Part shown: piece after piece, positions 1 through 44,165 of the stretch
Position numbering within the stretch: the first letter of the stretch is position 1
Layout of the letters: each line of letters begins with the position of its first letter
Source: a virus
Strand: one strand, 5' to 3'
Length of the DNA stretch: 44,165 bases
Virus genome (UHGV): UHGV-1352852
Program-made: the position numbers and the translations under genes
Notes under the pieces: generated by a model
Seen by the model: only the letters and a program-made list of their open reading frames with translations
What the model was told of the DNA's origin: nothing
Databases searched by the model: none

Positions 1-1186
1 TGGCAAACGGTGATTTTTCTATTTGCATCGCGCACACTAATATACCACTAACCCCGTCACCGACAAATGAACCAACGGCGGAGTTGTTGTACACCCATGA
101 CGCTAAAAGCAGAGAAGACGCGCCACCCTGGCGTATAGCTACCGTTTCTGTAAATCGATACCAACCATTACCAAGCTCTGCTATATCGCTGCCGGGGGCG
201 CCTGCGTAAATAACCCCTGTCGATAAGTTAGCAACACAATCCGCGATAAACCCAGCATCATCAGCGGCGCGAAGTCTCGCATAATTATAACCATAGGCCT
301 TAGCAACGTAACTGAGAGTGTATACATCACCCTCCGCAAAAGCGGAAGACACCGATTGATATACGAGATGGCTGTCGTTTGTCTGGTTCGGGACTAGCGA
401 GAACGTACCACCGTTTAGAAATCCGTCAACTGCATCCGACACTGTTGCTCTAGTTTTAGTCCACGATGCGTCAGATAATTTCGACGATTTAATCAGGATA
501 TTACTGGACGCGGATTCCGGCGGAACACGTCCAACAGCAACCCCATCAATAAACGTAAGAGGCCATTCATTAGCGGCGGACTGCACAAGATTGCCGTTGC
601 GGTTGATGTAATAAACCTGCGGCCCGTCATACACAATGCGGCTATCAAGAGTCGACGCCAGAAGGTTAATAGGTGGATACCCGGCAGGCCCTTCATTGCT
701 CCAGATGCGCGGGAACGTCGTCACATAGTTAGCGTATATTTTCAGGAAACTACCCAGACAATCCCCGTAACAGCCGTACAAATCTGGCAGATTGTTAATC
801 AGGCACTGGTTCTCAAGGTCCTGGAACGGCGATTTCTCAGCGGTTGCCGTGAAAGTAATTGTCCAGTTAATCCCGTCTTCGGTGGACTCAGCGATGGTTG
901 ACGTGATTGTTACCTGGTAATCCTCGATACCCATGCCGAAGTCATGTGCCATCCAGAAACTTGACGCACCGCCATCGACTTTCTCAAGGAACGACAGAAA
1001 CGCCTGCCGCCCCATTGCGGATGTAATCAGGGTTACGCTCACCGGAAACACGTCGTAATATGTGTCACGGCCCTGACGCACTCCGCCACCAGCTAAATCT
1101 ACACTCCAGACGTTGTTACGTCTGGTCATTGAGTAGCCTTTTGACACAATGGGCTTAAGGCTACGCGGGAAATATAAGTCGCTCAT
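1..1186 (-). CDS. minor tail protein, 5' portion; ORF runs off the window start and continues in frame at the window end
   Basis: ATG at ~1184-1186 overlaps the tape-measure stop; manual reverse translation is stop-free down to position 1 (about 395 codons). Sits directly downstream of the tape measure in the tail module. Confidence 0.5.
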   Translation of the reverse strand, partial: MSDLYFPRSLKPIVSKGYSMTRRNNVWSVDLAGGGVRQGRDTYYDVFPVSVTLITSAMGRQAFLSFLEKVDGGASSFWMAHDFGMGIEDYQVTITSTIAESTEDGINWTITFTATAEKSPFQDLENQCLINNLPDLYGCYGDCLGSFLKIYANYVTTFPRIWSNEGPAGYPPINLLASTLDSRIVYDGPQVYYINRNGNLVQSAANEWPLTFIDGVAVGRVPPESASSNILIKSSKLSDASWTKTRATVSDAVDGFLNGGTFSLVPNQTNDSHLVYQSVSSAFAEGDVYTLSYVAKAYGYNYARLRAADDAGFIADCVANLSTGVIYAGAPGSDIAELGNGWYRFTETVAIRQGGASSLLLASWVYNNSAVGSFVGDGVSGILVCAMQIEKSPFA

Positions 1187-3498
1187 TATTTGAACCCCGG
1201 CGCATTTCTTGTGGCCTTGCGGGCCTTGCTAATCTTACTGTTGCTGTTCTGCAAAGAGGCGGCCACCTGCTCCTCGATGATGATACGCAAACGGCCTTCA
1301 TCATCTTGTTCGGTGGATACGTTGCCAATTTGAGAACTCGTGTTATTTACGATAGTAACATTAGATGGGCCGGAAGAAGACCCGTTTTGCCCCATAATTT
1401 CTTTCATCTGCTGTGCCGTGCGCACACGCGATGCCCCAGCGGGCATGATAACTTCGGGTTTACCGCGTTCGGCGATGGTGGAAGCCTGTCCTGCGGATAA
1501 CTGACCGCCCTGCTCACGCGCGGACCTGATGGCGGAAATCTGCGCCATACCCGCCCCAACTGCAGCAGCAGCGGCTACGGGGGCCAGGAACGGGCCAACT
1601 ACAGGGATAGCAGCCGTTGACTTATACGCTTCAATAGCTGCGGTGTACGTGGCTATAGTGGCCTGTACGATAGCGAATGCCTTATACGCGCCAGAAGCCT
1701 CACCCAACGCAGACCCGATGTTTGAAGCCATGTTACCGAAGGCGGTTGCCGTTGCGTCGGCACGCTTCGTAGCATACTGCTCATTGATGGCGTTAAGCGC
1801 CGCCTGGTACTGCTTCTCACTAATAAGCCCCTGCTCACGGTACTTATCCGCTACCTCCAGTTTCTGCTGTTCCTGGATGTCGAGAAGCTCAAGCTCAGTA
1901 GCGTTCTGACCCATAATCTGTGCCATGAAGTCCTCGCCTTTCTGCTGCTTTTCCTGCTGCTCTTTTCTTTTCTTATCCAGTTCTTCCTGTCTGGCCTGCT
2001 CGGCTGTGAGCATAATTTGAGTTTTGGCGTTTTCATACTGCTGCTGGCTTATCGTTCCGGCGCGGTTGAACTCCTCCAGTTTCGCCAGTTTCTGTTCTTC
2101 CGCAGCGGTAATGCGCGAAATCTCATCTCCGGTTGTGCGGTCGACAGTAGCCAGGAAATCTTCCGCCGCTTTTTTCTGTCGTTCAGCCGCCGTTTCTTCG
2201 CGTTTGGCTTGTGCCGCCAGCCGTTTCTCGTTCGATTTGGCCTCGCGGTCGGCCTTCGCTTTTTCGGTAGCGTCGATGCGAGCGATGTCTTGTTGTGCTT
2301 CCGTGTCACGCGCAGCATTATACGCGGCGATCTGTTCTTTGGTGACAGCTTCACGTTTAGCGAACGCCTGCTTATCCAGTTCAGCTTGCGCACGGATACG
2401 CTCGCGGTCACTTAAGATAGCGATTTGCTGGTTTTTGACGATAGCTTCGTTCTGTTCCTGGAATCTCTGCGTTGTTGAGTTGACGTTACGACCAAGATTC
2501 TTTTGGGCCTCCGCCGCCGCGTTTGCGGACTTCTCCGCGTTCTCCAGTGCCGTGGCGTTCTTGTTGGCATTGTCGGTCAGGCGGATAAGTTCCGGGTTCA
2601 ACTGTTTTGTATTACCGAGCCAGTCGGTAAACACATCGGCGATGCGACGGGCATTCTCGGCGGTTGGCTCTTTGTTAAACGCACTCTGCGCCGCTATCAT
2701 CTCCAGCGCCTGGTCACGGTTAACCCCAAACTTACTGCTAAGCTCTGCGATATTCTGCGCCAGCATGTTGACGCCTACGATGTTACCCTCGTAAGTGCCA
2801 CCGAGTTTTTCTAACGTGTCGCCTACATCCGCACCTTTAGAGACCAATGCATCGTACTGGCTGATAGCTGATGCTGTGGATGCCTTCCATGTCTCCCATG
2901 ATTCTGCGTCCTCACGAACAGCTTTAGCTGTTTGCTGTGCGATAAGGTCCGCGTTAGCCTTAGCCAGCGCAAGCTGAGTCTCCGCCGCTTCTCTGCTGAT
3001 TTGGGTAAGCTGGATAAGGCCGTCTGTCAGTTCGAGAGAGCCGGACGCCGTTTGCTGGAAAGTATCTTTTAGCTGTTTCTGTGCGGCTTCGAGGTCTTTT
3101 GAACTGCCTTCTGCTTCGGTTAACGATTTATACAGGACACCACCGATTGCTGACGCAAGAGCAATTACGGCCCCAAGCACCGCGCCACCAGGGCCGAAAG
3201 CACCCGCAAGCTGAGAGCCTTGTTGCCCGATTGCTACGAATGCAGACGTGCCGGACTGCAACTGGACGACCATGTCCTGCACCTGGAAGCCTACCTGCCC
3301 GGCGGCGTTACGGAATTTAGCGAAACCGTCAGAAGCCGCTTTAGACGTAGCGGAGTTTACTTTATTAACATCCGGCGTTAGTTTGTTTACGGATGTGTCC
3401 GCACGGTCTGCGGATGCCGCCATAGCGTCAAGCTGTTTAGCGGCTACATCAGCGCCTTCTGTTTTTACTCTGGCAATTAGGGAAGCCGTATCAGCCAT
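1186..3498 (-). CDS. tail tape measure protein
   Basis: Track ORF 1186..3513; ATG at 3498 (MADTAS...) has a better RBS than the TTG at 3513. About 770 aa, Ala/Gln/Lys/Glu-rich coiled-coil centre, Gly-rich hydrophobic segment; lies between the chaperone pair and the tail-tip genes. Confidence 0.8.
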   Translation of the reverse strand: MADTASLIARVKTEGADVAAKQLDAMAASADRADTSVNKLTPDVNKVNSATSKAASDGFAKFRNAAGQVGFQVQDMVVQLQSGTSAFVAIGQQGSQLAGAFGPGGAVLGAVIALASAIGGVLYKSLTEAEGSSKDLEAAQKQLKDTFQQTASGSLELTDGLIQLTQISREAAETQLALAKANADLIAQQTAKAVREDAESWETWKASTASAISQYDALVSKGADVGDTLEKLGGTYEGNIVGVNMLAQNIAELSSKFGVNRDQALEMIAAQSAFNKEPTAENARRIADVFTDWLGNTKQLNPELIRLTDNANKNATALENAEKSANAAAEAQKNLGRNVNSTTQRFQEQNEAIVKNQQIAILSDRERIRAQAELDKQAFAKREAVTKEQIAAYNAARDTEAQQDIARIDATEKAKADREAKSNEKRLAAQAKREETAAERQKKAAEDFLATVDRTTGDEISRITAAEEQKLAKLEEFNRAGTISQQQYENAKTQIMLTAEQARQEELDKKRKEQQEKQQKGEDFMAQIMGQNATELELLDIQEQQKLEVADKYREQGLISEKQYQAALNAINEQYATKRADATATAFGNMASNIGSALGEASGAYKAFAIVQATIATYTAAIEAYKSTAAIPVVGPFLAPVAAAAAVGAGMAQISAIRSAREQGGQLSAGQASTIAERGKPEVIMPAGASRVRTAQQMKEIMGQNGSSSGPSNVTIVNNTSSQIGNVSTEQDDEGRLRIIIEEQVAASLQNSNSKISKARKATRNAPGFK

Positions 3499-3763
3499 CT
3501 TCTCTGCCCTCAAATATTCCGTCTAAGCCCATGATAACCTCGGCTTCGAACAAACTTATGCCGTAACCGGCGACATCACGAAACGCTACCAAATCTTGCC
3601 ATTTGAGCGCATCGCGCGGGATTATAACGATAGTATCATCTGTTTCGCGCTGTAGGAATTTAATGGCACGGTATTTCTCGAACACGTCGATAAGAGAAAC
3701 GGGGCATTCCGGCCCCGTCGCTTCTTTCATCTGCGGTTCTTTAATCACGCCCATTGCAATCAA
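3491..3763 (-). CDS. tail assembly chaperone, -1 frame ORF (T-like extension of the G/GT pair)
   Basis: Track ORF; its frame stays open upstream to ~3871 and overlaps the end of the 3853..4269 ORF in the -1 frame, the conserved siphovirus G/GT arrangement just upstream of the tape measure. Confidence 0.45.
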   Translation of the reverse strand: MIAMGVIKEPQMKEATGPECPVSLIDVFEKYRAIKFLQRETDDTIVIIPRDALKWQDLVAFRDVAGYGISLFEAEVIMGLDGIFEGREDG

Positions 3764-3852
3764 AGCCGCCTGGTGGCCCGCCGCGATGTCGTCGAATTGC
3801 TTACGTTTGTGGCGGTCGACAAAGCACCATTGCGCAAATTCATACAGCGCTT

Positions 3853-4269
3853 TTACTTTTCCGAGAGTTTCTCACGGCTATCGGTGTGATGCTTAACTAC
3901 GGCCTCTGCCAACCCACTGTACTGGTCGAACAGGTTAGCAAGCGCCTCTTTGCTGAATGGTTCGTCGAATGACCAACCGGTGACGATTTCCACGGCAAGC
4001 TGCTTGTTCAGGTCCATCACCCGCCAGCCCTTCTCATCATTATAGCGCGCCCAGTTATTCAGCGCCTCGCACTCTTTATCTAATGGCGCAAGTTCTTCCG
4101 TAAGGCGTCGAATTGCCGTTGTGTAGGCACGGCCCGCACGAACACCAGCGTCACAATCGGGGCCGATGACCTGCAACCATTCACCGGAATCTTTACCACT
4201 GGGCAGAAGGATAGGCATTTTAGTACCGGCGGCGTGGCGGTCCGCAAAATAAAAATCAGAAAGTTTCAT
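3853..4269 (-). CDS. tail assembly chaperone (G-like)
   Basis: 138-aa ORF between the major tail and tape measure genes; a GGAAAAG run lies at its 3' end inside the -1 frame overlap. Confidence 0.5.
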   Translation of the reverse strand: MKLSDFYFADRHAAGTKMPILLPSGKDSGEWLQVIGPDCDAGVRAGRAYTTAIRRLTEELAPLDKECEALNNWARYNDEKGWRVMDLNKQLAVEIVTGWSFDEPFSKEALANLFDQYSGLAEAVVKHHTDSREKLSEK

Positions 4270-4376
4270 TCTTTAATCCTTTGGTTAAGAGGTTACTGGT
4301 TGATGGTGTTGCGCCAGACGGGAACCACCCGCTTTTCGTGTGCGACACTAGGCGCAAACTTATTCTAACACACTAC

Positions 4377-4405
4377 TTGCACACCCCAATATAATAGGGT
4401 ACTAT
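4377..4405 (+). promoter_or_regulatory. sigma70-like promoter TTGCAC-N17-TACTAT with embedded AATAG-N4-CTATT palindrome
   Basis: Member of a repeated promoter family (see findings); located ~30 nt upstream of the 4434 start codon. Confidence 0.5.
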
Positions 4406-4433
4406 TCACCTGTAACCTACTGAGGAAATAATT

Positions 4434-4760
4434 ATGCGTAAATTAGTATTAGCTCTGGGGTTTATGTCTTTTGCCGCTTTTGGGTCTCCGTGCGAACAGG
4501 TATTTAGTGAATCTGTTCTTATGACTTCTGGTGTTCTCGATAAAGCCGACCCTACTATTGTAAAGGCATTTAAGGACTCTACCGTTCGCGAGTGTGAGGC
4601 CGCTGTAGAGGTTGGTAAATCGGGCCTACCCCCGCAGGCCGTAACCTACACAGTGATACGTTCGGTAGAGAAAAACGGAGATGCTTTCTATAGCCTACTG
4701 ACAGCCACCCGTCTGCAAATGGTAATGACAGGGTGGGCGATAGGCGCAGAAAGTAAATAG
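4434..4760 (+). CDS. small secreted protein (Sec signal peptide), moron
   Basis: N-terminus MRKLVLALGFMSFAAFG is a typical signal peptide; GAGGA RBS; plus-strand gene inserted within the minus-strand tail module. Confidence 0.6.
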   Translation: MRKLVLALGFMSFAAFGSPCEQVFSESVLMTSGVLDKADPTIVKAFKDSTVRECEAAVEVGKSGLPPQAVTYTVIRSVEKNGDAFYSLLTATRLQMVMTGWAIGAESK

Positions 4761-4825
4761 TCGCCTTTATTTAAAGGAATGCACTGTGGTTAAATAGGAC
4801 AAATCCTAAACACGAGGAAGTAAGC

Positions 4826-5956
4826 ATGGCCCAGAAGAAAATAACCGACGAACAGTTACAGGAAGAATTGAACGCCGGGATGAAGATTATTGATATCGCC
4901 CGTAAATACGGCATCTCAGACCGCGTTATTCGTATCCGTAAAGCGAAGCTGGCTAAGAAAGGTGTAGGCCACGGGCGCGACGTTAGTCACCTTGTGCCGG
5001 ACGGCTACAAGATTAAAGGCACGTCGTCCCTGGTGGACGAGTTCGGCAACACTAAGTTGCAATGGGTTAAGACTGACACCGATGCTGAACGTCAGGTCGA
5101 GTTGATGAAAGCCGTAATTGAAGGCATGAAGTCAGAGATTACACCTGTTGCGCCTGTTAAAGCGACTCGCGCCAAACGCGACGATAAACTTCTCAATCTT
5201 TACACTGTGTCTGATTTCCATCTCGGTATGCTTGCATGGGCAGACGAGAGCGGCGACGACTGGGACATGAAGATTGCAGAAGACCTGTTCTCTCGATGGT
5301 TCGACGCGGCGTTTCAGAAAGCACCGGACGCGGGAACAGGAGTTATTAATCTGCTAGGAGACTTCGCGCACTTCGATAGTCTTGATGCCGTTACCCCTGA
5401 GTCGCGTCATGTGTTAGACGCCGATACTCGCTATCAGAAACTAGTTCGCTACATGATTCGTATGGTGCGTCGTGTTGTCGATATGGCGCTTGTTAAACAT
5501 CACACAGTCAAACTCTTAATAGTTCAAGGTAACCACGACCCTGTAGGCTCTGTATGGCTCGCCGAAATGTTCACGGTTTTATACTCAAACGACAGCCGAG
5601 TGATTGTCGATACGTCACCAGACGTTTACAAGATGGTGCAACACGGCAAAACGACGTTGTTCTTTCACCACGGGCATAAATCGCGCTTCGATGCTATCGA
5701 ACCGGTTATGATTGCCAAGTTCCGCAAAGCGTTCGGCGAGAGTGTTTACAGCTACGCCCACGTAGGCCATCTGCACCACCAGAAGATTGTAGAAAGCCGT
5801 AACATGGTTGTTGAGCAACACCGCACCTTAGCGGCTAAAGACGCCTACGCCTCCCGCGGCGGATGGATGTCGGGCCGCAGTGCTAATGTAATTACTTATA
5901 GCGCCGAATATGGTGAGGTCGCACGTTTAACTATTTCACCGGAGATGCTGGGATGA
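4826..5956 (+). CDS. HTH domain fused to a calcineurin-like metallophosphoesterase
   Basis: N-terminal HTH (IIDIARKYGISDRVIRIRKAKL); ordered metallophosphoesterase motifs DFH, GDFAHFD, GNHD, FHHGH, GHLHH; GAGGAAG RBS. Confidence 0.75.
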   Translation: MAQKKITDEQLQEELNAGMKIIDIARKYGISDRVIRIRKAKLAKKGVGHGRDVSHLVPDGYKIKGTSSLVDEFGNTKLQWVKTDTDAERQVELMKAVIEGMKSEITPVAPVKATRAKRDDKLLNLYTVSDFHLGMLAWADESGDDWDMKIAEDLFSRWFDAAFQKAPDAGTGVINLLGDFAHFDSLDAVTPESRHVLDADTRYQKLVRYMIRMVRRVVDMALVKHHTVKLLIVQGNHDPVGSVWLAEMFTVLYSNDSRVIVDTSPDVYKMVQHGKTTLFFHHGHKSRFDAIEPVMIAKFRKAFGESVYSYAHVGHLHHQKIVESRNMVVEQHRTLAAKDAYASRGGWMSGRSANVITYSAEYGEVARLTISPEMLG

Positions 5957-6183
5957 CTTCAAAATACAACCGAACAATGACAAACATTCACGGCAGCACT
6001 ATGACAGTAGACGTTTATGATGTTCTCCGTGCTTTCGATATCCGTGACCCGGCGCTACAGCACGCATTGAAGAAGCTGTTGTGTATGGGCCTGCGCGGTC
6101 ACAAGGATACCGGAACAGACTTAGCGGAAGCAATTGAAAGTCTGGAGAAGTTACGGGAATACCGAAGCAATATTGATGAGTAA
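5953..6183 (+). CDS. small helical phage protein (possibly DUF3310-like, from recollection)
   Basis: 76-aa ORF whose start overlaps the preceding stop (ATGA); segment VDVYDVLRAFDIRDPALQHALKKLLCMGLRG resembles small lambdoid-phage proteins. Confidence 0.45.
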   Translation: MTSKYNRTMTNIHGSTMTVDVYDVLRAFDIRDPALQHALKKLLCMGLRGHKDTGTDLAEAIESLEKLREYRSNIDE

Positions 6184-6210
6184 GAAAAGGCCCCTTTCGG
6201 GGCCTTAGTT
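6184..6210. terminator. bidirectional rho-independent terminator
   Basis: GC hairpin AGGCCCCTTTCGGGGCCT with A-run on one side and T-rich tract on the other; separates the plus-strand cassette from the convergent major tail gene. Confidence 0.6.
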
Positions 6211-7377
6211 TTATGCGTAGGTGATACGCTGAATAACAATAGACGACTGGTACTGGTTGCCAGTAGCCTGGCCTTCAATAGACTGAGTGATTGACTCAGG
6301 TCCGCCAATCTCAGGTGTAACCGCTGTCAGTTCCGCACGTTTTAAACTGAAAGACATAGCCCCGTTTACCCCCGCCAGAATAGAGTTAATCTCTACCTGC
6401 TGTTCGTTGATAAACTTCTGAATCATAGCCATGTCGTACAGCTTACCAGAGATAGAGAAGGTGTTAGCCGCGCGGCTACGCTCCACAAACGCCACGTTAG
6501 TGTTGCCGAGTTCGAACTGAGCGGACGCGCTGTTGTCGTTGGTGATGGCCAGGCTGTCGCAGCGCAACGGTGTTGAGCCATCGAACACAGAAACGTCAAC
6601 CGAAGAGAACGGCTCGTCACCAAACGTGACAGAGGAGAAATCAGAACCTGTCGGCTGCGTGGCGAGAATCTCCTGACTGCGACCGATGAACGGGAAGCTG
6701 CCAGTTACCATCGCGTTAACGGCCTGCTCAATAGTGAAGCCAGAAACTTCCACGCCTTTGGTCAGCGTGTACGCGTCGGCCCCACCACACTGGCCTTTGT
6801 ACCAGGTGAGAATAGAGAACGTCTTACACTGGCTACCGGTTTCCAGCTTATCGCCAGTTTTAGCCGCAGTAGTGGCGGTCTCAGTGGTCAGAGTATGTTG
6901 GGTACCAGCACCGGTGACAACTGTCGCACTTACCTCGGTTACGATAAACGGTTTGGCGTTATCGCCAGTTAAATCGGTGAACGCGATTAAGTCCCCCACT
7001 TCAACGCCGTCAGAAATAAAGCTACCTTCTGCACGGGTGAATGTCTTTCCCGCCGGTGCGACGGTAATAGACAGCCCGGACAGAGAAACGCCGGATTGCC
7101 ACGTAGAGCCTAAAGCCCCGGCTAACCAGTCGTCCTGGCTTTTCGAGCTAAGCTCAATAGCGTATTCTCCGCTAACCTGCTTGTTGCCGGTGCGGATGGA
7201 TGTAGTTTCACGGCTGCCGTCAAGTTCATTGGAGGTCAGCGTGTCGCGGGTAATGGCCGGAACACCGCCCGTATTGCGCAACGGCGACCATACCGGGTTA
7301 TCCGGTGTTACGCCCGGGGTCACTTCCGCCACATAGAATTGCGCGGTATTCGCGCCCTTAAAAGGAGTTGTAGCCAT
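6211..7377 (-). CDS. major tail protein (tube)
   Basis: Track ORF 6211..7383; ATG at 7377 preceded by AAGAGG. Thr/Ser/Gly-rich 388-aa protein positioned before the chaperone pair. Confidence 0.5.
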   Translation of the reverse strand: MATTPFKGANTAQFYVAEVTPGVTPDNPVWSPLRNTGGVPAITRDTLTSNELDGSRETTSIRTGNKQVSGEYAIELSSKSQDDWLAGALGSTWQSGVSLSGLSITVAPAGKTFTRAEGSFISDGVEVGDLIAFTDLTGDNAKPFIVTEVSATVVTGAGTQHTLTTETATTAAKTGDKLETGSQCKTFSILTWYKGQCGGADAYTLTKGVEVSGFTIEQAVNAMVTGSFPFIGRSQEILATQPTGSDFSSVTFGDEPFSSVDVSVFDGSTPLRCDSLAITNDNSASAQFELGNTNVAFVERSRAANTFSISGKLYDMAMIQKFINEQQVEINSILAGVNGAMSFSLKRAELTAVTPEIGGPESITQSIEGQATGNQYQSSIVIQRITYA

Positions 7378-7379
7378 AT

Positions 7380-7796
7380 TCACAGCCTCTTGGTGAATGC
7401 AATAAAGTTAATTGACAATGGCCGTTTGGCCCATCCGTTTTCTACAATCAGCGGCCCCAGGCTAACCGATTGAACCTCGGCGCAGATGTCGTTACGTGAA
7501 AATGACTTACCTGCTTTAAACGCCGTGTTAAGTAAGTCTGCCATTTTATTGATTGGCGCGCTACCTTTCACCGATGCGTAGTTAATGTCGACCTGATAGA
7601 TACCAGAGCGTTGTTCCGTGAAGAACAAATCCGCCTGCTCGGTATCCGCGAGTAGCATGTAACTCGCCAGATACGGGGTATCGGTTGACGTCGGCGCGTC
7701 GATGTTTTCAAGTGCAACCTTGATGCCGTTGGCGGTTCCGAAGGCTACCAGCGGCACATCGAACGCTTTTGTTAAGTCCTCAAAGTAGCCCATCAT
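7380..7796 (-). CDS. tail completion / head-tail joining protein
   Basis: 138-aa ORF in a run of translationally coupled small genes between capsid and major tail genes. Confidence 0.4.
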   Translation of the reverse strand: MMGYFEDLTKAFDVPLVAFGTANGIKVALENIDAPTSTDTPYLASYMLLADTEQADLFFTEQRSGIYQVDINYASVKGSAPINKMADLLNTAFKAGKSFSRNDICAEVQSVSLGPLIVENGWAKRPLSINFIAFTKRL

Positions 7797-8188
7797 TTCA
7801 CCTTGTTGGCTTCTTCATTAATGAGTTGCTGGAAACGCGATATATTAGTCCTGACAACCCCGGCTGGCGCCTGTTGTGACCAACCATACTCCAGCCGTTG
7901 TGCATACGGCAGGTTATTTGTCAGCGTAAACTCGTGCCAGTCAGCGGCTTTCAGCACGAAACTTGTAGCGTTTCCAGTAGCTATGTTCCCTGATTTATCC
8001 GTTGCATCTGTAACTCCGGGAGCAGGAGTACCGCCGGATGCCATCCAGTTCATACGGAATCGGCCTGTATCTACCGGACTCGCCTTTATGATAGCGGAAA
8101 ACAACTTGATAGACACCTGACGCATCACCTTCTCGGGATTCTTCTTCGCCTTTTCGACGAACTTAGAGACATCAAGCGCGAAACTCAT
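7793..8188 (-). CDS. head-tail joining protein
   Basis: 131-aa ORF with AGGTGA RBS; start/stop overlaps with neighbours. Confidence 0.4.
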   Translation of the reverse strand: MSFALDVSKFVEKAKKNPEKVMRQVSIKLFSAIIKASPVDTGRFRMNWMASGGTPAPGVTDATDKSGNIATGNATSFVLKAADWHEFTLTNNLPYAQRLEYGWSQQAPAGVVRTNISRFQQLINEEANKVK

Positions 8189-8544
8189 TTTCTCACCTGA
8201 ATAAAGTAGGCTACGACATCACCATTAACCATCTTCTTCTCGATGGCTACGACAGACCATTGCCCGCCGTCAAATTGCACCTTGTCTTCCATCTTCGGAA
8301 CGACACTGCAATCGGCTTTAACAATCACGTCACCGGCCTGAATCGTCGTACCGTTTACCCGTTCCACGTTTACCGGAACCGGGACGGCATTCAACGGCAG
8401 CACTTCATCATCAGACCAGACGTACTCACCGAGAACTTCATCCCACACTTTCGAGCCGGAACGAATTAGAGATACTGTGCTGCCGAATTTGGTTAGCAGG
8501 CGTGTACCAACGCCTTGCATACGTTTACTGAAAGCTGTGCTCAT
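8185..8544 (-). CDS. head-tail joining protein
   Basis: Track ORF 8185..8625; internal ATG at 8544 (MSTAFSK...) has an AAGAGGTG RBS. Confidence 0.4.
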   Translation of the reverse strand: MSTAFSKRMQGVGTRLLTKFGSTVSLIRSGSKVWDEVLGEYVWSDDEVLPLNAVPVPVNVERVNGTTIQAGDVIVKADCSVVPKMEDKVQFDGGQWSVVAIEKKMVNGDVVAYFIQVRK

Positions 8545-8638
8545 TTTAACACCTCTTGCAGCGTCAAAAGAACACCGTAACTGTGCAAGACTACCGCGGT
8601 AAGAAAACCAAAAACTGCGCCCCATAAGAACTTATTCA

Positions 8639-9253
8639 TTACGCGGCCTCCAGTCTCGAGATAACCAGTAGCGCGGATGGCGCGGTGCCCCATGCGGTTA
8701 CAGTAGCTGCTTGTGGGTATACGCCGCCGAAGTTAGTTCCGGCGCTATCTCGCATAATCTGAACAGCAAACGTCTGACCTGCGGTAGGGTTAATAACGAC
8801 GCGGGATTCAATAGGAATGGTCACATCCGCGCTGACCAGTTTCGTAGCTGCCGGAGATCCGTATTGAGTGCCGTTTATTAAAATGCGTGATAGCAGAATA
8901 GACGTCCCGCTCGCACCAGTACGACCAGCCTGTAACTTGATGCGAACGGCGTAGTTACCCGCGGCGTTGAACGTAACCAGCCCCGCAGCATTAATCATTA
9001 CCGGGTCGGATGTACTTCCCTGAGCGGAGCCGAAAGTTAACTGCAACGCCGTGTCCGTCGCTGTTGGCGCCTGTATTACGGTAGACGCAGCGCGAAGGAC
9101 TTCAACCTCTTTAACCCCCGGAGTGGCGTAAATAGGTGAGTCGGCCATCTGTGTCATTACTTCGCGTAACTTCTCGGGGGTGATAAGCCCGGTGGTGTTA
9201 TCGGGAAGGTTCGCTCCGATAAGGGTAAACATCTCTGATTTAGTCTTCGCCAT
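8639..9253 (-). CDS. virion structural protein
   Basis: 204-aa ORF in the head-tail connector region; Thr/Ala-rich beta-type composition. Confidence 0.4.
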   Translation of the reverse strand: MAKTKSEMFTLIGANLPDNTTGLITPEKLREVMTQMADSPIYATPGVKEVEVLRAASTVIQAPTATDTALQLTFGSAQGSTSDPVMINAAGLVTFNAAGNYAVRIKLQAGRTGASGTSILLSRILINGTQYGSPAATKLVSADVTIPIESRVVINPTAGQTFAVQIMRDSAGTNFGGVYPQAATVTAWGTAPSALLVISRLEAA

Positions 9254-9255
9254 TT

Positions 9256-9768
9256 TTAACCCCGGTACACGTTAAACGAGAAGCCATTGTTGAGACCACC
9301 ACACAGTAACGGGCGTAGAGCGTCATCCGCCGCGGTAATCGCGGTTGTGGCCCCACTGTCGCCATTGTTGAAGTAGGTCACTGTCACTGCACCCTCTACA
9401 CGCTCAGTCTGCACGGAACGACCGTCTGAGTTAGCCCGAACCTCAGTACCCGCACCGTATGTAGCCGTGGCGATTACCTGCGCAAGAATTACCTGTTTCG
9501 GAATGGCGTTGTTCGCGACAGGGAACCCGTTTAACGTAACACCGGTGCGAGGGTACGCCAGAGACTGTTCAGCGGATACGCGACGCCCGCACATCTGCGG
9601 TTCTGCAAGCCCTACATAAGTAGCGCCGTTTCGCAAGGCCACCTCTGCGGCGGTATCGTCTGCCGGCAACTCCAGACCATAATTAGCCGCTAACGCGCGG
9701 GCGTCAGCCAGACTAATGTAACTGTCAGCGCCAGGTACTATTGACCCATCTTCCACGATTAGCGGCAT
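9256..9768 (-). CDS. virion structural protein
   Basis: 170-aa ORF; its ATG overlaps the stop of the upstream small gene. Confidence 0.4.
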   Translation of the reverse strand: MPLIVEDGSIVPGADSYISLADARALAANYGLELPADDTAAEVALRNGATYVGLAEPQMCGRRVSAEQSLAYPRTGVTLNGFPVANNAIPKQVILAQVIATATYGAGTEVRANSDGRSVQTERVEGAVTVTYFNNGDSGATTAITAADDALRPLLCGGLNNGFSFNVYRG

Positions 9769-9951
9769 AAATTATTCCTCTGACTTACGGCGACGACGCT
9801 TGGTACCGCCGCCGTTGTTGTGCGCTTCTTCGTTGTCCTGTTGGGTTGCAACCAGTTCATCCGCTTCTACCACACCGCGAACAGGCATCACCTGACCATC
9901 GACAATGTCAACGTGGGTATACTTTTCTCGGATTACATAATTATCTGCCAT
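9769..9951 (-). CDS. small basic-tailed protein (not in ORF track; coordinates approximate)
   Basis: Manual translation MADNYVIREKYTHVDIVDGQ...KRRRRKSEE (59 aa) with AAGGAAAGG RBS. Confidence 0.3.
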
Positions 9952-9987
9952 GACCTTTCCTTATTACGGCCCCGAAGGGCTGTTGTA

Positions 9988-10329
9988 TTAAGACACAGTT
10001 GCTACGGTGCTGCTGGAGATAATATTACCATACACATCGTGAACAACCACTTTATACGTGCCTGAATCGGCGGTAGTAGTGGACGCCTTCGCATAGGAAG
10101 CAGCGTTTGCCCCGGCGATAGCGTTGTTGTTCTTGTACCACTGGTAGGAATATGGCTCCAGGCCGCCAGTTACTGCGACGGTCAGGGTCATAGTTTCACC
10201 TGCGGTCACTGCGGTAGTAGCCGCCAGCGCGGAAGAGAAAGACGCAGGAGAAATAGTTGCCATGTCGATCTTAGCGCCCGGGGCGTCAGCGGAGACGCCG
10301 GTGATGCGTCGTTTCAATACGTCTGCCAT
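9988..10329 (-). CDS. Ig-like domain protein (probable capsid decoration)
   Basis: Ig-like signature TLTVAVTGGLEPYSYQWYKNN...DSGTYKVVVHD; immediately downstream of the major capsid gene. Confidence 0.55.
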   Translation of the reverse strand: MADVLKRRITGVSADAPGAKIDMATISPASFSSALAATTAVTAGETMTLTVAVTGGLEPYSYQWYKNNNAIAGANAASYAKASTTTADSGTYKVVVHDVYGNIISSSTVATVS

Positions 10330-10344
10330 TGAGGAATCCTCTTA

Positions 10345-10374
10345 GTAAATGAAAAGAGGGACCGAAGTCCCTCT
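10345..10374 (-). terminator. rho-independent terminator after the major capsid gene
   Basis: On the minus strand: hairpin AGAGGGACTTCGGTCCCTCT followed by TTTTCATTT. Confidence 0.5.
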
Positions 10375-10390
10375 CGATTATAGCTTAACC

Positions 10391-11440
10391 TTAAGCACCG
10401 ACACCAGTTACCAGGAAGGCAATCGGCACATGCTTACGCTCAACAACACGGTTCCAGTTGGAGGCGTTCGCCAGGTCCTGCCATGAAGCAGAGCGCGGGG
10501 TAGTCTCAGTACCGTTACCGGTGATTACCGCACTGGTGAAGCTGTAGCCCAGTGGGTGCAGCAACCAGGTCTTACGGGTCCACAGGGTTTCAACGCCGCC
10601 GCCATTGCCGCGGGACGCTTCGCGCTCGTATTCCAGCGGGTTGGACGGAGAACCTTCACCGTAACCGATAGCGCCGTTACCGAAGATGATGGAGATGAAC
10701 TTACGGCTAGGGCCAGTACCGACTACGGTCATGCTGTCGTCAACAATAACACGGTAGCCCTGGTAGGTGGCGAACATGGTGTTGTTGTCGGCGTCTTTGA
10801 TGAAGTCAATAAGCTGCTGCTTACGGGCCTGCGCATAAACGAAGCTGTGCATCGCGATAGCGCCCAGCACTTCACCGCCGTTACCCATCAGAGCATCACC
10901 CATAGTCTGGGTAGCGTCGATGAACGCGCCCGCGTCGAAGCCCAGAGTAGATGACACGTCGATTACCATGTCATTCTGCTCGTGGTATGCGTCGGTAGCG
11001 GCCACGTTGTCATTATACAGGCCAAGCGCAGTAGCAATCAGACGGCGTTGCGCCTGGCGCTGCCAGAAGTTATCCAGGCGAGAAGCCACAGATTGCAGCG
11101 GGTTCTGGCTGGTCAGTTCAACGGTCAGGTCAGCCTGGCCAAAACCTTCGTTCAGGTAAGCTACGCGCGCCATCATCTCACCGGTCTGGACATTACGCGG
11201 GGTAGCGATGTCCTGGTATACGTCGTTCGAGTAGTTTGGCTCGATAGATGTATCAATCGCTTTCCAGAAAGGAATATTAGCGATGTTGGACGGGCCGCGG
11301 GCAATCTCGGCGGCGTATGGGGTCGGGGTCAGAATACCAGACTGGAAGAACGCGGTTTTTTCTACCGGGTCCTCGGTCATATAAGACGCCAGGACCGGGA
11401 TGTTGCCAGTTACGATATCGCCGATAGTGGTAATTGCCAT
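10391..11440 (-). CDS. major capsid protein (HK97 fold)
   Basis: 349-aa ORF downstream of the scaffold gene with a terminator after it; composition and length typical of siphovirus major capsid proteins. Confidence 0.8.
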   Translation of the reverse strand: MAITTIGDIVTGNIPVLASYMTEDPVEKTAFFQSGILTPTPYAAEIARGPSNIANIPFWKAIDTSIEPNYSNDVYQDIATPRNVQTGEMMARVAYLNEGFGQADLTVELTSQNPLQSVASRLDNFWQRQAQRRLIATALGLYNDNVAATDAYHEQNDMVIDVSSTLGFDAGAFIDATQTMGDALMGNGGEVLGAIAMHSFVYAQARKQQLIDFIKDADNNTMFATYQGYRVIVDDSMTVVGTGPSRKFISIIFGNGAIGYGEGSPSNPLEYEREASRGNGGGVETLWTRKTWLLHPLGYSFTSAVITGNGTETTPRSASWQDLANASNWNRVVERKHVPIAFLVTGVGA

Positions 11441-11442
11441 TA

Positions 11443-12144
11443 TTATTTCCTCAGGGCTTTAAGTTGCCGTTCAAATTCGGCAGGGTTCGATTTATACAGA
11501 GCTAAACGCTCCGCTTCACTCATGTCTTTAAACGCTGGTGCGGCCCCGCCGCCTTTGCTACCGGAAGCCCCGCCGCCGGAAGCTGCATTTGCTTTAATCA
11601 AATGCGAAAACGCTTTGTGTTCACGCAGATATTTACGGAACTGTTCCGGGTCAGTCGTGATTACGTTTCCGTCTGCACCAACAAACTTAGTAACCACATC
11701 GTCACCTTCGAACTCAGTCTTGACGAACGGCGCAAGGATGTCCACTGCTTCCGGGGTAATAAAGTCACCTGCGAAAGAGCCTAACACCGCTTTACGTTCG
11801 CTGCCGAGGATGCGCTCCGCCATTCTGGAGATGCGACCGTCTTTCTCGGCTAACACCGGGTCATACTGGCTACGAATCGTCTTTTCGAACTCGTCCATCT
11901 TACCTGCGGCTTTTAACGCCTCCTGGTGTGCGCGCTGCCGTTCTTCTTCGGCCTCTTTTGCTTTGCGAGCGGCTTCTTTCTTCTCCGCCAGCAATGCTTC
12001 CTGATTGGCCTTAAGCCCGGCAACTTCTTTCTCAATCAGCGCCTGAACTTCTTCAGCGGTGAACATTTTCGGCGCGCCACCGCCACCGGCTTTATCTTCT
12101 ACCCCAGCTTCTTCCCGGAACGGATAACGTAAAAAACGATTCAT
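11443..12144 (-). CDS. scaffolding protein
   Basis: Track ORF 11443..12198; ATG at 12144 (MNRFLRYPF). Highly charged Ala/Glu/Lys-rich coiled-coil protein directly upstream of the capsid gene. Confidence 0.65.
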   Translation of the reverse strand: MNRFLRYPFREEAGVEDKAGGGGAPKMFTAEEVQALIEKEVAGLKANQEALLAEKKEAARKAKEAEEERQRAHQEALKAAGKMDEFEKTIRSQYDPVLAEKDGRISRMAERILGSERKAVLGSFAGDFITPEAVDILAPFVKTEFEGDDVVTKFVGADGNVITTDPEQFRKYLREHKAFSHLIKANAASGGGASGSKGGGAAPAFKDMSEAERLALYKSNPAEFERQLKALRK

Positions 12145-12359
12145 AGTCAGTATGTCCCCTGGACGTTGGAACCCGGGCCACCCGGATTTACATGTCAAGA
12201 ATAAATTATTACTGATTATGTTGCAACCTGGAATAATTTACTCAACTACCCCGCCACAGCTTACGGTTGCGATACAAAGATTCCCGCTTAACCGGGTTGG
12301 CAATAGCCTTGATAGCGTTCTTAAGTTTCTGGTGTTTAAGGTCTTCTAAACTGAACGGT

Positions 12360-12629
12360 TTAGTCGGCATTTGTTATGTTCCTCACGTAATCCTGCAACA
12401 TGAACACTTTCAGCCTCAGTTGCCGTACACATTCGGCGTTCTGAACGTCGATAGCCAAATCCTCATCGGCGTCGCTACTTGGCAGCGCCAGCTTGCACGG
12501 CGGCTGCATCATTGTCATATCCGGGGATGGAATTGGCGTTTGCGACGGCGCGGGACTTGAGCTGCACGCGCTCAGGGTCAAAAGTGCACACGCTGCGACC
12601 AGGCGTTCTAATGTACTTAACGACTTCAC
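12360..12629 (-). CDS. o-spanin (Rz1-like outer-membrane lipoprotein)
   Basis: GTG start; lipobox LTLSAC followed by Pro-rich periplasmic segment; embedded in and extending beyond the i-spanin gene in another frame. Confidence 0.6.
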   Translation of the reverse strand: MKSLSTLERLVAACALLTLSACSSSPAPSQTPIPSPDMTMMQPPCKLALPSSDADEDLAIDVQNAECVRQLRLKVFMLQDYVRNITNAD

Positions 12630-12861
12630 GGGTAATCACCTCTGATTTCGTCTTGCCTTCGTTGTCAGCGGCGGCGGCCTTCGATTCGTCCTGCTGCTGC
12701 CGTTGTGTTTTCTTTACCAGCTCGGCCTGTGATTTCTGCTGTTGCTGCGAAACGAGATTAGCGCGGCCTTCGTTCCAGCCGATGCGGTACTGGTAGATGC
12801 CGTGTGCGTAAGCCAGGATGACGAAACATGCTCCTGCTACGACAGTTGCTTTAAGATTCAT
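12475..12861 (-). CDS. i-spanin (Rz-like)
   Basis: N-terminal TM helix (LKATVVAGACFVILAYAHGIY) then charged Gln/Lys-rich periplasmic domain; AAGGAGA RBS; overlaps the o-spanin gene. Confidence 0.55.
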   Translation of the reverse strand: MNLKATVVAGACFVILAYAHGIYQYRIGWNEGRANLVSQQQQKSQAELVKKTQRQQQDESKAAAADNEGKTKSEVITREVVKYIRTPGRSVCTFDPERVQLKSRAVANANSIPGYDNDAAAVQAGAAK

Positions 12862-13112
12862 GTTTCTCCTTTCTCGATAAGTAAAGCCCCGCCTTAAAGC
12901 GGGGCGCTAGTCCTTATCATTTAAACATAGAAACGGCGTAATCTCAGTAAACCAGTTACTTTTTACACAAGCAATAGAGTATGGCCCTTCCGAACGCGTC
13001 AGCGTAACTACACTCAGGACTTACGTCCCGCTCCGTTACCTGCCCGCGCCGCGGTCGCTTGTTCATACTTCACAAGCTCAGGTGGAGCTTATCATATTTT
13101 TAGTGAAAAGTC

Positions 13113-13128
13113 AACTATTCGAATAGTT
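13113..13128. promoter_or_regulatory. perfect 16-bp palindrome AACTATTCGAATAGTT
   Basis: Read directly; same AATAG/CTATT half-sites as the operator family, in inverted arrangement, in a 375-bp intergenic region. Confidence 0.3.
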
Positions 13129-13180
13129 TATTCTAACATTTACAATTCGGTGGAATAACTGGAATACGTAAATAAATAGT

Positions 13181-13209
13181 TTGCGCACACCAACATAACA
13201 GGGTACTAT
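13181..13209 (+). promoter_or_regulatory. sigma70-like promoter TTGCGC-N17-TACTAT with embedded palindrome
   Basis: Near-identical to the copies at 4377 and 16229; ~28 nt upstream of the 13237 start. Confidence 0.5.
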
Positions 13210-13236
13210 TCAGTTAATTTAAACAGGAGATGAAAA

Positions 13237-13758
13237 ATGGTTACTACAGTAATTACTTTCCCTGCGTATGTAGGGGCGAAAATATGCAGGGCTAAAAATG
13301 ATGTTCGCTACTATTTGAACGCTTTTTACATAGACCCTGAAGGATTGATAGTGTCTACGGACGGTCATAGATTGTTCTGCGACAATGTGAAGACCAACGT
13401 TGAGAAAGGGACTCTCATAGACATCAAAGGGAGAGAGCCTTCTAAATTTAACTACGCGGAGGTAAACCACGACAACGGCAGTGTATCTTTCTATGACGAT
13501 AATCGTGCGCTTATATGTACACTTCCGGTAGATGTTGTAGAAGGAAACTTTCCTGACTGGAGACGCGTGGCGCACATCACACCGGGTGTTGTCGATAGTA
13601 TAGGGTTCACCCTGCGTTATTTGGCAGACGCGTACAAGATTTCTAAGGCATACAAAAATGAAATTGCTCGTTTCGATTTCCAGGACCAAACCAGAGGATG
13701 TAAAATACTATTTTCAAACACGGCCTTTATGGTGTTAATGCCTGCGCGATTTAAATAA
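13237..13758 (+). CDS. beta sliding clamp (DnaN)-derived mini-protein
   Basis: Carries DnaN hallmark motifs in order: DVRYYLN, TDGHRL, GNFPDWRRV, IGFTLRYLADA and C-terminal FMVLMPARF (compare E. coli DnaN DVRYYLNG, TDGHRL, GRFPDYRRV, IGFNVSYVLDV, YVVMPMRL). AGGAGA RBS; terminator downstream. Confidence 0.7.
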   Translation: MVTTVITFPAYVGAKICRAKNDVRYYLNAFYIDPEGLIVSTDGHRLFCDNVKTNVEKGTLIDIKGREPSKFNYAEVNHDNGSVSFYDDNRALICTLPVDVVEGNFPDWRRVAHITPGVVDSIGFTLRYLADAYKISKAYKNEIARFDFQDQTRGCKILFSNTAFMVLMPARFK

Positions 13759-13761
13759 AAC

Positions 13762-13785
13762 TAGGGCCCCATACGGGGCCTTTTA
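13762..13785 (+). terminator. rho-independent terminator
   Basis: Hairpin GGGCCCCATACGGGGCC followed by TTTT, directly after the DnaN-like gene. Confidence 0.55.
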
Positions 13786-14247
13786 TCATTCTGGCTTAGT
13801 GACCTTCGCCGCTTTACTGAAGGCCTCTACGCCATCGGCATCGGTAACCTTGACGAAGTATTCACCGACTGCATTAACCGTCAGAGACAAAGCCTCTTCA
13901 GGTGCGTTTACCACTTCCTTACCGTCTTTGTACCAGGTCAGCACATATGGCGCTTTACCAGCCTTAACTTCGACAGTGAGAGTCGCGCTGCCGTCTGTCA
14001 GTTCGGTATCCTGCGGTTGCGCAGAGAAATACACGTCTCCAGCGTCTGCCAGATACGGAATCTCGTAAAGCATACCTGCGGTCGGTAGCGCAATACCAGT
14101 TTTATCTGCAAACGGCATATCGTCTACAGGTGTACCGAGTACACTTTCATCTTCAATAAATACCACGTTCTCACCGGAGCCAGACACACGGGCGTACTGG
14201 ACTACGCGACGCGACGGTACGTCAGTTACTTTGAAAAAGCCCATCAT
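13786..14247 (-). CDS. Ig-like domain structural protein
   Basis: Segment TLTVEVKAGKAPYVLTWYKDGKEV...GEYFVKVTDADG is Ig-like; downstream of the head-morphogenesis gene. Confidence 0.45.
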   Translation of the reverse strand: MMGFFKVTDVPSRRVVQYARVSGSGENVVFIEDESVLGTPVDDMPFADKTGIALPTAGMLYEIPYLADAGDVYFSAQPQDTELTDGSATLTVEVKAGKAPYVLTWYKDGKEVVNAPEEALSLTVNAVGEYFVKVTDADGVEAFSKAAKVTKPE

Positions 14248-16184
14248 TATTCCCCTTTCAGATAATCAGCAACACGTTTATCGAGTTCCGCCATCTGCTT
14301 AAGCGTGAGCGGACGCCCAAAACCATCTACAGATATTACGCGAAACTCCTCTGGTGATATACCGCTGTTACGGAAAATCTTACCGCGAACAGGGCCGAGC
14401 GCCTGGTCCTGAAACCATGCGGGCTGTTGTTTAAGGAACTCGTAGTAGGTTGTGTCCGCGCTTACCTGAGTACCGCCGTCCGCCCCGCGTGCCGCGCGTT
14501 TTGCGCCTTTATCAAGGAAGTCGAACTCCGAGCTAATCACCGGGGCCGTGGTACTTCTGCAATTCGGATGCGCTGGCGGCATCGGCCCTTTTCCAATTTC
14601 CCACGTCATTCCGTCTCTGGCCCTGCAATTCTTGACTATCGCACTACCTGCTGTATAATATCCTTGACTACTAGAGAGGGTATAAACATGGCACGTTCTA
14701 AACTCGACGCTTATGCGGATGATATTTGTTCTTTGTACCGAGATGGCACTCCCGCCAGCATCATAGCCAAGAATTACGGCGTCACTACCACCACGGTAAC
14801 AACATTTCTCAAGAAGCTCGGACTCATGCATGATCGACCCCGTGGTTGGGTTTCTAACGACACCATTTTGAATCAAAAAAGGGCTATAGAATTGTTCGAG
14901 TCCGGCGTCCCGCCTATTGAGTGCATAAGAAGGACCCAAGTAAGCAAAACAGTTTTCTATTCTATGGTCAAAACACTTGGCCTCGCTAAGCGCGGGCACA
15001 CTCACAGGACATTCACCCCGGAGGAGAAAATCGCCAGAGCTATCGTCCGACAGCAAAGCGGCGCTATGAATAAGACTGAAACCCTCGCTTTTGAATTGTT
15101 TAATTCCGCTGGCGTGGACGTAGTTCCGCAGTTTGCAATCGGCCCGTACAATGTCGATTTTGCCATTGAGTCCCACTCCATCGCCATAGAAATCTGTTGC
15201 CGCGGGACTCGTGCTTACCATTTTCCTGATGGGGAAATCAGCGAGCGTATTAAAAATATAATCCGCTCTGGCTGGCATGTTTATGTTCTTCACTGTTTCG
15301 AGCACAGTCACTTTGTCAACAGTGGTATACAAGACATGCTTAGTTGGATCGAGTTCATCAAGCGGAGTCCATCCGTATTGCGTGAGTACAGGGTGTTTCG
15401 GGGTGCCACTGAACTTCTCGCCGTTGGAAAGTTCGATGGTAAAGATTTTTCCTGAATAGAGTCCGCGCATTACCGCGTCCATCCCCGCGATGGGCGCTAA
15501 TTCTGTTTCAGCCGTGAAACACGTTGTACTGGTACGGCTGTCCAGCGTTGACACCCACTCGTATTTCTCGATGATGTCGTCGTTCTGGCGGTACGTCTCG
15601 TTACGGGCTTCGTTGGATACGTGAGCCAGCGCCGTACGTATTACGGTAGCGGCGTTACGCTCAGAGATGTCGGCCAGTCCGCCAGCGCCTACAACATTCT
15701 TAACAATCTGCCGTGTGGTTTGACCCTGAACAAAGCCCATCTTAACGCCAGTTACCAGGCGCGATACTTCTGTTTCACCCCAGCCACCCATCAGCTTAGT
15801 GAAATCTACTGGCTTGTCGCTTAACGACAGAGGCTGAAACTCGGCAGCGGCCCACACCTGTTCGGCAGTAGGCGTAACAAATTCAGCGTTGACGTTGGCC
15901 GTGAGTGTCTTTACATTCCACTCAGCCTCATACGCCGCCAGGTCCTTAAGGTCTTCTGTCAGCTTTGTTTGCCAGTCACCCGTAAGTCCTGTCAGTGCTT
16001 CTTCTAGGTCGCGTAACAATTTATTCAGTCGCGCAGTGCTTCGCCCGTCGTCACCGAATAACAGCACCTGCCGTTTGATTTCATCCCGCATCTCCTGAAT
16101 GAACGGTGTGAGGTCTTTCACTTCGCCGGATGCGGTGCGTTGCAGCCATATCTGGTGGCTGATTAGGGATGTAAGTAAGCTCAT
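14247..16184 (-). CDS. head morphogenesis protein (Mu F / SPP1 gp7-like), intein-containing
   Basis: Track ORF 14247..16241; ATG at 16184 (MSLLTSL) with GGAGGG RBS. C-terminal PPAHPNCRS motif typical of the Mu F family; central ~300-aa insertion with intein motifs. Confidence 0.7.
   Translation of the reverse strand: MSLLTSLISHQIWLQRTASGEVKDLTPFIQEMRDEIKRQVLLFGDDGRSTARLNKLLRDLEEALTGLTGDWQTKLTEDLKDLAAYEAEWNVKTLTANVNAEFVTPTAEQVWAAAEFQPLSLSDKPVDFTKLMGGWGETEVSRLVTGVKMGFVQGQTTRQIVKNVVGAGGLADISERNAATVIRTALAHVSNEARNETYRQNDDIIEKYEWVSTLDSRTSTTCFTAETELAPIAGMDAVMRGLYSGKIFTIELSNGEKFSGTPKHPVLTQYGWTPLDELDPTKHVLYTTVDKVTVLETVKNINMPARADYIFNTLADFPIRKMVSTSPAATDFYGDGVGLNGKIDIVRADCKLRNYVHASGIKQFKSEGFSLIHSAALLSDDSSGDFLLRGECPVSVPALSEAKCFDHRIENCFAYLGPSYALNRRDAGLEQFYSPFLIQNGVVRNPTTGSIMHESELLEKCCYRGGSDAVILGYDAGGSAISVQRTNIIRISVEFRTCHVYTLSSSQGYYTAGSAIVKNCRARDGMTWEIGKGPMPPAHPNCRSTTAPVISSEFDFLDKGAKRAARGADGGTQVSADTTYYEFLKQQPAWFQDQALGPVRGKIFRNSGISPEEFRVISVDGFGRPLTLKQMAELDKRVADYLKGE
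14632..14659 (+). promoter_or_regulatory. sigma70 promoter TTGACT-N16-TATAAT for the intein-embedded endonuclease gene
   Basis: Near-consensus -35 and -10 hexamers read directly; GAGAGGG RBS follows ~8 nt before the ATG at 14688. Confidence 0.55.
14688..15455 (+). CDS. homing endonuclease-like protein: two HTH motifs + Vsr-like (DUF559) PD-(D/E)XK nuclease domain
   Basis: Internal ATG of track ORF 14427..15455. HTH segments SIIAKNYGVTTTTVTTFLKKLGL and IECIRRTQVSKTVFYSMVKTLGL; C-terminal core YNVDFAIESHSIAIEI...GWHVYVL; encoded antisense within the intein. Confidence 0.6.
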   Translation: MARSKLDAYADDICSLYRDGTPASIIAKNYGVTTTTVTTFLKKLGLMHDRPRGWVSNDTILNQKRAIELFESGVPPIECIRRTQVSKTVFYSMVKTLGLAKRGHTHRTFTPEEKIARAIVRQQSGAMNKTETLAFELFNSAGVDVVPQFAIGPYNVDFAIESHSIAIEICCRGTRAYHFPDGEISERIKNIIRSGWHVYVLHCFEHSHFVNSGIQDMLSWIEFIKRSPSVLREYRVFRGATELLAVGKFDGKDFS

Positions 16185-16228
16185 ATGCCCTCCTGTAGTA
16201 TCGCCAGTGTAACGCATAAAAATAATAT

Positions 16229-16257
16229 TTGCAGACACCAATATAATAGGGTACTAT
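16229..16257 (+). promoter_or_regulatory. sigma70-like promoter TTGCAG-N17-TACTAT with embedded palindrome
   Basis: Third near-identical copy; leader shares TATCGAAACGAGA with the copy at 26613. Confidence 0.5.
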
Positions 16258-16291
16258 TCAGCTATCGAAACGAGAGATAAGGGATTTAAAG

Positions 16292-16504
16292 ATGAAAGAA
16301 TTAATTATCGCGGTATTGACGACACTGGCAGTTTCACTGGTAATTGCTGCTGGTGTACGTAGCTTAGATAAACACGGGTGTGAGAACTACGGAGATGTCA
16401 CAGGCAGAGAGGTAATGTATAGTTACACAACTTGTTATGTGAAAACTGATAGAGGTTTTATCCCTCGTGAAGAACTTAATTTCAGAGCAGCGACACATGA
16501 ATAA
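16292..16504 (+). CDS. small membrane-anchored protein, moron
   Basis: 70 aa; N-terminal TM segment LIIAVLTTLAVSLVIAAGV then a short Cys-containing domain; AAGGGA RBS; terminator downstream. Confidence 0.5.
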   Translation: MKELIIAVLTTLAVSLVIAAGVRSLDKHGCENYGDVTGREVMYSYTTCYVKTDRGFIPREELNFRAATHE

Positions 16505-16505
16505 A

Positions 16506-16532
16506 ACTAAGGCCCCGAAAGGGGCCTTTTTC
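16506..16532. terminator. bidirectional rho-independent terminator
   Basis: Hairpin AGGCCCCGAAAGGGGCCT flanked by an A-run and TTTTT; lies between the convergent 16292 gene and the portal gene. Confidence 0.55.
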
Positions 16533-16533
16533 T

Positions 16534-18003
16534 TTACTCCTGTTGCTGCGCCGACTGCGGAATCTCCCCCGCCGCCTGAGTGACAGCGCCTAACGGCAGT
16601 GGTGCATCCTCGATAGCGTTCTGAATGTCCTCGTCAGTCCAGTCAGTTACACCAGCCTTACGCAATGCCGCGTAGTAAGCAGTAGCGGGTAACAGGCCGG
16701 CGTTAATATCCGCCATCCACTGTGCGCGGTCCTGAGCAGTCATAGGTTGCAAGAAGAACTCCATATTCAGCTTGAACTCAATCTCTGTGTCTTCCCGCAG
16801 TCCCAGCATCGCCGCTACCCAGCGCAACGCATCGGTATACGCCATACTTACGTTACGTGCGATTGTTGCCATAACGGACGTATCCGCCCCGCGTTGCAGA
16901 CGGGCAGATTCAGCGGTGATTTGCTGCGTCGGGGTGATAAGCTGCGCACCAATCTGAATGGCCTGGTTCTCTTTATCCAGCATATTCTGTTTAGCGAGGT
17001 TGTTCTCCTCCGCCTGAACCAGAAACGCATTGCCGCCGTAACCGATGTTATGACCCGAGCGCGACCCCATGCGTACGCCGTGAGGGTTGGCTTCTTTCCA
17101 CTGTTCCATGCTCATGTTCTCGCCCGGGGCGATGAACAGAGTAGGCTGACCTACGACGAAACTGGATTCCTCATTGTCCGCACTGTTGCGGAAATGCCCG
17201 ATATTAAGCTCAGCCAACGGCAGCAAAGGTGCGTCGTCAATGGTTGCGTCATTGTTGCTTGCCCCAATAAAAGTGAACGGTATTTTACCGCGTAACTGTT
17301 CGCCAAGTTCCGGGAAGATTTCGATTACTTCATCCTGAGCACCGCCTTCAGCATCGAAGCGGTAAATGCGCTGACGGTAACGGCCTTCAATCAAATCGAG
17401 AACACGGTATTGCTCCCCGAACTTTGTTTCAAACTCTGCGCCTGGTTCTGAGTATTCCCACACCTCGCGCAATACGACCATCGTCACACGGTTCACTGAG
17501 CCGACGCGGGTCAGCCGCCAGTTGATGATGTTCTCTGCAGTGTAGAATGCAATGACCGGGTTTAATAGCCCCGCGTTCTGTTCTGCCGCCGTTGCTGCTG
17601 CTGTCTCCGGCGCGTCCACCAGCAGCCCCCCACGGCCCACCGAGTCAATCTCCATCAAAGAATCCTGAGCGTGCTGCCACAGCCCGACACCGGAACCGTC
17701 GGCATTACGCAGCAGGTACTCCATTTCAGGAGGTATAATCTGCTCTGGGTCTTTGCGCATGACGCTACCAACCATCCCGGCCAGGGTACGTTTGGTGAAG
17801 TTGTAGCAGATAGCGCCGTTCTCGTACTCTTCCTGCCGTTGGGCCGCATAGGTCGGGTCAGGTTCGTTCTTCCCAACGTTACGCAGATAGCGAATAAGGT
17901 CGCCCTCCAGCGCATGGCGTACCTTCTGCCATTTATCGAAGTGATGCAGCCATTCCCGGTGTTTAGTCTTAACACCCTGATTCTGACCGTTCATAGTTAA
18001 CAT
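16534..18003 (-). CDS. portal protein
   Basis: 489-aa ORF immediately downstream of the large terminase; AAGAGGA RBS. Confidence 0.8.
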   Translation of the reverse strand: MLTMNGQNQGVKTKHREWLHHFDKWQKVRHALEGDLIRYLRNVGKNEPDPTYAAQRQEEYENGAICYNFTKRTLAGMVGSVMRKDPEQIIPPEMEYLLRNADGSGVGLWQHAQDSLMEIDSVGRGGLLVDAPETAAATAAEQNAGLLNPVIAFYTAENIINWRLTRVGSVNRVTMVVLREVWEYSEPGAEFETKFGEQYRVLDLIEGRYRQRIYRFDAEGGAQDEVIEIFPELGEQLRGKIPFTFIGASNNDATIDDAPLLPLAELNIGHFRNSADNEESSFVVGQPTLFIAPGENMSMEQWKEANPHGVRMGSRSGHNIGYGGNAFLVQAEENNLAKQNMLDKENQAIQIGAQLITPTQQITAESARLQRGADTSVMATIARNVSMAYTDALRWVAAMLGLREDTEIEFKLNMEFFLQPMTAQDRAQWMADINAGLLPATAYYAALRKAGVTDWTDEDIQNAIEDAPLPLGAVTQAAGEIPQSAQQQE

Positions 18004-18015
18004 TGAATAATCCTC

Positions 18016-19251
18016 TTAAAGTGCGAAACGAACTGGTGTATTGATAACAGGGCGAACAACAGGGAACAACCTATGCATACAATAGCCTAAACTGTCGTTC
18101 CAGTCGTCAATCGCCGGGTGGGTTTTAAACTTCTCTGGTTCACCATTATCGTTATACCCCTGCGTCTCCAGTGACTGCGTTAGTTTAGGGCATTTTGAAG
18201 TGTTAACCCTCAAACGGCTATGCGACAAAAGAGCGTTAACCGCGTTTATTCTGTCTTTAACGAATGGGTTCTTACTTGGAGCGTTAACGCGTAAGCCGGC
18301 CTTTTCGATGATACCTATGTCGGATAATGATGCGTTAGTGTGGCCTGAGCGACCAGACGCGTCAGGGTAAACCGTAACCGTATGGCCTGGATACCGTATC
18401 CTGACATTATTGACGAAGTCGTCGGTATTATGGCTGACAAACTCATCAACAACCGTCGGGTTGCCGTCTTCGATAACGCTCACGGTGGCGCAACATCCAC
18501 CAATATTAAAGTCCAGCCCTATGTGGAGCGCATCTCCGTTCCGCAAGGTGCGAGTGGAGTCATGGGTGCTTCGTTTGAAATAGTGATACACCTTATTAGC
18601 AGTCAAACTGACAAATTCACCGTTGATATACATATCGGCTAAAGCCGCATCGTAGTTCCTGCGTATCTGTTCGACGTAGCCGTCAGGTAAATATGGGTTC
18701 GACAATGTAGACGCCTTAATCAGTTCCGTAGAACTGTCAGCGTTAGTGACCCAATAGTCATACACAAATCCAGAGAATCCCTGGTCAGGGGTAGTCACAG
18801 CGGCAATACTGTTACCCCCTCTGCAAGGCTGTCGGGTACGCTCTGAAATTTTACGCCACACCAGAGACGCCTGTTCTTTAGTAAGAACGTCAAGTTCATC
18901 GGCGACAGAATGGGCTACTTCAAAAGCGATTAGACGGTTCGGGTTGTCGTATGACCTGAAAAACATAGTACCGTACCCCTTAACGTGGATACTGTATTCC
19001 GATTTGTTGAGGTCATACTTAAGCCCCATCATATTCAGGTCATCAACCACACCAGGGATGGCGCGCAGCTTCAACAGGTCATACGTAGGCATGGTGTACA
19101 GGGTGTTTATCCCGCGCTCGCGCAACATAAGATACAAAAGGCGCATCGTTGCCGCGCGGGACTTACCCGCCCCCAGTCCTGCGACAATAGCCGGATGTGT
19201 TTTTGTGCTGAATACAAAGTCTTGTTGGGGTTCGGTTAATGGGATATCCAT
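18016..19251 (-). CDS. terminase large subunit
   Basis: N-terminal Walker A-like VAGLGAGKSRA, nuclease-type C-terminal half; ATG overlaps the small-subunit stop. Confidence 0.8.
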   Translation of the reverse strand: MDIPLTEPQQDFVFSTKTHPAIVAGLGAGKSRAATMRLLYLMLRERGINTLYTMPTYDLLKLRAIPGVVDDLNMMGLKYDLNKSEYSIHVKGYGTMFFRSYDNPNRLIAFEVAHSVADELDVLTKEQASLVWRKISERTRQPCRGGNSIAAVTTPDQGFSGFVYDYWVTNADSSTELIKASTLSNPYLPDGYVEQIRRNYDAALADMYINGEFVSLTANKVYHYFKRSTHDSTRTLRNGDALHIGLDFNIGGCCATVSVIEDGNPTVVDEFVSHNTDDFVNNVRIRYPGHTVTVYPDASGRSGHTNASLSDIGIIEKAGLRVNAPSKNPFVKDRINAVNALLSHSRLRVNTSKCPKLTQSLETQGYNDNGEPEKFKTHPAIDDWNDSLGYCMHRLFPVVRPVINTPVRFAL

Positions 19252-19763
19252 TACTCCACCCCCGGTTTAACAGCCTTAACAAAACGAATCTCGATAGGTT
19301 CAGAACCCTCGCCAGTCGATTCTTCTTTCTTATTCAGCCCCAGTTTCGCGGCAGCAAACGTAGCGGAGATACCCGCAGCCCCTGTCTCAGTGAAATACGC
19401 CTCTTCCAGCGCCTGTGCTGTTTCATAGGCTTCCGCAAATGCTGGAATCTCGCGCAACCACAGCTTAATAATCGGGATAGTGACGCCGATGTGTAAGGCA
19501 AAGCGGGCCAATGACGGCGGCTTATCCTGAATAAGGGGGCGTTCGTCACCCTTAGACGTAGGTACAAGTTCCCACGACGTGCGGTCGAAGAAACGAATCA
19601 ATTCGTCGCAATAGTCCGGGTCCCACAACGCGGCGGAATTACGGGATGATTGATAAAGGCTCTGTTTACCGCGCGGTCGTTTACGGCGACGGTTTGCGCT
19701 AACAGCTTCTTCATGTGCAGCTTGCACCACCTCTGGTGATGGCTGCTTAAGTTTCAGCTTCAT
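19251..19763 (-). CDS. terminase small subunit
   Basis: Track ORF 19251..19802; ATG at 19763 with AAGGGGA RBS; basic N-terminal segment (RRRKRPRGK) typical of DNA-binding small subunits; directly upstream of the large subunit. Confidence 0.55.
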   Translation of the reverse strand: MKLKLKQPSPEVVQAAHEEAVSANRRRKRPRGKQSLYQSSRNSAALWDPDYCDELIRFFDRTSWELVPTSKGDERPLIQDKPPSLARFALHIGVTIPIIKLWLREIPAFAEAYETAQALEEAYFTETGAAGISATFAAAKLGLNKKEESTGEGSEPIEIRFVKAVKPGVE

Positions 19764-19861
19764 AGAATCCCCTTGCATATGCGTCTGACCATCAGAGCGC
19801 ACCAGACGCGCCCTACGCGTCTAAAGGGATTATATAGGGGTATTAGGCGGGATGTACAGAA

Positions 19862-19885
19862 AAGCCCTCCGTAGAGGGCTTGTGG
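19862..19885 (-). terminator. rho-independent terminator between the early block and packaging genes
   Basis: Minus-strand hairpin AGCCCTCTACGGAGGGCT followed by TTTT. Confidence 0.4.
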
Positions 19886-20036
19886 TGTGGTTATTTTCGG
19901 CTTGCCACCCATTGCAGTAATTGATTTATGCAATCTGCTTCCGAAAACCCGTTAAAGGACTTTGAGTAAACACCGTACATCACGGTCAAAAACACCATTC
20001 CGTGGTATTCCTCAAATAAAACATCATCAAACTCAA

Positions 20037-20297
20037 TCATTCCCCTCTCCCCTCTTTAGTGATACGTTGCTCTGTTTTAGTGATACCCCGGCGCGTGAAT
20101 AACACCGGGCTTGTCTTAACGTGCGTCATCAGACGGTTGTTATAAATTACGTGGCGCTCGCAGTTCACGTCTTTGCTGTACTTCGCAATCGTCATTTCGT
20201 TGATGCCGGTTTGTCGGCATGTCTCCGCCATCGTGCCGAATTCTTTAATCAGGTTCGGAATGCTGGTAATCATCCTAAGAAATTCCTCGTTGTCCAC
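20037..20297 (-). CDS. small HTH DNA-binding protein
   Basis: HTH-like segment AETCRQTGINEMTIAKYSK; true start may be the internal ATG near 20273. Confidence 0.4.
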   Translation of the reverse strand: MDNEEFLRMITSIPNLIKEFGTMAETCRQTGINEMTIAKYSKDVNCERHVIYNNRLMTHVKTSPVLFTRRGITKTEQRITKEGRGE

Positions 20298-20442
20298 ATC
20301 GCATTCGGGTATTTGTTATCGCGGTCCTGTACTACGGCAACCATGTTACCTCGTTGCACGAGGCAGAAGTGCCGTTGTTGCTCGCCGTTGTAGCGACGCC
20401 AGATTGCTTCTTCGATTGCTGCGTTGATATCACTGAACATAC

Positions 20443-20625
20443 TTACCACACTATCTCATCACCAAGCCACGCCGTTTCTCGTATATCGTCAACCACACAC
20501 GCGGCGTGCTCACGGCTAATTGCAAAAATGTAGAAACTAAACTTCTTCCCGTCGGCGTCGATGTGGTTAACCGAGTAGGGCTTCCACAGGACGCCATCGA
20601 TAACTACTGGCTCAGGCGCTTTCAT
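20443..20625 (-). CDS. hypothetical protein
   Basis: 60-aa track ORF in the co-oriented early block. Confidence 0.35.
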   Translation of the reverse strand: MKAPEPVVIDGVLWKPYSVNHIDADGKKFSFYIFAISREHAACVVDDIRETAWLGDEIVW

Positions 20626-20763
20626 TCTTCATGCGTTCAAGCAACAATTTAAACGCCTCCAGTTGAAACTCGCCATTAATTGACAGTTGCCCGCCTAACG
20701 TCTATTTCTCCGACTCAAGCACCATAATACGACGCTCAAGTGATGCGATTGTTATTTTAGGCA

Positions 20764-21000
20764 TTATTCAGCCCCCTCATAAAAATCGCCATTTCGGTAA
20801 TCTCCATCGAAATCATCAGAAATAGTGCGCCCCTTATTTAGGTTGAAGCGGTTAATCAGTTCACGGCGTGTCTCATAAAGCGACTCTACCATTTGCTCGG
20901 CTACCGCGATTTTAGTATTCAGGACGTGCATCACGTGGCTTATGTCTACGCCGCTGTTAACAGCCTCAACCATCATCTTTTCGTATTCGCGGTCGGTCAT
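20764..21000 (-). CDS. hypothetical protein
   Basis: 78-aa track ORF, acidic C-terminus. Confidence 0.4.
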   Translation of the reverse strand: MTDREYEKMMVEAVNSGVDISHVMHVLNTKIAVAEQMVESLYETRRELINRFNLNKGRTISDDFDGDYRNGDFYEGAE

Positions 21001-21151
21001 TCTTTACGCTCTCCCCACATGCGATTGAGATACTTGTTCTTGTCCGGCCCCGGGAAACTGTTACGTTTCATCAGTTCCTCGCGTGTCGGGAACGGGGTGT
21101 GACTGACTTTACGGCCTACTCGTAATGGTTGGCTTACCTGACCTTGTTCGC

Positions 21152-21349
21152 TCATTCTACAACCTCCCATTTAACGCCGTGGAAACCATCACCTTCATCG
21201 TTACCAAAGTCTATGAAAATATCGCAGTCGTCGTCGGCGACTATATAACCGAAACCAGTAGCTGTCGGGTTGTATACATCGTACACTTTACCCTCTGTCA
21301 CATAGTCAAGGGCGGCTAACCAGAGAATTTTAGCGGCTTTAACTTTCAT
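21152..21349 (-). CDS. hypothetical acidic protein
   Basis: 65-aa track ORF; ATG overlaps the stop of an upstream 48-aa ORF (~21354..21497) that has a GGAG RBS. Confidence 0.4.
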   Translation of the reverse strand: MKVKAAKILWLAALDYVTEGKVYDVYNPTATGFGYIVADDDCDIFIDFGNDEGDGFHGVKWEVVE

Positions 21350-21529
21350 TTCTTCTCTCCTGCATAAGCGGCCTTCATGGTCTGCATCGCAGCGAACCAG
21401 AACGCGTCCGCTGGAATGCTACTGCTCAGATTACTAACGGCAATGCGTGCCATCAGTTGCGCGTCTTTGAATGCTTCGATATCTGTGATTTTCATTTCTC
21501 TCTACTCCGTTCTCATTGTCGATGGAGTA

Positions 21530-21558
21530 AATATAATAGGGTCTAAGGTAATAGTCAA
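21530..21558 (-). promoter_or_regulatory. sigma70 promoter TTGACT-N17-TATATT (minus strand)
   Basis: Read on the minus strand; ~30 nt upstream of the small gene starting near 21497. Confidence 0.4.
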
Positions 21559-21580
21559 CTAGTCATTACAGAAAACAGAT

Positions 21581-21611
21581 AAAAAAAAATCCCGGCTGGG
21601 TCAGGGCCGGG
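21581..21611 (-). terminator. strong rho-independent terminator after the lysis cassette
   Basis: Minus-strand hairpin CCCGGCCCTGACCCAGCCGGG followed by a run of nine T. Confidence 0.6.
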
Positions 21612-21686
21612 ATAAAACTGGAGAGCAGATGGATGGAACAGGAGGTGATTTAAGTATCGTCGGATTAGTCTCAGGTGTCAATTGGT

Positions 21687-21714
21687 AAAATAAAACCCGG
21701 ATTCGCGGTCCGGG
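21687..21714 (-). terminator. second rho-independent terminator downstream of the endolysin gene
   Basis: Minus-strand hairpin CCCGGACCGCGAATCCGGG followed by TTTTATTTT. Confidence 0.45.
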
Positions 21715-21844
21715 TTTCGGTCATAAGCCCCTGAACCCTACGCAGTCTCCACCGCTTGGGCTGCTGCTTCGGGTTTACCGGGGCTTAGTATGCAAGCACA
21801 AGCAGCGTAGGGATAAGTTTACTAAACGCCTTCGTATTCGTCCA

Positions 21845-22330
21845 TCATTTAACAGCCCTCCCAATAGCCTCCGCCTCCTGCCACGGTTTACCGTTGAACA
21901 ATGCCAGCCGCCCGGCTGTACGGCGACGCAGGCCAAGTAGTGGTTTGCCGTTCTGGTTGATGAACAGTGCCAGCTTAGCCCGCAGTGTTGCAGTATCACC
22001 AGAACGCAGTGCCTTGCCTGTGCCCGTAGTAGACGCAATCACGCCAGCGCCAGCGTTATACACCAGGTCACACACTGCGTCGAACTGCGCCTGTGTCAGT
22101 GAATGGTGCGCCGCTGCATCAACCGCAGCTACGGCCTTAGCCATATCACGGTTCAGTAACAGGAGGCCTTGCCCCGGGGTGATGGTCTTACCTGGTGTTA
22201 CGTCTGGCCCGTAGTGACCGTAGCCTATAGTCAGGTACTTCTCATTTGGGGTAGCGCGATACGCGGTACCGCGGAATCCCTCGAACGCGGCGGTAAAATG
22301 CAATCCATTATCTGAAATGTTTCGAGACAC
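21845..22330 (-). CDS. endolysin, T4 lysozyme-like (GH24 muramidase)
   Basis: Motif FEGFRGTAYRATPNEKYLTIGYGHYG carries the GH24 catalytic Glu/Asp/Thr pattern; GTG start at ~22330 preceded by GGAGGA (track ORF runs to 22381). Confidence 0.8.
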   Translation of the reverse strand: MSRNISDNGLHFTAAFEGFRGTAYRATPNEKYLTIGYGHYGPDVTPGKTITPGQGLLLLNRDMAKAVAAVDAAAHHSLTQAQFDAVCDLVYNAGAGVIASTTGTGKALRSGDTATLRAKLALFINQNGKPLLGLRRRTAGRLALFNGKPWQEAEAIGRAVK

Positions 22331-22580
22331 GCTTATGTCCTCCGTATGACAGCCACGCCTGACGAATCTGACGCAGCGCAACTAATGTGATTAACGTCTC
22401 AGGCAGCGTTGGTGACATGCTGCTCTGTAACAGGTGTATACATCCGGCAGCACAGACGATGGCAGTCAGGATATAGAGCACCCGACCGAATAACCCGTCG
22501 TCCACGCTGGGGTGATATACATTAAACAGCGATGTGCCTCCTATTACCAGCATACCGCCGAACCAGAATAGCTCATTCAT
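22308..22580 (-). CDS. holin-like protein (two TM helices)
   Basis: Internal ATG (MNELFWFGGMLVIGG...) of track ORF 22308..22742 with GAGGAGG RBS; two hydrophobic helices; directly upstream of the endolysin. Confidence 0.5.
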   Translation of the reverse strand: MNELFWFGGMLVIGGTSLFNVYHPSVDDGLFGRVLYILTAIVCAAGCIHLLQSSMSPTLPETLITLVALRQIRQAWLSYGGHKRVSKHFR

Positions 22581-22881
22581 CTGTGCCTCCTCGACGTGCA
22601 ATGTATTCTCCGGCGACGATACCAGAGAGACGGGAATAGATAGGCATCCAGAGAATAGCGATAATGAAGCCCAGGCCAGCGATTTCACGGTCGCCAGTGA
22701 TACCGAACCATTGAGCTGCGAGAGGTGCGCCAAATACGGCACAAGTGAAGCCAGTAGCGATAAAGCAGAAGCCGTCGATAGGGCCAGAAATAACGGACTT
22801 ATGTTGTCGTAGTCCGATTACCCCACCGGCTAGTGCGGCAGCCAGAAGCCAGCCTGTCACTGTTTCAGTAAATTTATCCAA
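22573..22881 (-). CDS. holin (multi-TM)
   Basis: 102-aa protein with three hydrophobic segments; TTG start preceded by GGAGGA; first gene of the lysis cassette. Confidence 0.55.
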   Translation of the reverse strand: MDKFTETVTGWLLAAALAGGVIGLRQHKSVISGPIDGFCFIATGFTCAVFGAPLAAQWFGITGDREIAGLGFIIAILWMPIYSRLSGIVAGEYIARRGGTDE

Positions 22882-22940
22882 GATGAATCCTCCAGGTGCG
22901 TATTAAGTATGCAGTAACTGGAGGATACCACGGTTAGGAA

Positions 22941-23381
22941 TTATCCTAATAGTTGTTTGGTAATAATCTTGCCGCCGGTGTTAGTGTCGAACTTCGACGC
23001 AACGGCTACACCACCGTGTGCCGAGTATCCACATTCCATAGCTGCCAGTGCATAAGGAGAACCAGACCCCACGGCTGAAAAACTATCGGCAACCGGAATA
23101 ACTGAACTAAGTGCACAATCCCACGATTTATAAAACGCGACTTTGTACACCTTTTCTGTGTCTTTCACGAACACCAGAGCTTCGAAATCGAAGTCATAGC
23201 GCTTTGGCACTAAAATTCCTCGGTCACCAACGAGAATATCCCCTACCCCCGCATCACCAGCCACCCCGATAACAGCAAAATCGTTCTCGTATATCTTCGT
23301 GTCTGTGTTGTAACAGTTACTCCCGCACACAACACGCGTGTCACATGCCATTGTCTTTCCGTCAAACGCGATAGTCGTCAT
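22941..23381 (-). CDS. HslV / proteasome beta-subunit-like Ntn-hydrolase
   Basis: Starts MTTIAF (Thr after the initiator Met, as in HslV MTTIV), GVAGDAG and SAVGSGSPYALAAM motifs matching HslV GFAGG and IGSGGPYAQAAA; GGAGA RBS. Confidence 0.6.
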   Translation of the reverse strand: MTTIAFDGKTMACDTRVVCGSNCYNTDTKIYENDFAVIGVAGDAGVGDILVGDRGILVPKRYDFDFEALVFVKDTEKVYKVAFYKSWDCALSSVIPVADSFSAVGSGSPYALAAMECGYSAHGGVAVASKFDTNTGGKIITKQLLG

Positions 23382-23671
23382 TTATGTCTCCAGATGTATT
23401 GTCGTCTCTGCGGTTTCGTTGGAATATCCTCGTATCCCAGCGATTTCCAGTAATTAAATAGCCGGTTAGCGATTGCTGCGCGTTCCTTTGTCTTGAACTC
23501 ACCCAGATTCACGGCCTTCCCGTTCTGGAACCCACAGGCGCGGACAGCTTTGCGTCTGGCCTGAATCTCAGGGTACAGCGCGTTACCTCGGCGCTTGTAT
23601 ATCCTGGTGTTCGCTCTCGGTGACAGCGGCGCAAGGCCGCTTCTTTTCAGGATGTCAGTTGCGAGGCTCAT
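23378..23671 (-). CDS. small basic protein, possible AP2-like DNA-binding domain
   Basis: Internal ATG of track ORF 23378..23758 with GGAGG RBS; segment KAVNLGEFKTKERAAIANRLF resembles AP2-type motifs (weak). Confidence 0.35.
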   Translation of the reverse strand: MSLATDILKRSGLAPLSPRANTRIYKRRGNALYPEIQARRKAVRACGFQNGKAVNLGEFKTKERAAIANRLFNYWKSLGYEDIPTKPQRRQYIWRHK

Positions 23672-23960
23672 TCTCATCCTCCGCAGGAAATACGACCCAT
23701 TGCCCCACTCCTTCCCAGTATCCGTAGGCACACCGCTGCGCTGTGAACGTGCGCCCAAACAATTCGTAGTTAGCGAGGAAGAGCCTGAACCAGTTGTGCA
23801 CTTTAATCCTGTGCACTTTCCCGAGTCTTCTGTAGTACCGTGCCATGCTGGCGGCTTCTACAGCAGGGAATAGTACCCAACACCAAAGCGCCCAAAGAAA
23901 CGCGGCGACAAGGGTGAAATTAAAAGCTATCCCGCTCCAATAGATATACGCGTCAACCAT
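23655..23960 (-). CDS. small membrane protein
   Basis: Internal ATG (MVDAYIYWSG...) with AGGTGGA RBS; one hydrophobic helix (FTLVAAFLWALWCWVLF). Confidence 0.35.
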   Translation of the reverse strand: MVDAYIYWSGIAFNFTLVAAFLWALWCWVLFPAVEAASMARYYRRLGKVHRIKVHNWFRLFLANYELFGRTFTAQRCAYGYWEGVGQWVVFPAEDENEPRN

Positions 23961-24220
23961 CACTCCACCTCTTCCACATGTGTAACTGACCCACAGTTCG
24001 CGCACTCGACGTAATCCGGGAACTGGTCTTTGTATTTCTGTAACTCGGCTTCGAGTTCCTTAATTACCCCCGCATACTGCTCTGCAACCATGTAAGCAGA
24101 GGCTTTGTACGCCTTAAAATCTGCTTCGAGTTTCGCATAGTCTTCATAACTTACAAACTCACCGGCATCGTTTTCATAATAGTCGTTATATGAAGCGTTA
24201 TATCTCTGTACCATAATCAC
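23960..24220 (-). CDS. hypothetical protein
   Basis: 86-aa track ORF; coiled-coil composition, C-terminal CxxC. Confidence 0.4.
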   Translation of the reverse strand: MIMVQRYNASYNDYYENDAGEFVSYEDYAKLEADFKAYKASAYMVAEQYAGVIKELEAELQKYKDQFPDYVECANCGSVTHVEEVE

Positions 24221-24420
24221 TTCTCCTGTTTACCAAGTCGCTTGGGTGAGCAGATAGCGCGTACCTCTGAATCGTTGGGCTTGTCGCCCTGAAACAGGAA
24301 GTGCGAGTTCTCTGTGGCACGTGCCGCTGACTGGCACGCCTCCATCGAGTAAAACGTTTCTGCTGCCGCGAGTTGCATCTGGCCCGCGGACAGTACCCAT
24401 ATAAATAAGATGCTGGTCAT
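24217..24420 (-). CDS. small secreted protein
   Basis: Internal ATG (MTSILFIWVLSAGQMQLAAA) gives a signal-peptide-like N-terminus; overlaps the upstream stop. Confidence 0.35.
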   Translation of the reverse strand: MTSILFIWVLSAGQMQLAAAETFYSMEACQSAARATENSHFLFQGDKPNDSEVRAICSPKRLGKQEK

Positions 24421-24773
24421 GTCGTTTCCCCACATCTGCGGCACACAAAATAATCCTCGTCGGCGTCTAACACCCAATCATGCTCACCTATTTGGCAACC
24501 GGATTGCTCCAGCCCGTGCTCACCTACTACATATCGCCGACCGCCATTGACGTACCCACCCTTGCGGATAAGTTTGTAAGCCTCTACATCACCGGCGGCC
24601 TTAACCAGCGCCAGATGTAGCTCCTTAATCTGCACCGAAGCATCACGTAACTGATTCTTAAGTGACTGCACCTCATGCGCCAGGTCTTCACACTGTTGTT
24701 TGTATGGGTTGTTAATTACCTGCTGCCGTAGCCGGTCAATCAGGTACTCGAATACTTCGTTTTTGTTACTCAT
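24417..24773 (-). CDS. hypothetical protein with C-terminal zinc-ribbon-like CxxC...CxxC
   Basis: 118-aa track ORF; C-terminal CQIGEH...CRRCG. Confidence 0.4.
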   Translation of the reverse strand: MSNKNEVFEYLIDRLRQQVINNPYKQQCEDLAHEVQSLKNQLRDASVQIKELHLALVKAAGDVEAYKLIRKGGYVNGGRRYVVGEHGLEQSGCQIGEHDWVLDADEDYFVCRRCGETT

Positions 24774-24993
24774 TGGTTTCCCCTAACACCGACTCAATAA
24801 TGTAAGTATGGACCGCATGGGTTAATGTGTCGCCGTATGACACGCCTGGCGTACCAGGGATACCCGCCATCCAACGCATATCACCTTTCGACTGGCGACC
24901 TATCATGTGGATGCCGTATCTCTCTACAAGGATGTCCACCTCATCGAGAATCCCCTTGCGGCGTAACAGCGCACGTGCTTTTGCGGGGGTCAT
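24766..24993 (-). CDS. hypothetical protein
   Basis: 75-aa track ORF in the co-oriented early gene run. Confidence 0.4.
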   Translation of the reverse strand: MTPAKARALLRRKGILDEVDILVERYGIHMIGRQSKGDMRWMAGIPGTPGVSYGDTLTHAVHTYIIESVLGETNE

Positions 24994-25188
24994 TGCGCAA
25001 CCTCATACAAAGTTTCCGGGTAACCCCATGTTGCTTTAGCGACAAGATTATTACCGCTATCTATGTAGATAGACTCTGGCGTACCCGCATTAATAACCAT
25101 GTGATACATAAGACCTTCTACTGTGCTGAAAAACTCATCTTTAGTTACTTCTTTCATCTTCCGTCTCTCCTCTCGTTTGTGTAAATGA

Positions 25189-25217
25189 ATAGTAGCCTAT
25201 TCTATCTTAGTGTGCAA
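25189..25217 (-). promoter_or_regulatory. sigma70-like promoter TTGCAC-N17-TACTAT (minus strand) with palindrome
   Basis: Same promoter family, read on the minus strand; upstream of a small minus-strand ORF starting near 25157. Confidence 0.45.
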
Positions 25218-25530
25218 ATAAATTTTATTGGTGTTTTAACGATAATTGTTCGCCGCGAATCCAATAGTACCTCGGGCGTCGTGCCAACTGACGCCACCTC
25301 ATAACCCGGTACTTGTTGCCGTCTGACGCAACAATAAGCCCGAATCGCTTTTTTCCGTTTCTACCGGCCCAGGTCACGATGTCATTCAGTTTCATTGTTG
25401 CATCTCCTGCAATAATCGCTTCTATTGTTGCGTTCGGTGAAAGTGTCGCTTTTTGACGACACTAATCTAAAGTTGTACGCTGCTGTGTAGCAGCGTAAGT
25501 CACTCAGTCAAATAGTAACCTATTGACCTG

Positions 25531-25731
25531 TTACACCAGTTTCGGCGGTTTAGGCAATTTCCTCCAGTGCGTTATATCCTCGTTGTCTATGACAGAGTTG
25601 AATTCATCCCAACTATCCCACTCATCCGAATCATCATCGAACCATTTAATCTCAACCTCTCCCCCATCAGTCACAAGTACATGAGAGAAAGGAGCGGGCA
25701 TCTGCTCACTGCACTTAATCCACTTACTCAT
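25531..25731 (-). CDS. DUF551-like small phage protein
   Basis: N-terminal WIKCSEQMP and acidic Trp-rich C-terminus; paralogous to 25882..26094. Confidence 0.5.
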   Translation of the reverse strand: MSKWIKCSEQMPAPFSHVLVTDGGEVEIKWFDDDSDEWDSWDEFNSVIDNEDITHWRKLPKPPKLV

Positions 25732-25881
25732 ATCTCACCTCGTATTCATCACAGCTTGCACACCAGCTTTCCACGCCCGCCACGCTAGACGCGTCTTAAC
25801 GTTCAGGTACTCTTTCTTTGAACCTTTGTTAACCGGCAGACCCTCGACGACAGCCCACCGTTCGAATGCTTCTCTCATAAC

Positions 25882-26094
25882 TTAGTCCTCCTCGGGAAAC
25901 GGCATCCATGCAACCACTTTTTCGGAACCGGATTCAACGAATGCTGACGTTCTTTGCCAGTATTCACCTTGACAGGCTAGACGGAACACATCCCCGGTAT
26001 CACTTAGTGCAATAACATCTTTTGACCACCTACCCGGCTCGCAGCACGGCATCCGCTCACTACACTTAACCCACTTGCTCACACCAAACCCCAC
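25882..26094 (-). CDS. DUF551-like small phage protein (paralogue)
   Basis: WVKCSERMP ... VVAWMPFPE; same pattern as 25531..25731. Confidence 0.5.
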   Translation of the reverse strand: MGFGVSKWVKCSERMPCCEPGRWSKDVIALSDTGDVFRLACQGEYWQRTSAFVESGSEKVVAWMPFPEED

Positions 26095-26142
26095 AGCGCG
26101 TGCACCACATAAACGGAGCTGATGATTAAAATGAACGGGTAA

Positions 26143-26385
26143 TTATTCACGGCAACCTCCCTCAGAGTCGTCGGCGCGAGCATCATGATTCGATGCCGTT
26201 GTGAATGAAGCTTTCAGTCCACCATCGAACACCCCGAATTCGTCGTCCCCGAACTGGTCAACTACCCATTCGCTTCCTGTTTCATCTATTACATAATCGT
26301 AATCAGGTGTTGAATAGCCGACATATGAACTTCCCGGCTTGAACTCAGCTAATTTACTTTTCACACAAATTAATTCTTCCATCAC
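26143..26385 (-). CDS. hypothetical acidic protein
   Basis: 80-aa track ORF. Confidence 0.4.
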   Translation of the reverse strand: MMEELICVKSKLAEFKPGSSYVGYSTPDYDYVIDETGSEWVVDQFGDDEFGVFDGGLKASFTTASNHDARADDSEGGCRE

Positions 26386-26579
26386 TTCGCCCCTTTGAAT
26401 TTAAAATTGTTGCCGATGAGTTCTAAATCGGATGGCTTGCGATACGCTATCCATGAACCTGTAACAGTTTTAACAGGCAAGAATCCTTTAAATTCAGATT
26501 CAATATTAATAGGCTCGCTGACAACCTGAACTAAAAGCCCTGTACCTATATCCCTAGCCAACTGACCCTTCTTAAACAT
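26382..26579 (-). CDS. hypothetical protein, first gene of the leftward early block
   Basis: 65-aa track ORF with AGGAG RBS and a family promoter directly upstream. Confidence 0.4.
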   Translation of the reverse strand: MFKKGQLARDIGTGLLVQVVSEPINIESEFKGFLPVKTVTGSWIAYRKPSDLELIGNNFKFKGAK

Positions 26580-26612
26580 AACCCCACTCCTCTGTCTCGT
26601 TTCGATAAGTGA

Positions 26613-26641
26613 ATAGTATCCTATTATGTTGGGGTGCGCAA
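26613..26641 (-). promoter_or_regulatory. sigma70-like promoter TTGCGC-N17-TACTAT (minus strand) with palindrome
   Basis: Minus-strand reading GCGCACCCCAACATAATAGGATACTATTCAC is near-identical to the plus-strand copies at 4377, 13181 and 16229. Confidence 0.5.
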
Positions 26642-27001
26642 GAGAATAGTTACGTTGCCGTTGTGATTCTTCGGGGAAGGTTGTGCCTTTATTCTTATTA
26701 CTTGGTAACTAAAGGGCAGGCCTTAAGGCCTGCCCAATAATCGTTACATTTTTACGGTTGCGAATCTACGGCATAGGAAGAAACAGTAGATATTTCAGCT
26801 GGTTACTTCTTTAAATGAGATTTAGATACACTTATCCTTAAACCCCAAGGCAAGCATCTCAGCTGTCTGGGAGGGGTTGACGAATCCCTCGGGGAGGGTT
26901 CGTCAACTCCGTAATACATACAAGTCCCAAAACCATTATACAAACATGAGTCAAGAACTTTCAATAACTTTTTTGTAAAGATTAAATATTGCAGGGATTG
27001 G

Positions 27002-27030
27002 TTGCTTTTACATTCCCGCTATCCTATACT
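27002..27030 (+). promoter_or_regulatory. sigma70 promoter TTGCTT-N17-TATACT for the rightward replication block
   Basis: Read directly; ~30 nt upstream of the 27063 start with AGGAGA RBS between. Confidence 0.4.
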
Positions 27031-27062
27031 CGGTTTCACTAAACAAACAGGAGATATAAAAA

Positions 27063-27245
27063 ATGCAGCATTACATGACACAGAATGAAGTCGCCGAACG
27101 TATCGGGGTAACACGTCAGACAATTAATAACTGGTTGCGCAGTGGTAAATTCCCGGATTGTTGTATTAAGGTTATGGGTCGCCGTTTACCCGGTACATTT
27201 GATCGAAATAAAGTTGAAGCGTGGATTAAGGAGAACGTGAAATGA
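27063..27245 (+). CDS. AlpA/excisionase-type HTH DNA-binding protein
   Basis: MTQNEVAERIGVTRQTINNWLRSGKFP is a typical AlpA/Xis-like HTH. Confidence 0.55.
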   Translation: MQHYMTQNEVAERIGVTRQTINNWLRSGKFPDCCIKVMGRRLPGTFDRNKVEAWIKENVK

Positions 27246-27532
27246 AAGGTGTAATTTTCCACAATAAAGCAGAAAACGAAGTGTATATGGTCCACACCGT
27301 GGCGGGAGAGTTCGCCTTATGTTTCAATATCTCTTGTCACCTTGATACCTACCGGCCTTTCTGCGTAGAAACAGAAATGAAGCTAATTAGCTTACGCCAA
27401 CTAAGCACCATGTCGGCATCGCTTAACGTAGGAGATAATATCGAGTATATCGACTTCTATTTCGGCGACGATTTGGTCGAGGAATATTTTGAAGAGTATA
27501 AAAATTTGCTGGAAGAGTTGGCTAAACGGTGA
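27242..27532 (+). CDS. hypothetical protein
   Basis: 96-aa track ORF with start/stop overlap to the previous gene. Confidence 0.4.
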   Translation: MKGVIFHNKAENEVYMVHTVAGEFALCFNISCHLDTYRPFCVETEMKLISLRQLSTMSASLNVGDNIEYIDFYFGDDLVEEYFEEYKNLLEELAKR

Positions 27533-27726
27533 AAAGAAACCCCAACGCCAGAACGTCGGGGTTAAAGTACAAATCATCAAAGTAAGCACAAGGATTATAC
27601 AATGACAAAGTTGATAGTTCCACAGCTACGCCGCCAGAAACACGGCGCTGATTTCTTCGCACCGGTAAAGATGAACCGCGCAATGCGCCGTATGCAGGAA
27701 GCCTTAGAACGTGCGGAGAAAAAGAA

Positions 27727-29946
27727 ATGAATATTGTTTTTGCAACGCTGCGTAACACATTCGATAAAAACCCTGTAGCGCGTGAAATGCCGCTGGAGCA
27801 GTTCGTAGAGTATGTCTGTGATACATCAAAGCGTTTGTCCGTGGACCCGTCATGGACTAAAGAAGAGTACGACGCTGCCAAGATTAAACAGAAAGCTATT
27901 GCGCCTGTTGGTGGCCGCCGTAAAAACGCTATTCTGGAAGACAGTGTGGTTAAGTTCGACTTCGACCATCTAAACCGTACTCAGTACCGCGACCTTACCC
28001 GCAAATTCAAGATCGCACCGTTCTTCAATATTCTGCACACAACGGCATCGCATCAACATGCGTGTAAAAACGGTGATTACGCCTTCCGCGTTCTCGTACC
28101 GGCTCGCACGCCGTTTAACTCTAACGACGCGTGGATGGTTCAACGGGCTATTTGTGCAGAGTTAGAAATAGACGAAGCATTGCGCGACCACTGCACGGAA
28201 GATGGCAACCGCCTCATCTACCTGCCACATAGAGAGTCGAAGATAACGGTTACAGAAGGGCGTGTTATCCGTGCCGAGCGGTACATCAAGAAAGCCGAAG
28301 AGATGGGGTTGCGTAAACGCGAAGCTAAGACACTTGCCGCCGATGAGCATGGGCTTAACGCAGATATAGCGCATTTCTGCGAAGCCGAGCTTGGCCTTGA
28401 CGTCTTATCTTCTGGTCGCGGGTACGAAGTGCCATGCCCTAACGAACATCTGCATACAGGCAAGGGCTCCACCAGCATCATGCTCGACGGTAAAGAAGTT
28501 CGCTTTGTCTGCCAGCATACAAACAACGGCGCTTGCACCGAGCTTAACCGTAGGCAGCATTTGGCCCTGCGTATGTGTGGCCTACCCGACGAGCTTAACG
28601 TAGATAAGCAACCTATCAGCATTAACAGCATTCGTGCGGCTCTACCTGATTTACCGGAAGAAGAGATTGAAGAACTACACCGCACAGAGAACGAGGATCC
28701 AGTAACTTGCAGCCTCGACGACCTGGAAGACGAGGGCTCAGAAGAGGACGAGCTACCGGAACCGGTAAAGGCTGATTTCGTCGTTGAGGGGTACATGCCG
28801 TCAGATTGCATATGGGATATTGTCGGTGAATCTGGTACGTACAAATCATTCTATACGCTGGGGATGATGTACCTGAGCGCCGCCGGATACCGGTTTGCAG
28901 GGGCGGATACCCAGCGTTGCCACCATTTCTATATCGATGGCGAAGGCGGTGCAGCTACACGTACACGTATTGATGCGCTAGCGGCTAAATATGGCGAGGA
29001 AGGTAAAGATTATGTACATGTTATCGATATGGGCGAAGTCGGAAAACTGAAAAGCCTGATTAAGTTAATGCGTGAAACTGCTGGCGATGAGCCAATTGGG
29101 GTGGTCGCGTTTGATACCCTTAACCAGACGCTAGCCCTGACGATTGATAAGTTCGACGAGAACAGTTCGTCCACGGCAATCGGTATGGGTAAAGTTATCG
29201 CCATCCTGAAAGAAGTACGTGATGCGACTAAAGCCGCGGTGGGCGTTGTCCACCATACGCCGAAGGGTGGAAAGAAAGCCCGTGGCAGCGGGGCACTGTA
29301 TGCAGGTGTCGACGTCGAGCTGACAATCGAACGCGCTACCGACCGCCAGATAAACGTATACCACTCGAAATTTAAGCACGGGCCTCAACAGAAAACCGTC
29401 GGCATGGTGCTTGAGTCTGTACAGTTCCGTGAAGCCCCGCCGCCGAAAGAATACCGTGCTGTTGAGTTCCTGGGTAGCACAGAAGAATACGGCACAATCG
29501 TAAACCTGGACCTTCCTGAGCCGCATAAGGCACTTGTGCTGATGCCGTGGGGCTTCGAGCCGTTCAAAACCGACGAGGAGAAAGAGCGCGAAGAAGGGCT
29601 GGCAAAGGAAGGTAAAGAAAACGTAAAGAATGCCGTAAAACGTGGGAAGGATGAAGTAAGGAAGGAGTCAATACTTTCGGCACTGGAAGACCTGCAACAG
29701 TCAGATGACACAGGTCGCGGTTTTACTCAGCAGCAGATAGTTGCCCGTTCCGGTGACTTTTCTGTGACTAACACCCATCTTGATAAAATGCTGAAAGATG
29801 GTGAACTAATGCTAGGCTGTGATGCTAATGGCGAAGTAGTACCGAGAACGTATCGTATACCTGAAAGAATAGGGGATAGACTAAGACCGAAGACAATATA
29901 CGAACCGAATGAAATGCTGGTAGTGACAGAAGAGGATTTGGAATAG
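27727..29946 (+). CDS. DNA primase/helicase (primase-like N-terminal domain + RecA-like AAA_25-type ATPase)
   Basis: Central Cys/His cluster (CPNEHLHTGKG...CQHTNNGAC), Walker A-like GESGTYKS, Walker B VVAFDTL, downstream HHTPKGG; 739 aa. Confidence 0.65.
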   Translation: MNIVFATLRNTFDKNPVAREMPLEQFVEYVCDTSKRLSVDPSWTKEEYDAAKIKQKAIAPVGGRRKNAILEDSVVKFDFDHLNRTQYRDLTRKFKIAPFFNILHTTASHQHACKNGDYAFRVLVPARTPFNSNDAWMVQRAICAELEIDEALRDHCTEDGNRLIYLPHRESKITVTEGRVIRAERYIKKAEEMGLRKREAKTLAADEHGLNADIAHFCEAELGLDVLSSGRGYEVPCPNEHLHTGKGSTSIMLDGKEVRFVCQHTNNGACTELNRRQHLALRMCGLPDELNVDKQPISINSIRAALPDLPEEEIEELHRTENEDPVTCSLDDLEDEGSEEDELPEPVKADFVVEGYMPSDCIWDIVGESGTYKSFYTLGMMYLSAAGYRFAGADTQRCHHFYIDGEGGAATRTRIDALAAKYGEEGKDYVHVIDMGEVGKLKSLIKLMRETAGDEPIGVVAFDTLNQTLALTIDKFDENSSSTAIGMGKVIAILKEVRDATKAAVGVVHHTPKGGKKARGSGALYAGVDVELTIERATDRQINVYHSKFKHGPQQKTVGMVLESVQFREAPPPKEYRAVEFLGSTEEYGTIVNLDLPEPHKALVLMPWGFEPFKTDEEKEREEGLAKEGKENVKNAVKRGKDEVRKESILSALEDLQQSDDTGRGFTQQQIVARSGDFSVTNTHLDKMLKDGELMLGCDANGEVVPRTYRIPERIGDRLRPKTIYEPNEMLVVTEEDLE

Positions 29947-29947
29947 G

Positions 29948-29976
29948 TAAAAAAGAAAGGGGCTTTAAGCCCCTTC
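29948..29976 (-). terminator. rho-independent terminator for the XRE regulator gene
   Basis: Minus-strand hairpin AAGGGGCTTAAAGCCCCTT followed by a T-rich run; the gene stop codon lies in the hairpin. Confidence 0.45.
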
Positions 29977-30180
29977 ACCGAACGCCAGCCACTTGGCGTC
30001 TACTTCCAGCACTTCCGCCAGTTTAAACAGCGTTGCCGGGCGGACGTCCTGAGTTACCCCAAGTGCCAGCTGGTTAATCGCGCCCTGTGAAACGCCAGCC
30101 AGGACAGCCAGACGGCGCTGGGAGATGCCGAGTTCTTTGCGGCGTTGTTCTACACGGATGCCTAGTTCAGAGGGTTGCAT
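29965..30180 (-). CDS. XRE-family (Cro/CI-type) HTH transcriptional regulator
   Basis: RRKELGISQRRLAVLAGVSQGAINQLALG is a classic XRE HTH; transcribed opposite to the surrounding replication genes; GGAG RBS. Confidence 0.7.
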   Translation of the reverse strand: MQPSELGIRVEQRRKELGISQRRLAVLAGVSQGAINQLALGVTQDVRPATLFKLAEVLEVDAKWLAFGEGA

Positions 30181-30210
30181 ATCAATTACTCCTTAGTTAG
30201 TTGATATGCG

Positions 30211-30273
30211 AATAGTACCATATTAATTATTTTAGAAAAACCCATTGACATGTGAATAGTTCGCTATTATAGT
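30211..30273. promoter_or_regulatory. operator/promoter region: two AATAG-N4-CTATT palindromes and TTGACA-N17-TATAGT promoter
   Basis: Palindromes at ~30211-30224 and ~30255-30268; plus-strand TTGACA (~30245) and TATAGT (~30268) bracket the second; lies between the divergent XRE gene and the 30305 gene. Confidence 0.5.
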
Positions 30274-30304
30274 TAGCCCATACCAAACGAGAGGAGAGAA
30301 ACAA

Positions 30305-30805
30305 ATGTTAGAACAATTTCTGAAATTACTGGAACGTTTCGTAGTTGCGCATGAACTGATTGCTGCGAACAGTGTGAAACAGGTTGTTCAGGTTGCCGCG
30401 CCGCTGGAAGTAGAGACGGTAGTGTATGCCAAAGAAGCGGTAGCCGAGTGCACCGAAGAAGCAACAAAAGAAATCCCGGTCGAAGGTGAAAACATCGTCG
30501 ACACTAAACCGGCGGAAGACGAGAAGCCTAAACGCAAGCCGCGTAAAGCTAAAGCAGAGGAGCCTACGCCAGAGCCGGAAGAAGAGAAAGAAGAAGTCGA
30601 TTACCAGTCTCTTCGGGACCAGATTCAGGCTATCGACGATGCGATTAACGAAGGTCCAAGCGATGCCGCGTGCGACGATTCTGACGAACTGCTGGAAGAG
30701 TTCACCGGTAAGAAGATGAAGATTGCCGCGATTAAAGATGAAGACCTGGCAGAGTACCTGGAACGCCTGACGGCGATCAAGAACAAGTATTTCGAAGAAG
30801 AATAA
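30305..30805 (+). CDS. acidic protein of unknown function
   Basis: 166 aa, Glu/Asp/Pro/Lys-rich low-complexity centre; GAGAGGAGAGA RBS; hairpin terminator downstream at ~30810-30832. Confidence 0.45.
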   Translation: MLEQFLKLLERFVVAHELIAANSVKQVVQVAAPLEVETVVYAKEAVAECTEEATKEIPVEGENIVDTKPAEDEKPKRKPRKAKAEEPTPEPEEEKEEVDYQSLRDQIQAIDDAINEGPSDAACDDSDELLEEFTGKKMKIAAIKDEDLAEYLERLTAIKNKYFEEE

Positions 30806-30848
30806 TTATCTGGCGGCCTTCAGGCCGCTTTAACTGAGGGTCGGAATT

Positions 30849-31121
30849 ATGATTTACCAACTCTACCGCGCCGTTGACAGGCGGGATAACACAGATGCGC
30901 TATGGCTGTTGCGTGCGCCGTCCGGTGCGCACCAGATGGAAGAGATGGCGTACTTAGGCAAAGTGCCACGGCCTAAAGACATAGGCCGCCACGTGTCACA
31001 TATTAAGCGCACGACTTTCGCCAAACCTGACTTTTATGTCTTCGAGTCGATGTATGGGTGGGCTATGCACTGCGACCATAAGACACGACATTTAATTGAC
31101 CAGTGGGAGAGCAGGGTATGA
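30849..31121 (+). CDS. hypothetical protein
   Basis: 90-aa track ORF; its stop overlaps the next start (ATGA). Confidence 0.4.
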   Translation: MIYQLYRAVDRRDNTDALWLLRAPSGAHQMEEMAYLGKVPRPKDIGRHVSHIKRTTFAKPDFYVFESMYGWAMHCDHKTRHLIDQWESRV

Positions 31122-32392
31122 TTTTAAAGGAACGCGGCGGCAATAACGATGTGCACGCCTTACTGTCGCCGTCTGGTGCTAAAAAGTGGCTGGCGTGCAG
31201 TGCATCACTGGCCTGTGAAAAAGATATTCCTAACACGTCAGGTAAAGCCGCCGTATTAGGAACGGCTATGCACACCATAGCTGAGATGCACTTAAACCAG
31301 TACATCAAAGGCACTGCGTTGCCGTTAGAGCGCGAAGTAGGTGCTTACGTGCTGGATGAGGGTAAAGGCCAGATTAAGGCGCTAATCAGTCCTATGAAAG
31401 GCGCGGTACTGATTACGGCGGACATGATTGAGCAGGTGCGCAAGTACACCGACTACTGCAAAGCGATTATCGACGTAGCGACTTATGCCAAGCTCGAGAT
31501 GCGCGTAAATCTTACTCAGGTGCTACATCCTGGCTACAAAGTACCCGCTGATGGTGAAGAAGGCGAGGAGGATGATTTAGAGACGTTCGGAACCGCTGAC
31601 CTTGTTGCCGTGCTAGAAAAAGCAAATACAGACGAATTTATACTTAATATCACAGACCTGAAAACAGGACGGCATCGCGTCGAAGCGAAAGAAAACAAAC
31701 AGCTTATGCTTTACGCTCTTGGTGTTTATCGCCGACTCAAGAGACGTTATAACATCACCGTGGTTCGTCTGGTCATCTTCCAGCCATACGCGGGCGGTGC
31801 GTCGGAGTGGGACATCTCGGTTGAAGGTCTGGAACTGTTCGCTAAGTTCGCACAGAAACGCGCGCTGTTAGCGCTTGATGCTTATTTCCGCGGTAAGAAG
31901 AACCTGAAAGCGTCGGACTTCAGGCCGTCGGTCGATGGTTGTCAGTGGTGTAGGTTCTCGGAACAATGCGCCGCGCGTACAAAGACGGTTAATTCCGTAC
32001 TGGCGGAAGAACTGGAGGACGACTTTGCGCTGGAACTCACTCCTGAGCAACTCGTAGCTGAGTATGAGAAGTTGCCGATGCTGCGCCAGCACATCGACAA
32101 GGTTGAGAAAGCTATGGCTGCCGCGTTGCATTCCGGTAAGAAAGTTCCAGGGTACAAACTGGTTGAGGGTCGCCCGGGTAATCGTGCGTGGAAAGATACC
32201 GATGCAGTATTCGAGAAGTACGGTACTATGCTGCAAAAGGTAGTTCTCATGACGCCCACCGAAGCGGTTAAAGTTATACCGGAAGAAGAACTGAAAGACT
32301 TTATTACCCGTAAGCCAGGCGCACCATGTGTCGCAACGGCAGACGACAAACGTCCTGAGTGGGATCAGGTTAGTGAAGAAGATTTAGAATAA
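31118..32392 (+). CDS. PD-(D/E)XK RecB/Cas4-family exonuclease
   Basis: Nuclease motifs ADLV, ITDLK (D/E-x-K), QLMLY (QxxxY) plus C-terminal Cys cluster CQWCRFSEQC and an N-terminal Cys. Confidence 0.7.
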   Translation: MILKERGGNNDVHALLSPSGAKKWLACSASLACEKDIPNTSGKAAVLGTAMHTIAEMHLNQYIKGTALPLEREVGAYVLDEGKGQIKALISPMKGAVLITADMIEQVRKYTDYCKAIIDVATYAKLEMRVNLTQVLHPGYKVPADGEEGEEDDLETFGTADLVAVLEKANTDEFILNITDLKTGRHRVEAKENKQLMLYALGVYRRLKRRYNITVVRLVIFQPYAGGASEWDISVEGLELFAKFAQKRALLALDAYFRGKKNLKASDFRPSVDGCQWCRFSEQCAARTKTVNSVLAEELEDDFALELTPEQLVAEYEKLPMLRQHIDKVEKAMAAALHSGKKVPGYKLVEGRPGNRAWKDTDAVFEKYGTMLQKVVLMTPTEAVKVIPEEELKDFITRKPGAPCVATADDKRPEWDQVSEEDLE

Positions 32393-32396
32393 AGTG

Positions 32397-32425
32397 TTGA
32401 CACCTGAATAGTAAGCTATTATAGT
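32397..32425 (+). promoter_or_regulatory. sigma70 promoter TTGACA-N17-TATAGT with AATAG-N4-CTATT palindrome in the spacer
   Basis: Same arrangement as at 30245; upstream of the 32479 gene. Confidence 0.5.
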
Positions 32426-32478
32426 TCTAATCACTGGCCGGGCGGTTCCCGGAGTAAACTTAAAAGCGAGAAATCAAG

Positions 32479-33105
32479 ATGGGACTGAAATTAAATCTGC
32501 GTAAAGTAAACACTGCTTGGGTTAACGTATTCGAACGCGAAAAAGACCGTGAAAACGATGATGGCTCAATCACTAAAGGTCAGTATAGCGCAACTATCAT
32601 CCTGCCGTCTGACCACGCGCAAATCGATGCGCTCTACGACACAGTCTACGCTGTAGTTGAAGAAGCATTAGGTGCAGCCGCCGCCGAGAAGTGGATGAAG
32701 TCCAACTACGGCGAAGGTAAGCACATGGATAAATGCGCGATTAAAGACATCGCCGAGCGCGACAATCCGTTTGAAGACTTCCCGGAAGGCTTCTACTTCA
32801 AAGCGAAGGCACAGAAACAGCCACTGATTGTAACCTCTAAAAAAGGTGAGACTCAGGTAGAACAGGACTTCAATGTAGACGGTGAACAGATTGAAGGCGA
32901 ACAGGTTTACAGCGGCTGCGTTGCTAACGTAAGCGTCGAAATCTGGTTCAGTCAGAAATACAAAGTCCTCGGTGTTAACCTGCTGGCGATTAAATACGTT
33001 GGTGAAGGTAAAGCGTTTGGCGGTTCTAAAGTCGCTGCAAGCGTCAATGACCTGGAAGACGACGAAGAAGATGAAGCACCGCGCCGCGAGCGTCGTCGCC
33101 GCTAA
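32479..33105 (+). CDS. putative ssDNA-binding / recombination-associated protein (partner of the exonuclease)
   Basis: 208-aa protein directly after the RecB/Cas4-like nuclease, acidic tract near the C-terminus; assignment by context and weak recollection only. Confidence 0.35.
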   Translation: MGLKLNLRKVNTAWVNVFEREKDRENDDGSITKGQYSATIILPSDHAQIDALYDTVYAVVEEALGAAAAEKWMKSNYGEGKHMDKCAIKDIAERDNPFEDFPEGFYFKAKAQKQPLIVTSKKGETQVEQDFNVDGEQIEGEQVYSGCVANVSVEIWFSQKYKVLGVNLLAIKYVGEGKAFGGSKVAASVNDLEDDEEDEAPRRERRRR

Positions 33106-33123
33106 TATCTGAATCAATTTAAC

Positions 33124-33150
33124 TAAGGCCCTTCATTGGGCCTTTTTACT
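33124..33150 (+). terminator. rho-independent terminator
   Basis: Hairpin AGGCCCTTCATTGGGCCT followed by TTTTT. Confidence 0.5.
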
Positions 33151-33164
33151 AAGGGTCGAAAATA

Positions 33165-35336
33165 ATGAGTTACCTGTTCTTAGACTTTGAAACATTCTCC
33201 GAAGCCGATTTAAAGAAATTCGGCTCCTATGCTTACGCCGAACACCCGACTACCGAAGTGCTTATCTGTACCTATGCTTTTGATGACGAGCCTGTACAGG
33301 TATGGGATTGCACAGACGGCAGCGACATGCCGGGGGATTTGCACCGCGCACTGCGCCGTCTGGTTAAGCCAAACAGTCGCATTAAGATGGTGTGGCACAA
33401 TGGCTCAATGTTCGACAGGCTCGTCATGAAGCATTGCTGGGGCTTTGATATTCCGGTAAGCAACACTATCGATACGATGATTTGGGCGTTTCGTCACGCG
33501 CTGCCGGGTTCTCTTGATGCGCTGTGTGAAGTGCTTGGCGTGTCCGCAGACAACGCGAAAGACAAACGAGGCAAAGCGCTTATTCAGCGTTTTTCTAAAC
33601 CGACACCGAAGAACTACAAAATCCGCCGCTACACTGCTGAAACGCACCCGGATGAGTGGGCGCTGTTCATCAAGTACGCCGTGAGCGACATCACTGCGAT
33701 GCGTGAAGTCTTCCATAAGCTGCCGCGTTGGGGTAACTCCGAGTTCGAAGACCGTGTACTGGAACTTGACCAGTTAATCAACGACCGCGGATTTAAGGTT
33801 GACGTCGCACTGGCGGAAGCCGCGATTGAAGCCGTAGAGAAGCACAAGGCACAGTTACAGGAAGAAGCTCAACGTAAATATGGCGGCTCGCTTACCGGTA
33901 AAGACTTCCTTCCGATTCTGCGTGAACTTTCGCCCGCGCACCGCATACACAATGCACAGAAGTCGACGCTTAACGACCTGTTGGCAGATGATGATTTACC
34001 GGACGACGCCCGGATGATTATCGAAATGCGCCTCGGGGCCGCGTCAACAGCGTCAACGAAATATACCCCGCTGCTGCTGGGCCGCTCTTCGGACGACCGC
34101 CGACGCGGTTGCATACAGTATGGTGGAGCTAAGCGTACATTACGATTTGCCGGTAAAGGCTTCCAGCCGCAGAACCTGGCGCGCGGGTACTATCATGATG
34201 ATGAACTGGATAAAGGCATTTCTGCGTTACTTAAGGGCCGTGCGCACCGCCGATTTGACGTAGCCAAGCTAACGGCATCGACGGTTCGCAGTTGCATCAT
34301 ACCGGAAGCAGGGCATAAGTTTGTCGTCGCCGATTACTCTAACGTTGAGGGTCGCGGGCTTGCGTGGCTGGCGGGTGAAGACGATTTAATCGAAGTATTT
34401 GTAAACGGGGTTGATGTGTATAAGAAACTCGCATCAACGGTGTTCAATGTTGCATATGAAGCCGTAACAAAGGACCAAAGACAAATAGCCAAAGCAATGG
34501 TTCTGGGACTCGGCTACGCGGGGGGCGTCGGTGCTTTCGTCACGTTTGCTAAAAACTTAGGTCTTGATTTGAATGACATGACTAACACTTTAGACGGTAC
34601 ATTCCCGGACCATATTTGGGCCGCTACCGCACGCGGATACGAATGGGCGCGTATTCAGGAAGCCAAGCGACCACCACGTCCTGGTGAAAAAGATGACCGA
34701 CCCTCATATATCCTTGATAAGAAAGTTTGGCGCACCTGTGACGCTTTAAAGCGCATGTACCGGGAAGCTAATCCTGCAATAGTCCAATTCTGGCGCGATA
34801 TTGAAGACGCGGCTATGGCGGCTATCCGCAACCCAGGTAAAGAGTTCACCGCAGGGCCGCGTGGCGTTAAGTTTTCGCGCAACGTGGAGACAGATAACAA
34901 CGGCAACAAAGTCGCCGGTTGGTGGCTGCGCATGACGTTGCCGTCTGGTCGCGTTATGTCTTATCCAGGCGTCGGGTTGAGCGTGTCGAAAGAAACAGAC
35001 GAAGATGGAAAAGTGTCTACTAACGTGCGCATTAAGTACCAGGGCGAAAATCAGCTAACCCGTCAGTGGGGGTTCCAGTACACCTACTCGGGTAAACTGG
35101 TGGAAAACTGCACTCAGGCATTGTGCCGTGATTTGCTGGCTAATGCCCTGCTGAACGTAGAAGCAAACGGCTACCCGATTGTACTTCACGTACACGATGA
35201 GATTATCTGCGAGACACCAGATTCACCGGAATACAATGTAGCAGAGCTTGAGCGGTTGATGTGCGAATTGCCGGAATGGGCGGAGGGGTTCCCTCTTGTA
35301 GCAGAAGGTAGCGAAATGTACAGATACGCCAAGTAG
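33165..35336 (+). CDS. DNA polymerase I (family A) with 3'-5' exonuclease domain
   Basis: Exo motif LFLDFETFS; polymerase motif A DYSNVEGRGLAWLAGE, motif B QRQIAKAMVLGLGYAGG, motif C VLHVHDEIICE. Confidence 0.85.
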   Translation: MSYLFLDFETFSEADLKKFGSYAYAEHPTTEVLICTYAFDDEPVQVWDCTDGSDMPGDLHRALRRLVKPNSRIKMVWHNGSMFDRLVMKHCWGFDIPVSNTIDTMIWAFRHALPGSLDALCEVLGVSADNAKDKRGKALIQRFSKPTPKNYKIRRYTAETHPDEWALFIKYAVSDITAMREVFHKLPRWGNSEFEDRVLELDQLINDRGFKVDVALAEAAIEAVEKHKAQLQEEAQRKYGGSLTGKDFLPILRELSPAHRIHNAQKSTLNDLLADDDLPDDARMIIEMRLGAASTASTKYTPLLLGRSSDDRRRGCIQYGGAKRTLRFAGKGFQPQNLARGYYHDDELDKGISALLKGRAHRRFDVAKLTASTVRSCIIPEAGHKFVVADYSNVEGRGLAWLAGEDDLIEVFVNGVDVYKKLASTVFNVAYEAVTKDQRQIAKAMVLGLGYAGGVGAFVTFAKNLGLDLNDMTNTLDGTFPDHIWAATARGYEWARIQEAKRPPRPGEKDDRPSYILDKKVWRTCDALKRMYREANPAIVQFWRDIEDAAMAAIRNPGKEFTAGPRGVKFSRNVETDNNGNKVAGWWLRMTLPSGRVMSYPGVGLSVSKETDEDGKVSTNVRIKYQGENQLTRQWGFQYTYSGKLVENCTQALCRDLLANALLNVEANGYPIVLHVHDEIICETPDSPEYNVAELERLMCELPEWAEGFPLVAEGSEMYRYAK

Positions 35337-35414
35337 TAGATTTAGGAAATACGTTGTAGAAAATGTAAATACCGATATAATGGCTATGTCGGTATTTTTT
35401 TTTTGGAGTTATTA

Positions 35415-36110
35415 ATGAAAAAGTGTTCAAGATGCGGCGAAGATAAACCGGCGACTACAGAGTATTTTTCAAAGTCAACGCGCCTCGGGCTGCAACGCTG
35501 GTGTAAAGAGTGTGTAAATGCTAACAGGAAGGAAAAGTATGACGAAAAACTTAAATTACAAGGTAAATCCAGACGAGAAAGCCCTTGGTATGTTTTCACT
35601 GGGAAGCCTGTTAAATGCAGAAAGTGTGGGGAGGTAAAACCTTTAACAGAGGAAAACTTCAGGAAAGGAAATAAAAGTAATGGCTCTCATATCAGGAAAG
35701 ATTGCCGGGAGTGTCTCAACAAGCAACGCAGGGAACTGGTGAATAAGGACCAAAGGACGCGGGCGTACGCGCTTTTGTTAGGATACAAAAGAGCAGATTC
35801 AGGAAAAGGGCTTATCTGCGATTTAACACTGGAAAGCGTTATTAAACTAATATCACAGCCATGCCATTATTGCGGAAGCACTACAAAAGTCGGGGTAGAC
35901 CGCATAGATAATACAAGCGGGCACATAGTATCTAACTGCGTTTCTTGTTGTCAGACATGTAATCTTACCAGAGGACACCGGTTTACATTCATTGAAATGG
36001 TCACGGAGATAGGTCCCGCCATTAAAAGAATAAAAGCGGCGAGAGAAGTTTCACATATACCGTCTTTTCCTAATAGGTGGCCTGAAGGAGAATGTAGAGA
36101 TGCCAAGTAA
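35415..36110 (+). CDS. HNH homing endonuclease with N-terminal zinc-ribbon repeats
   Basis: Internal ATG of track ORF 35403..36110; repeated CxxC (CSRCG, CKEC, CRKCG, CREC) and HNH core CHYCG...VDRIDN...H...CVSCCQTCN; GGAG RBS. Confidence 0.7.
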   Translation: MKKCSRCGEDKPATTEYFSKSTRLGLQRWCKECVNANRKEKYDEKLKLQGKSRRESPWYVFTGKPVKCRKCGEVKPLTEENFRKGNKSNGSHIRKDCRECLNKQRRELVNKDQRTRAYALLLGYKRADSGKGLICDLTLESVIKLISQPCHYCGSTTKVGVDRIDNTSGHIVSNCVSCCQTCNLTRGHRFTFIEMVTEIGPAIKRIKAAREVSHIPSFPNRWPEGECRDAK

Positions 36111-36462
36111 ACTGATTATCGCGGTACTGGCGGGATTTGCTGCCGGTGTCTACTGTCACGAGGGTCAATACGGCATGATGGTTGCCATATTGGGCATGTT
36201 CATCGCAATTTATCTGTGGGTGCTGGAATGAAAATCTACTGGTTTTATGAAGAAGACTGTCGAATCTGTCCGCGCTGCGGTACTGAACATACGAAACGTG
36301 AGGGGTGTGTATTATGACAAAGTTTGTATTTTGGACCATAGTAACCATGCTCGCACTGTTACTCGGCGCGGGAATAGCTGCGATGTTCTGTTACGGCCTG
36401 TTCTTTAAGTTTGTTGGCGTTGCCGTTCTGGGCGGGGCATTTATAACTTGGGTTCTGCGCTC

Positions 36463-36747
36463 ATGACCCCGGAAGGAAAAATACAGAAATACGCAAAAGA
36501 GCGATTCGAGGCCATCGGGGGCCTCGTCCGTAAACTGTCTTATGAGGGGCGCTCCGGCGCTCCCGACCTGCTGGTAATTCTCCCGGGCGGCATCGTCTGG
36601 TTCGTCGAGGTGAAGAAAGACGAAAGCACGAAGCCTGACCCACACCAGTTACGAGAGCATGAGCGGATGCGTAAACGTGGTGCGAATGTTTTTGTCGTCG
36701 GGTCGTTCAAACAGGTTGACGACCTAATAGCGAACTATTATAGTTAG
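36463..36747 (+). CDS. VRR-NUC domain nuclease
   Basis: Internal ATG of track ORF 36448..36747; PD-(D/E)XK-type core GAPDLLVILPGGIVWFVEVKKDESTKPDPHQLREHERMRKRG. Confidence 0.6.
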   Translation: MTPEGKIQKYAKERFEAIGGLVRKLSYEGRSGAPDLLVILPGGIVWFVEVKKDESTKPDPHQLREHERMRKRGANVFVVGSFKQVDDLIANYYS

Positions 36748-36777
36748 CCCTACACCAACAATATAAGGAATTGATAG

Positions 36778-36969
36778 ATGAAATACGAATATGACCGTAA
36801 ACCAGCACGTGACATCGTACCTGGCGACATGATTTTCAACGTTAAGACCCGCCAGCCTGTTGCCGTTGATACGGTGTTCGTCGAGTCAAACGGTAAACTG
36901 GTTATCGAAGATGTAACAGGCAATGTTACAGCGTTCGGGCGTAAAGAGTTAGTTCTGGTGGCAAAATGA
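36778..36969 (+). CDS. hypothetical protein
   Basis: 63-aa track ORF; stop overlaps the helicase start. Confidence 0.4.
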   Translation: MKYEYDRKPARDIVPGDMIFNVKTRQPVAVDTVFVESNGKLVIEDVTGNVTAFGRKELVLVAK

Positions 36970-38390
36970 GTAAGTTTCAAAGGCGCGAATATCAGAAGCT
37001 CATGACTTCGTTCATGTTGCAACACCATCGCTGCAACATATGGGCGAGCATGGGTGCCGGGAAGACTGGCAGCGTACTGTGGGCATTAAACCGCCTGTTC
37101 CGCAACGGGCAGCTTACGGAAGAGGACCGCGTGTTAATCCTCGCCCCTTTACGTGTTGCGTCAGGTACGTGGCCCGCAGAACAAACTAAGTGGGGTTTCC
37201 CGTGTCTGCGTGTCGTCGATGCAACGGGTTCGGAGAAGCGCCGCATCGCGGCGCTGGAGTCTGACGCTAATGTGGTGTGCACGAACTACGAAGTTATCGA
37301 GTGGCTGATTGACTACTACGGCAAAGACGACTGGCCTTTTACGGTTATCGTTGCCGATGAAAGCACGAAGCTGAAATCGTTCCGTAGCCGTTCTGGTGGC
37401 AGCAAGCGAGCAAAGGCGCTTAGTAAAGTGGCGTTCGGTAAGGTTAAGCGTTTTATTAACCTCACCGGCACACCATCACCAAACGGCCTCAAAGACCTGT
37501 GGGGGCAGAACTGGTTTATCGACGCAGGCGAGCGCCTCGGCTCATCGTACACGGCATTCACCGACCGCTGGTTTAACTCGGTGCAGAAAGGCAAATCAGC
37601 TATGGCCCGTGAATATCACGCACGCCCGGGGGCTGATAACGAGATTCATCAGAAGATGAAAGACATCAGCCTTACGATTGACGCCGCCGAGTGGTTTGGT
37701 TGTGAAGCGCCGATTATTGTACCGGTTGAAATCGACCTGCCGAAGAAGGCGCGTCAGGCGTACATTGATATGGAGGAAAAATTATTTGCGGAACTGGAGA
37801 GCGGGGAAGTTGAAGCGGCTAACGCGGCGGCGAAGACGTCGAAGTGCCTGCAGATTGCATCCGGTGCCGTATATGTGTCCGGGCCGGATGGCGAAGCAAC
37901 CAAAGACTGGGAGAGAGTGCACGACACGAAACTGGATGCGCTCGAGTCGATTGTTGAGGAGTTACAGGGTGCGCCGCTGCTTGTGGCTTATCAGTTCAAG
38001 CACGAACTGGAACGTATCCTTAAGCGGTTCCCGCAGGCGCAGGCGTTCGCCAAAGGTGTTAAGGGCAATAAGCAGATGGAAGCGTGGAACCGTGGCGAAA
38101 TCGAAATCTTATGCGTGCACCCCGCGTCAGCGGGGCATGGTTTGAATTTGCAGGACGGCGGACATCATCTGGCGTTTATTTCGCAAGGCTGGAACCTTGA
38201 GCACTATTTGCAGGTTGTCGAGCGTATTGGCCCGGTCCGCCAGAAACAGGCGGGCCACGAGCGCCCGGTGTTCCTCTATCATATCGTTGCTAAAGACACG
38301 CTTGATGAGGTTGTTGCCGCGCGTACTGACGAGAAGAAATCGGTGCAGGAAGAGTTGCTTAATTACATGAAGAGACGAGGTAAGAAATGA
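36966..38390 (+). CDS. SNF2-family DNA helicase/ATPase
   Basis: Walker A MGAGKTG, DExx box VIVADEST, SNF2-type motif INLTGTPSPNGLKDLW, C-terminal helicase domain. Confidence 0.75.
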   Translation: MSKFQRREYQKLMTSFMLQHHRCNIWASMGAGKTGSVLWALNRLFRNGQLTEEDRVLILAPLRVASGTWPAEQTKWGFPCLRVVDATGSEKRRIAALESDANVVCTNYEVIEWLIDYYGKDDWPFTVIVADESTKLKSFRSRSGGSKRAKALSKVAFGKVKRFINLTGTPSPNGLKDLWGQNWFIDAGERLGSSYTAFTDRWFNSVQKGKSAMAREYHARPGADNEIHQKMKDISLTIDAAEWFGCEAPIIVPVEIDLPKKARQAYIDMEEKLFAELESGEVEAANAAAKTSKCLQIASGAVYVSGPDGEATKDWERVHDTKLDALESIVEELQGAPLLVAYQFKHELERILKRFPQAQAFAKGVKGNKQMEAWNRGEIEILCVHPASAGHGLNLQDGGHHLAFISQGWNLEHYLQVVERIGPVRQKQAGHERPVFLYHIVAKDTLDEVVAARTDEKKSVQEELLNYMKRRGKK

Positions 38391-38523
38391 ACATCATAGC
38401 CCCGATTCCAGCATTGCAAAAACGTATCAAGGAACTCGAGGAGGAGGTTCTACGACTACGCCAGCAAAGAGACGCCGCTAATGCGCAACTGGCGTTTGTA
38501 CTTGAGAAGTTATCAGAAGAGTA

Positions 38524-38552
38524 GAGAAAAGGCCCCGTTTGGGGCCTTTTCA
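38524..38552. terminator. bidirectional rho-independent terminator
   Basis: Hairpin AGGCCCCGTTTGGGGCCT flanked by AAAA and TTTT; sits between the convergent replication block and the tailspike gene. Confidence 0.6.
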
Positions 38553-38555
38553 TTG

Positions 38556-40511
38556 TTACAGCGTAAGGATAGACCCAGAAATTATAATCCCAGACGCCCC
38601 CGAGGTTGTTGGTACAAATATTTTGCCAGTGCTATCTATAACCGCGCTACCAAAGCTATTTCCAGTAGTACTGGCTACGGAGCAGACAGTTTGTGCCGAT
38701 AATGTACCAAATGGAAGTTGTATAAAGCTTATACCAAGCGATGTTGATAGGGAGTTACCACTCACGGTGAGTGTAAAATCAACACGCTTACCGCTGCGAA
38801 TATACTTCCCACTCATCACTGGAGATGTTACCGTCCAACCTGGGATGGTGAACGTGAAATCTCTTTGAGAGAGGTCTCCACTAAGGCTGAGGTTTGAAGC
38901 CGCCCACGAAGATTCACCACCAATACCTTTCAGTAGGTTTTCTGCGTACACGTTTGTGACACTCATGTTTTTATTGGCCGAAAGAAAACCAATATCATGC
39001 TGTGCGTTTGAACCTGGGGTCAGGCTTACTGGATTATCTATATGAATATTAGCATTATACCCACCACTGCCATCCACCAAAACAAGCGCACCAGCTACTG
39101 CTGTATTGCCTGTGTTATTACCTGCACCAAAAGGAGAGAGTATTTCTACATTACTAGAGCCATTAGAAATATAGAACACCCCGTTTTTATTGGCTCCGCC
39201 CGCACAGTTTATAGCTGTAAACCCTTTTACGGCATACAGAACATAGCCATAACCTTTTACCTCGCTTCCTTCTGAAGCGCAGGTTACCATGGAGGTATAA
39301 ATGCAGCTCTGGAAGTAGTAGTAGCCCCCAATTTGGTAGCAGTTTTTAAATGTTATGGATGTACATAGAGGTTGTACGGCAACCGCCGGGCCTCCTCCGT
39401 GCATCCATATTTTACAGTTATCCACCGAACCCATGAAGGCACAGTCTTCTCCTCCAGACTCGCCGAAACGCATACCCTGCCCGGCCGGGCCAGAATTTGA
39501 ATCGATAGTTACACCATCAATTTTAAAGTTATCAAGTTGCGTAACCCATAACGCAACTGATAGTGATGGGCTAACTTTACGGTGTGATATATGGAAATCA
39601 TTTAAGGTAAGCCCTCTAACACCTTTGAATGTTAAAGCTCTTGAGTTTTCTGGAATATCATCAAAATCAAGATAACAGTAGTTATCTGTCTTCGCGCCGC
39701 TCTTATGGTTTGAACTTCCAGTACCTATCACCTTGAGGCTATATTGGTCCTCGTAGTCAACTACAATAGGGCTAAGGAATTTATACTTACCACCGAGCCT
39801 TACTTCTTTTCCTTTTGCAGACGCAAAACACTTATTAAAAGCACTCGTGCAATCTGAGGTACCTGATGGATCGGCCCCAAACCATTCTGGGAGTAAAACC
39901 CCATTAAATACGCGGCCCCATCTCCGATTGATTGCATCTACTAAAACGGTCCCATCATCATCTTGCGTTGTAGCATCGCCTGAAATTACGCTAAACCATC
40001 CGCCAGCCATTGTTGCTCCAGCGCTACGGCCTCTGACATACAGATATGTTGCCGGGCCAGAATACGCGCGCAAATCATCGTAGCTCGGGAGGTATACCAA
40101 ACTTAAGCCATCTATGCTGGCCAAATCTTCTCTCAAATTAGGGTCTGTCCGAGGTTTCCAGTCAGCGTTTCCTACTGGGTTAAAACCAGCGGGAACTGTA
40201 ACAGGAAGTGCACCTACGTACGAATACCATGTTTCACTTACGGGGTCGTAGACAACTTTGTCGCGGTCATTAACAGTTAACGTACCGCCGGTAGAGAAGT
40301 CCCACGACACAGGAGAAAACCCAGCGTCACGTAACACCGCCGGGAGCGTCTTCTGTGTCTGTCCTGTAACCTGGTTTGTTGCGTAATCAATATCAGCGCC
40401 ACCTGCGACACCACCAGATTTACCGGTGATAACTTCAGCTTCAAAAATTTGGTGTTTCTTGGCGGTTTGTAAATCCGCCAGGCTTAAAACGTCACCGCAT
40501 CCGCTTGACAT
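38556..40511 (-). CDS. tailspike / receptor-binding protein (probable beta-helix depolymerase)
   Basis: 651-aa Gly/Asn/Thr/Ser-rich protein with periodic beta-helix-like composition; last gene of the tail module. Confidence 0.6.
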   Translation of the reverse strand: MSSGCGDVLSLADLQTAKKHQIFEAEVITGKSGGVAGGADIDYATNQVTGQTQKTLPAVLRDAGFSPVSWDFSTGGTLTVNDRDKVVYDPVSETWYSYVGALPVTVPAGFNPVGNADWKPRTDPNLREDLASIDGLSLVYLPSYDDLRAYSGPATYLYVRGRSAGATMAGGWFSVISGDATTQDDDGTVLVDAINRRWGRVFNGVLLPEWFGADPSGTSDCTSAFNKCFASAKGKEVRLGGKYKFLSPIVVDYEDQYSLKVIGTGSSNHKSGAKTDNYCYLDFDDIPENSRALTFKGVRGLTLNDFHISHRKVSPSLSVALWVTQLDNFKIDGVTIDSNSGPAGQGMRFGESGGEDCAFMGSVDNCKIWMHGGGPAVAVQPLCTSITFKNCYQIGGYYYFQSCIYTSMVTCASEGSEVKGYGYVLYAVKGFTAINCAGGANKNGVFYISNGSSNVEILSPFGAGNNTGNTAVAGALVLVDGSGGYNANIHIDNPVSLTPGSNAQHDIGFLSANKNMSVTNVYAENLLKGIGGESSWAASNLSLSGDLSQRDFTFTIPGWTVTSPVMSGKYIRSGKRVDFTLTVSGNSLSTSLGISFIQLPFGTLSAQTVCSVASTTGNSFGSAVIDSTGKIFVPTTSGASGIIISGSILTL

Positions 40512-40523
40512 ATAGAGTCCTCT

Positions 40524-43082
40524 TTAATTAAAACCATTGCTGAATCCGTCGGAGAAACCGCTGCCGTATGGCGCGACGCCGTCGTATTTATAGAATCCGT
40601 CATCATAGTTGTAGCCCGTAATCTTGACCGTGCGGTCGTCGCCGGGGTCGATTGAAGAAACAACTATCTTCTGAGCATTATGCCTTGCTTCGTTGCCGAA
40701 TGAAAACTCAGTTTTTAGCGCACTATTCCCCGTGTAGATTGCCTCCTCCGGTGCGGAGAGCATAATCACTTCGCGGTCGTGGCTTCCTTTGATAACAGAG
40801 ATACTCTGCACAGAGCCGTCGCGCTTCTTGAGGATAATGGAGTGGTCGTCGCCCGGGGTAAACGTAACCGGCTGAGATAGTGTAAGTGTAAGCCCGTTAA
40901 CGGCAACAACATAACCATCCTGCGGGGCGATGCGGGAGCCCTTAACCACGCTGATTACACCGCCGGGTGTAGCGAGAGCGCCTTCTTCTGTAGCTTCGAA
41001 CTCTACGACAACTTTACTTAACGCGTTGCGCTGGTAGCGACGCCATGCCAGCCAATATGCCTGTTGGTAGTTGCGCACGCCCTTCGATTCGTATTCCTCG
41101 GTGTTTGCACCGAGTTCTTCCGGGATATAAATTGTCTCCTGTACGTTAGTATACGGGTCGATGTACGAGAACGACAGGCTATCGTAGGTTGTCGAATCGT
41201 TGAACGTGCGGGTCCATTTCTCCGTACCCGTCGTCTTACTGCGGTGGGTGAACACCATTTCAGGCCCCGCGACAGGACGGTCGAATCGCAGCATAATATC
41301 CGCACCTTTACGGTACGCGGTACAGAACACGGCTTCCGCTATGGTCTGAACGATGTCCTGCATGGTTGTGTCATAGTCGTCGAACGTGTAGCAGAATTGC
41401 CCTGCTAATTCACTTCCGAAATAGGACTCAATTTCTTCCTGCACAGCAAGTAACTTGTCCATGTTTGCCGTTGTCAGTTCCAGATTGCCTACTGCGGGGT
41501 CGCGCGCCAGTCGAATTAGAGATTGTACGGCTTGCGTGTTCGGTGTCATTACTGTATCGAATACCCCATTGCCGAGGTATTTGTAGCACATCTCGGTCGC
41601 AATCATGCGCAGTTCAGGGTTATCGATACTGGCGGCCCGCGGCGTCTGTTTACGTGCGCAATGTACGGTAGTTCTGTTGCCGTAGTGCGGGGTGGTGTCT
41701 AGTGATTGCCCGTACAGGTTGATGAAGGTTATCTCGTCACTTACTGTACCGTCGTAGTCCTTATCGAAATTCGTTATACGGCGCATACGGGCGCGGAAAC
41801 GAGACGCGGTCGGCAATTGCCCGTAGATAGACGTACCGACGTAATCCGTGCTATTACCAGTAATTGTAGCCCGTACCGTGTAAATGCCGCTCAAAGGGTT
41901 ACGCTGAGAGTCAATCATCTGGTACTGGAGTTCTACAGTTACGCTGGTGCGGTTATAGCCGCCGTCGTATTTGTAGAGGCCATTTTGCCCCGCAACGTTA
42001 ACTAGCACCCGGTCAACTTCTCCGCGCACCATGTAGTACCAGTCCGAAAGCGATGGTTCATAAGTGTCTTTGGGCCCGATAAACGTGATTGATTGCTCGG
42101 TCAGGTTGTAGGTGGTGCTTCCGAGGTTAGGCCATTGGTTAGTGCCACCTGTAGCTATTCTCACCTCAAAATCGTCCACGTAAAGCACTTCAAACTCCCC
42201 GTCTAAAACGGCAACGTCCTTAACCCAAAATTCAGTTAAGACCGCGATGTCTCCGACGTTAAGAAACTCGGTGAAGGCGGAATCCCCAGAGCTATCATAT
42301 ATGTAGCCTATTTTAGTTGACGAGTCATAACGAACTTTCCCGTCGGCGCTTGGGTTAGCCCCAATGTCGTTTGGAGCTTTCAGTACAATACCGTCAACGT
42401 CGTCGTTGGAGTATGTCACATAGAGTTTCTGGTCAATGACGTCGCCGATTTGTAGTTGCGGAGATGTGGTGTTGTTCGGCGACGTATACGGCGCATACAC
42501 GGCAACAGAGGAACCTGTGATGTCGCTTATCAGGGTGTCACCTTCCGTGACGCCATCGGCCTCAATATACAGATGCCCGCGCCCTGCGTCGTAGTATGAA
42601 TACTCCAGCAAAGCACCGGTGGAGTTGAACGCCTTATACGTCTGCATCAGGTCGTTAGGGATTGTCTGTACAGTCCCGCAGATGTCATAAGAGCGCTCGT
42701 AAGGGCGTGGTTTGTTGGAGCGGTCTGTGAGGCTGTTATTTGGTGATGTTGTCTGGTTGTTAGTCGCCGTGTAGTTGGCGTTGGTGGCTGTGTTAAGGCC
42801 GAACAACTTGGCAATTGGCTTAAGGATAAAACCAAATACCTTACTAACGGCACCAAGCGCCCCGCTACCCGCTCCCTCAATAATGTGGTACACGGCGTCC
42901 TCGTCTTTAAGCGCATCGAAGTCGTCCGTTACGTCTGTATCATCGCCAATCTCGCCGAGGTAGACGCGCACCGGCACGCCGTCCGGGATACGGTTAACGA
43001 CAAACTCCATCGGCATCCCGACGTGTTTTGTACGGGCGAAAGCGCCTTCCGCGTTTCGCGTGTAGTGCAAGATTATCGCCAA
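40524..43082 (-). CDS. tail tip / host-specificity protein (lambda gpI-like N-terminus fused to J-like body)
   Basis: 852 aa; N-terminal segment with PDGVPVRVY...AGSGALGA resembles gpI-type ubiquitin-like tail proteins; large beta-rich body. Confidence 0.5.
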   Translation of the reverse strand: MAIILHYTRNAEGAFARTKHVGMPMEFVVNRIPDGVPVRVYLGEIGDDTDVTDDFDALKDEDAVYHIIEGAGSGALGAVSKVFGFILKPIAKLFGLNTATNANYTATNNQTTSPNNSLTDRSNKPRPYERSYDICGTVQTIPNDLMQTYKAFNSTGALLEYSYYDAGRGHLYIEADGVTEGDTLISDITGSSVAVYAPYTSPNNTTSPQLQIGDVIDQKLYVTYSNDDVDGIVLKAPNDIGANPSADGKVRYDSSTKIGYIYDSSGDSAFTEFLNVGDIAVLTEFWVKDVAVLDGEFEVLYVDDFEVRIATGGTNQWPNLGSTTYNLTEQSITFIGPKDTYEPSLSDWYYMVRGEVDRVLVNVAGQNGLYKYDGGYNRTSVTVELQYQMIDSQRNPLSGIYTVRATITGNSTDYVGTSIYGQLPTASRFRARMRRITNFDKDYDGTVSDEITFINLYGQSLDTTPHYGNRTTVHCARKQTPRAASIDNPELRMIATEMCYKYLGNGVFDTVMTPNTQAVQSLIRLARDPAVGNLELTTANMDKLLAVQEEIESYFGSELAGQFCYTFDDYDTTMQDIVQTIAEAVFCTAYRKGADIMLRFDRPVAGPEMVFTHRSKTTGTEKWTRTFNDSTTYDSLSFSYIDPYTNVQETIYIPEELGANTEEYESKGVRNYQQAYWLAWRRYQRNALSKVVVEFEATEEGALATPGGVISVVKGSRIAPQDGYVVAVNGLTLTLSQPVTFTPGDDHSIILKKRDGSVQSISVIKGSHDREVIMLSAPEEAIYTGNSALKTEFSFGNEARHNAQKIVVSSIDPGDDRTVKITGYNYDDGFYKYDGVAPYGSGFSDGFSNGFN

Positions 43083-43438
43083 AATTCAATCTCCGTGTAC
43101 GTGTCTCTGAGGTCCGCCAGCCTGTCAAGCCGTACCTGGCGAGAAGCAAGCTCACAATGACTCACCATCCCGTCGAAGTAAACTCCTGCATGCCACACGA
43201 TACGACCGCCGCGGTGATACCCCATCAACACCGCACAGAAGTTTTCGGGCTTATCAATTTTTGTAAGCCCCTTCGTGTTGCGATGTCCTTCGTCAAACGC
43301 TTCGTTAATCGCCGTTGGGTTTGTAACGTCGAACGCCGGTGTTTCTAACCCGGCATCCGCGCGGACAATGCGCACGTGATGCCAGCAATTGCGTTTGCGA
43401 AAGTCGTAAGGTATGCCCGTGTAGTCGTTAATATTCAT
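43073..43438 (-). CDS. tail assembly protein (lambda gpK-like, possible NlpC/P60-type)
   Basis: 121 aa with Cys/His residues (NCWHH...GYH...SHC) and position between minor tail and tail-tip genes. Confidence 0.35.
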   Translation of the reverse strand: MNINDYTGIPYDFRKRNCWHHVRIVRADAGLETPAFDVTNPTAINEAFDEGHRNTKGLTKIDKPENFCAVLMGYHRGGRIVWHAGVYFDGMVSHCELASRQVRLDRLADLRDTYTEIEFWR

Positions 43439-43950
43439 GTGGTCAACAGGCCGCGTAATAACGGTATCTCTTTAGGTGTCATCAGTATACCAGTGCTTCG
43501 TTGGTTCAGCATAGGCGTACCGACATCCGCGGAGAACTCGCCTTTCTCCTGGTTGATGGCCTGTAACTCGTACCCGACAGGACCGTCAGCCGGATAAGAC
43601 AGGTCGGTACTGACGTAACGGCGGAAGACGAACTTCGGCAACTCGGTGTTACTCATCGGGATTTTATCCATCTCATCATCCAGTTGATTGAGAATATCCG
43701 GTAAAGTAAACGTCGTCGTCTGGTCCATATCACTGTTGTTAGCGGCTCCCGACGCCTCCATCGGGGTTGGCTCGAACGTGATAATTTCGCCTGTCTCCAG
43801 TGTTGCGGTAAGTTCCTGTAGCCCGCGCACAAGATAGTACGTCTTCGACAACAACGGGTGGCTGATTTGCAACGTGATGTAGTCCATCTCGCCGTCGGGG
43901 TTTGAGGCCAACTTACGGCGGTAGGCTGCTTCTACTGATTCCTGACTCAT
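43435..43950 (-). CDS. minor tail protein
   Basis: 171-aa track ORF in the translationally coupled tail-tip gene run. Confidence 0.45.
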   Translation of the reverse strand: MSQESVEAAYRRKLASNPDGEMDYITLQISHPLLSKTYYLVRGLQELTATLETGEIITFEPTPMEASGAANNSDMDQTTTFTLPDILNQLDDEMDKIPMSNTELPKFVFRRYVSTDLSYPADGPVGYELQAINQEKGEFSADVGTPMLNQRSTGILMTPKEIPLLRGLLTT

Positions 43951-43953
43951 AAG

Positions 43954-44165
43954 TTATCCGTCCACATTAAAATCAATACGGGTGATGTACTTGCTTCCCC
44001 ACGCAGAGTCTGCTTGAGGGATGGCGGCGTAACCGTCAACAGACGGAACGTTTACCACAGAGCCGTCTGAATATGTAATATCAATGCTTGTTGCACCGTT
44101 CATTACTACTTTTGCCGATGCCATAGGGCGTGCGGATGGTGATGCGTCGGTTACTATCGGCGATG
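43954..44165 (-). CDS. 3' portion of the minor tail gene that begins at ~1186 (wraps across the window boundary)
   Basis: Minus-strand frame is open from the window end to a TAA at ~43954-43956 and is in phase with the ORF that runs off position 1. Confidence 0.4.
   Translation of the reverse strand, partial: SPIVTDASPSARPMASAKVVMNGATSIDITYSDGSVVNVPSVDGYAAIPQADSAWGSKYITRIDFNVDG

Follow-up and report, generated by a model that had tools for sequence, protein, structure and literature searches.

The 44,165-nt stretch of DNA analyzed here (UHGV virus genome UHGV-1352852; hereafter, the window) can be assigned from its sequence to the genus Kagunavirus (Guernseyvirinae), and on this assignment it is the genome of an ordinary E. 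coli phage. It is almost certainly a complete genome that was cut open at an arbitrary point, and the cut lies within a single gene, the two parts of which now stand at opposite ends of the record. The coordinates of the split gene, its neighbors, and the terminase genes are listed in Table 1.

Table 1. Split gene, tail-block neighbors, and terminase genes of the window.
Feature	Coordinates	Strand	Remarks
Split gene, 5' part	1..1186	minus	ATG 1186-1184, codons 1-395, and the first base of codon 396 (position 1)
Split gene, 3' part	43954..44165	minus	Last two bases of codon 396 (44165, 44164), codons 397-465, TAA 43956-43954
Tail tape measure protein gene	1186..3513	minus	phrog_1538, E 1.9e-198; directly upstream of the split gene
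DUF1833 minor tail protein, 171 aa	43435..43950	minus	PF08875, E 1e-16; directly downstream of the split gene
Small minor tail protein, 121 aa	43073..43438	minus	phrog_329
gpJ-like tail hub/tip protein, 852 aa	40524..43082	minus	phrog_469, E 1.8e-253
Tailspike, 651 aa	38556..40511	minus	Last gene of the tail block crossing the record ends
Small terminase-like gene, 183 aa	19251..19802	minus	phrog_3064; curated relatives open their records here
Large terminase, 411 aa, Terminase_6N/6C type	18016..19251	minus	Divergent allele within the genus

At the left end of the record, the minus-strand frame is open from the ATG at 1186-1184 to position 2, which corresponds to 395 codons, and the closest in-frame stop upstream of this ATG is at 1229-1231. 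At the right end, the first whole codon of the minus-strand frame is 44163-44161, followed through 69 open codons to the TAA at 43956-43954. The leftover bases (position 1 together with 44165 and 44164) form exactly one codon, ACA for Thr396, and the two halves are therefore in phase in a joined ORF of 465 codons. The initial annotation had placed the start near 1186, the stop near 43954, and the length at about 465 codons, and all three figures proved correct when the ends were joined and the ORF was read again. With the base composition of the window (~4.7% stops per codon), the chance of 465 open codons is ~2e-10. The gene is tightly packed with its neighbors: its ATG shares one base with the TAA of the upstream 775-aa ORF (TAATG), and the next ATG (43950) is located three bases past its own TAA. 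In the protein, the conserved N-terminal domain (aa 1-223) comes from the 5' part, as does most of a variable domain resembling carbohydrate-binding modules (CBMs). No exact terminal overlap of at least 8 nt was found between the record ends, and the first and last 3 kb share no repeat beyond one 13-mer match (E = 0.11).

The joined DNA is found uninterrupted in other phages. Its top match is the Kagunavirus vB_EcoS-22664BS2 (MZ234010.1), to which it aligns as a single segment with 94.5% identity. In that genome, the junction stretch is located within one 1,398-nt CDS encoding QZI78533.1 (465 aa), with the tail tape measure gene and small tail genes on its two sides. Over 464 residues, the joined protein and this 465-aa homologue are 97% identical in a gapless alignment, in which the sequence flanking the junction (KSPFATSPIVT) is conserved. 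The junction DNA matched 102 records; numerous independent genomes and metagenome contigs carry it unbroken at 80-94% identity, among them three IMG/VR contigs that span it at 90-93% identity. A search of 5.8 billion proteins gave 487 homologues of the joined protein, and the 120 listed are all single proteins of 429-472 aa with 92-100% query coverage, many of them from contigs of 43-46 kb. None of these 120 ends near residue 396.

These results also bear on the possibility that the two partial ORFs are separate genes, or that the join is an assembly chimera, with the phase agreeing by coincidence. A phase match is expected by chance in one of three cases, and from composition alone, 69 open codons in a row at the right end would occur with a probability of ~0.04. 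However, this explanation is refuted by the contiguous junction in relatives, by the gapless homologue, by the homologue lengths, and by an entry in NCBI nr that is the joined protein itself, and we give it practically no weight. That the two ORFs form one gene, as first proposed, is thus confirmed by the in-phase join and by junction DNA contiguous in more than 100 phage records and the three IMG/VR contigs. The same proposal would have fallen if homologues had existed as two genes, but every listed homologue is a single protein.

The nr entry, DAH67531.1, is identical to the complete 465-aa joined protein and is labeled "MAG TPA: hypothetical protein [Caudoviricetes sp.]". The neighboring 171-aa protein is present as DAH67478.1, likewise with the label "MAG TPA". 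The intact gene was therefore deposited previously for the same or an identical genome. The exact protein sequence is known only as this nr entry, with no contig encoding it on record, and an exact copy of the window is absent from the INPHARED phage collection. In the human-virome TPA set of Tisza and Buck, contigs with terminal repeats of at least 21 nt were assumed to be circular, and a virome pipeline of this kind would fit the "MAG TPA" label.

For the full-length comparison, two relatives deposited as circular sequences were used: NicoleGrasset_Bas72 (PQ850621.1, 43,746 bp) and vB_EcoS_XY2 (MN927226.1, 44,138 bp), referred to as Bas72 and XY2. The window has matches in more than 100 Kagunavirus records. 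In blastn against Bas72 and XY2, 78-79% of the window was covered at ~85-95% identity, and the intergenomic similarity of ~0.7, close to the genus threshold (roughly 70% or more), is within the range for membership of Kagunavirus. The high-scoring pairs follow each circle monotonically for one full turn, and both phages share with the window the order of the genes for packaging, head, tail, lysis, and replication. Because of this full-turn collinearity with two circular relatives, the window is considered to be one complete unit-length genome. The expected modules are all present (small and large terminase, portal, head, neck, tail, lysis, and replication). Across the junction, the gap between the flanking matches is 514 nt in the window and 517 nt in Bas72, in agreement with genes of 465 and 466 aa, respectively. 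The ends join without loss or duplication, as in a complete, circularly closing unit genome. Since they also join in frame into one gene, the record represents a whole genome opened arbitrarily. The claim made at the outset, that the linearization point is arbitrary and that the whole replicon is contained, holds in this comparison: the window is a rotation of the Bas72 and XY2 circular maps, collinear for a full turn.

The Kagunavirus phages vB_EcoS-22664BS2, Bas72, XY2, hz69, and AV104 show ~90-94% nucleotide identity to the window over ~75-80% of the genome. They are similar to it in genome size and share its circular order of genes for the tape measure, the 465/466-aa protein, the DUF1833 protein, the 121-aa protein, the gpJ-like protein, and the tailspike. 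As distinguishing features, the window has a minority allele of the large terminase (TerL), a head gene with an intein-like insertion, and a tailspike body of a different type. Its record is also opened inside the split gene and not at the small terminase gene (terS). Genes spanning contig ends have been described previously for circularly permuted phage assemblies, and opening of the whole genome at an arbitrary point is routine for phages of the Kagunavirus group, whose records are as a rule either circular or made to start at terS. In related GenBank records, the split gene is found anywhere from 1.4 to 26.5 kb and on either strand; its positions cluster near 17-18 kb because records are conventionally started at the small terminase gene.

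The window might instead be a piece of a larger DNA, such as a prophage or one unit of a concatemeric contig, or a plasmid-like circular replicon. A few near-identical proteins in NCBI are labeled E. coli and come from contigs of ~44-45 kb. However, both ends of the record are within the same gene without any host flank, its length of 44,165 bp is within the genus range of 41-46 kb, and its gene content matches that of virulent Kagunavirus phages, with no integrase or partition genes annotated in the syntenic relatives. We consider such an origin very improbable, and the evidence favors a complete phage genome.

Next, we discuss the identity of the split gene. It follows the tape measure gene directly and precedes the gpL/gpJ-like hub genes, which is the position of the Dit/distal tail protein (DTP) gene in siphophages. 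In PHROG, the N-terminal third of the protein belongs to phrog_384, "virion structural protein" (E 1.6e-36), and the remainder is a "tail protein"; relatives carry the labels "minor tail protein" or "tail tip protein M" for this gene. A search of solved structures showed that residues 167-463 of the joined protein align to residues 160-457 of gp17 of the Shigella siphophage Sf11 (PDB ID: 9OCC), with E values of 1.1e-107 for the single sequence and 3e-130 for a profile. In the cryo-EM study of Sf11, gp17 is the hexameric DTP, present in six copies per virion. It consists of an N-terminal ring domain with a helix (~129-152) that anchors the tailspike trimers and a large C-terminal appendage, for which the authors state no known function. 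The match to gp17 spans the appendage, not the ring domain, and the N-terminal ~160 aa, the region modeled as the ring domain in 9OCC, have no significant sequence match to gp17. The N-terminal domain also gave no Pfam hit. The AlphaFold2 (AF2) model of the joined protein was built on a shallow alignment (70-96% identity), and its pLDDT stays below 50 for residues 1-227; within this part, it predicts a long helix at 127-151, where the adaptor helix is located in gp17. The gene order of Sf11 (tape measure gp18, DTP gp17, hub 1 gp16, hub 2 gp14, tailspike gp13) is mirrored in the window, and the lengths of the two proteins are similar (465 aa and 457 aa in Sf11). Because of its position in the tail block and its homology to Sf11 gp17, which structure determination places in the distal tail ring, we call the split gene product a predicted DTP. 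The initial annotation had described the split gene as a tail gene, and its occupation of the DTP slot together with the homology to Sf11 gp17 bears this out.

The central domain of the predicted DTP (about aa 224-432) matches NCBIfam NF048003 GTA_spike_fiber (E 1.3e-29) and, in a PDB profile search, Rcc01080 of the Rhodobacter capsulatus gene transfer agent (GTA) (PDB ID: 6TB9; E 1.5e-23). Rcc01080 is a head spike fiber of the GTA, whereas the homologous domain of the window is on a tail-tip protein. In the AF2 model, this domain is confidently predicted as a β-sandwich resembling CBMs. Foldseek reported only this CBM-like domain because the model is unreliable in the N-terminal domain. The β-sandwich also resembles baseplate proteins of phages E217 and Pa193. 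Within the genus, aa 224-409 (window 1-517 and 44164-44165, minus strand) constitute the variable part of the protein, and residues 1-223 and 410-465 are almost invariant. The homologues of the central domain further include the appendage at the C-terminus of Sf11 gp17. At the tail tip, this domain may provide a second module for glycan binding.

Salmonella phage Jersey has DUF1833-type and gpJ-type proteins that were assigned as λ gpL-like and gpJ-like hub components. The DUF1833 protein of the window is the counterpart of the gpL-like hub protein of Jersey, gp30, and occupies the slot of baseplate hub 1 in Sf11. The tailspike gene at the end of this block is a mosaic. Resemblance to other Kagunavirus tailspikes (82-85% nucleotide identity) is limited to its N-terminal anchor (~40111-40511), and its body (~38776-40137) is closest to a tail fiber gene of Shigella phage Sd1, which is outside the genus (81% nucleotide identity).

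The head region contains the intein-like insertion mentioned above. The SPP1 gp7/Mu F-like head morphogenesis gene (14250-16241, minus strand) encodes 664 aa compared with 358 aa in Bas72, and the insertion at 14632-15525 accounts for ~298 extra residues. The inserted segment starts with a cysteine (CFTAET...) and ends with ...IVKN, and the next residue is a cysteine, which is the pattern of an intein. Its matches to intein families in Pfam and NCBIfam are weak and below the cutoffs. Similar inteins have been annotated in phage fEg-Eco06 and reported for phage Snoke.

The terminase genes are relevant to the question of how the virion DNA is cut. The window TerL matches Pfam Terminase_6N with 27.5 bits, above the cutoff, and Terminase_6C with 22.3 bits, just below the cutoff of 22.6. 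In a single-sequence search of the PDB, TerL gave helicase matches that were spurious, and a 10-sequence profile was therefore used. This profile reached TerL of P74-26 (E 2e-6) and gp2 of Sf6 (E 7e-5) over the ATPase domain only; these matches to solved terminases are weak and separate the packaging classes poorly. No match to a cos-type terminase was found for TerL, either in Pfam or with the 10-sequence profile against solved structures. Upstream of the terminase genes, a small ORF (20037-20297, minus strand; phrog_268) has a weak NinH-like match (PF06322, E 1.8e-4) that is below the cutoff, and relatives annotate a NinH-like protein or a transcriptional regulator at this place.

The window TerL is at least 98.8% identical to TerL in just eight phage records, among them AV104, phage 26, hz69, LM02P1, BCH953P1, and Ec1-ASingh. 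It is 73% identical to TerL of Plesiomonas phage phiP4-7 and ~40% identical to those of nearly all other Guernseyvirinae (Kagunavirus and Jerseyvirus). Between 18028 and 19330, the window no longer aligns with Bas72 and XY2 at the nucleotide level. TerS is 90% identical to that of Bas72 except for the last ~15 residues, and a recombination breakpoint can therefore be placed at its C-terminus, the part that is expected to contact TerL. As judged from these sequences, TerL appears to have been replaced in a sub-lineage of eight Kagunavirus records by an allele ~40% identical to the usual one. The paper on AV104 contains no termini analysis, and no termini have been published for any of the eight records with the same allele. 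The exchange of TerL could have changed DNA cutting (for instance, the ends might be defined, or the pac/headful series might differ), but we consider this quite improbable. If it were true, the family-level argument for headful packaging would fail here, and the circular map would hide the real termini.

The initial annotation regarded the genome as consistent with a headful-packaging phage. A closed map alone is not proof of this mode because cos genomes or genomes with short repeats also give circles. Information on packaging comes from relatives. PhageTerm predicted headful (pac) packaging for the Guernseyvirinae-like coliphages Sciku and Shashou and showed redundant, random, and permuted ends for the Jerseyvirus SeF1, and it found no termini for the Kagunavirus fBC-Eco01. 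In a published TerL tree, the K1G/K1H-type terminases of Kagunavirus, which represent the common allele, adjoin those of headful phages. The window has TerS and a TerL of the Terminase_6 type, the profile of which reaches gp2 of the headful phage Sf6, and the headful systems of P22, Sf6, Sciku, Shashou, and SeF1 likewise have a circular map without unique ends. On the other hand, the window TerL is only distantly related to those of P22 and Sf6 and is ~40% identical to those of the phages tested with PhageTerm, so their packaging mode transfers more weakly than genus membership suggests. Based on the PhageTerm results of the relatives and the Terminase_6-type TerL, headful packaging of the window genome is plausible and, in our estimation, probable, and the virion DNA is most likely circularly permuted.

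Here, we propose how the record arose. The TerS/TerL pair would act as a headful (pac) terminase that cuts virion DNA from replicative concatemers. The virion DNA would then be terminally redundant and circularly permuted, as reflected in the circular map, and as a consequence of headful cutting of concatemers, there would be no unique physical end at which an assembler could stop. In the assembly, the genome was closed into a circle and then output as a linear sequence that starts at an arbitrary base inside codon 396, and joining base 44165 to base 1 restores the gene with nothing missing or duplicated. Taken as a whole, this account, namely a complete genome assembled as a closed circle, opened arbitrarily in codon 396, and with virion DNA that is most likely permuted and packaged by the headful mode, is very probably correct.

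An alternative accepts the complete genome and the arbitrary cut and places fixed virion ends elsewhere, either cohesive or with short direct terminal repeats. The circle would then be an assembly product, caused by collapse of a repeat or by assembly across ligated or concatemeric ends. These packaging modes look alike in a closed circular contig, PhageTerm made no call for the Kagunavirus phages fBC-Eco01 or vB_EcoS_179-3, and the divergent TerL allele leaves room for other cutting behavior. However, the related Guernseyvirinae with usable data are headful or permuted, TerL trees group Kagunavirus with headful phages, and no cos-type terminase was matched. Moreover, the starts of the records in the genus are scattered or set at terS by convention and do not point to a shared physical end. 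We therefore regard fixed ends as unlikely, and headful packaging remains the preferred explanation of the circular map.

The finding is real and was correctly interpreted from the beginning, and it is ordinary, belonging to biology that is already known. Circular closure and predicted headful packaging have already been reported for the subfamily, so that nothing new on phage biology follows from them. The practical value lies in annotation: the record should be treated as circular and re-opened at terS as in the curated relatives, and one 465-aa DTP should be called across the origin instead of two truncated ORFs. The swap of the terminase allele, the variable CBM-like appendage of the predicted DTP, and the intein-like insertion illustrate the normal mosaicism in the genus.

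What the first reader, a model, noticed from the sequence alone, without database searches (positions are those of the whole stretch)
3491..4269. Probable programmed -1 frameshift joining the two tail-chaperone ORFs
The 3853..4269 ORF ends with ...CTC TCG GAA AAG TAA. The downstream ORF frame is the -1 frame relative to it and is open from ~3871, giving an 18-nt overlap that contains the run GGAAAAG. This is the conserved G/GT chaperone arrangement upstream of tape-measure genes, but the heptamer is not a canonical X XXY YYZ site, so the exact slip site is uncertain.
Basis: partly seen in the sequence, partly recalled or inferred. Interest (0 to 1): 0.4.

Follow-up and report, generated by a model that had tools for sequence, protein, structure and literature searches.

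The report
Tail chaperone G/GT -1 frameshift
This is the ordinary tail-assembly-chaperone frameshift of long-tailed phages, here in a Kagunavirus-type E. coli phage and already annotated in close relatives; the only unusual detail is that the slip site is a short A_AAG directly against the stop codon instead of a classical heptamer.

Summary
On the minus strand, a 138-codon chaperone ORF (4269..3853) ends ...TCG GAA AAG TAA. The -1 frame is open from 3871 to 3491, just upstream of the tape-measure gene. The window is a Kagunavirus (Guernseyvirinae) genome.

Both halves hit tail-chaperone families, and one PHROG profile of 259 positions spans both halves as a fusion. The first 31 codons of the -1 frame have no start codon, yet show clear coding-type conservation. 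GenBank records of relatives (fFiEco02, K1ind2, Shemara) already annotate the joined frameshift product.

Comparison of 69 distinct relatives settles the slip site. A_AAG is invariant. The codon before it varies (GAA, GCA, GTA, TCA, AAA, GGA) but always ends in A. The zero-frame stop always follows directly, as TAG or TAA and never TGA.

The likely mechanism is tRNA-Lys slipping from AAG to AAA, probably helped by the adjacent stop codon. This would give a 259-aa GT protein at a low level. I found no conserved downstream RNA structure.

A nearly invariant GCGCTGT five bases after the stop remains unexplained.

Separately, a covarying int-alpA-like RNA structure sits in the operon leader.

Low novelty.

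The parts
3853..4269 (-). G-like tail assembly chaperone ORF (138 aa, 15.6 kDa), the zero-frame product
   Evidence: Translation. PF08748 Phage_TAC_4 at E 1e-08. phrog_15027 positions 1-138 of 259 at E 1e-65. Mass.
3856..3859 (-). A_AAG slip tetramer: the last sense codon AAG (Lys138) plus the preceding A
   Evidence: Invariant in 69 of 69 distinct junction contexts. The preceding codon varies (GAA 49, GCA 13, GTA 4, TCA 1, AAA 1, GGA 1) but always ends in A. AAG is the only codon used for this Lys in 43 sequences.
3856..3862 (-).
   Evidence: One relative (L042) has the lambda-type G_GGA_AAG and one (L133) the dnaX-type A_AAA_AAG at the same position.
3853..3855 (-). Zero-frame stop TAA directly abutting the slip site (candidate 'shifty stop')
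   Evidence: A stop follows AAG directly in 69 of 69 contexts: TAG 47, TAA 22, TGA 0. The window's own genes use TAA 33, TGA 19, TAG 9.
3844..3850 (-). GCGCTGT, a nearly invariant element 5 nt (stop codon plus 2) after the slip site; it encodes Ala-Leu in the T frame; role unexplained
   Evidence: GCGCTGT 60 of 69, GCGTTGT 7, ACGCTGT 1, GCCCTGC 1. GCG and CTG are single-codon columns, unlike 44 other invariant residues.
3872..3874 (-). TGA that closes the -1 frame upstream; it sets the 5' limit for any shift in this genome
   Evidence: Its position varies among relatives, giving overlaps of 19 to 208 nt.
3491..3856 (-). T extension read in the -1 frame after the slip (121 codons plus stop, beginning GTA AAA GCG CTG); GT fusion is 259 aa, 29.3 kDa
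   Evidence: PF23812 Phage_TAC_18 at E 9.5e-18. phrog_15027 positions 138-259 at E 2.7e-62. Codon-position entropy 0.58/0.58/1.27 over the first 31 codons, which contain no ATG/GTG/TTG.
1186..3498 (-). Tape measure protein gene; its ATG (3498..3496) overlaps the T stop (ATGGCTGA)
   Evidence: phrog_1538 at E 1.9e-198. Annotated start in relatives. Sequence.

Best explanation
A programmed -1 ribosomal frameshift at the very end of the tail-chaperone gene. Most ribosomes terminate at TAA and make the 138-aa G protein. A minority slip back one base and read on in the -1 frame (GUA AAA GCG CUG ...), making a 259-aa G-T fusion that ends 5 nt inside the tape-measure gene. In the slip, the host's single tRNA-Lys (anticodon UUU), paired to the last sense codon AAG, re-pairs to the overlapping AAA. 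By homology with lambda gpG/gpGT, the G part would coat the tape measure protein and the T part would recruit the tail tube protein, so a low fixed GT:G ratio is needed for tail assembly. Shown here: the ORF geometry, the family membership of both halves, coding-type selection on the start-less part of the T frame, and nucleotide-level selection on A_AAG plus the adjacent stop. Inferred: that the fusion is actually made, its amount, and whether the slip happens with tRNA-Lys in the P site while the stop codon waits in the A site (the 'shifty stop' version, which I favour at about 60:40) or in the A site as in NNA_AAG hexanucleotide sites.
For: - **Family hits.** G hits Phage_TAC_4 and T hits Phage_TAC_18. 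One 259-position PHROG (15027, 'tail assembly chaperone') matches G at positions 1-138 and the T frame at 138-259, so fused proteins with this junction already exist in databases.
- **Gene order.** The tape-measure gene follows with an overlapping start.
- **No start codon.** The first ATG/GTG/TTG in the T frame is 92 nt after the G stop. Those 31 codons still show 3-periodic conservation of 0.58/0.58/1.27, the same as the rest of T and of G.
- **Conservation across the subfamily.** 489 of 502 matching phage records cover at least 80% of the fusion; all but one of the 60 rows displayed show that match as two tblastn pieces.
- **Slip site.** A_AAG is present in 69 of 69 distinct contexts, across six different preceding codons that all end in A, and a stop codon is always adjacent.
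- **Codon choice.** Of 48 invariant degenerate residues in G and T, only K(AAG), V(GTA), A(GCG) and L(CTG), all within 15 nt of the junction, use a single codon.
- **Stop choice.** TAG is over-used and TGA absent. A rough binomial over 13 clades that I grouped by eye gives 1.3e-5 and 0.008.
- **Known shiftiness.** A_AAG is the most shift-prone -1 tetramer in E. coli, reaching 5.6% with a stimulator (PMC4066793). NNA_AAG sites are used by IS1222 and occur in B. subtilis cdd (PMC5009743).
- **Existing annotation.** Joined 'frameshift product' CDSs exist in fFiEco02, Shemara and K1ind2.
Against: - There are no protein data for this phage or, as far as I could find, for any Guernseyvirinae chaperone.
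- Without a stimulator, A_AAG was at about background in reporter assays (0.147% versus 0.112%). I found no conserved downstream RNA structure and no conserved upstream Shine-Dalgarno-like element (by eye). A stimulator therefore has to be assumed: the stop codon and/or GCGCUGU.
- One published genome note on a relative states that there is 'no canonical slippery sequence' (PMC6776780). Many records annotate T as a separate gene starting at the conserved CTG/TTG.
Confidence: 0.88

Rival explanations
1. T is made as a separate 118-aa protein by termination-reinitiation. Ribosomes finishing G at TAA restart at the conserved CUG (3847..3845), 5 nt after the stop codon, with no frameshift.
For: The Leu codon at this position is always YTG (CTG 62, TTG 7 of 69), whereas other invariant Leu columns use 3-6 codons. 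Its distance from the stop is fixed. Annotators start T there in Bas75, Ent1, Eta and Shashou. phrog_4557 (118 positions) corresponds to that product.
Against: It does not explain why A_AAG is invariant at synonymous positions across six preceding codons, nor why AAG is never AAA. CUG is a very poor bacterial start, and no lineage has ATG or GTG there. By the lambda model (PMC5009743), T works only when tethered to G. It could coexist with frameshifting as a minor route.
Confidence: 0.07
2. This is classical tandem slippage on the whole heptamer G_GAA_AAG. tRNA-Glu moves GAA to GGA and tRNA-Lys moves AAG to AAA. The adjacent stop has no mechanistic role and merely marks the end of a minimal overlap.
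For: Re-pairing of tRNA-Glu on GGA would keep G:C, G:U and A:U contacts (inference). Two lineages have true heptamers at the same place, G_GGA_AAG in L042 and A_AAA_AAG in L133. NNA_AAG sites work with the Lys codon in the A site (PMC5009743).
Against: Relatives with GCA, GTA or TCA before AAG, and with A, C or G as the first base, cannot re-pair the P-site tRNA well, yet keep the arrangement. This model leaves unexplained the invariant stop position, the excess of TAG and the absence of TGA. It gives the same protein product, so it is a rival only for the mechanism.
Confidence: 0.3
3. Transcriptional slippage: RNA polymerase adds or drops an A in the A-run, so a fraction of mRNAs encode the fusion directly.
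For: The junction contains a short A run (AAAA). The product would be nearly the same.
Against: Productive transcriptional slippage is known for runs of about 7-9 or more identical bases (established knowledge; reviewed in PMC5009743). Here the run is 4, and only 3 in relatives with GCA, GTA or TCA.
Confidence: 0.02

Closest known systems
Phage lambda gpG/gpGT tail assembly chaperone frameshift (Levin, Hendrix and Casjens 1993; Xu, Hendrix and Duda 2004, 2013, 2014, as cited in PMC5009743)
   Same: Two overlapping ORFs in the 0 and -1 frames directly upstream of the tape-measure gene. The slip ends on A_AAG read by tRNA-Lys. The T stop overlaps the tape-measure start. G and GT sizes are similar.
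   Different: Lambda uses the canonical G_GGA_AAG, placed 15 nt (5 codons) before the G stop. Here the site is G_GAA_AAG and abuts the stop. The G and T proteins belong to different Pfam families from lambda's, with no detectable sequence similarity tested here. Here three opposite-strand genes separate the tube gene from G.
Annotated chaperone frameshift products in Guernseyvirinae (fFiEco02 MT711523, K1ind2 NC_041898, Shemara NC_069152)
   Same: Same genes, same junction sequence (GGAAAAG TAR nnGCGCTGT) and same fusion length of 259-260 aa.
   Different: None in substance. Those are annotations without experimental support. Most other records, and the Shashou paper, leave T as a separate or hypothetical gene.
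NNA_AAG hexanucleotide -1 sites (IS1222 G_CGA_AAG; B. subtilis cdd A_CGA_AAG) and the A_AAG tetramer studied in E. coli
   Same: Non-heptameric site in which only tRNA-Lys can re-pair cognately (AAG to AAA). Low-level frameshifting in bacteria (PMC5009743, PMC4066793).
   Different: Those cases rely on a downstream structure or an upstream Shine-Dalgarno-like element. Here neither is conserved, and a stop codon sits directly 3'.
'Shifty stop' recoding (prfB/RF2 CUU_UGA, antizyme)
   Same: A zero-frame stop codon in the A site next to a slippery P-site codon. Slow termination competes with slippage (PMC5009743, PMC10885494).
   Different: Those are +1 shifts with a regulatory feedback role. This is a -1 shift that sets a fixed product ratio, and the role of the stop is inferred only from conservation.

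Membership tests
gpG/gpGT-type tail assembly chaperone with programmed frameshift | Pair of ORFs immediately upstream of the tape-measure gene | tested here: met
   G 4269..3853, T frame to 3491, tape-measure ATG at 3498.
gpG/gpGT-type tail assembly chaperone with programmed frameshift | Second ORF in the -1 (or +1) frame, overlapping the end of the first and lacking its own start near the overlap | tested here: met
   -1 frame, 19-nt overlap, first ATG/GTG/TTG 92 nt downstream.
gpG/gpGT-type tail assembly chaperone with programmed frameshift | Slippery sequence within the overlap | tested here: inconclusive
   There is no X_XXY_YYZ heptamer. An A_AAG tetramer is present and invariant in 69 of 69 relatives, and is shift-prone in E. 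coli only with a stimulator.
gpG/gpGT-type tail assembly chaperone with programmed frameshift | Sequence membership of chaperone protein families | tested here: met
   PF08748 at 35.9 bits (cut-off 21.1), PF23812 at 64.6 bits (cut-off 27), phrog_15027 spanning both halves.
gpG/gpGT-type tail assembly chaperone with programmed frameshift | Located directly downstream of the major tail (tube) gene | tested here: not met
   The tube gene is at 7383..6211. Three plus-strand genes (4434..6183) and a promoter/leader region lie between it and G. This is a usual, not obligatory, feature.
gpG/gpGT-type tail assembly chaperone with programmed frameshift | Fusion protein actually produced at a few percent of G and required for tail assembly | not testable with these tools
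   Needs western blot, mass spectrometry or genetics. I found no such data in the paper searches.
Stop-codon-assisted ('shifty stop') frameshift site | Zero-frame stop codon immediately 3' of the slippery codon, conserved in position | tested here: met
   69 of 69 contexts; TAG 47, TAA 22, TGA 0.
Stop-codon-assisted ('shifty stop') frameshift site | Frameshift efficiency depends on the stop codon or on release-factor level | not testable with these tools
   Requires reporter assays with stop-to-sense substitutions and RF1 titration.
Structure-stimulated -1 frameshift (IS3/IS911/dnaX type) | Conserved stem-loop or pseudoknot 5-9 nt downstream, or a Shine-Dalgarno-like element 10-14 nt upstream | tested here: not met
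   RNAalifold consensus is -0.1 kcal/mol with no covarying pair. GCGCUGU is no more paired than in codon-shuffled controls. No conserved Shine-Dalgarno-like element in the aligned upstream sequences (by eye).

The most novel reading that the evidence does not exclude
A_AAG_UAR followed by nnGCGYUG is a self-contained, structure-independent -1 frameshift cassette. Slow termination (RF1-read stops only) and a conserved single-stranded 3' sequence would together stimulate tRNA-Lys slippage. It may be combined with a low level of reinitiation at the conserved CUG, so that both GT and free T are made. That would be a distinct, experimentally untested class of bacterial -1 signal, shared by several hundred Guernseyvirinae genomes.
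Probability: 0.25. Interest if true: 0.45.

Novelty: already known. Interest (0 to 1): 0.2.

Why it matters
For annotation, the two ORFs should be joined as one frameshifted CDS of 259 aa. Most database records of this subfamily still list T as a separate or hypothetical gene, and one paper states that no slippery sequence exists. The comparative result (A_AAG plus an adjacent TAG/TAA, never TGA) gives annotators a concrete rule. It also gives recoding researchers a natural, simple test case for stop-assisted -1 slippage. Beyond that it is the expected tail-assembly device and changes no general picture.

Tried and rejected
- **Downstream stimulatory RNA structure.** Single-sequence folds of 15 representatives show different partners for GCGCUGU. 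A long-range pairing about 81 nt after the stop codon appears in only 6 of 15. RNAalifold finds no consensus. The pairing probability of GCGCUGU is not above codon-shuffled controls. Rejected as a conserved feature.
- **Pairing of GCGCUGU with E. coli 16S rRNA.** The best duplex is -9.8 kcal/mol, weaker than the mean for shuffled 7-mers (-10.6), and there is no exact complement. Rejected.
- **Upstream Shine-Dalgarno-like stimulator.** Nothing is conserved 10-14 nt upstream (by eye).
- **Known frameshift-element RNA families.** Rfam gave no hit at the junction.
- **Solved structures and NCBIfam.** No relatives by sequence.
- **Close protein homologues.** The large protein search returned only G-type proteins of 50-65% identity and no fusions. 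Fusions were found instead through PHROGs and GenBank annotation.
- **Literature.** Kagunavirus plus frameshift gave nothing. Xu et al. 2004 and the Jerseyvirinae paper (PMID 25663216) are not held.
- **G/T mosaicism as a reason for the conserved junction.** G and T identities to the window run roughly in parallel (44-67% and 50-57%), which is not informative.
Full report
**What the window is.** The 1.2 kb around the finding is 94-99% identical to many Escherichia phages of the genus Kagunavirus (Guernseyvirinae), for example BUCT789, Bas70-76, XY2 and fFiEco02. In all, 117 records match at high identity. The relevant genes are on the minus strand.

**Check of the observation.**
- The ORF 4269..3853 encodes 138 aa and ends ...AAA CTC TCG GAA AAG TAA.
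- The next frame is -1 relative to it. It is closed by TGA at 3874..3872, open from 3871, and ends at TGA 3493..3491.
- The overlap is 19 nt including the stop codon.
- GGAAAAG lies at 3862..3856 and reads G_GAA_AAG in the zero frame, which is not a canonical X_XXY_YYZ.
- The first ATG/GTG/TTG of the downstream frame is TTG at 3763, 92 nt after the G stop.

**What the genes are.**
- G matches Pfam Phage_TAC_4, and the -1 frame matches Phage_TAC_18.
- PHROG 15027 ('tail assembly chaperone', 259 positions) matches G over positions 1-138 and the -1 frame over positions 138-259. Fused proteins with exactly this junction (...SEK-VKALY...) are therefore already in databases.
- The next gene (ATG 3498, overlapping the T stop as ATGGCTGA) is the tape measure protein, phrog_1538 at E 2e-198.
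- The tail tube gene (7383..6211) and tail terminator lie upstream. They are separated from G by three plus-strand genes (4434..6183) and a divergent promoter region.

**Is the -1 frame translated from the junction?** In 43 distinct IMG/VR relatives (G 44-100% identical), the -1 frame is open for 121-122 codons, while the +1 frame closes quickly. I built codon alignments from these. The first 31 T-frame codons have no start codon in this genome, yet their entropies are 0.58/0.58/1.27 at codon positions 1/2/3. The rest of T gives 0.77/0.54/1.25 and G gives 0.64/0.63/1.29. This stretch is therefore under protein-coding selection in the T frame, which requires entry from the G frame. In the phage collection, 489 of 502 matching records cover at least 80% of the fusion. 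All but one of the 60 rows shown list two tblastn pieces, as expected for two frames.

**Where is the slip?** I pooled 69 distinct junction contexts from two IMG/VR scans plus Shemara, Ent1, Eta and K1ind2.

| Feature | Result in 69 contexts |
|---|---|
| A_AAG as the last four sense bases of G | 69 of 69 |
| Codon before AAG | GAA 49, GCA 13, GTA 4, TCA 1, AAA 1, GGA 1 (all end in A) |
| Zero-frame stop directly after AAG | 69 of 69 (TAG 47, TAA 22, TGA 0) |

- The A before AAG is a synonymous third position in the G frame and lies upstream of any T-frame translation. Its invariance across six codon families therefore reflects selection on the nucleotide, that is, on A_AAG.
- TGA never occurs, although GTG would still encode the conserved Val in the T frame. 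The window's own long ORFs end TAA 33, TGA 19, TAG 9. Over about 13 clades that I grouped by eye, the TAG excess and TGA absence give rough binomial values of 1.3e-5 and 0.008. The clades are not fully independent.
- Of 48 invariant residues with degenerate codons in G and T, only four use a single codon in all 43 sequences. These are K(AAG), V(GTA), A(GCG) and L(CTG), all within 15 nt of the junction.
- More distant relatives (G 30-35% identical) instead have ordinary heptamers further upstream: T_TTT_TTC in L049 and A_AAT_TTT in L052.
- Lambda's G_GGA_AAG sits 15 nt before its G stop.

**Mechanism.**
- A_AAG is the most shift-prone -1 tetramer in E. coli, because the single tRNA-Lys(UUU) re-pairs cognately on AAA. 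With the IS3 pseudoknot it gave 5.6%, but without a stimulator it was near background (PMC4066793).
- NNA_AAG sites are used by IS1222 and occur in B. subtilis cdd. Their efficiency depends on the 5' codon's tRNA (PMC5009743).
- Some stimulator is therefore expected here. I found no conserved downstream structure: RNAalifold gives -0.1 kcal/mol, and there is no excess pairing of the conserved 3' element. There is no special complementarity to 16S rRNA, no conserved upstream Shine-Dalgarno-like element (by eye) and no Rfam frameshift element.
- The one conserved candidate is the stop codon itself. With tRNA-Lys on AAG in the P site and UAA/UAG in the A site, slow termination would give time for the -1 slip, after which GUA (Val) is read. 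This is a 'shifty stop' in the sense of Weiss et al. 1987 (cited in PMC5009743).
- The alternative is A-site slippage as in hexanucleotide sites. It gives the same protein and cannot be excluded.
- The phage has no tRNA genes, so host tRNA-Lys is used.
- By homology with lambda, G binds the tape measure protein and the T domain recruits the tube protein (PMC5009743). This function is inferred, not tested.

**Unexplained residue.** GCGCTGT, 5 nt (stop codon plus 2) after the slip site, is present in 60 of 69 contexts (GCGTTGT 7, ACGCTGT 1, GCCCTGC 1). Its Leu codon is always YTG. This might mark a weak restart codon. Several annotators begin T at this CTG/TTG. I keep that as a minor rival or a parallel route. 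It does not explain the A_AAG conservation.

**State of knowledge.** Joined 'frameshift product' CDSs are annotated in fFiEco02 (94.5% identical here), K1ind2 (RefSeq) and Shemara. Most other records list T as a separate or hypothetical gene. The Shashou announcement says there is 'no canonical slippery sequence' (PMC6776780), although Shashou has the same G_GAA_AAG_TAG junction. I found no experimental demonstration for this subfamily. The finding is therefore a known, annotated feature. The comparative definition of the signal is a modest refinement.

**Side observation.**
- The 5' leader of the G operon (4358..4294, minus strand, 25 nt before the ATG) matches Rfam int-alpA (RF02996) just below its gathering score (34.1 versus 35.8 bits; E 9e-6 locally and 0.002 for the whole window).
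- Its three helices covary in 16 relatives: 6 pairs with double changes, and a covariation score of 0.281 against 0.115 in shuffles (0 of 500 shuffles as high). Slid controls reach at most 0.112.
- A model built from the relatives finds one copy in the whole window and one in the 20-kb Shashou segment, and in every source where it is found the copy lies just upstream of G. These sources include Kagunavirus, Jerseyvirus and Cornellvirus members.
- Its function is unknown.

Noticed in passing
window 4294..4358, minus strand (leader of the G/GT/tape-measure operon): A structured RNA 25 nt upstream of the G start matches Rfam int-alpA (RF02996) at 34.1 bits, just under the gathering score of 35.8, and is the only Rfam hit in the window. 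Its three helices show compensatory changes in 16 relatives. A custom model finds one copy in the window and one in the 20-kb Shashou segment, and every copy found lies just upstream of G, across Kagunavirus, Jerseyvirus and Cornellvirus. Function unknown; a 5' stabiliser or an antitermination-type element are guesses.
   Followed up: partly
window 4365..4373, minus strand, and the alignment: A conserved extended -10-like TGTTAGAAT lies just upstream of the leader RNA, so the transcript probably starts at the base of the outer stem. The consensus scan instead flagged a second candidate (GTTACA-17-TATATT, 4416..4388) and a plus-strand site for the divergent genes.
   Followed up: no
window 4434..6183, plus strand: Three opposite-strand genes interrupt the usual tube-chaperone-tape-measure order: phrog_14165 of unknown function, a 376-aa metallophosphoesterase/'DNA repair exonuclease' (phrog_704), and a 76-aa ORF. 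Relatives carry a superinfection-immunity gene in this slot.
   Followed up: no
window 3844..3850, minus strand: GCGCTGT, 5 nt (stop codon plus 2) after the slip site, is nearly invariant (60 of 69) at synonymous positions, with the Leu codon always CTG or TTG. Neither RNA structure nor 16S pairing explains it.
   Followed up: yes
window 3698..3719, both strands (inside the T coding part): A GC-rich 7-8 bp hairpin (GACGGGGCC GGAATG CCCCGTT), flagged as terminator-like, lies about 137 nt downstream of the slip site. That is too far to be a frameshift stimulator. Its conservation was not examined.
   Followed up: no
L042 and L133 (IMG/VR relatives), junction position: Two lineages have canonical heptamers at the same stop-adjacent place: G_GGA_AAG_TAG (lambda type) and A_AAA_AAG_TAG (dnaX type).
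   Followed up: partly
L007/L062: IMGVR_UViG_3300045988_018079: This IMG/VR contig has exactly the window's length (44,165 bp) but differs from it by at least one base near the junction (CGC versus CGT). That change creates the window's -1-frame TGA and shortens the overlap from 25 to 19 nt.
   Followed up: no

What the first reader, a model, noticed from the sequence alone, without database searches (positions are those of the whole stretch)
4377..6210. Three-gene plus-strand cassette inside the tail module: secreted protein, HTH-metallophosphoesterase, small helical protein
Between the major tail and chaperone genes, on the opposite strand, sits a self-contained unit: family promoter, a 108-aa protein with a Sec signal peptide, a 376-aa protein with an N-terminal HTH and all ordered calcineurin-like metallophosphoesterase motifs (DFH, GDFAHFD, GNHD, FHHGH, GHLHH), a 76-aa helical protein, then a terminator. 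The motif set resembles class III cyclic-nucleotide phosphodiesterases and Mre11/SbcD-type nucleases. Small secreted proteins encoded among tail genes are known as receptor-masking superinfection-exclusion factors (Cor, Llp). The cassette is a candidate host-interaction or counter-defence module: signalling-nucleotide degradation or DNA-end processing, plus entry exclusion.
Basis: partly seen in the sequence, partly recalled or inferred. Interest (0 to 1): 0.7.

Follow-up and report, generated by a model that had tools for sequence, protein, structure and literature searches.

The report
Mosaic early-gene island inside phage tail operon
The three genes are real, but they are independently swappable accessory genes found in the tail operon of many known Kagunavirus/Jerseyvirus phages: a secreted protein that may block superinfection, a DNA-binding metallophosphoesterase that looks most like a nuclease, and a small protein of unknown function.

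Summary
ORF1 (4434-4760), ORF2 (4826-5956) and ORF3 (5953-6183) lie antisense between the tail assembly chaperone and tail tube genes. A promoter motif found three times in the genome precedes them, and a bidirectional terminator follows.

The window is a Kagunavirus-like genome, about 93% identical over this stretch to published BASEL phages that annotate the same genes.

The cassette is not one system. Across 25 related loci ORF2 is fixed. The upstream slot holds ORF1 or a T4 Imm-family protein. The downstream slot holds ORF3 or a HAD phosphatase plus a dNMP kinase. All four combinations occur.

The upstream gene travels with the chaperone/tape-measure allele, even between genera. This fits an injection-blocking exclusion factor, but ORF1 is not a Cor/Llp lipoprotein and has no fold match.

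ORF2 most likely acts on DNA. Counter-defence activity was not tested. This is a known, annotated, uncharacterised cassette of moderate interest.

The parts
4376..4405 (+). Promoter-like motif cTTGCACACCCCAATATAATAGGGTACTAT. It reads as TTGCAC (-35), a 17-nt spacer and TACTAT (-10). The spacer is partly palindromic, so it may also be an operator.
   Evidence: Three copies in the window, against 0 expected by chance. The aligned copies share about 35 nt. The copy at 26616-26642 (-) heads the leftward block of small genes at the divergent control region, so early timing is inferred. The generic sigma-70 scan did not list this site because it matches only 7 of 12 consensus positions.
4434..4760 (+). 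ORF1, 108 aa. Predicted Sec signal peptide at residues 1-17 (nt 4434-4484). The mature protein is about 91 aa, acidic (pI about 5) and all-alpha, with two invariant cysteines (C20, C54). It is a candidate periplasmic superinfection-exclusion factor.
4826..5956 (+). ORF2, 376 aa, an HTH-metallophosphoesterase. Layout: a tri-helical HTH at residues 8-44 (nt 4847-4957); a flexible linker; a conserved beta-hairpin plus helix at residues 61-104 (nt 5006-5137) with invariant W80; and the metallophosphoesterase domain at residues 119-376 (nt 5180-5953).
5953..6183 (+). ORF3, 76 aa, a small conserved domain with the pattern KYxR...VDVYDVL..PAxQHAxKKLLxxGxRGHK...DLxEA. Its start overlaps the ORF2 stop (ATGA). 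Function unknown.
   Evidence: It matches the C-terminal ~70 residues of longer PHROG families (phrog_2452, E 2.5e-36). Found in 782 phage records and 35 protein clusters. Alignment. No Pfam or PDB hit, even with a profile. One GenBank record labels the homologue DUF3310. It is unrelated to the dNMP kinases that replace it.
6187..6206 (.). Bidirectional intrinsic terminator AAGGCCCCTTTCGGGGCCTT. It ends the cassette transcript on the plus strand and the tail tube transcript on the minus strand.
   Evidence: Listed as terminator-like on both strands. RNA fold -19.6 kcal/mol, z = -3.47.
4294..4358 (-). Structured RNA resembling Rfam int-alpA. It sits on the late (minus) strand, back to back with the cassette promoter, and would form the 5' leader of the chaperone/tape-measure genes.
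   Evidence: 34.1 bits against a gathering score of 35.8; E 1.2e-5 in 251 nt and 0.002 over the whole window. Conserved in every Guernseyvirinae locus examined, with compensatory changes.
3853..4269 (-). Tail assembly chaperone gene (flank). Its allele co-varies with the gene in the ORF1 slot.
   Evidence: Phage_TAC_4, E 1e-8. Allele linkage.
6211..7383 (-). Tail tube gene (flank). Its sequence follows genus phylogeny.
   Evidence: Phage_tube_2, E 7e-39. Identity matrix.

Best explanation
This is an accessory ('moron'-type) island transcribed antisense within the tail operon of a Kagunavirus-like siphovirus. Transcription probably starts early, from a promoter of the same type as one of the genome's early promoters, and ends at a bidirectional terminator. 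The island is a mosaic of three independent functions.

1. ORF2 is the fixed core. It is an active two-metal phosphoesterase tethered to a DNA-binding HTH. It most likely hydrolyses phosphodiester bonds in DNA. Candidate roles are host-chromosome degradation or DNA-end/intermediate processing that supports phage replication and nucleotide supply. This would make it work like T5 A1+A2 or the cluster-A mycobacteriophage metallophosphoesterase, without belonging to either family.
2. ORF1 is exported to the periplasm. It most likely blocks DNA injection by phages that share its tape-measure type, which would be superinfection exclusion.
3. ORF3 is a small protein of unknown role, translationally coupled to ORF2. 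In sibling phages it is replaced by a HAD phosphatase plus a dNMP kinase.

What is shown: the gene structure, the motifs, the fold, the mosaicism and the allele linkage. What is inferred: the substrate, the timing and the exclusion role.
For: Enzyme identity:
- The catalytic residues are invariant.
- The model is confident and has the metallophosphoesterase fold.

Lean towards DNA as substrate:
- The N-terminal HTH is kept across the family. Members hit Sigma70_r4, LysR, Fis, GerE and other HTH models.
- From my own knowledge, motif II (GDFxH) matches the Mre11 form GDLFH. This was not tested here.

Genomic context:
- In Drexlerviridae the gene lies at the end of the helicase / VRR-NUC / methylase block.
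- In Webervirus, in some Kagunavirus genomes and in several metagenomic contigs it is followed by a HAD_PNKP-type phosphatase, usually with a P-loop dNMP kinase.
- In contigs L044 and L047 a gene that I read from its motifs as a MazG/MazZ-like pyrophosphohydrolase follows the phosphatase. That reading was not confirmed by a family search.

Precedents from papers:
- T5 A1, a predicted metallophosphatase, is necessary and sufficient for host DNA degradation and works with the DNA-binding protein A2 (bioRxiv 10.64898/2026.04.02.716235).
- The metallophosphoesterase gp48 of mycobacteriophage A10ZJ24 disrupts host DNA and acts as counter-defence (PMC12287305).

Mosaic structure:
- All four slot combinations occur: ORF1+ORF3 in 4 loci, ORF1+HAD/kinase in 4, Imm+ORF3 in 8, Imm+HAD/kinase in 6.

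ORF1 as an exclusion factor:
- The same slot holds Pfam Imm_superinfect in 14-15 loci (E 1e-12 to 2e-15).
- The slot type matches the chaperone/tape-measure allele in 22 of 22 loci.
- The Imm-linked chaperone allele is 91-93% identical between Kagunavirus and Jerseyvirus, while the tube protein is only 68-73% identical.
- This linkage holds despite a roughly 100-nt near-identical intergenic stretch between chaperone and slot, which should favour recombination there.

Timing:
- The promoter motif is shared with an early-region promoter.
Against: - No biochemical or genetic data exist for this family in anything I could search.
- A bacterial calcineurin-like enzyme paired with a HAD enzyme acts on dNDPs rather than DNA (bioRxiv 10.64898/2026.01.15.699771). 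The HAD/kinase neighbours therefore fit a nucleotide substrate equally well.
- The phage already encodes a PD-(D/E)XK exonuclease and a polymerase with its own 3'-5' exonuclease domain.
- Homology to T5 A1 and to Bxb1 gp47 is not detectable beyond the shared motifs (hhalign probability 15% and 11%).
- Guernseyvirinae are sensitive to Ec2ApeA, a defence activated by deoxydinucleotides that its authors propose come from host DNA breakdown. Dhillonvirus carries a 73%-identical ORF2 homologue yet is resistant.
- ORF1 has no fold or sequence relative among known exclusion proteins.
- ORF1's linkage to the chaperone/tape-measure allele could simply reflect physical adjacency, and the loci are not phylogenetically independent.
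- One Kagunavirus transcriptome classed the Imm-slot gene as late, although its time course is unusual.
Confidence: 0.45

Rival explanations
1. ORF2 acts on small nucleotides rather than on DNA. One version is a phosphodiesterase that destroys immune signalling nucleotides from CBASS, Pycsar, Thoeris or type III CRISPR, making it a counter-defence enzyme. The other is an enzyme that reshapes (d)NDP/(d)NTP or NAD pools together with the HAD phosphatase and dNMP kinase found beside it in sibling phages.
For: - The gene sits in a variable accessory island next to exclusion-type genes.
- Its neighbours in siblings are nucleotide enzymes.
- There is a precedent for a calcineurin-like enzyme plus a HAD enzyme acting on dNTP/dNDP and NAD.
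Against: - A DNA-binding HTH conserved across the whole family has no obvious role for a small-molecule enzyme.
- The top structural neighbours are nucleases.
- The gene is a fixed, genus-level core gene, present in about 4% of phage records at conserved positions. Typical anti-defence genes are patchier.
- From my own knowledge, the known phage enzymes against signalling nucleotides (Acb1, Apyc1) use other folds.
- T1 carries the HAD phosphatase and kinase pair without ORF2, so that pair does not need it.
Confidence: 0.2
2. ORF2 heals broken RNA or DNA ends as a 2',3'-cyclic phosphodiesterase / 3'-phosphatase. It would cooperate with a polynucleotide-kinase-type phosphatase and kinase to repair tRNAs or DNA cut by host nucleases, in the manner of T4 Pnk or bacterial Pnkp.
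For: - In EM1, Shelby and many Kagunavirus loci ORF2 is followed directly by a HAD_PNKP phosphatase domain (E 1e-20) and a P-loop kinase.
- From my own knowledge, bacterial Pnkp uses a metallophosphoesterase domain for 3'-end healing.
Against: - This window has neither the HAD phosphatase nor the kinase. Its 93%-identical relative Bas71 has no annotated ligase, polynucleotide kinase or phosphatase.
- ORF2 and the HAD/kinase pair assort independently.
- The kinase matches the dNMP-kinase family phrog_139. The HAD domain shares its motif I with the dNMP phosphatase T5 Dmp.
Confidence: 0.08
3. ORF2 is mainly a regulator. The HTH binds phage or host promoters, for example the shared 35-nt promoter/operator motif. 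The phosphoesterase domain would sense or remove a ligand, or act as a protein phosphatase as lambda NinI does.
For: - The HTH resembles sigma region 4, LuxR, LysR and Fis regulator domains.
- The promoter motif has a partly palindromic spacer and occurs three times.
- In several metagenomic phage contigs ORF2 lies just upstream of a gene that I read, from its sequence and by memory of the family, as a Q-like late regulator, followed by terminase genes. By my recollection this is the position NinI holds in lambda. Neither the Q-like identity nor the lambda layout was checked here.
Against: - Catalytic residues are invariant across more than 4,500 clusters, which points to catalysis as the selected function.
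- The PPP signatures GDxVDRG and GNHE are absent. ORF2 has GDFAHFD and GNHD instead.
Confidence: 0.1
4. ORF1 is not an exclusion factor. It would be some other periplasmic effector, for example one that modulates envelope stress, lysis timing or receptor/O-antigen biology. Its linkage to the chaperone/tape-measure allele would then be mere adjacency.
For: - ORF1 has no homology or fold match to any known exclusion protein.
- Adjacent genes are expected to co-inherit.
- Kagunaviruses depend on O-antigen or capsule glycans (PMC11990801), so a periplasmic protein might act on glycan pathways.
Against: - The slot alternates with a bona fide Imm_superinfect family protein.
- Linkage is perfect in 22 of 22 loci and crosses genus boundaries, despite a conserved recombination-prone spacer.
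Confidence: 0.3

Closest known systems
Mre11 / SbcD and PolD DP1 nuclease branch of the calcineurin-like metallophosphoesterases
   Different: Sequence identity is only 12-18%. ORF2 has no C-terminal capping domain and the genome has no Rad50/SbcC-like ATPase. ORF2 has its own N-terminal HTH, a beta-hairpin module, and a family-specific loop VTPxSxHxLDxDxR after motif II. No Pfam model reaches its cut-off.
Phage T5 A1 (metallophosphatase, host DNA degradation) with A2 (DNA-binding protein)
   Same: Both pair a phage metallophosphoesterase with a DNA-binding HTH function. Here the two are fused into one chain. In T5 and in sibling Kagunaviruses a HAD-type phosphatase lies nearby.
   Different: There is no detectable homology (hhalign probability 15%, motif III only). 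A1 is 556 aa and is described as a hallmark of Demerecviridae. No role in DNA transfer is expected here. This is a functional analogy only.
Cluster A mycobacteriophage metallophosphoesterase (A10ZJ24 gp48; Bxb1 gp47)
   Same: Both are metallophosphoesterases encoded among phage early/replication genes. They share the HGH form of motif IV and align across motifs III-V. gp48 is experimentally a phosphodiesterase that damages host DNA.
   Different: The mycobacteriophage protein is about 255 aa and has no HTH or beta-hairpin module. hhalign probability is only 11%. The host phylum is different.
T4 Imm (Pfam Imm_superinfect), and Cor/Llp, as comparators for ORF1
   Same: ORF1 occupies exactly the slot that holds an Imm_superinfect protein in sibling phages. 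Like the comparators it is small, envelope-targeted, and encoded within the tail gene region.
Class III cyclic-nucleotide phosphodiesterases (CpdA / Rv0805)

Membership tests
Calcineurin-like metallophosphoesterase superfamily | Five ordered metal-binding motifs: DxH, GD, GNH[DE], H, GHxH | tested here: met
   D130/H132, G178/D179, N236/H237/D238, H282 and G314/H315/H317 are present. They are invariant or over 90% conserved in 50 diverse relatives.
Calcineurin-like metallophosphoesterase superfamily | Beta-sandwich metallophosphoesterase fold | tested here: met
Calcineurin-like metallophosphoesterase superfamily | Pfam Metallophos or Metallophos_2 score above the gathering threshold | tested here: not met
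   21.8 bits against a cut-off of 27, and 17.0 against 21.5. Only 10-12 of 50 relatives match either model at E up to 0.01. This is a divergent family with no dedicated Pfam model.
Mre11 / SbcD nucleases | C-terminal capping domain after the phosphoesterase domain | tested here: not met
   The phosphoesterase domain runs to the last residues (strands to 370, helix 372-375 of 376). The extra modules are N-terminal.
Mre11 / SbcD nucleases | A partner Rad50/SbcC-type coiled-coil ATPase encoded alongside | tested here: not met
   No such gene appears in the window's ORF list or in the annotation of the 93%-identical phage Bas71. The large proteins are the tape measure, primase-helicase, polymerase, helicase and tail proteins.
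Mre11 / SbcD nucleases | Mn2+-dependent exo/endonuclease activity on DNA | not testable with these tools
Class III cNMP phosphodiesterases (CpdA/Rv0805) | Closest sequence or structure relationship to CpdA/Rv0805, and cNMP hydrolysis | tested here: inconclusive
T5 A1 host-DNA-degrading metallophosphatase | Detectable homology to A1 | tested here: not met
   hhalign probability is 15%, with 29 aligned columns around GNHD only.
Cluster A mycobacteriophage metallophosphoesterase (Bxb1 gp47 / A10ZJ24 gp48) | Detectable homology beyond the superfamily motifs | tested here: inconclusive
   hhalign E is 0.0027 and probability 11%, with 86 columns spanning motifs III-V. The template was a single sequence, which limits sensitivity.
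Cor / Llp exclusion lipoproteins (ORF1) | Lipoprotein signal peptide with a lipobox ([LVI][ASTVI][GAS]C) | tested here: not met
   The sequence around the first cysteine is A-F-G-S-P-C (H-P-C in Jerseyvirus). The cysteine lies three residues after an AxG/SxA signal-peptidase-I-type site.
T4 Imm family (Pfam PF14373) (ORF1) | Match to the Imm_superinfect profile, or a membrane-spanning segment | tested here: not met
   No Pfam hit at E up to 0.1. The only hydrophobic segment is the signal peptide. The slot equivalents in siblings do match (47.9 and 56.7 bits against a cut-off of 27.9).
T4 Spackle-like periplasmic exclusion proteins (ORF1) | Structural similarity to Spackle | tested here: not met
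DUF3310 (ORF3) | Match to the Pfam DUF3310 profile | tested here: not met
   No hit for any of 21 family members at E up to 5. The label comes only from one GenBank record. The resemblance in sequence pattern is from my memory.
Rfam int-alpA RNA (flanking element, 4294-4358, minus strand) | Covariance-model score at or above the gathering threshold | tested here: inconclusive
   34.1 bits against 35.8, with the full model length matched. The element is conserved in relatives and shows compensatory changes.

The most novel reading that the evidence does not exclude
ORF2 would represent a large, uncharacterised class of phage enzymes: a single-chain, HTH-guided metallophosphoesterase DNase. It would carry out host-chromosome destruction or counter-defence in small siphoviruses such as Guernseyvirinae, Dhillonvirus and many Drexlerviridae, and in about 4% of sequenced phages overall. 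It would be a fused functional analogue of T5 A1+A2. Separately, ORF1 would be a new family of periplasmic exclusion proteins matched to the tape-measure type.
Probability: 0.25. Interest if true: 0.6.

Novelty: new member of a known kind. Interest (0 to 1): 0.35.

Why it matters
The ORF2 family is very common. It occurs in 2,041 of 50,697 phage records and forms more than 4,500 clusters at 50% identity. It has no solved structure, no Pfam model that reaches threshold, and no experimental data. Databases name it inconsistently as 'DNA repair exonuclease', 'phosphatase', 'phosphodiesterase' and 'DNA polymerase II small subunit'.

Establishing its substrate would correct thousands of annotations. 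It could also reveal how small siphoviruses take over or strip the host chromosome.

The strict linkage between the upstream slot (ORF1 or Imm) and the chaperone/tape-measure allele gives a concrete hypothesis about superinfection exclusion. It can be tested cheaply with the publicly available BASEL Kagunavirus isolates (Bas70-76).

For this particular window nothing is unusual. It is a standard member of a published phage genus.

Tried and rejected
- The first protein database search timed out and was repeated. It returned only relatives of 93% identity or more. The exhaustive representative search supplied the diversity.
- Sequence searches of ORF2 and ORF3 against the PDB found nothing significant, either with single sequences or with profiles.
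- NCBIfam and PADLOC gave no meaningful hits for any of the three proteins.
- I tested whether ORF3 is a leftover C-terminus of the dNMP kinase that replaces it in siblings. BLASTP found no similarity, so I rejected this.
- ORF3 as DUF3310 was not confirmed by Pfam. ORF3 against Bxb1 gp49 showed no relationship.
- ORF2 as a homologue of T5 A1 was rejected. Its relationship to Bxb1 gp47 stays at superfamily level.
- I asked whether ORF2 supplies proofreading to a polymerase lacking an exonuclease, prompted by the DP1 hit. The phage family A polymerase has its own 3'-5' exonuclease domain, so I rejected this.
- ORF1 as a Spackle-like fold was rejected.
- A three-gene co-adapted system was rejected because of free assortment. 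An obligate link between ORF2 and the HAD/kinase pair was rejected because T1 has the pair without ORF2.
- The search for related loci failed with the 50-sequence alignment because it had no sufficiently conserved stretch. It worked with 10 sequences.
- Literature searches found no study of this cassette: Kagunavirus + metallophosphoesterase, Drexlerviridae + phosphoesterase, the BASEL paper and the phage Tn-seq preprint.
- A Kagunavirus transcriptome paper mentions only the Imm-slot gene, which it calls late.
- GC content is only slightly lower in the cassette than in its flanks (0.46-0.51 against 0.53-0.56). This is not strong evidence of foreign origin.
Full report
**What the window is.** The 1.95 kb around the finding is 93% identical at the nucleotide level to the published E. 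coli phages Bas71 and Bas73 and to KMB35, and 92.5-92.8% identical to SZH-1 and Bas70/72/75/76. It matches 442 phage records, mostly Salmonella and Escherichia phages of the Jerseyvirus and Kagunavirus genera. The window is therefore essentially a complete Kagunavirus-like (Guernseyvirinae) siphovirus genome. The annotated map of Bas71 shows the same gene order.

**Checking the observation.**
- ORF1, 4434-4760, 108 aa.
- ORF2, 4826-5956, 376 aa.
- ORF3, 5953-6183, 76 aa. Its ATG overlaps the ORF2 stop.

The flanking minus-strand genes are a tail assembly chaperone (Phage_TAC_4) and the tail tube protein (Phage_tube_2). The hairpin at 6187-6206 is terminator-like on both strands.

The 'family promoter' is real. 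The 27-nt sequence at 4376-4402 recurs at 16228-16254 (+) and 26616-26642 (-), with none expected by chance. The three copies share about 35 nt, including TTGCAC-N17-TACTAT. One copy heads the leftward block of small genes at the divergent control region. The cassette is on the same strand as the replication genes. From these two facts I infer early expression. This is an inference, and it is not helped by one unusual transcriptome study that called the neighbouring slot gene 'late'.

**ORF2.**
- *Family matches.* PHROG 704 ('DNA repair exonuclease') matches end to end (E 1.6e-161). The Pfam Metallophos models match only below threshold. Nothing in the PDB matches by sequence.
- *Size and conservation of the family.* An exhaustive search found 4,557 clusters at 50% identity, most about 380-400 aa long. 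tblastn found homologues in 2,041 phage records, including Dhillonvirus, many Drexlerviridae, Webervirus, and Vibrio, Rhodobacter and other phages. In 50 relatives that are 32-50% identical to ORF2, every canonical metal ligand is invariant. So is W80, in an N-terminal module.
- *Structure.* The AlphaFold model is confident (pLDDT 92.4). It shows a three-helix HTH (residues 8-44), a flexible linker, a beta-hairpin plus helix (61-104), and the phosphoesterase domain (119-376). Family members hit many HTH Pfam models, and the profile weakly matches GerE/LuxR-type HTHs.

The enzyme identity is therefore solid. The substrate is only a lean towards DNA. It rests on the nuclease neighbours and on the family-wide DNA-binding domain. 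ORF2 is not an Mre11/SbcD family member, because it has no capping domain and the genome has no Rad50-like partner.

**The cassette is a mosaic.** I fetched 80 related loci and analysed them together with the loci already fetched from the phage collection and the window (84 with an ORF2 homologue in all). I called ORFs and searched them with seed proteins. Within Guernseyvirinae, ORF2 always sits between the chaperone and tube genes, but its neighbours vary.
- *Upstream slot.* It holds ORF1 in 8 loci. In 14-15 loci it holds a 59-72 aa protein that matches Pfam Imm_superinfect above threshold.
- *Downstream slot.* It holds ORF3, sometimes with an HNH endonuclease or an anti-repressor. Alternatively it holds a HAD_PNKP-type phosphatase plus a P-loop dNMP kinase.
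- *Combinations.* All four occur, in 4, 4, 8 and 6 loci. The three genes therefore do not form a co-adapted system.

Outside this subfamily ORF2 lies at the end of the early DNA-metabolism block. It comes after helicase / VRR-NUC / methylase and before the lysis genes in Drexlerviridae. In metagenomic contigs it comes before a gene I read as a Q-like regulator, followed by terminase genes. That reading was from the sequence only, not from a family search. Phage T1 itself has the HAD phosphatase and kinase pair but no ORF2.

**ORF1.** It has a typical Sec signal peptide, two invariant cysteines and no other hydrophobic segment. It is restricted to Guernseyvirinae. It has no lipobox, so it is not Cor/Llp-like. 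Its model is all-helical (pLDDT 77) and finds no meaningful structural relative.

Two observations support an exclusion role indirectly.
- Its slot is otherwise filled by an Imm-family protein.
- The slot type matches the chaperone/tape-measure allele in 22 of 22 loci.

The Imm-linked chaperone allele is 91-93% identical between Kagunavirus and Jerseyvirus. The adjacent tube and ORF2 proteins, by contrast, follow genus phylogeny. Gene 1 therefore belongs, in evolutionary terms, to the tape-measure/chaperone block and not to ORF2. This holds even though a roughly 100-nt near-identical spacer lies between them. From my own knowledge, several exclusion proteins (HK97 gp15, TP-J34 Ltp) act through the tape measure protein. 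The linkage fits an injection-blocking factor matched to the tape-measure type. It remains an inference, and simple adjacency is the rival explanation.

**ORF3.** It is a small, widespread domain (782 phage records) with a distinctive conserved pattern. In some phages it forms part of longer proteins. No Pfam or PDB relative was detectable. One GenBank record calls it DUF3310. Its function is unknown.

**Mechanism and rivals.** My best reading (confidence about 0.45) is that ORF2 is an HTH-guided DNA phosphodiesterase, used for host-DNA degradation or DNA-end processing.

The functional precedents are T5 A1/A2 and the mycobacteriophage gp48 metallophosphoesterase. Homology to both is undetectable or marginal.

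The main rival (about 0.2) is a nucleotide-directed enzyme, which would include a role against signalling nucleotides. It is supported by the Rv0805-class similarity, the nucleotide-enzyme neighbours, and the precedent of the bacterial PUA-Cal-HAD system. End-healing, regulatory and protein-phosphatase roles are less likely.

Two published observations cut both ways. Guernseyvirinae are sensitive to a defence triggered by deoxydinucleotides that its authors propose come from host DNA breakdown. Yet Dhillonvirus, which has a 73%-identical ORF2 homologue, is resistant.

**Verdict.** The cassette is a known, annotated but uncharacterised feature of a published phage genus. ORF2 belongs to a very large uncharacterised enzyme family that deserves biochemical study. 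Interest is moderate.

Noticed in passing
window 4294-4358 (minus strand): A structured RNA resembling Rfam int-alpA lies directly upstream of the tail assembly chaperone gene, back to back with the cassette promoter. It scores 34.1 bits against a gathering score of 35.8 and matches the full model. It is conserved in every Guernseyvirinae locus examined, with compensatory changes: the hairpin is GUG/CAC in one group and CGG/CCG in the other, and P1 is GCGCC/GGCGC, GCGUC/GGCGC or GCGUC/GACGC. A conserved extended -10-like TGTTAGAAT / TGTTATTCT lies about 8 nt upstream. This suggests that the downstream half of the tail operon has its own promoter and a structured leader.
   Followed up: partly
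window 16228-16254 (+), 16292-16504 (+): A second antisense island lies in the head module. The same promoter motif precedes a 70-aa ORF that has an N-terminal transmembrane or signal-anchor segment and two cysteines. It sits between the head-morphogenesis and portal genes and is followed by a hairpin near 16491-16531. Pfam gives no hit.
   Followed up: partly
window 26616-26642 (minus strand): The third copy of the promoter motif heads the leftward block of small genes at the divergent control region. The spacer CCCAATATAATAGGG is partly palindromic and could be an operator shared by the three promoters.
   Followed up: no
window 1186-4269 (minus strand); loci L002-L063: Tail assembly chaperone and tape-measure alleles are exchanged between Kagunavirus and Jerseyvirus as a block, together with the upstream slot gene. 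The Imm-linked chaperone is 91-93% identical across genera while the tube protein is 68-73%. Imm-type phages align with this window's tape measure over only about 330 of 775 residues.
   Followed up: yes
loci L006, L011; phages 590B, NTEC3, AV104: In some relatives an HNH homing endonuclease gene is inserted between ORF2 and ORF3. Jerseyviruses can also carry an anti-repressor gene after ORF3.
   Followed up: no
loci L044, L047: In metagenomic relatives ORF2 is followed by a HAD phosphatase and then by a protein whose motifs (KYDxGKxR...FGAxKY) look to me like a dATP/dGTP pyrophosphohydrolase (MazZ-like). This would be another nucleotide-metabolism neighbour. I recognised it from the motifs only and did not run a family search.
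   Followed up: no
window 4234-4368 (+): A short ORF upstream of the promoter motif is annotated as a 30-aa hypothetical protein in Bas71. It overlaps the complement of the int-alpA-like RNA and is probably not a gene.
   Followed up: no

Follow-up and report, generated by a model that had tools for sequence, protein, structure and literature searches.

A palindrome common to two promoter architectures of a Kagunavirus genome as a probable operator of its 434-Cro-like protein

Why does one 14-bp palindrome, AATAG-N4-CTATT, recur at promoter-like sites on both strands of a phage genome, before inserts in the structural module as well as before small-gene and replication units? The window (the whole stretch of DNA analysed, 44,165 nucleotides) is the genome-length sequence of a Kagunavirus (Guernseyvirinae), a virulent siphophage of E. 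coli. A genome-wide motif search of the window revealed eight exact matches (at 4393, 16245, 25188, 25511, 26612, 30255, 32407 and 36726), while the expected mean is 0.04 and 0 of 100 dinucleotide-preserving shuffles reached 8. Exact dyads number 8 against 0.07 expected in Kagunavirus fEg-Eco06, and 5 against 0.02 in Jerseyvirus SP-101. Together with two one-mismatch copies in matching promoter contexts, at 13197 (AACAG...CTATT) and 30211 (AATAG...ATATT), the total with promoter-like context is ten. One-mismatch matches at 13106, 14948, 21550, 27887 and 41420 were judged not to be the same element. The original prediction had given both the count of eight and the chance expectation of about 0.04 correctly, but not the membership: 13197 and 30211 are the one-mismatch copies, and its list lacked two exact ones, 25511 and 36726 (the latter outside its range).

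The dyad is carried by two classes of putative promoters. The class A motif, TTGCRC-N17-TACTAT, is exact at four of the positions claimed for it, 4377(+), 13181(+), 25217(-) and 26641(-), and has one mismatch (TTGCAG) at the fifth, 16229(+). The end of the -10 hexamer lies 28, 27, 34, 31 and 33 nt from the start codon (27-34 nt, within the 25-35 nt proposed earlier). The class A dyad is centred near -12.5 and spans about -19 to -6, its right arm being part of the -10 hexamer. Promoter A1 (TTGCAC-N17-TACTAT, 4377..4406, plus strand, exact dyad 4393-4406) would drive insert 1 of the structural module, and has orthologous copies in XY2, Bas74 and fEg-Eco06. Promoter A2 (TTGCGC-N17-TACTAT, 13181..13210, plus strand) would drive insert 2; its dyad (13197-13210) has one mismatch (AACAG), while Bas74 and fEg-Eco06 carry an exact dyad at the orthologous promoter. 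Promoter A3 (TTGCAG-N17-TACTAT, 16229-16257, plus strand, exact dyad 16245-16258) lies within a cassette at 16224..16530. On the minus strand, A4 (TTGCAC-N17-TACTAT, 25188..25217, exact dyad 25188-25201) is predicted to drive a 55-aa ORF (24990-25157) plus small ORFs downstream, and A5 (TTGCGC-N17-TACTAT, 26612..26641, exact dyad 26612-26625) heads the leftward small-gene block as its first promoter. The leader TATCGAAACGAGA is present at both the 16229 and the 26613 copies, as had been noticed. Class A copies also resemble each other beyond the dyad (ACACCCCAAYAT, TCA, and segments of spacer and leader), so part of their similarity reflects recent copying rather than selection. Their hexamers match the consensus at 7/12 positions, below the 9/12 threshold of the promoter scan, which hence did not list them; with so few matches they could need an activator.

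Class B promoters match the consensus at 10-11 of 12 positions and hold the dyad in the spacer, with its centre near -18.5 and a span of about -25 to -12. Promoter B1 (TTGACA-N17-TATAGT, 30245..30273, plus strand, exact dyad O1 30255-30268) is divergent from the XRE gene and would drive the genes from a 166-aa protein through to a PD-(D/E)XK exonuclease, while B2 (TTGACA-N17-TATAGT, 32397..32425, plus strand, exact dyad 32407-32420) would drive the genes for ssDNA-binding protein and DNA polymerase. Both had been predicted, with the palindrome inside them, at ~30245 and ~32397. In the B2 orthologues of Jerseyvirus and Serratia phage Smarc3, the arms are kept and the centre varies. Outside the range of the earlier prediction, B3 (TTGACG-N17-TATAGT, 36716..36744, plus strand, exact dyad 36726-36739) would drive a 63-aa gene and an SNF2 helicase. 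It overlaps the last ~30 nt of a probable VRR-NUC ORF (36448-36747), so the description of all sites as intergenic holds for those listed before but not for this one.

In both classes, hexamers with 17-bp spacers precede a Shine-Dalgarno sequence and start codon by 27-53 nt and always face the gene; the elements show proper sigma-70 geometry and are oriented toward neighbouring genes, as had been claimed. The common dyad ties the three plus-strand structural-module inserts to the leftward small-gene block, as proposed, and to the replication promoters as well. Late-strand promoter-like sites before terS (19858-19829) and at 21558-21530 are without the full dyad. In our alignment of promoter instances (25 class A-like, 23 class B) drawn from seven genomes (the window, XY2, Bas74, fEg-Eco06, SP-101, SETP7 and Smarc3), information content peaked in the two 5-bp arms, where it matched or exceeded that of the -35 hexamer. 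The arms are almost invariant among Kagunavirus, Jerseyvirus and the Serratia relative, while the central four bases drift and in class B are essentially free (TTCG, TAAG, CGAA, TAGA, TACT, AACA, AATA). To our knowledge, the arm within the spacer has no role in sigma-70 recognition. Near-invariant arms around a drifting centre are the signature of an operator for a dimeric helix-turn-helix protein, and the comparative data in this way agree with the earlier reading of the palindrome as an operator. Furthermore, the dyad register differs by 6 bp between the two classes, and an extended 20-mer around the dyad is turned one way relative to the gene in one class and the other way in the other, which indicates that the conserved thing is a symmetric site and not a directional promoter.

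Judged from sequence, the dyad is probably the operator of the phage's 71-aa XRE protein (29965..30180, minus strand), a 434 Cro homologue of the Pfam HTH_3 family (2.3e-12). Its best solved relative is PDB 1zug (434 Cro, also 71 aa; E = 5.4e-7, residues 6-68 aligned, near full-length), and the best Foldseek match of its AF2 model (pLDDT 84) is 2cro. The operators of 434 Cro are 14 bp long, and the protein binds them as a dimer. In every Kagunavirus examined, the XRE gene lies between O1 (exact) and an imperfect dyad O2 (one mismatch), with 44 bp separating the two. In the window O2 (AATAGTACCATATT, 30211..30224, minus strand) lies over a TACTAT -10-like hexamer (30217-30212) before the XRE gene, and it is conserved in XY2, fEg-Eco06 and Bas74. 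The homology and the two flanking dyads make XRE a credible candidate binder, as originally suggested. XRE orthologues are present in all three genera compared, with only modest differences in their recognition helices. However, AATAG-N4-CTATT is absent from Cornellvirus SP-031 and SenTO17 although XRE is conserved there (41-43% identity); the analogous promoters show only a loose AT-rich dyad, ATA(T/A)TA-N6-TA(A/T)TAT, and the one beside the XRE gene shows no clear dyad. The link between XRE and the site is thus not supported by covariation.

The account that we favour, and hold to be reasonably probable, is that these are sigma-70 promoters of two architectures sharing one dyad as the XRE operator, with class A promoters and terminators as flanks that exchange cargo. 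Host sigma-70 would transcribe from both classes, and an XRE dimer on the dyad would occlude RNA polymerase, so that rising XRE would turn down all non-late transcription units, namely the leftward small-gene block, three replication units and the three opposite-strand units of the structural module. XRE may also lower its own gene through the weaker imperfect site. The scheme would resemble Cro at OL and OR, spread over about ten single-site promoters without a CI partner. The 434 system offers the best sequence and fold match for a small 71-aa HTH_3 protein, 14-bp OR/OL operators whose outer bases are conserved around a free centre, sites overlapping core promoters, and a regulator gene between divergent promoters with one strong and one weaker site. 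Unlike 434, this phage is virulent, and its annotated relatives show no CI partner, integrase or tripartite OR; about ten dispersed single-site promoters replace two clustered operator regions, and the half-site of the predicted binding is AATAG rather than ACAA. The regulatory design is genuine yet fairly ordinary.

Within the structural module, each class A promoter stands at the head of a true cassette, with cargo swapped between conserved promoter and terminator flanks. Insert 1 (4434..6183, plus strand) encodes a 108-aa function-unassigned protein (phrog_14165), a 376-aa SbcD-like DNA repair exonuclease (phrog_704) and a 76-aa ORF, and is closed by a terminator of the AAGGCCCC-N4-GGGGCCTT family (6187..6206) that scored on both strands. 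In Bas74, fEg-Eco06 and SP-101 other genes stand in place of its first and last ones, the breakpoints being 4407-4409, 4794, 5956 and 6180; the exonuclease is found in 6/6 Kagunavirus and Jerseyvirus genomes compared and is therefore taken as a displaced DNA-metabolism gene. Insert 2 (13237..13758, plus strand) encodes a 173-aa protein, clamp-like or phrog_3007, and ends in a bidirectional terminator of the same family (13763..13782). In Bas74 and fEg-Eco06 this cargo is replaced by a 67-aa gene, homology stopping at the start codon (13239) and restarting at 13757, and in SP-101 the whole cassette (13167-13765) is absent, leaving an empty site. Insert 3 is a complete, mobile cassette (16224..16530, plus strand) of promoter A3, the leader, a 70-aa gene (16292-16504) and a terminator (16509-16528). 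At this locus fEg-Eco06 and Bas74 lack it, and it is 94.8% identical over 308 bp to an EC3-1 cassette at a different locus (spanin / Hoc-like). Hairpins of the terminator family also follow the ssDNA-binding protein gene (33126..33143, AGGCCC-N6-GGGCCT) and end the rightward replication unit, convergent with the tailspike gene (38530..38547). Class A promoter and common bidirectional terminator also serve as the flanks between which the cargo of these moron cassettes is exchanged; the term morons, used in the original prediction, suits insert 3 and the variable first and last genes of insert 1, but not the SbcD-like exonuclease.

Lambdoid morons were reportedly described in HK97 and HK022 by Juhala et al. 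and Hendrix et al. in 2000. Like them, the cassettes are genes with their own promoter and terminator between late-operon genes, present or absent among close relatives; insert 3 and the cassette of locus 2 match this description exactly. In contrast to them, the promoters belong to the phage's own putative regulon and carry its predicted operator rather than being idiosyncratic, there is no lysogen for expression, and insert 1 holds a conserved DNA-repair nuclease. In T4-type PeSLs, early-promoter and stem-loop motifs mark where segments have been inserted, deleted or replaced, and seem to be the means by which recombination shuffles cargo (PMC2839356, PMC4122927). Conserved promoter and stem-loop sequences likewise border the cargo changes here, but at opposite cargo ends rather than as one compact terminator-promoter composite; the cargo is transcribed against the late operon, hot spots number only three, and the promoter carries the dyad operator.

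As an alternative, recombination might account for the similarity, the promoter module being copied or gene-converted mainly as homologous flanks for cassette exchange, like T4-type PeSLs, with no dedicated reader of the dyad. Cargo breakpoints at the -10 hexamer and dyad (4407-4409), at a start codon (13239) and at terminators, the movement of a whole promoter-to-terminator unit between loci, and the likeness of class A copies in spacer and leader would all suit such copying. We nevertheless find it quite improbable, because class B promoters of the replication module, where cargo is not exchanged, keep their arms while centres and flanks diverge across genera, including the Serratia phage; copying alone would not retain both arms while N4 drifts, nor does it fit a dyad in two registers. 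A promoter for a phage-encoded or phage-modified RNA polymerase is exceedingly unlikely. PHIRE called these same 20-mers "phage promoters" in Kagunavirus fBC-Eco01 and Golestan, at seven sites per genome with the consensus tgAATAGTa-ccTATTat-T (PMC9825357, PMC7203180), and the fBC-Eco01 paper assigned them to a phage RNA polymerase (PMC9825357). The 20-mer was thus already known; the dyad, the two sigma-70 architectures, the XRE link and the cassette structure are new relative to both papers. The polymerase assignment is wrong and its literal version is refuted, since these genomes are without such a gene: no RNA polymerase domain was detected in the 10 large ORFs scanned, and none is annotated in relatives. 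In addition, the motif can point either way with respect to the downstream gene, takes two registers, and is surrounded by canonical sigma-70 hexamers at 17-bp spacing.

An activator is likewise unlikely: the dyad would be its site and the promoters a delayed ("middle") class, switched on by the AlpA-like HTH_17 protein (27063-27245) or by XRE acting positively. Such a reading would suit the weak class A hexamers (TTGCAC 3/6, TACTAT 4/6), the absence of the dyad from a promoter-like site before the AlpA-like gene (TTGCTT-N17-TATACT, ~27004-27032, read by eye), and the order of expression in phage K1B4, where the AlpA-like gene is one of only four "early" genes, in the earliest class, the XRE gene is "middle", and Sie (insert 1 first gene) and DNA polymerase are in the latest-peaking class (PMC12645636). 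A literature search on this phage group retrieved no binding or transcription-start data, K1B4 being the sole Kagunavirus time course, and its infection looks poorly synchronised, with phage reads peaking at 8.9% (PMC12645636). From this weak experiment, the late peaks of Sie and DNA polymerase agree with co-regulation, though not "early", and disagree with an early regulon that is later shut off. The position of the dyad, over the -10 hexamer or in the spacer, argues against an activator, which would clash there with sigma-70 unless it were MerR-type. MerR-type activators act on over-long 19-20-bp spacers, whereas every spacer here is 17 bp, and class B promoters at 10-11/12 need no help. Xis/AlpA-type proteins usually bind direct repeats, whereas the site here is a dyad. 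Very unlikely, finally, is a host transcription factor whose site the phage exploits; conservation of the dyad in phages of Escherichia, Salmonella and Serratia, hosts with many common regulators, would favour it. However, no E. coli regulator is known to us whose consensus is AATAG-N4-CTATT (the OxyR/LysR box reads ATAG-N7-CTAT and the ARG box TGAAT-N4-ATTCA), and a phage-encoded Cro homologue lies between two copies of the dyad.

Under XRE repression, the dispersed sites would also resemble the stoperators of mycobacteriophage L5, reportedly described by Brown et al. in 1997, in that many copies of one (here putative) repressor site are scattered over short intergenic regions. Stoperators are asymmetric, orientation-dependent and block elongation, whereas the present sites are symmetric and nearly all in promoter cores. 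One or two orphan non-promoter copies add to the likeness, at 25511 and at locus 3 of insert-less relatives. The former (25511..25524, minus strand, exact) has a TACTAT -10-like hexamer without a -35 and lies just downstream of a DUF551 gene, followed by hairpins; its equivalent in fEg-Eco06 is likewise found after the DUF551 gene, at position 45415.

The 14-bp palindrome AATAG-N4-CTATT (the dyad) has eight exact matches in the window while 0.04 are expected by chance, which agrees with both the count and the chance estimate of the original prediction. Its list of eight copies held in part: six are exact, the copies at 13197 and 30211 carry one mismatch each, and the exact copies at 25511 and 36726 had been missed. 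A search allowing one mismatch added the dyads at 13197 and 30211, whose promoter context is the same as that of the exact copies. The hexamers, the 17-bp spacers, the facing of the adjacent gene, the distances of 27-34 nt and the leader TATCGAAACGAGA, common to the copies at 16229 and 26613, were all found in the sequence as described. An Rfam scan of the window gave no match.

The predicted promoters fall into two architectures. Class A (TTGCRC-N17-TACTAT) is found at 4377, 13181 and 16229 on the plus strand (A1, A2 and A3) and at 25217 and 26641 on the minus strand (A4 and A5); the right arm of the dyad lies within the -10 hexamer, at about -19 to -6, and the match to the sigma-70 consensus is 7/12. 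Class B (TTGAC(A/G)-N17-TATAGT) is found at 30245, 32397 and 36716, all on the plus strand (B1, B2 and B3); the dyad lies in the spacer, at about -25 to -12, and the consensus match is 10-11/12. Both dyad positions assume a transcription start 7 nt after the -10 hexamer. All five class A and three class B sites have -35 and -10 hexamers separated by 17 ± 1 bp, as predicted sigma-70 promoters should, and they lie upstream of and facing genes, with a start codon 27-53 nt past the -10 hexamer and a GGAG-type Shine-Dalgarno sequence. In both classes the dyad overlaps the core promoter. Besides these eight sites, the promoter of the XRE gene has a class A-like -10 region (TACTAT, 30217-30212), an imperfect dyad and a poor -35 region, and the exact dyad at 25511 has the TACTAT hexamer but no -35 hexamer.

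The extended motif TGAATAGTAnCCTATTATanTT is identical to a 20-mer reported by PHIRE as "phage promoters", with seven sites each in fBC-Eco01 (PMC9825357) and Golestan (PMC7203180), and assigned in the fBC-Eco01 paper to a phage RNA polymerase (PMC9825357). Our analysis rejects this assignment. No RNA polymerase domain was detected in the ten large ORFs scanned in the window, and no such gene is present in any annotated relative. Moreover, its orientation to the gene is not fixed: class B has the 20-mer in the sense direction and class A in the antisense direction, and therefore it is not a directional promoter. The published attribution is thus corrected, since these genomes encode no such polymerase. 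The two arms differ in their flanks, TGAATAG and ATAATAG; this asymmetry was considered as a sign of a directional element and rejected, because Jerseyvirus genomes have TAATAG on both arms and the flank is not kept in A4 and B3. As read from the sequence, the common denominator of the ten promoter-like sites is a symmetric site.

Across most of its length the window shows about 91% identity to Escherichia phages hz69, XY2, fEg-Eco06 and Bas74, all of which belong to Kagunavirus in Guernseyvirinae, whose members are virulent siphophages (41-45 kb). On the minus strand, small ORFs form a block running leftward from about 26580, and the genes for lysis, packaging, head and tail come next. The AlpA-like and primase-helicase genes (27063-29946) and the replication genes (30305-38390) are on the plus strand, and the XRE gene (29965-30180) is transcribed leftward between these two units.

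The dyad is equally enriched in other members of the group: eight copies in the Kagunavirus fEg-Eco06 (0.07 expected), five in the Jerseyvirus SP-101 (0.02 expected), five in the Jerseyvirus SETP7, and one exact plus two one-mismatch copies, in matching promoter contexts, in Serratia phage Smarc3. When 25 class A-like and 23 class B instances were aligned, the two dyad arms were the best-conserved columns, while the central four bases of class B were essentially random and the rest of the spacer was variable. Orthologous class B promoters from Escherichia, Salmonella and Serratia phages keep the arms while their surroundings drift. We know of no role in sigma-70 recognition for a conserved arm within the spacer. 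Symmetric, about 14 bp long, conserved in its arms and variable in its centre, the dyad has the form expected of an operator, and this pattern looks like that of an operator for a dimeric helix-turn-helix protein. A scan of IMG/VR for the class A pattern returned only seven Jerseyvirus-type contigs, plus chance or unrelated matches.

The dyad is absent from the Cornellvirus genomes SP-031 and SenTO17. Analogous promoters in Cornellvirus-like phages contain an AT-rich dyad, ATA(T/A)TA-N6-TA(A/T)TAT, with 4-5 sites at one mismatch or fewer (about 0.1 expected); dyads of the ATATTA-N6-TAATAT type lie at 14065, 26543 and 33279 in SP-031 and at 12633 and 35476 in SenTO17. The symmetry of this loose dyad is not strict, its right arm is no more than the -10 hexamer, and the promoter beside XRE does not have it. 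It was rejected as evidence either way on covariation of regulator and operator. The XRE region of Klebsiella phage VLCpiS11a has a different dyad (ATACTATAGTAT) and was uninformative.

The likely binder of the dyad is the XRE protein, by association rather than proof. It is a 71-aa HTH_3 protein whose closest solved relative, phage 434 Cro, is also 71 aa long and aligns nearly end to end (E = 5.4e-7); a single-sequence AF2 model (pLDDT 84) has five helices, and its top Foldseek match is 2cro. 434 Cro binds 14-bp operators as a dimer, and the dyad in the window has the same length. Beside the XRE gene lie O1, the exact dyad inside B1 (30255-30268), and O2, a one-mismatch dyad over the gene's own -10 region (30211-30224), with centres 44 bp apart. 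A protein of the Cro/CI helix-turn-helix family is therefore encoded next to the dyads, as expected of a repressor and its operators. This arrangement is kept in XY2, fEg-Eco06 and Bas74, which have the gene although it is missing from their annotation, and XRE orthologues occur throughout the subfamily, with identities of at least 94% in Kagunavirus, about 52% in Jerseyvirus and 41-43% in Cornellvirus-like phages. Alternatively, the AlpA-like HTH_17 protein might read the dyad in place of XRE; however, proteins of this type usually bind direct repeats, which speaks against it. Nor does the XRE system form a bistable CI/Cro switch between lysis and lysogeny: neither a CI-length repressor nor an integrase was found in annotated relatives, and the gene divergent from XRE encodes a 166-aa protein with no assigned function. 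The system would resemble Cro in its action, but it is not a lambdoid immunity region.

We propose that XRE dimers bound to the dyads would occlude RNA polymerase, so that rising occupancy would turn down the leftward small-gene block, the replication units and the three opposite-strand units of the structural region, and, more weakly, the XRE gene itself. The whole would amount to Cro-like feedback over about ten single-site promoters. The proposal is based on sequence, statistics, conservation and homology, from which we infer promoter activity, binding, sign and timing. In the K1B4 time course, Sie was grouped with DNA polymerase, both in the latest-peaking class (PMC12645636). By synteny, a class A promoter should drive Sie in that phage, and one of class B the polymerase. 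The RNA-seq data were sorted into only three peak-time classes, and phage reads never exceeded 8.9% (PMC12645636); the infection looks poorly synchronised. The binning and the low share of phage reads make this time course too coarse for timing promoters, and it neither confirms nor refutes the mechanism. In the literature searched for mapped transcription starts or promoter studies in Guernseyvirinae, only the PHIRE lists were found, and nothing there describes the motif as a dyad, separates its two sigma-70 architectures, proposes a 434-Cro-like protein as its binder or recognises the cassettes. Both parts of the mechanism, a Cro-type operator and morons, are familiar; their setting here is one in which they had not been described.

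The three plus-strand inserts in the structural module, headed by A1, A2 and A3, fit morons in the Hendrix sense. Each has its own predicted promoter and terminator, lies between late genes and varies among relatives, with the exception of the conserved SbcD-like gene of insert 1. Every plus-strand unit is closed by one hairpin family, AAGGCCCC-N4-GGGGCCTT, with A and T runs alongside, which scores as a terminator on both strands. At locus 2, between the spanin and Hoc-like genes, homology to Bas74 and fEg-Eco06 covers the promoter, the leader and the ATG, is lost at 13239 and returns at 13757; the cargo in between differs in these two phages, and in SP-101 the locus is empty, the whole segment 13167-13765 being absent. 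The breakpoints of locus 1 are 4407-4409, where the dyad ends, 4794, 5956, and 6180 at the terminator. The gene in first position encodes a 108-aa protein of unknown function in the window and the Sie protein in relatives, with an extra 38-aa ORF ahead of Sie in Bas74. The SbcD-like nuclease in the middle is conserved. The last position holds a 76-aa ORF in the window and polynucleotide kinase plus dNMP kinase in fEg-Eco06, and SP-101 adds Ant beyond. The 76-aa ORF (5953-6183, plus strand) matches only the C-terminal third of PHROG families of about 235 aa (phrog_2452, positions 150-220; phrog_17613, "ATPase"); it is probably the remnant of a truncated gene, retained where insert 1 ends.

Locus 3, between the portal and head-morphogenesis genes, is filled only in the window among the genomes compared. 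Its cassette (16224-16530) extends from 5 nt before the -35 hexamer to just beyond the end of the terminator. A cassette 94.8% identical to it occupies locus 2 of EC3-1, and a 51% homologue occupies locus 2 of phiEap-2. Breakpoints at promoter and terminator, together with this moved cassette, indicate that the class A promoter and the terminator serve as flanks between which cargo is swapped or moved. Where locus 3 has no insert (fEg-Eco06 and Bas74), a one-mismatch dyad abuts the resident terminator. This site, AATAGCATACTATA, at about 8830-8880 in fEg-Eco06 and at the equivalent place in Bas74, resembles a landing pad left empty, or else an orphan operator, and it is PHIRE site 1 in Golestan (PMC7203180). 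T4-type PeSL elements (PMC2839356, PMC4122927) likewise have a conserved promoter and stem-loop at the borders of indels or replacements, as seen here at 4407-4409, 13239/13757, 6180 and 16224/16530. The PeSL fuses terminator and early promoter compactly; here they usually stand at opposite ends of the cargo, and a one-mismatch dyad abuts the terminator only at the empty locus 3 of fEg-Eco06 and Bas74. The AATAG dyad is not wired to every cassette of the subfamily: a Jerseyvirus cassette between the portal and head-morphogenesis genes, annotated as amidase in SP-101 and as hypothetical protein in SETP7, has the promoter TTGACA-N17-TACCAT and a long palindrome of its own, AAATGGTATAT-N-ATATACCATTT, in the region of 2504-2562 in SP-101 and about 3974-4050 in SETP7.

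Phages of Kagunavirus and Jerseyvirus are common among therapy and biocontrol isolates, with small genomes described as attractive synthetic-biology models (PMC11990801). If the proposed regulation is true, the group would gain a transcription map of about ten early or middle promoters with a shared operator and a likely regulator, as well as three insulated natural sites for payloads among the structural genes, at which exchange of cargo between a defined promoter and a bidirectional terminator already occurs in nature. Conceptually, it would be a modest extension, with Cro-type control acting as a genome-wide timer in a strictly virulent phage and morons that belong to the phage's own regulon instead of working on their own.

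On the strand opposite to class A, better sigma-70 matches (9/12, compared with 7/12) were found at A1 (GTTACA-N17-TATATT, 4416-4388) and at A3 (TCGATA-N17-TATATT, 16268-16240); A2 has no 9/12 match on that strand. Both leftward matches, which may be divergent promoters, share sequence with the dyad and point at the late genes directly past the cassette's bidirectional terminator. From cargo to cargo the leader sequences differ. On this reading, which we consider unlikely, the dyad element would be a promoter-operator that is portable, works in both directions and lets the interrupted late operon start again. If it were true, a cassette would carry its own expression signal together with a stop and a restart for the late transcript, so it could land anywhere in the late operon without polarity, and both directions would be gated by one Cro-like protein. 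Two further promoter-like sites on the minus strand, each directly after a terminator, are TGTACA-N18-TATAAT (19858-19829, just upstream of terS) and TTGACT-N17-TATATT (21558-21530). Since neither contains the full dyad, these candidate late promoters fit a separate late class. A similar -10 region, CTATATAAT, precedes terS in SP-031 and Smarc3. As common late-promoter motifs, TTAGAATAA was rejected for lack of enrichment (10 matches, 9.2 expected at one mismatch), and so was GGAATAAYTGGAATA, with one exact copy and weaker matches that look unrelated. A perfect 16-bp palindrome, AACTATTCGAATAGTT, with the operator half-sites back to back, lies at 13113-13128, overlapping a late-strand TTGACT hexamer upstream of the spanin, scaffold and capsid genes. 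It is kept in XY2, fEg-Eco06 and SP-101, and may be a control site of the late strand.

Several other features of the minus strand were observed. The head-morphogenesis (Mu F-like) ORF at 14247-16241 is 664 aa long, compared with about 347 aa in XY2 and Bas74, and its homologue in fEg-Eco06 is annotated with an inserted intein. A 60-aa ORF at 20443-20625, with no Pfam match, is 98% identical to g016 of fEg-Eco06, annotated as "RNA polymerase inhibitor, similar to 2LMC_A", which we take to be the complex of T7 Gp2 with the RNA polymerase jaw; such an annotation is odd in a phage without its own RNA polymerase. Next to promoter A5, the region 26712-26964 has a near-consensus promoter (TTGAAA-N18-TATAAT, 26964-26935) and, about 200 nt on, a strong terminator (26735-26714); the interval holds no credible ORF. 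A 217-nt stretch of this region has no Rfam match and a folding energy of -77 kcal/mol (z = -5.7). Its conservation is 97% in XY2 and Bas74 and partial in SP-101, and fEg-Eco06 lacks it. The region is a candidate for a phage small RNA.

Follow-up and report, generated by a model that had tools for sequence, protein, structure and literature searches.

An overlapped spanin pair, assigned from sequence to the Jersey family, lies among the head genes of a Kagunavirus coliphage, apart from the holin-endolysin cassette

Spanins disrupt the outer membrane of the host as the final step of lysis. Those of phages infecting Gram-negative hosts were surveyed by Kongari et al. (2018, BMC Bioinformatics 19:326, PMC6139136), who defined embedded, overlapped and separated architectures of the two genes and found spanins in 586 of 677 such phages. 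One of their families, designated 'Jersey', has 27-28 members (Jersey, SETP3, SE2, K1G, K1H, K1ind1-3, SSL-2009a, HK578 and others), and a 155-bp overlap of the two genes is recorded for K1G, K1H and Jersey. For K1G, Table S1 of that survey gives an i-spanin of 128 aa and an o-spanin with the signal MKSLSTLKRLVAACALLTLSA and a mature protein beginning CSSSPAPSQ. A location of spanin genes apart from the other lysis genes has also been described. The precedent is T4 (Kongari et al. 2018, Fig. 8 legend, PMC6139136). For phage Schulenberg the spanins are stated to be separate from the holin and endolysin (PMC6763661), and in the Kagunavirus Golestan and the Jerseyvirus SeF1 the spanins are ORF7/8 and gp009/010, while the holins and endolysin are ORF66-68 and gp063-065, respectively (PMC7203180, PMC9409062). 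Both the gene pair and its separation from the other lysis genes are therefore already published for the phage group to which the locus examined here belongs.

The DNA analysed in this study (the window: 44,165 nucleotides of the virus genome UHGV-1352852) is that of a Kagunavirus (Guernseyvirinae) coliphage. Its spanin region is 94-96% identical to those of other coliphages of this genus (XY2, Schulenburg and Ivi among them). In all, 484 phage records match this region, most of them from Salmonella Jerseyviruses, and in several an i-spanin and an o-spanin are already annotated at the same spot. We consider it very probable that the gene pair is the two-component spanin of this phage, a member of the published Jersey family with overlapped architecture, because PHROG homology, membrane signals, conservation of two reading frames and the published family all agree. 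The features of the pair are as follows.

12475-12861, minus strand: putative i-spanin gene (ORF, 128 aa, ATG start; phrog_2536), with an N-terminal transmembrane helix, a periplasmic helical/charged domain and a periplasmic Cys92
12793-12849, minus strand: codons of the predicted i-spanin transmembrane segment (approximately residues 5-23, ATVVAGACFVILAYAHGIY)
12866-12871, minus strand: strong i-spanin Shine-Dalgarno sequence AAGGAG, from reading the sequence
12360-12629, minus strand: putative o-spanin gene (ORF, 89-aa precursor, GTG start, +1 frame; phrog_1267, phrog_5672), with a lipoprotein signal peptide, a Pro-rich linker and a conserved C-terminal half
12635-12642, minus strand: strong o-spanin Shine-Dalgarno sequence GAGGTGAT, 5 nt upstream of the GTG and internal to the i-spanin gene
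12564-12566, minus strand: codon of the lipobox cysteine (Cys22), signal MKSLSTLERLVAACALLTLSA followed by CSSS, lipobox L-S-A-C, from a rule-based scan
12475-12629, minus strand: dual-coding overlap of 155 nt (i-spanin C-terminus; o-spanin signal peptide and Pro-rich linker), frame offset +1

The larger protein is matched over its whole length by phrog_2536 ('Rz-like spanin', E=3e-54) and, weakly, by three other Rz-like PHROGs. Residues 5-23 give the highest Kyte-Doolittle 19-mer (mean 1.7) and form the only segment above threshold; the remaining 102 residues are polar or charged (28 charged, 11 Gln). The Shine-Dalgarno context of the gene is the one given for the K1G i-spanin in Table S1 of Kongari et al. 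(2018, PMC6139136), and the periplasmic cysteine (Cys92 here) is kept in the aligned sequences of the relatives. An AlphaFold2 single-sequence model places residues 3-63, including the transmembrane residues, in a helix (pLDDT 73-91); a further helix (residues 69-84) is of low confidence, and residues 85-128 have pLDDT below 50. For the i-spanin of the Jersey subfamily, Kongari et al. (2018, PMC6139136) predicted a helix, a beta-containing linker and then another helix. A sequence search of the PDB with the i-spanin returned no relative with a solved structure. Among the curated Pfam and NCBIfam models none reached its cut-off for either member of the pair, the only matches being weak and driven by the signal peptide; DUF2514 (Pfam), for instance, scored 16.7 bits against a curated cut-off of 26.

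The smaller protein has the features of an exported lipoprotein: a basic n-region, a hydrophobic core and the lipobox L-S-A-C. The rule-based scan that called this signal covered all six frames of the 44-kb window, in which it detected no other ORF with a credible lipoprotein signal; nor did the window contain another spanin candidate. The predicted mature protein comprises 68 aa, with 8 Pro and 3 Cys (the lipobox Cys22, Cys45 and Cys67). Its residue +2 is Ser, and the Asp inner-membrane retention signal is absent. A different lipobox, VAAC (Cys14), had been returned by our first regular expression. We rejected it in favour of Cys22, since Cys14 leaves a hydrophobic core of only 4 residues, and Cys22 is both conserved and the residue assigned by Kongari et al. 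The o-spanin matches the 'Rz-like spanin' families phrog_1267 (E=5.5e-20) and phrog_5672 (E=1.3e-29), and its match to P2 LysC is weak (NCBIfam P2_Rz1, NF038368: 13.7 bits, cut-off 27).

It should be borne in mind that this gene is often missed by gene callers, or is called as a 48-aa stub devoid of a signal peptide, and that this also holds for curated records. The form supported by sequence conservation is the GTG-initiated o-spanin of 89 aa, rather than the 48-aa annotation. Among the loci with a 155-nt overlap, the length of 89 aa is itself peculiar to this one. An insertion of approximately 139 nt at the 3' end of the gene alters the C-terminus, and because of it the protein ends in ...NITNAD, whereas at all other loci with a 155-nt overlap it ends in ...NILE or ...NIME (87 aa). 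None of 490 related phage records has the insertion; two metagenome contigs share it. It also adds an orphan 42-aa ORF. No homolog of this ORF was found in the phage collection or the PHROGs, and searches of E. coli genomes and IMG/VR with its DNA gave no match.

The o-spanin gene starts within the i-spanin gene and runs 115 nt past its stop (the two genes end at 12360 and 12475, respectively). The earlier note on this DNA, made from the sequence alone, had recognised an Rz-like i-spanin with an N-terminal transmembrane segment and a charged periplasmic domain, together with an out-of-frame, Pro-rich, Rz1-like lipoprotein with the lipobox LTLSAC. Hydropathy, composition and PHROG matches agree with the former description, and the latter is borne out by the positive rule-based call at Cys22 and by the proline content of the mature protein. 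The note had called the pair "overlapped" in its title and the lipoprotein gene "embedded" in its text: the overlap and the shift of frame stand, but the embedding does not, given the 115 nt beyond the i-spanin stop.

The conservation of the overlapping frames was examined in 54 related loci (6 from GenBank phages and 48 from IMG/VR). A +1 ORF with a hydrophobic N-terminus, the same start position and a lipobox cysteine was kept in every one of them, as were the equivalents of Cys45 and Cys67. The lipobox itself varied (LSAC, LASC, LTSC, MSAC, LSGC, LNGC, ITGC, MTGC), and so did residue +2 (Ser, Asn, Arg, Gln, Gly or Ala), which was Asp in none of the 54. Upstream of the o-spanin start, the Shine-Dalgarno sequence is conserved across the Kagunavirus loci as gaggtgat or gaggtaat. 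The i-spanin was 85-94% identical to its counterparts in Kagunavirus and 60-66% to those in Jerseyvirus; for the C-terminal half of the o-spanin, the values were 77-89% for most of the Jerseyvirus records listed and 61-66% for two St16x phages.

The pN/pS ratios, calculated from 42 distinct sequences, were 0.35 for the i-frame in the i-spanin-only zone and 0.17 for the o-frame in the o-spanin-only zone. Within the overlap they were 0.47 for the i-frame and 1.03 for the o-frame, and the control (non-coding) frames of the various zones gave 1.0-1.9. The constrained frame of the overlap is thus the i-frame. Exactly at the end of the i-spanin gene, the most variable codon position changes from the third position of the i-frame to the third position of the o-frame. 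With a ratio of about 1 in the overlap and of 0.17 beyond it, the signal peptide and linker of the o-spanin therefore drift, retaining no more than their overall character, and strong conservation is seen in its C-terminal half. The same pattern was reported for the Jersey family by Kongari et al. (2018, PMC6139136).

The ratio near unity within the overlap, which resembles that of the non-coding control frames, is also an argument for supposing that only the 128-aa gene is real, and that the +1 ORF is fortuitous and its lipobox coincidental. The habit of gene callers of missing the o-spanin, or of reporting the 48-aa stub, points the same way. We regard this explanation as extremely improbable, however. 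Past the i-spanin stop the o-frame is under strong constraint and the variability moves to its third codon position. The start, the Shine-Dalgarno sequence, the hydrophobic core, the lipobox cysteine and the two further cysteines persist where the i-spanins are only 40-60% identical, and the C-terminal half matches PHROG profiles at E=1e-29. Scarcely more probable is the proposal that both genes are real and form some other envelope system unrelated to lysis, e.g. a superinfection-exclusion lipoprotein (Cor- or Llp-like) with a membrane partner. In its favour may be cited the position of the pair away from the lysis cassette, the failure of curated Pfam and NCBIfam spanin models to exceed their cut-offs, and our having found no experimental report for the Jersey spanin family. 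Against it, the i-spanin matches four independent Rz-like PHROG families and the o-spanin several (and P2 LysC weakly), and a +1 overlap with the gene of an inner-membrane partner is the hallmark of spanins; Cor and Llp are single genes. Moreover, this pair is the only spanin candidate of the window, spanins are found in the great majority of phages of Gram-negative hosts (the 586 of 677 mentioned above), and T4 provides a precedent for unlinked spanin genes (Kongari et al. 2018, PMC6139136). We found no published functional test of any Jersey-family spanin, and the assignment of the pair as spanins rests on topology signals and family membership.

The neighbourhood of the pair is made up of head genes, all on the minus strand, with one opposite-strand gene and a gap between the spanins and the upstream genes.

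10391-11440, minus strand: major capsid gene, downstream of the pair
11443-12144, minus strand: head scaffolding gene (phrog_206, E=3e-55), the next conserved gene downstream of the spanins, syntenic in all loci
12862-13236: gap of 375 bp, containing a 36-aa ORF and a conserved hairpin
13237-13758, plus strand: clamp-like gene, adjoining the gap
13786-14247, minus strand: Hoc-like head decoration gene (phrog_3945, E=1e-85), the upstream same-strand neighbour of the spanins
14247-16241, minus strand: MuF-like gene, upstream of the pair

The MuF-like gene carries an intein of 298 aa (14628-15521 of the window), which harbours an ORF of 255 aa on the opposite strand (14688-15455). This ORF gives weak helix-turn-helix and Vsr-like (MTES_1575) nuclease matches and has its own promoter-like and terminator-like sites. 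Homologs of its product occur inside MuF inteins of Gordonia, Aggregatibacter, Salmonella and E. coli phages, opposite to the MuF gene in all three cases checked, and the sense frame of the middle of the intein shows no similarity. A 2025 preprint (bioRxiv 10.1101/2025.01.02.630785) describes an intein architecture with an 'anti-sense VSR-like HEN', for actinobacteriophages alone.

The remaining lysis genes are found at a considerable distance, on the same strand, 9.0-10.0 kb upstream of the spanin start.

22573-22881, minus strand: holin gene 1, 102 aa, TTG start, two hydrophobic segments above threshold (phrog_2359 holin, E=4e-29)
22308-22580, minus strand: holin/antiholin gene 2, 90 aa, ATG preceded by GAGGAGG (phrog_2508 holin, E=1.6e-32)
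21845-22330, minus strand: endolysin gene, 161 aa, GTG start (Pfam Phage_lysozyme, E=5e-27; endolysin PHROGs)

The earlier note was right on the position of the pair, which it had placed in the head gene region, between the scaffold gene and a 375-bp intergenic region and some 10 kb from holins and an endolysin at 21.8-22.9 kb. The separation is also seen in the synteny of the relatives. Every locus that was long enough showed the holin-holin-endolysin genes, about 9 kb of DNA with terminase, portal, MuF and Hoc genes, and then the spanin pair, scaffold and capsid genes, all on one strand. Kagunavirus, Jerseyvirus and a Klebsiella relative all have the order MuF-Hoc-(clamp)-spanins-scaffold-capsid, and the opposite-strand clamp-like gene is absent from most relatives. 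In Dhillonvirus the spanin pair follows directly after MuF, with the i-spanin gene overlapping the end of the MuF gene by 8 nt.

The same note had concluded that the lysis functions are split across two transcription units, which we consider plausible. A bidirectional hairpin terminator, annotated as such in Schulenburg and Snoke, lies at 13763-13782, 3' of the plus-strand gene 13237-13758 and between the Hoc and spanin genes. Further minus-strand hairpins followed by T residues are located at 16509-16528 and 12886-12905, and three such sites are thus present between the two loci in all. Promoter-like sites were found after the endolysin gene (21681-21653 and 21558-21530) and before the small terminase gene (19858-19829). 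For the spanin-scaffold block itself we found no sigma-70-like promoter: a scan of the region 10-14.5 kb returned 5 sites against 4.0 expected (chance level), none of them on the minus strand upstream of the i-spanin gene (12862-13236). Two candidates noticed by eye were dropped, namely TTTACT-16-TATGTT (approximately 12932-12959), not conserved in Jerseyvirus, and a TTGACA between the o-spanin and scaffold genes, which has no usable -10 element. We found no transcript maps for Guernseyvirinae or Jerseyvirus in the literature.

The last of the three sites deserves separate description.

12886-12905, minus strand: GC-rich hairpin, GCCCCGC-loop-GCGGGGC and then TTTACTTATC, approximately 15 nt upstream of the i-spanin Shine-Dalgarno sequence; terminator-like, with a weak U-tract

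The local fold of this hairpin has a z-score of -4.9. In the 7-bp stem, 98.7% of cells are paired across Kagunavirus and Jerseyvirus, with compensatory changes in 2 of the 7 pairs. By these sequence criteria the hairpin is real, because it folds well and its stem is kept by compensatory changes. Its U-tract is poor, especially in Jerseyvirus (TTAGCGTATAA).

It is conceivable, though we consider it unlikely, that the holin-endolysin cassette and the spanins belong to a single minus-strand unit, in which a long late transcript or read-through from the promoters at approximately 19.8-21.7 kb would continue through the terminase, portal, MuF and Hoc genes into the spanin-scaffold-capsid block, the hairpins acting as stabilisers or partial attenuators and not as boundaries. 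Such a unit is suggested by the shared strand of the genes in every relative, by the uninterrupted run in those (the majority) that lack the clamp-like gene, by the overlap of the i-spanin and MuF genes in Dhillonvirus, by the poor U-tract of the hairpin and by the want of a promoter-like site on the minus strand of 12862-13236. In the present phage, however, the plus-strand gene 13237-13758 and the bidirectional terminator at 13763-13782 intervene. The other two minus-strand hairpin-plus-T sites, and the promoter-like sites after the endolysin gene and before the small terminase gene, likewise speak for separate units. A more elaborate proposal is that the position of the spanins is a regulatory design, the hairpin serving as an attenuator or as an RNA-processing or stabilising element which sets spanin dosage together with that of the capsid genes, independently of the holin clock. 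This we regard as still more doubtful than a single unit.

By analogy with described spanins, we infer the following topology, complex formation, membrane fusion and transcript structure for the pair. The N-terminal helix of the 128-aa i-spanin would hold it in the inner membrane, with the N-terminus inside the cell, and its charged and mostly helical domain would reach into the periplasm. Its 89-aa partner would be exported, cleaved by signal peptidase II and lipidated at Cys22; because residue +2 is Ser rather than Asp, its destination would be the outer membrane, in the inner leaflet. The two proteins may bind each other through their periplasmic ends, giving a complex that crosses the periplasm, as in the case of lambda Rz/Rz1, and the conserved cysteines could link each of them into disulfide-bonded homodimers. 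Caged by the peptidoglycan mesh, the complexes would be inactive until the holins allow the endolysin to degrade the wall, upon which they would fuse the inner and outer membranes and so complete lysis. Standing first in the scaffold-capsid block, the two genes are most likely expressed along with those of the late structural proteins. A location away from the lysis cassette would be harmless, as spanins are inert until the wall has been degraded. The practical value of these observations lies in the quality of annotation, the o-spanin being so often recorded as a 48-aa stub or omitted.

Compared with known spanins, the pair most closely resembles the members of the Jersey family, with which it shares the +1 frame, the 155-bp overlap, the constant o-spanin Cys45 and Cys67 and the position beside the scaffold gene. 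The i-spanin has 128 aa, as in K1G, from which it differs at few positions, and there are likewise few differences from K1H. The K1G o-spanin signal (MKSLSTLKRLVAACALLTLSA, followed by CSS) is almost identical to the one found here (MKSLSTLERLVAACALLTLSA, followed by CSS), and the cleavage site is the same. It differs from the other loci with a 155-nt overlap in the o-spanin C-terminus, which here reads ...NITNAD, in a protein of 89 rather than 87 aa.

LysB/LysC of P2, the prototype of the overlapped class, have the same arrangement, the o-spanin gene beginning within that of the i-spanin, in the +1 frame, and passing its stop; they likewise pair a protein of the inner membrane with a lipoprotein of the outer membrane. 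The sequences have no significant relationship to judge from LysC (13.7 bits for P2_Rz1, against 27), and the P2 genes sit in the lysis cassette, whereas the pair described here lies approximately 9 kb away from it. The experimentally characterised Rz/Rz1 of lambda share the predicted topology and the inferred mechanism, and periplasmic cysteines are available for intermolecular disulfides. Lambda Rz1 is wholly inside Rz, however, whereas the o-spanin gene here continues 115 nt past the i-spanin stop, which departs from embedding of the lambda type; and Rz/Rz1 are the last genes of the lysis cassette, in contrast to the spanin genes of this phage, which lie outside it. In T4 the holin and endolysin genes are unlinked from each other, unlike those of the holin-holin-endolysin cassette found here, and its spanin genes do not overlap ('separated' class), unlike the present pair. 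As in the phage described here, the T4 spanins PseT.3/PseT.2 are encoded far from the holin t and the endolysin e (Kongari et al. 2018, PMC6139136). It has been understood since the work on T4 and the 2018 survey that spanin genes need not be linked to those of the holin and endolysin, since the proteins are inert until the wall is degraded.

The conserved form of the o-spanin is the GTG-initiated protein of 87-89 aa. The gene is commonly annotated, or called automatically, as one of 47-48 aa that starts from an internal methionine (MMQPPCK...), for example in the record of phage Schulenburg (L001, 12826-12972) and among the gene calls of L057-L062. This 47-48-aa form is without a signal peptide or lipobox, and in some contigs the o-spanin gene was left uncalled altogether. 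Moreover, the whole of phrog_5672 (47 positions) appears to have been built on the truncated protein.

A short insertion with an ORF of its own is found where the o-spanin gene ends:

about 12211-12378: insertion of roughly 139 nt, precisely at the o-spanin gene's 3' end
12242-12370, minus strand: 42-aa ORF (MPTKPFSLEDLKHQKLKNAIKAIANPVKRESLYRNRKLWRGS) carried by the insertion, with a GAGG Shine-Dalgarno sequence

The insertion alters the C-terminus of the o-spanin from ...NILE to ...NITNAD. It was covered by none of 490 related phage records and was present in none of the 48 IMG/VR loci. No protein homolog of the 42-aa ORF was found among phages or PHROGs, and its DNA was unmatched in E. coli genomes. 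Two metagenome contigs, Logan SRR31239429 and ENA ERZ28656071, carry the identical ORF in the same place.

On the other side of the pair, the region preceding the i-spanin gene contains three further elements, two of them within the 375-bp gap:

12886-12905, minus strand: GC-rich hairpin directly upstream of the i-spanin ribosome-binding site
12956-13066, minus strand: 36-aa ORF (MNKRPRRGQVTERDV...LYCLCKK) inside the gap, annotated as hypothetical in Schulenburg
13237-13758, plus strand: 173-aa clamp-like ORF between Hoc and the spanins, on the opposite strand

The hairpin is kept in both Kagunavirus and Jerseyvirus, with compensatory changes in the stem (C:G to G:C, C:G to U:A and G:C to A:U). 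Its U-tract is weak; possible roles are those of terminator, attenuator or stabiliser of the mRNA. The 36-aa ORF is near-invariant across most Kagunavirus loci. Several loci have no match to its N-terminal part, and in Jerseyvirus no more than the 3' third can be recognised, so that what is conserved here may be DNA or RNA and not a protein. The 173-aa ORF resembles only part of the DNA polymerase III beta clamp (the Pfam DNA_pol3_beta_2 match lies under the cut-off) and existing annotations call it either "sliding clamp" or "RusA-like". Since it was found in just a minority of the related loci, it behaves like an accessory insertion.

Other hairpins and a TTGACA hexamer lie between the genes of this block:

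12172-12198, read on the minus strand: TTGACA hexamer and, after it, a small hairpin (CCGGGTGGCCCGG), between the o-spanin gene and the scaffold start
13763-13782: bidirectional GGCCCC-loop-GGGGCC hairpin after Hoc, with T-runs on both sides
16509-16528: GGCCCC-loop-GGGGCC hairpin flanked by a T-run on either side, between the portal gene and the MuF gene

The small hairpin is conserved from Kagunavirus through Jerseyvirus; no usable -10 element follows the TTGACA hexamer. The two GGCCCC-loop-GGGGCC hairpins are similar to each other; inside the head gene block they may be terminators that work in both directions, or elements that affect RNA stability.

The MuF-like gene itself contains an intein, within which an ORF is encoded on the opposite strand:

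14247-16241, minus strand: MuF-like head morphogenesis gene
14628-15521, minus strand: intein of 298 aa (C241 to N538, followed by Cys)
14688-15455, plus strand: antisense ORF of 255 aa, wholly within the intein
14632-14659, plus strand: promoter-like site of the antisense ORF
15475-15497, plus strand: terminator-like site of the antisense ORF

Homologs of the antisense protein (23-30% identity; lowest tblastn E-value against the phage collection 7e-12) sit within MuF inteins of Gordonia, Aggregatibacter, Idiomarinaceae, Salmonella and E. coli phages, and in all three cases checked the frame was open and antisense to MuF. In the sense frame, no similarity was detectable in the middle of the intein. 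The antisense protein also gave weak matches to HTH_7 and to the Vsr-like REase_MTES_1575.

The arrangement of this intein and its antisense ORF corresponds to the "anti-sense VSR-like HEN" intein architecture, which a 2025 preprint describes only for minor capsid proteins of actinobacteriophages (bioRxiv 10.1101/2025.01.02.630785).

Follow-up and report, generated by a model that had tools for sequence, protein, structure and literature searches.

A short phage relative of the bacterial sliding clamp retains the predicted partner-binding pocket and may serve as a decoy for host clamp partners

In bacteria, replication and repair share a central docking hub, the beta clamp, which is also an antibiotic target; the locus described here raises the question of what use a phage might have for only part of it. 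In a 44,165-nucleotide stretch of virus genome UHGV-1352852 (the whole of which is referred to below as the window), both the list of open reading frames and a reading of the sequence place a 173-aa product at 13237..13758 on the plus strand. This agrees with an original prediction, made from the sequence alone, which had taken the product for a miniature derivative of the beta clamp (DnaN). We refer to it here as the mini-clamp, and the features of its gene and of two related sites elsewhere in the window are collected in Table 1.

Table 1. Positions of the mini-clamp gene, its putative control elements and related sites in the window.
Feature	Coordinates	Strand	Description and basis
Single-gene cassette	13166..13784	+	Promoter, 5' UTR, CDS and terminator, 619 bp; from comparison with fBC-Eco01 and GC content
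Promoter core (putative)	13181..13209	+	-35 TTGCGC (13181-13186), N17, -10 TACTAT (13204-13209); read from sequence
Ribosome-binding site (RBS)	13225..13229	+	AGGAG, 7 nt before ATG; read from sequence
CDS part 1	13237..13584	+	Encodes residues 1-116, homologous to domain II of the beta clamp (E. coli beta ~129-252)
CDS part 2	13585..13758	+	Encodes residues 117-173 and the stop; homologous to domain III, C-terminal half (E. coli beta 312-365)
Hairpin terminator	13763..13782	.	GC-rich; terminator scan matches on both strands
Sister cargo slot	16208..16530	+	Same promoter and terminator; from repeats and sequence
Third promoter copy	26613..26641	-	Heads a leftward small-gene operon in a divergent control region; from repeat search

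The first issue is whether the resemblance to DnaN is genuine. The original prediction relied upon five DnaN segments described as near-exact, a description that suits the first three: DVRYYLN and TDGHRL are identical to E. coli beta (7/7 and 6/6 residues, respectively) and GNFPDWRRV agrees with GRFPDYRRV at 7/9 positions, whereas IGFTLRYLADA (IGFNVSYVLDV in E. coli beta) and FMVLMPARF (AYVVMPMRL) are looser likenesses anchored by the family-conserved IGF..Y and MPxR. DVRYYLN, TDGHRL and FPDWRRV all lie within the first part of the coding sequence, while IGF..Y and the C-terminal MPxR are located in the second. Searched against PDB sequences with phmmer, the mini-clamp recovers E. coli beta at E = 9e-5; 33% of the 152 aligned residues are identical, with residues 16-116 of the mini-clamp corresponding to beta 144-252 and residues 117-171 to beta 312-365. 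Profile searching had been proposed as a means of exposing chance motif matches, and the similarity holds, as E. coli DnaN receives 104 bits from an HMM built on 41 family members. Structure prediction followed by a fold search, likewise proposed at the outset, also recovers the clamp fold: the AF2 model computed on the family alignment has a pLDDT of 94.4 and a pTM of 0.90, and its best 50 Foldseek matches in the PDB are all beta clamps (E about 7e-8); these alignments stretch to ~257 columns for only 173 query residues, implying a single large gap in the target. As a single sequence, the mini-clamp remains below the curated thresholds of both PF02767 (17.1 versus a cut-off of 27) and TIGR00663 (18.3 bits versus 137.65). 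Taken together, the sequence and model comparisons indicate that the mini-clamp is a DnaN homologue with a DNA-clamp fold and that the similarity exceeds chance, and in this respect the proposed DnaN ancestry is well founded. We also considered an overlapping antisense open reading frame at 13219..13689 on the minus strand, which was rejected as a real gene because conservation across genera and a confident fold both favor the protein of the plus strand.

It is also evident that the mini-clamp is one member of a large family. Homologues were located by tblastn in 223 phage records, with carriers including Kagunavirus, Cornellvirus, Dhillonvirus and Skatevirus, phages of Klebsiella, Proteus and Vibrio, Burkholderia phage Bcep43 and Serratia phage Eta. 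A profile search of 5.8 billion proteins yielded 4,736 clusters at E <= 1e-5, the best 120 of which are all 169-252 aa in length, and an exhaustive profile search of 1.84 billion representatives yielded 12,974 matches at E <= 1e-10. The best 150 of these 12,974 matches (50%-identity clusters) are all 141-255 aa and, with the exception of two (P0039 and P0246), align to the entire profile without interruption. Many phage proteins of 163-250 aa in BFVD share the same fold as well (TM up to 0.87), and a second AF2 model, that of a 213-aa member, exhibits the same layout plus a disordered tail.

The original prediction knew of no described phage mini-clamp of this form. Annotated examples do exist (Bcep43 gp15, the protein of phage Ivi and PHROG 3007), and yet our literature search on truncated phage clamps encountered no functional or structural study of them. 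The family is best described as large and already catalogued, its members being pocket-only fragments of the sliding-clamp kind. In GenBank, they go by such names as "DNA polymerase III sliding clamp", "beta subunit" and, in phage Ivi, "beta clamp domain-containing protein", and Bcep43 gp15 is annotated there as "DNA Pol III b subunit fragment"; in the fBC-Eco01 paper, the copy of that phage is presented as an ordinary processivity clamp. A very different name derives from PHROG 3007, which the mini-clamp matches along essentially its full length (E = 1.9e-35, residues 13-172 versus profile positions 12-186 of 190) and which is labelled a RusA-like Holliday junction resolvase, a label copied into many GenBank records. 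Were the label correct, the protein would be a resolvase, but a Pfam search at E <= 10 returns only the central domain of DnaN and no RusA match, and the fold is that of a beta clamp. We therefore reject the label as an apparent annotation error and give a resolvase function practically no credence. A search of plasmids returned full-length (~425 aa) DnaN proteins encoded next to dinG on conjugative plasmids, together with one phage-like match from Arsenophonus, none of which belongs to the mini-clamp family.

Among the Kagunavirus copies, dN/dS ranges from 0.05 to 0.18, which indicates that the gene is under purifying selection. In addition, a search of 5,426 complete E. coli genomes returned no DNA match to the mini-clamp, a result that rules out both a recent capture of the host dnaN and a location within a prophage. 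These results bear upon the possibility that the gene is simply what is left of a captured dnaN, decaying and without function. Its shortness relative to DnaN would be in keeping with such an origin, but the low dN/dS, the recurrence of the same architecture in at least 150 clusters at 50% identity (141-255 aa), the confident AF2 fold and the exclusion of a recent capture all argue against decay, which we regard as extremely improbable.

If the gene is maintained by selection, the next question is which parts of a clamp it has kept. Alignment to E. coli beta reveals that domain I is absent, as originally proposed, while the accompanying claim that most of domain III is lost was an overstatement, as it is only the first half of this domain (beta ~253-311) that is missing. 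The 170-aa subfamily has also lost domain II's second inner helix, with DSSP detecting no helix between strands 59-63 and 73-77 of the AF2 model; longer relatives retain this helix. The predicted secondary structure is thus composed of three beta-alpha-beta-beta-beta-type motifs, one of which is without its helix. DnaN is defined by three clamp-fold domains (Pfam PF00712, PF02767 and PF02768) in a chain of ~366 aa, and with only beta 144-252 and 312-365 represented in its 173 residues, the mini-clamp cannot act as a conventional clamp protomer, in line with the earlier view that it is not a conventional three-domain clamp. The head-to-tail dimer interface of beta is one that we take to be formed by a strand of domain I and domain III residues about 272-305 (I272, L273 and I305). 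The title of PDB entry 3pwe, an R103C/I305C cross-link mutant, supports these positions. Both interface segments fall within the regions deleted from the mini-clamp. Consequently, a structural basis for co-assembly with host beta is lacking and there would seem to be no obvious route by which the mini-clamp could join host rings, which makes poisoning of host clamp assembly the least supported of the functions that had been suggested for it.

The same anatomy is pertinent to the idea that the mini-clamp is a true processivity clamp that reaches ring size through oligomerization, for example by the pairing of half-domains about a two-fold axis such that four chains create a six-domain ring for the family A polymerase (Pol A) of the phage. 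In favor of this idea, clamp domains consist of two similar beta-alpha-beta-beta-beta motifs, and both halves of domain III are possible alignment partners for the C-terminal helix region of the family profile. Shorter clamps that oligomerize differently are also familiar, as exemplified by the two-domain trimers of gp45 and PCNA and by E. coli beta*, and GenBank annotators do employ the term "sliding clamp". Nevertheless, both canonical interface segments are missing, the subfamily has lost one of three inner helices, most close relatives with the same Pol A dispense with the gene and Pol A itself has no clamp-binding motif (CBM). Accordingly, we consider this explanation to be decidedly improbable.

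The portion that has been kept is the portion to which clamp partners bind. A structural study of a UmuC peptide bound to beta reported R152, G174, H175, L177, P242, R246, V247, V360, M362, P363 and R365 as contacts of the CBM pocket (PMC3716654). In our alignment, all 11 of these contacts are identical in the mini-clamp (R24, G43, H44, L46, P106, R110, V111, V166, M168, P169 and R171), as compared to 39 of the 141 aligned positions outside of the pocket (Fisher p = 2e-6), and the claim that the partner-binding cleft is retained has consequently stood up well. The predicted CBM pocket between domains II and III would thus be intact. A similar pattern applies to the family as a whole. Among 136 independent representatives of 50%-identity clusters (170-255 aa) taken from the exhaustive search, mean conservation is 0.86 at pocket positions versus 0.39 elsewhere (p = 1.4e-6), and the other most highly conserved positions are the adjoining cleft residues Y153, Y154, L155, T172, D173, R176 and Y323. 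As the pocket contains the most conserved positions, selection within the short-clamp family appears to have preserved it above all else. This argues for a working pocket rather than for a decoy role specifically, since genuine clamps also conserve their pocket most. Some subsite-2 residues differ from those of E. coli beta (N320T, V344T, S346G and M364A), suggesting that binding specificity may differ from that of the host clamp. The DNA-contacting loop HQDVR of beta is kept as KNDVR.

The gene content of the phage and of its relatives provides some indication of whose proteins such a pocket might bind. Region 12900-14300 of the window is 90-95% identical to many E. coli siphophages of the genus Kagunavirus (Guernseyvirinae), including vB_VIPECOMC04, fEg-Eco19, Ivi and fBC-Eco01. 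A long series of late genes (terminase, portal, a MuF-like protein for head morphogenesis, a Hoc-like decoration protein, spanins, scaffold and capsid) is encoded on the minus strand from ~19.8 kb down to ~1.2 kb, and the plus strand bears a replication module made up of an AAA_25 primase-helicase, a DUF2800 PD-(D/E)XK nuclease, an Enc34-type SSB, the family A polymerase and an SNF2 helicase. A scan of the replication proteins in the window, Pol A included, detected no canonical CBM; a single loose internal match, QLMLY in the DUF2800 nuclease, was judged to be due to chance. The mini-clamp is also sporadic. A copy of at least 60% identity is present in only about 27 of about 190 related records, most Kagunavirus genomes are without a mini-clamp, most Dhillonvirus genomes are without an EP23-type copy, and in Bas70 the gene is absent and a different small gene occupies the slot.

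Gene neighborhoods vary considerably among the carriers. EP23 and Bcep43 encode the mini-clamp as a lone counter-oriented gene within the head module, whereas in Skatevirus VSt472 it occupies a terminal or near-terminal position in a counter-oriented operon that also encodes anti-restriction and ParB-like proteins, and Klebsiella phage ZCKp20p exhibits a similar arrangement with a ParB-family gene. The Serratia phage Eta copy is flanked by a ParB-like gene on one side and a helicase gene on the other, with the primase close by. In metagenomic phages, the gene occurs within early-type small-gene operons near ArdC-like proteins, ParB_N-methylases, DUF932 and small DnaA_C proteins, and many of these carriers encode Prim-Pol/AAA_25, PriCT_2-VapE or DUF5906 primase-helicases within 5 kb, with no polymerase seen nearby.

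Several of these neighborhoods would be compatible with a role opposite to that of a decoy, in which a pocket outside of any ring recruits host CBM enzymes (Pol III core, Pol I, ligase or the clamp loader) to phage DNA or to the phage primase-helicase for the purposes of replication, recombination or repair. The pocket evidence would serve such an adaptor equally well, while the position of the Eta gene and the primase-helicases in metagenomic carriers with no polymerase in view both fit a replication-accessory role and count against a decoy, as does the retention of the DNA-contact loop KNDVR. Conversely, the phage in the window already encodes Pol A, SSB, nuclease and helicases, most Kagunavirus and Dhillonvirus genomes manage without the gene, and the single-gene cassette travels separately from the replication module. 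On balance, recruitment seems unlikely, albeit the likeliest of the rival readings.

The cassette itself is informative with regard to both the timing of expression and mobility. As had been proposed, the mini-clamp gene opposes the late genes around it, the flanking spanin, Hoc-like, MuF, portal and terminase genes being encoded on the minus strand, and the proposal that it possesses its own RBS and terminator is similarly supported, the former by an AGGAG read from the sequence and the latter by the terminator scan. The hairpin is shared with the convergent Hoc-like gene ending at 13786. The case for a dedicated promoter is more mixed, as the putative core matches only 8/12 positions of the consensus and was missed by a consensus scan, but three conserved copies within the window support it. 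One of these copies belongs to the sister slot, where the promoter region is repeated over 57 nt (16208-16264) and a terminator copy that is 87% identical is located at 16500-16530, with the intervening cargo encoding a predicted membrane protein of 70 aa (16292..16504; PHROG 26710, function not assigned). The third copy has 3 mismatches in 29 nt, with 0 such matches expected by chance. Since this copy heads the leftward early-type small-gene operon at ~26.6 kb, the mini-clamp is probably expressed early in infection as well.

Comparison with fBC-Eco01 suggests how the cassette moves. Its counterpart there (L001:3928-4549) is 96.5% identical over 622 bp versus only 86-93% for the flanks, and it is inserted between head-morphogenesis and portal genes rather than between spanin and Hoc-like genes as in the window, such that the fBC-Eco01 mini-clamp occupies the slot equivalent to 16208..16530. 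The GC content of the cassette is 42.3% and that of the sister slot 39.3%, as compared to 50.4% for the window and 51-56% for neighboring genes. When five promoter copies are aligned, the sequence upstream is slot-specific and the sequence downstream is cargo-specific, with an invariant core between them (TTGC..AC.CCAA.ATAA.AGG.TACTATTCA) that contains the recombination junction. From this arrangement, cargo appears to have been exchanged via recombination within the common promoter and terminator, and the cassette as a whole can be viewed as a sporadic, transferable, low-GC single-gene unit. The term moron, which the original prediction applied to it, suits an apparently autonomous, counter-oriented, sporadic and low-GC unit of this type, albeit only in a loose sense, as the phage is of a virulent type. 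The classical context of a moron that benefits a lysogen probably does not apply, because the window matches Kagunavirus phages and the E. coli genomes surveyed contained no copy.

Sporadic presence within an exchangeable cassette is also typical of anti-defense cargo. Conceivably, the pocket might bind and neutralize an immune or nuclease protein of the host that bears a CBM-like motif, or else such proteins of competing mobile elements that depend upon the host clamp. An early-type promoter would be appropriate for a function of this sort, and the operons of several relatives are shared with anti-restriction, ArdC-like and ParB-like genes. However, these neighborhood associations are loose, a PADLOC defense-system scan returned no match and none of our results suggests a specific target. 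We consider counter-defense or competition to be fairly improbable.

Based upon these features, the explanation that we tentatively favor, at a little less than an even chance, is that the mini-clamp is an early accessory protein that binds CBMs without forming a ring and most likely acts as a decoy for host clamp partners. The protein would constitute a DnaN "pocket module", in which domain II and the half of domain III next to it make up the contiguous piece that forms the CBM pocket. Produced early in infection from an early-type promoter copy, it would neither encircle DNA nor join host beta rings, and its pocket would instead bind motifs of the QL[SD]LF type. The likeliest targets would be the delta subunit of the clamp loader, Pol III alpha and epsilon, Hda, translesion polymerases and MutS/L, and their titration away from host beta would dampen host replication and repair to the benefit of the phage. 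We infer both which proteins it targets and whether the outcome is inhibition or recruitment. Host clamp partners are favored as targets because the phage's Pol A replisome has no canonical CBM and most relatives dispense with the gene. There is also precedent for phage proteins that attack the clamp hub, including N4 Gp8, which targets HolA (PMC6466130 Table 1), and Gp168, the structure of which was determined bound to the beta clamp (PDB 7evp). A broader version of the decoy proposal would be that phages have repeatedly kept only the docking pocket as a free-standing, ring-incompetent early decoy, which titrates CBM proteins from the host clamp and is moved between genomes as a promoter-to-terminator cassette. 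We view this broader version as possible, if somewhat doubtful.

Should the decoy reading be true, it would define a new class of host takeover or anti-defense based upon mimicry of an interaction hub, with the clamp loader, polymerases, Hda and repair or immune nucleases as candidate targets, and the mini-clamp family may in that case represent an unrecognized host-takeover strategy. A large phage family that retains only the docking pocket of this hub would also be a natural minimal pocket domain, which would serve structural work, inhibitor screening and the probing of the clamp interactome. Moreover, promoter-to-terminator cargo slots illustrate how E. coli siphophages swap accessory genes. 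The hypothesis is sharp and cheap to test, and current annotations are misleading, with hundreds of GenBank phage records naming the gene either a normal processivity clamp or a RusA resolvase.

When compared to known systems, the mini-clamp is closest to the short phage "Pol III beta" proteins of PHROG 3007, such as Bcep43 gp15, EP23 gp08, Serratia Eta gp10 and fBC-Eco01 Gp04c, which belong to the same family. It is 99.4% identical to fBC-Eco01 Gp04c and 28-44% identical to the Bcep43, EP23 and Eta proteins. All exhibit the 1.5-domain layout and many are encoded in a counter-oriented position inside the head module; nothing substantive separates the mini-clamp from them and it is simply one more member. 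E. coli beta* is a UV-induced product of an internal start within dnaN that consists of domains II and III, whereas T4 gp45 and PCNA are two-domain clamps. Like these proteins, the mini-clamp is a shortened clamp-fold protein that keeps the partner pocket, but they are composed of whole domains and create six-domain rings as trimers, whereas the mini-clamp has 1.5 domains and no canonical interface. Relative to E. coli beta itself (DnaN; PDB 1mmi, 4k3k and 7evp_B), which has 366 aa versus 173 aa, it is without domain I, the first half of domain III, the second helix of domain II and both interface elements, and it is also distinguished by being phage-encoded, accessory and below the TIGR00663 and PF02767 cut-offs. 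Lastly, if the decoy model is right, the mini-clamp would be a small phage protein hitting the same hub as N4 Gp8 (HolA/delta) and Gp168 (beta). Both of the latter are unrelated to it in sequence and fold, and they bind the clamp or its loader, whereas the mini-clamp imitates the docking site.

Among the relatives of the mini-clamp, many phage GenBank records as well as PHROG 3007, the family of short phage DnaN-like proteins to which it belongs, carry the name "RusA-like Holliday junction resolvase", a propagated label that is supported neither by Pfam nor by the fold. Long-form members of this family possess an extra disordered C-terminal tail beyond the conserved MPxR end, as seen in the family alignment (A4) and in the model of the 213-aa member P0060 (me9833b38687d). 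Within this tail, the alignment reveals a conserved LPxW-like motif, which could serve as a partner-docking peptide; the window's 173-aa mini-clamp lacks the tail and its motif. In metagenomic phages with a mini-clamp, the early operon that encodes it also encodes small proteins made up of the C-terminal DNA-binding domain of DnaA, which is a second host-replication-protein fragment in the mini-clamp setting. Full-length DnaN homologues (~425 aa) are encoded by conjugative MOBH plasmids of ~170 kb, where a gene for a DinG helicase follows directly downstream and one for a Dam methylase is close by.

Coordinates of the features discussed (window positions unless a locus is named)
Feature	Position	Strand	Remark
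Promoter-like element, copy 1	13181..13209	+	
Promoter-like element, copy 2	16229..16257	+	
Promoter-like element, copy 3	26641..26613	-	
Second cargo slot	16208..16530	+	between MuF-like and portal genes; promoter and terminator same as mini-clamp cassette
MuF-like head-morphogenesis gene	14247..16241	-	carries insertion
Intein-type insertion, 894 bp	14632..15525		in MuF-like gene; without counterpart in the related phages Bas70, fBC-Eco01 and Ivi
342-codon ORF	14427..15455	+	antisense to insertion
Primase-helicase	27727..29946	+	
ORF ending in FEEE	30305..30805		
DUF2800 nuclease	31103..32392	+	
Small DnaA C-terminal-domain proteins	L012 1948-2457; L020 6216-6707; L013 7349-7594		metagenomic phages with mini-clamp
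Plasmid DnaN homologue region	L015 3482-6962		Klebsiella plasmid p33Kpn22-2

The 17-nt spacer of the promoter-like element is nearly invariant over its entire length, both among the three window copies and in the related phage fBC-Eco01. This conservation suggests that the element is not a plain σ70 promoter but contains an overlapping operator or forms a recognition site specific to the phage. The second slot, which has a GC content of 39%, encodes a 70-aa protein predicted to be a membrane protein (PHROG 26710) as its cargo.

Among the phage replication proteins, the primase-helicase and the DUF2800 nuclease have an acidic "EEDLE" C-terminal tail in common, while the product of a further ORF terminates in "FEEE". 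The proteins may thus have in these tails a common docking site to which the SSB or polymerase of the phage binds.

The ORF antisense to the insertion in the MuF-like gene may encode a homing endonuclease, placed opposite its own intein. Its product yields weak matches to HTH_7 and to the Vsr-like REase_MTES_1575, and homologues at 24-30% identity are found in Gordonia, Aggregatibacter, Idiomarinaceae, and Vibrio phages. In every such phage match, a MuF-like gene overlies the homologue; as in the window, the match from Gordonia phage Fosterous lies on the strand opposite the MuF gene.
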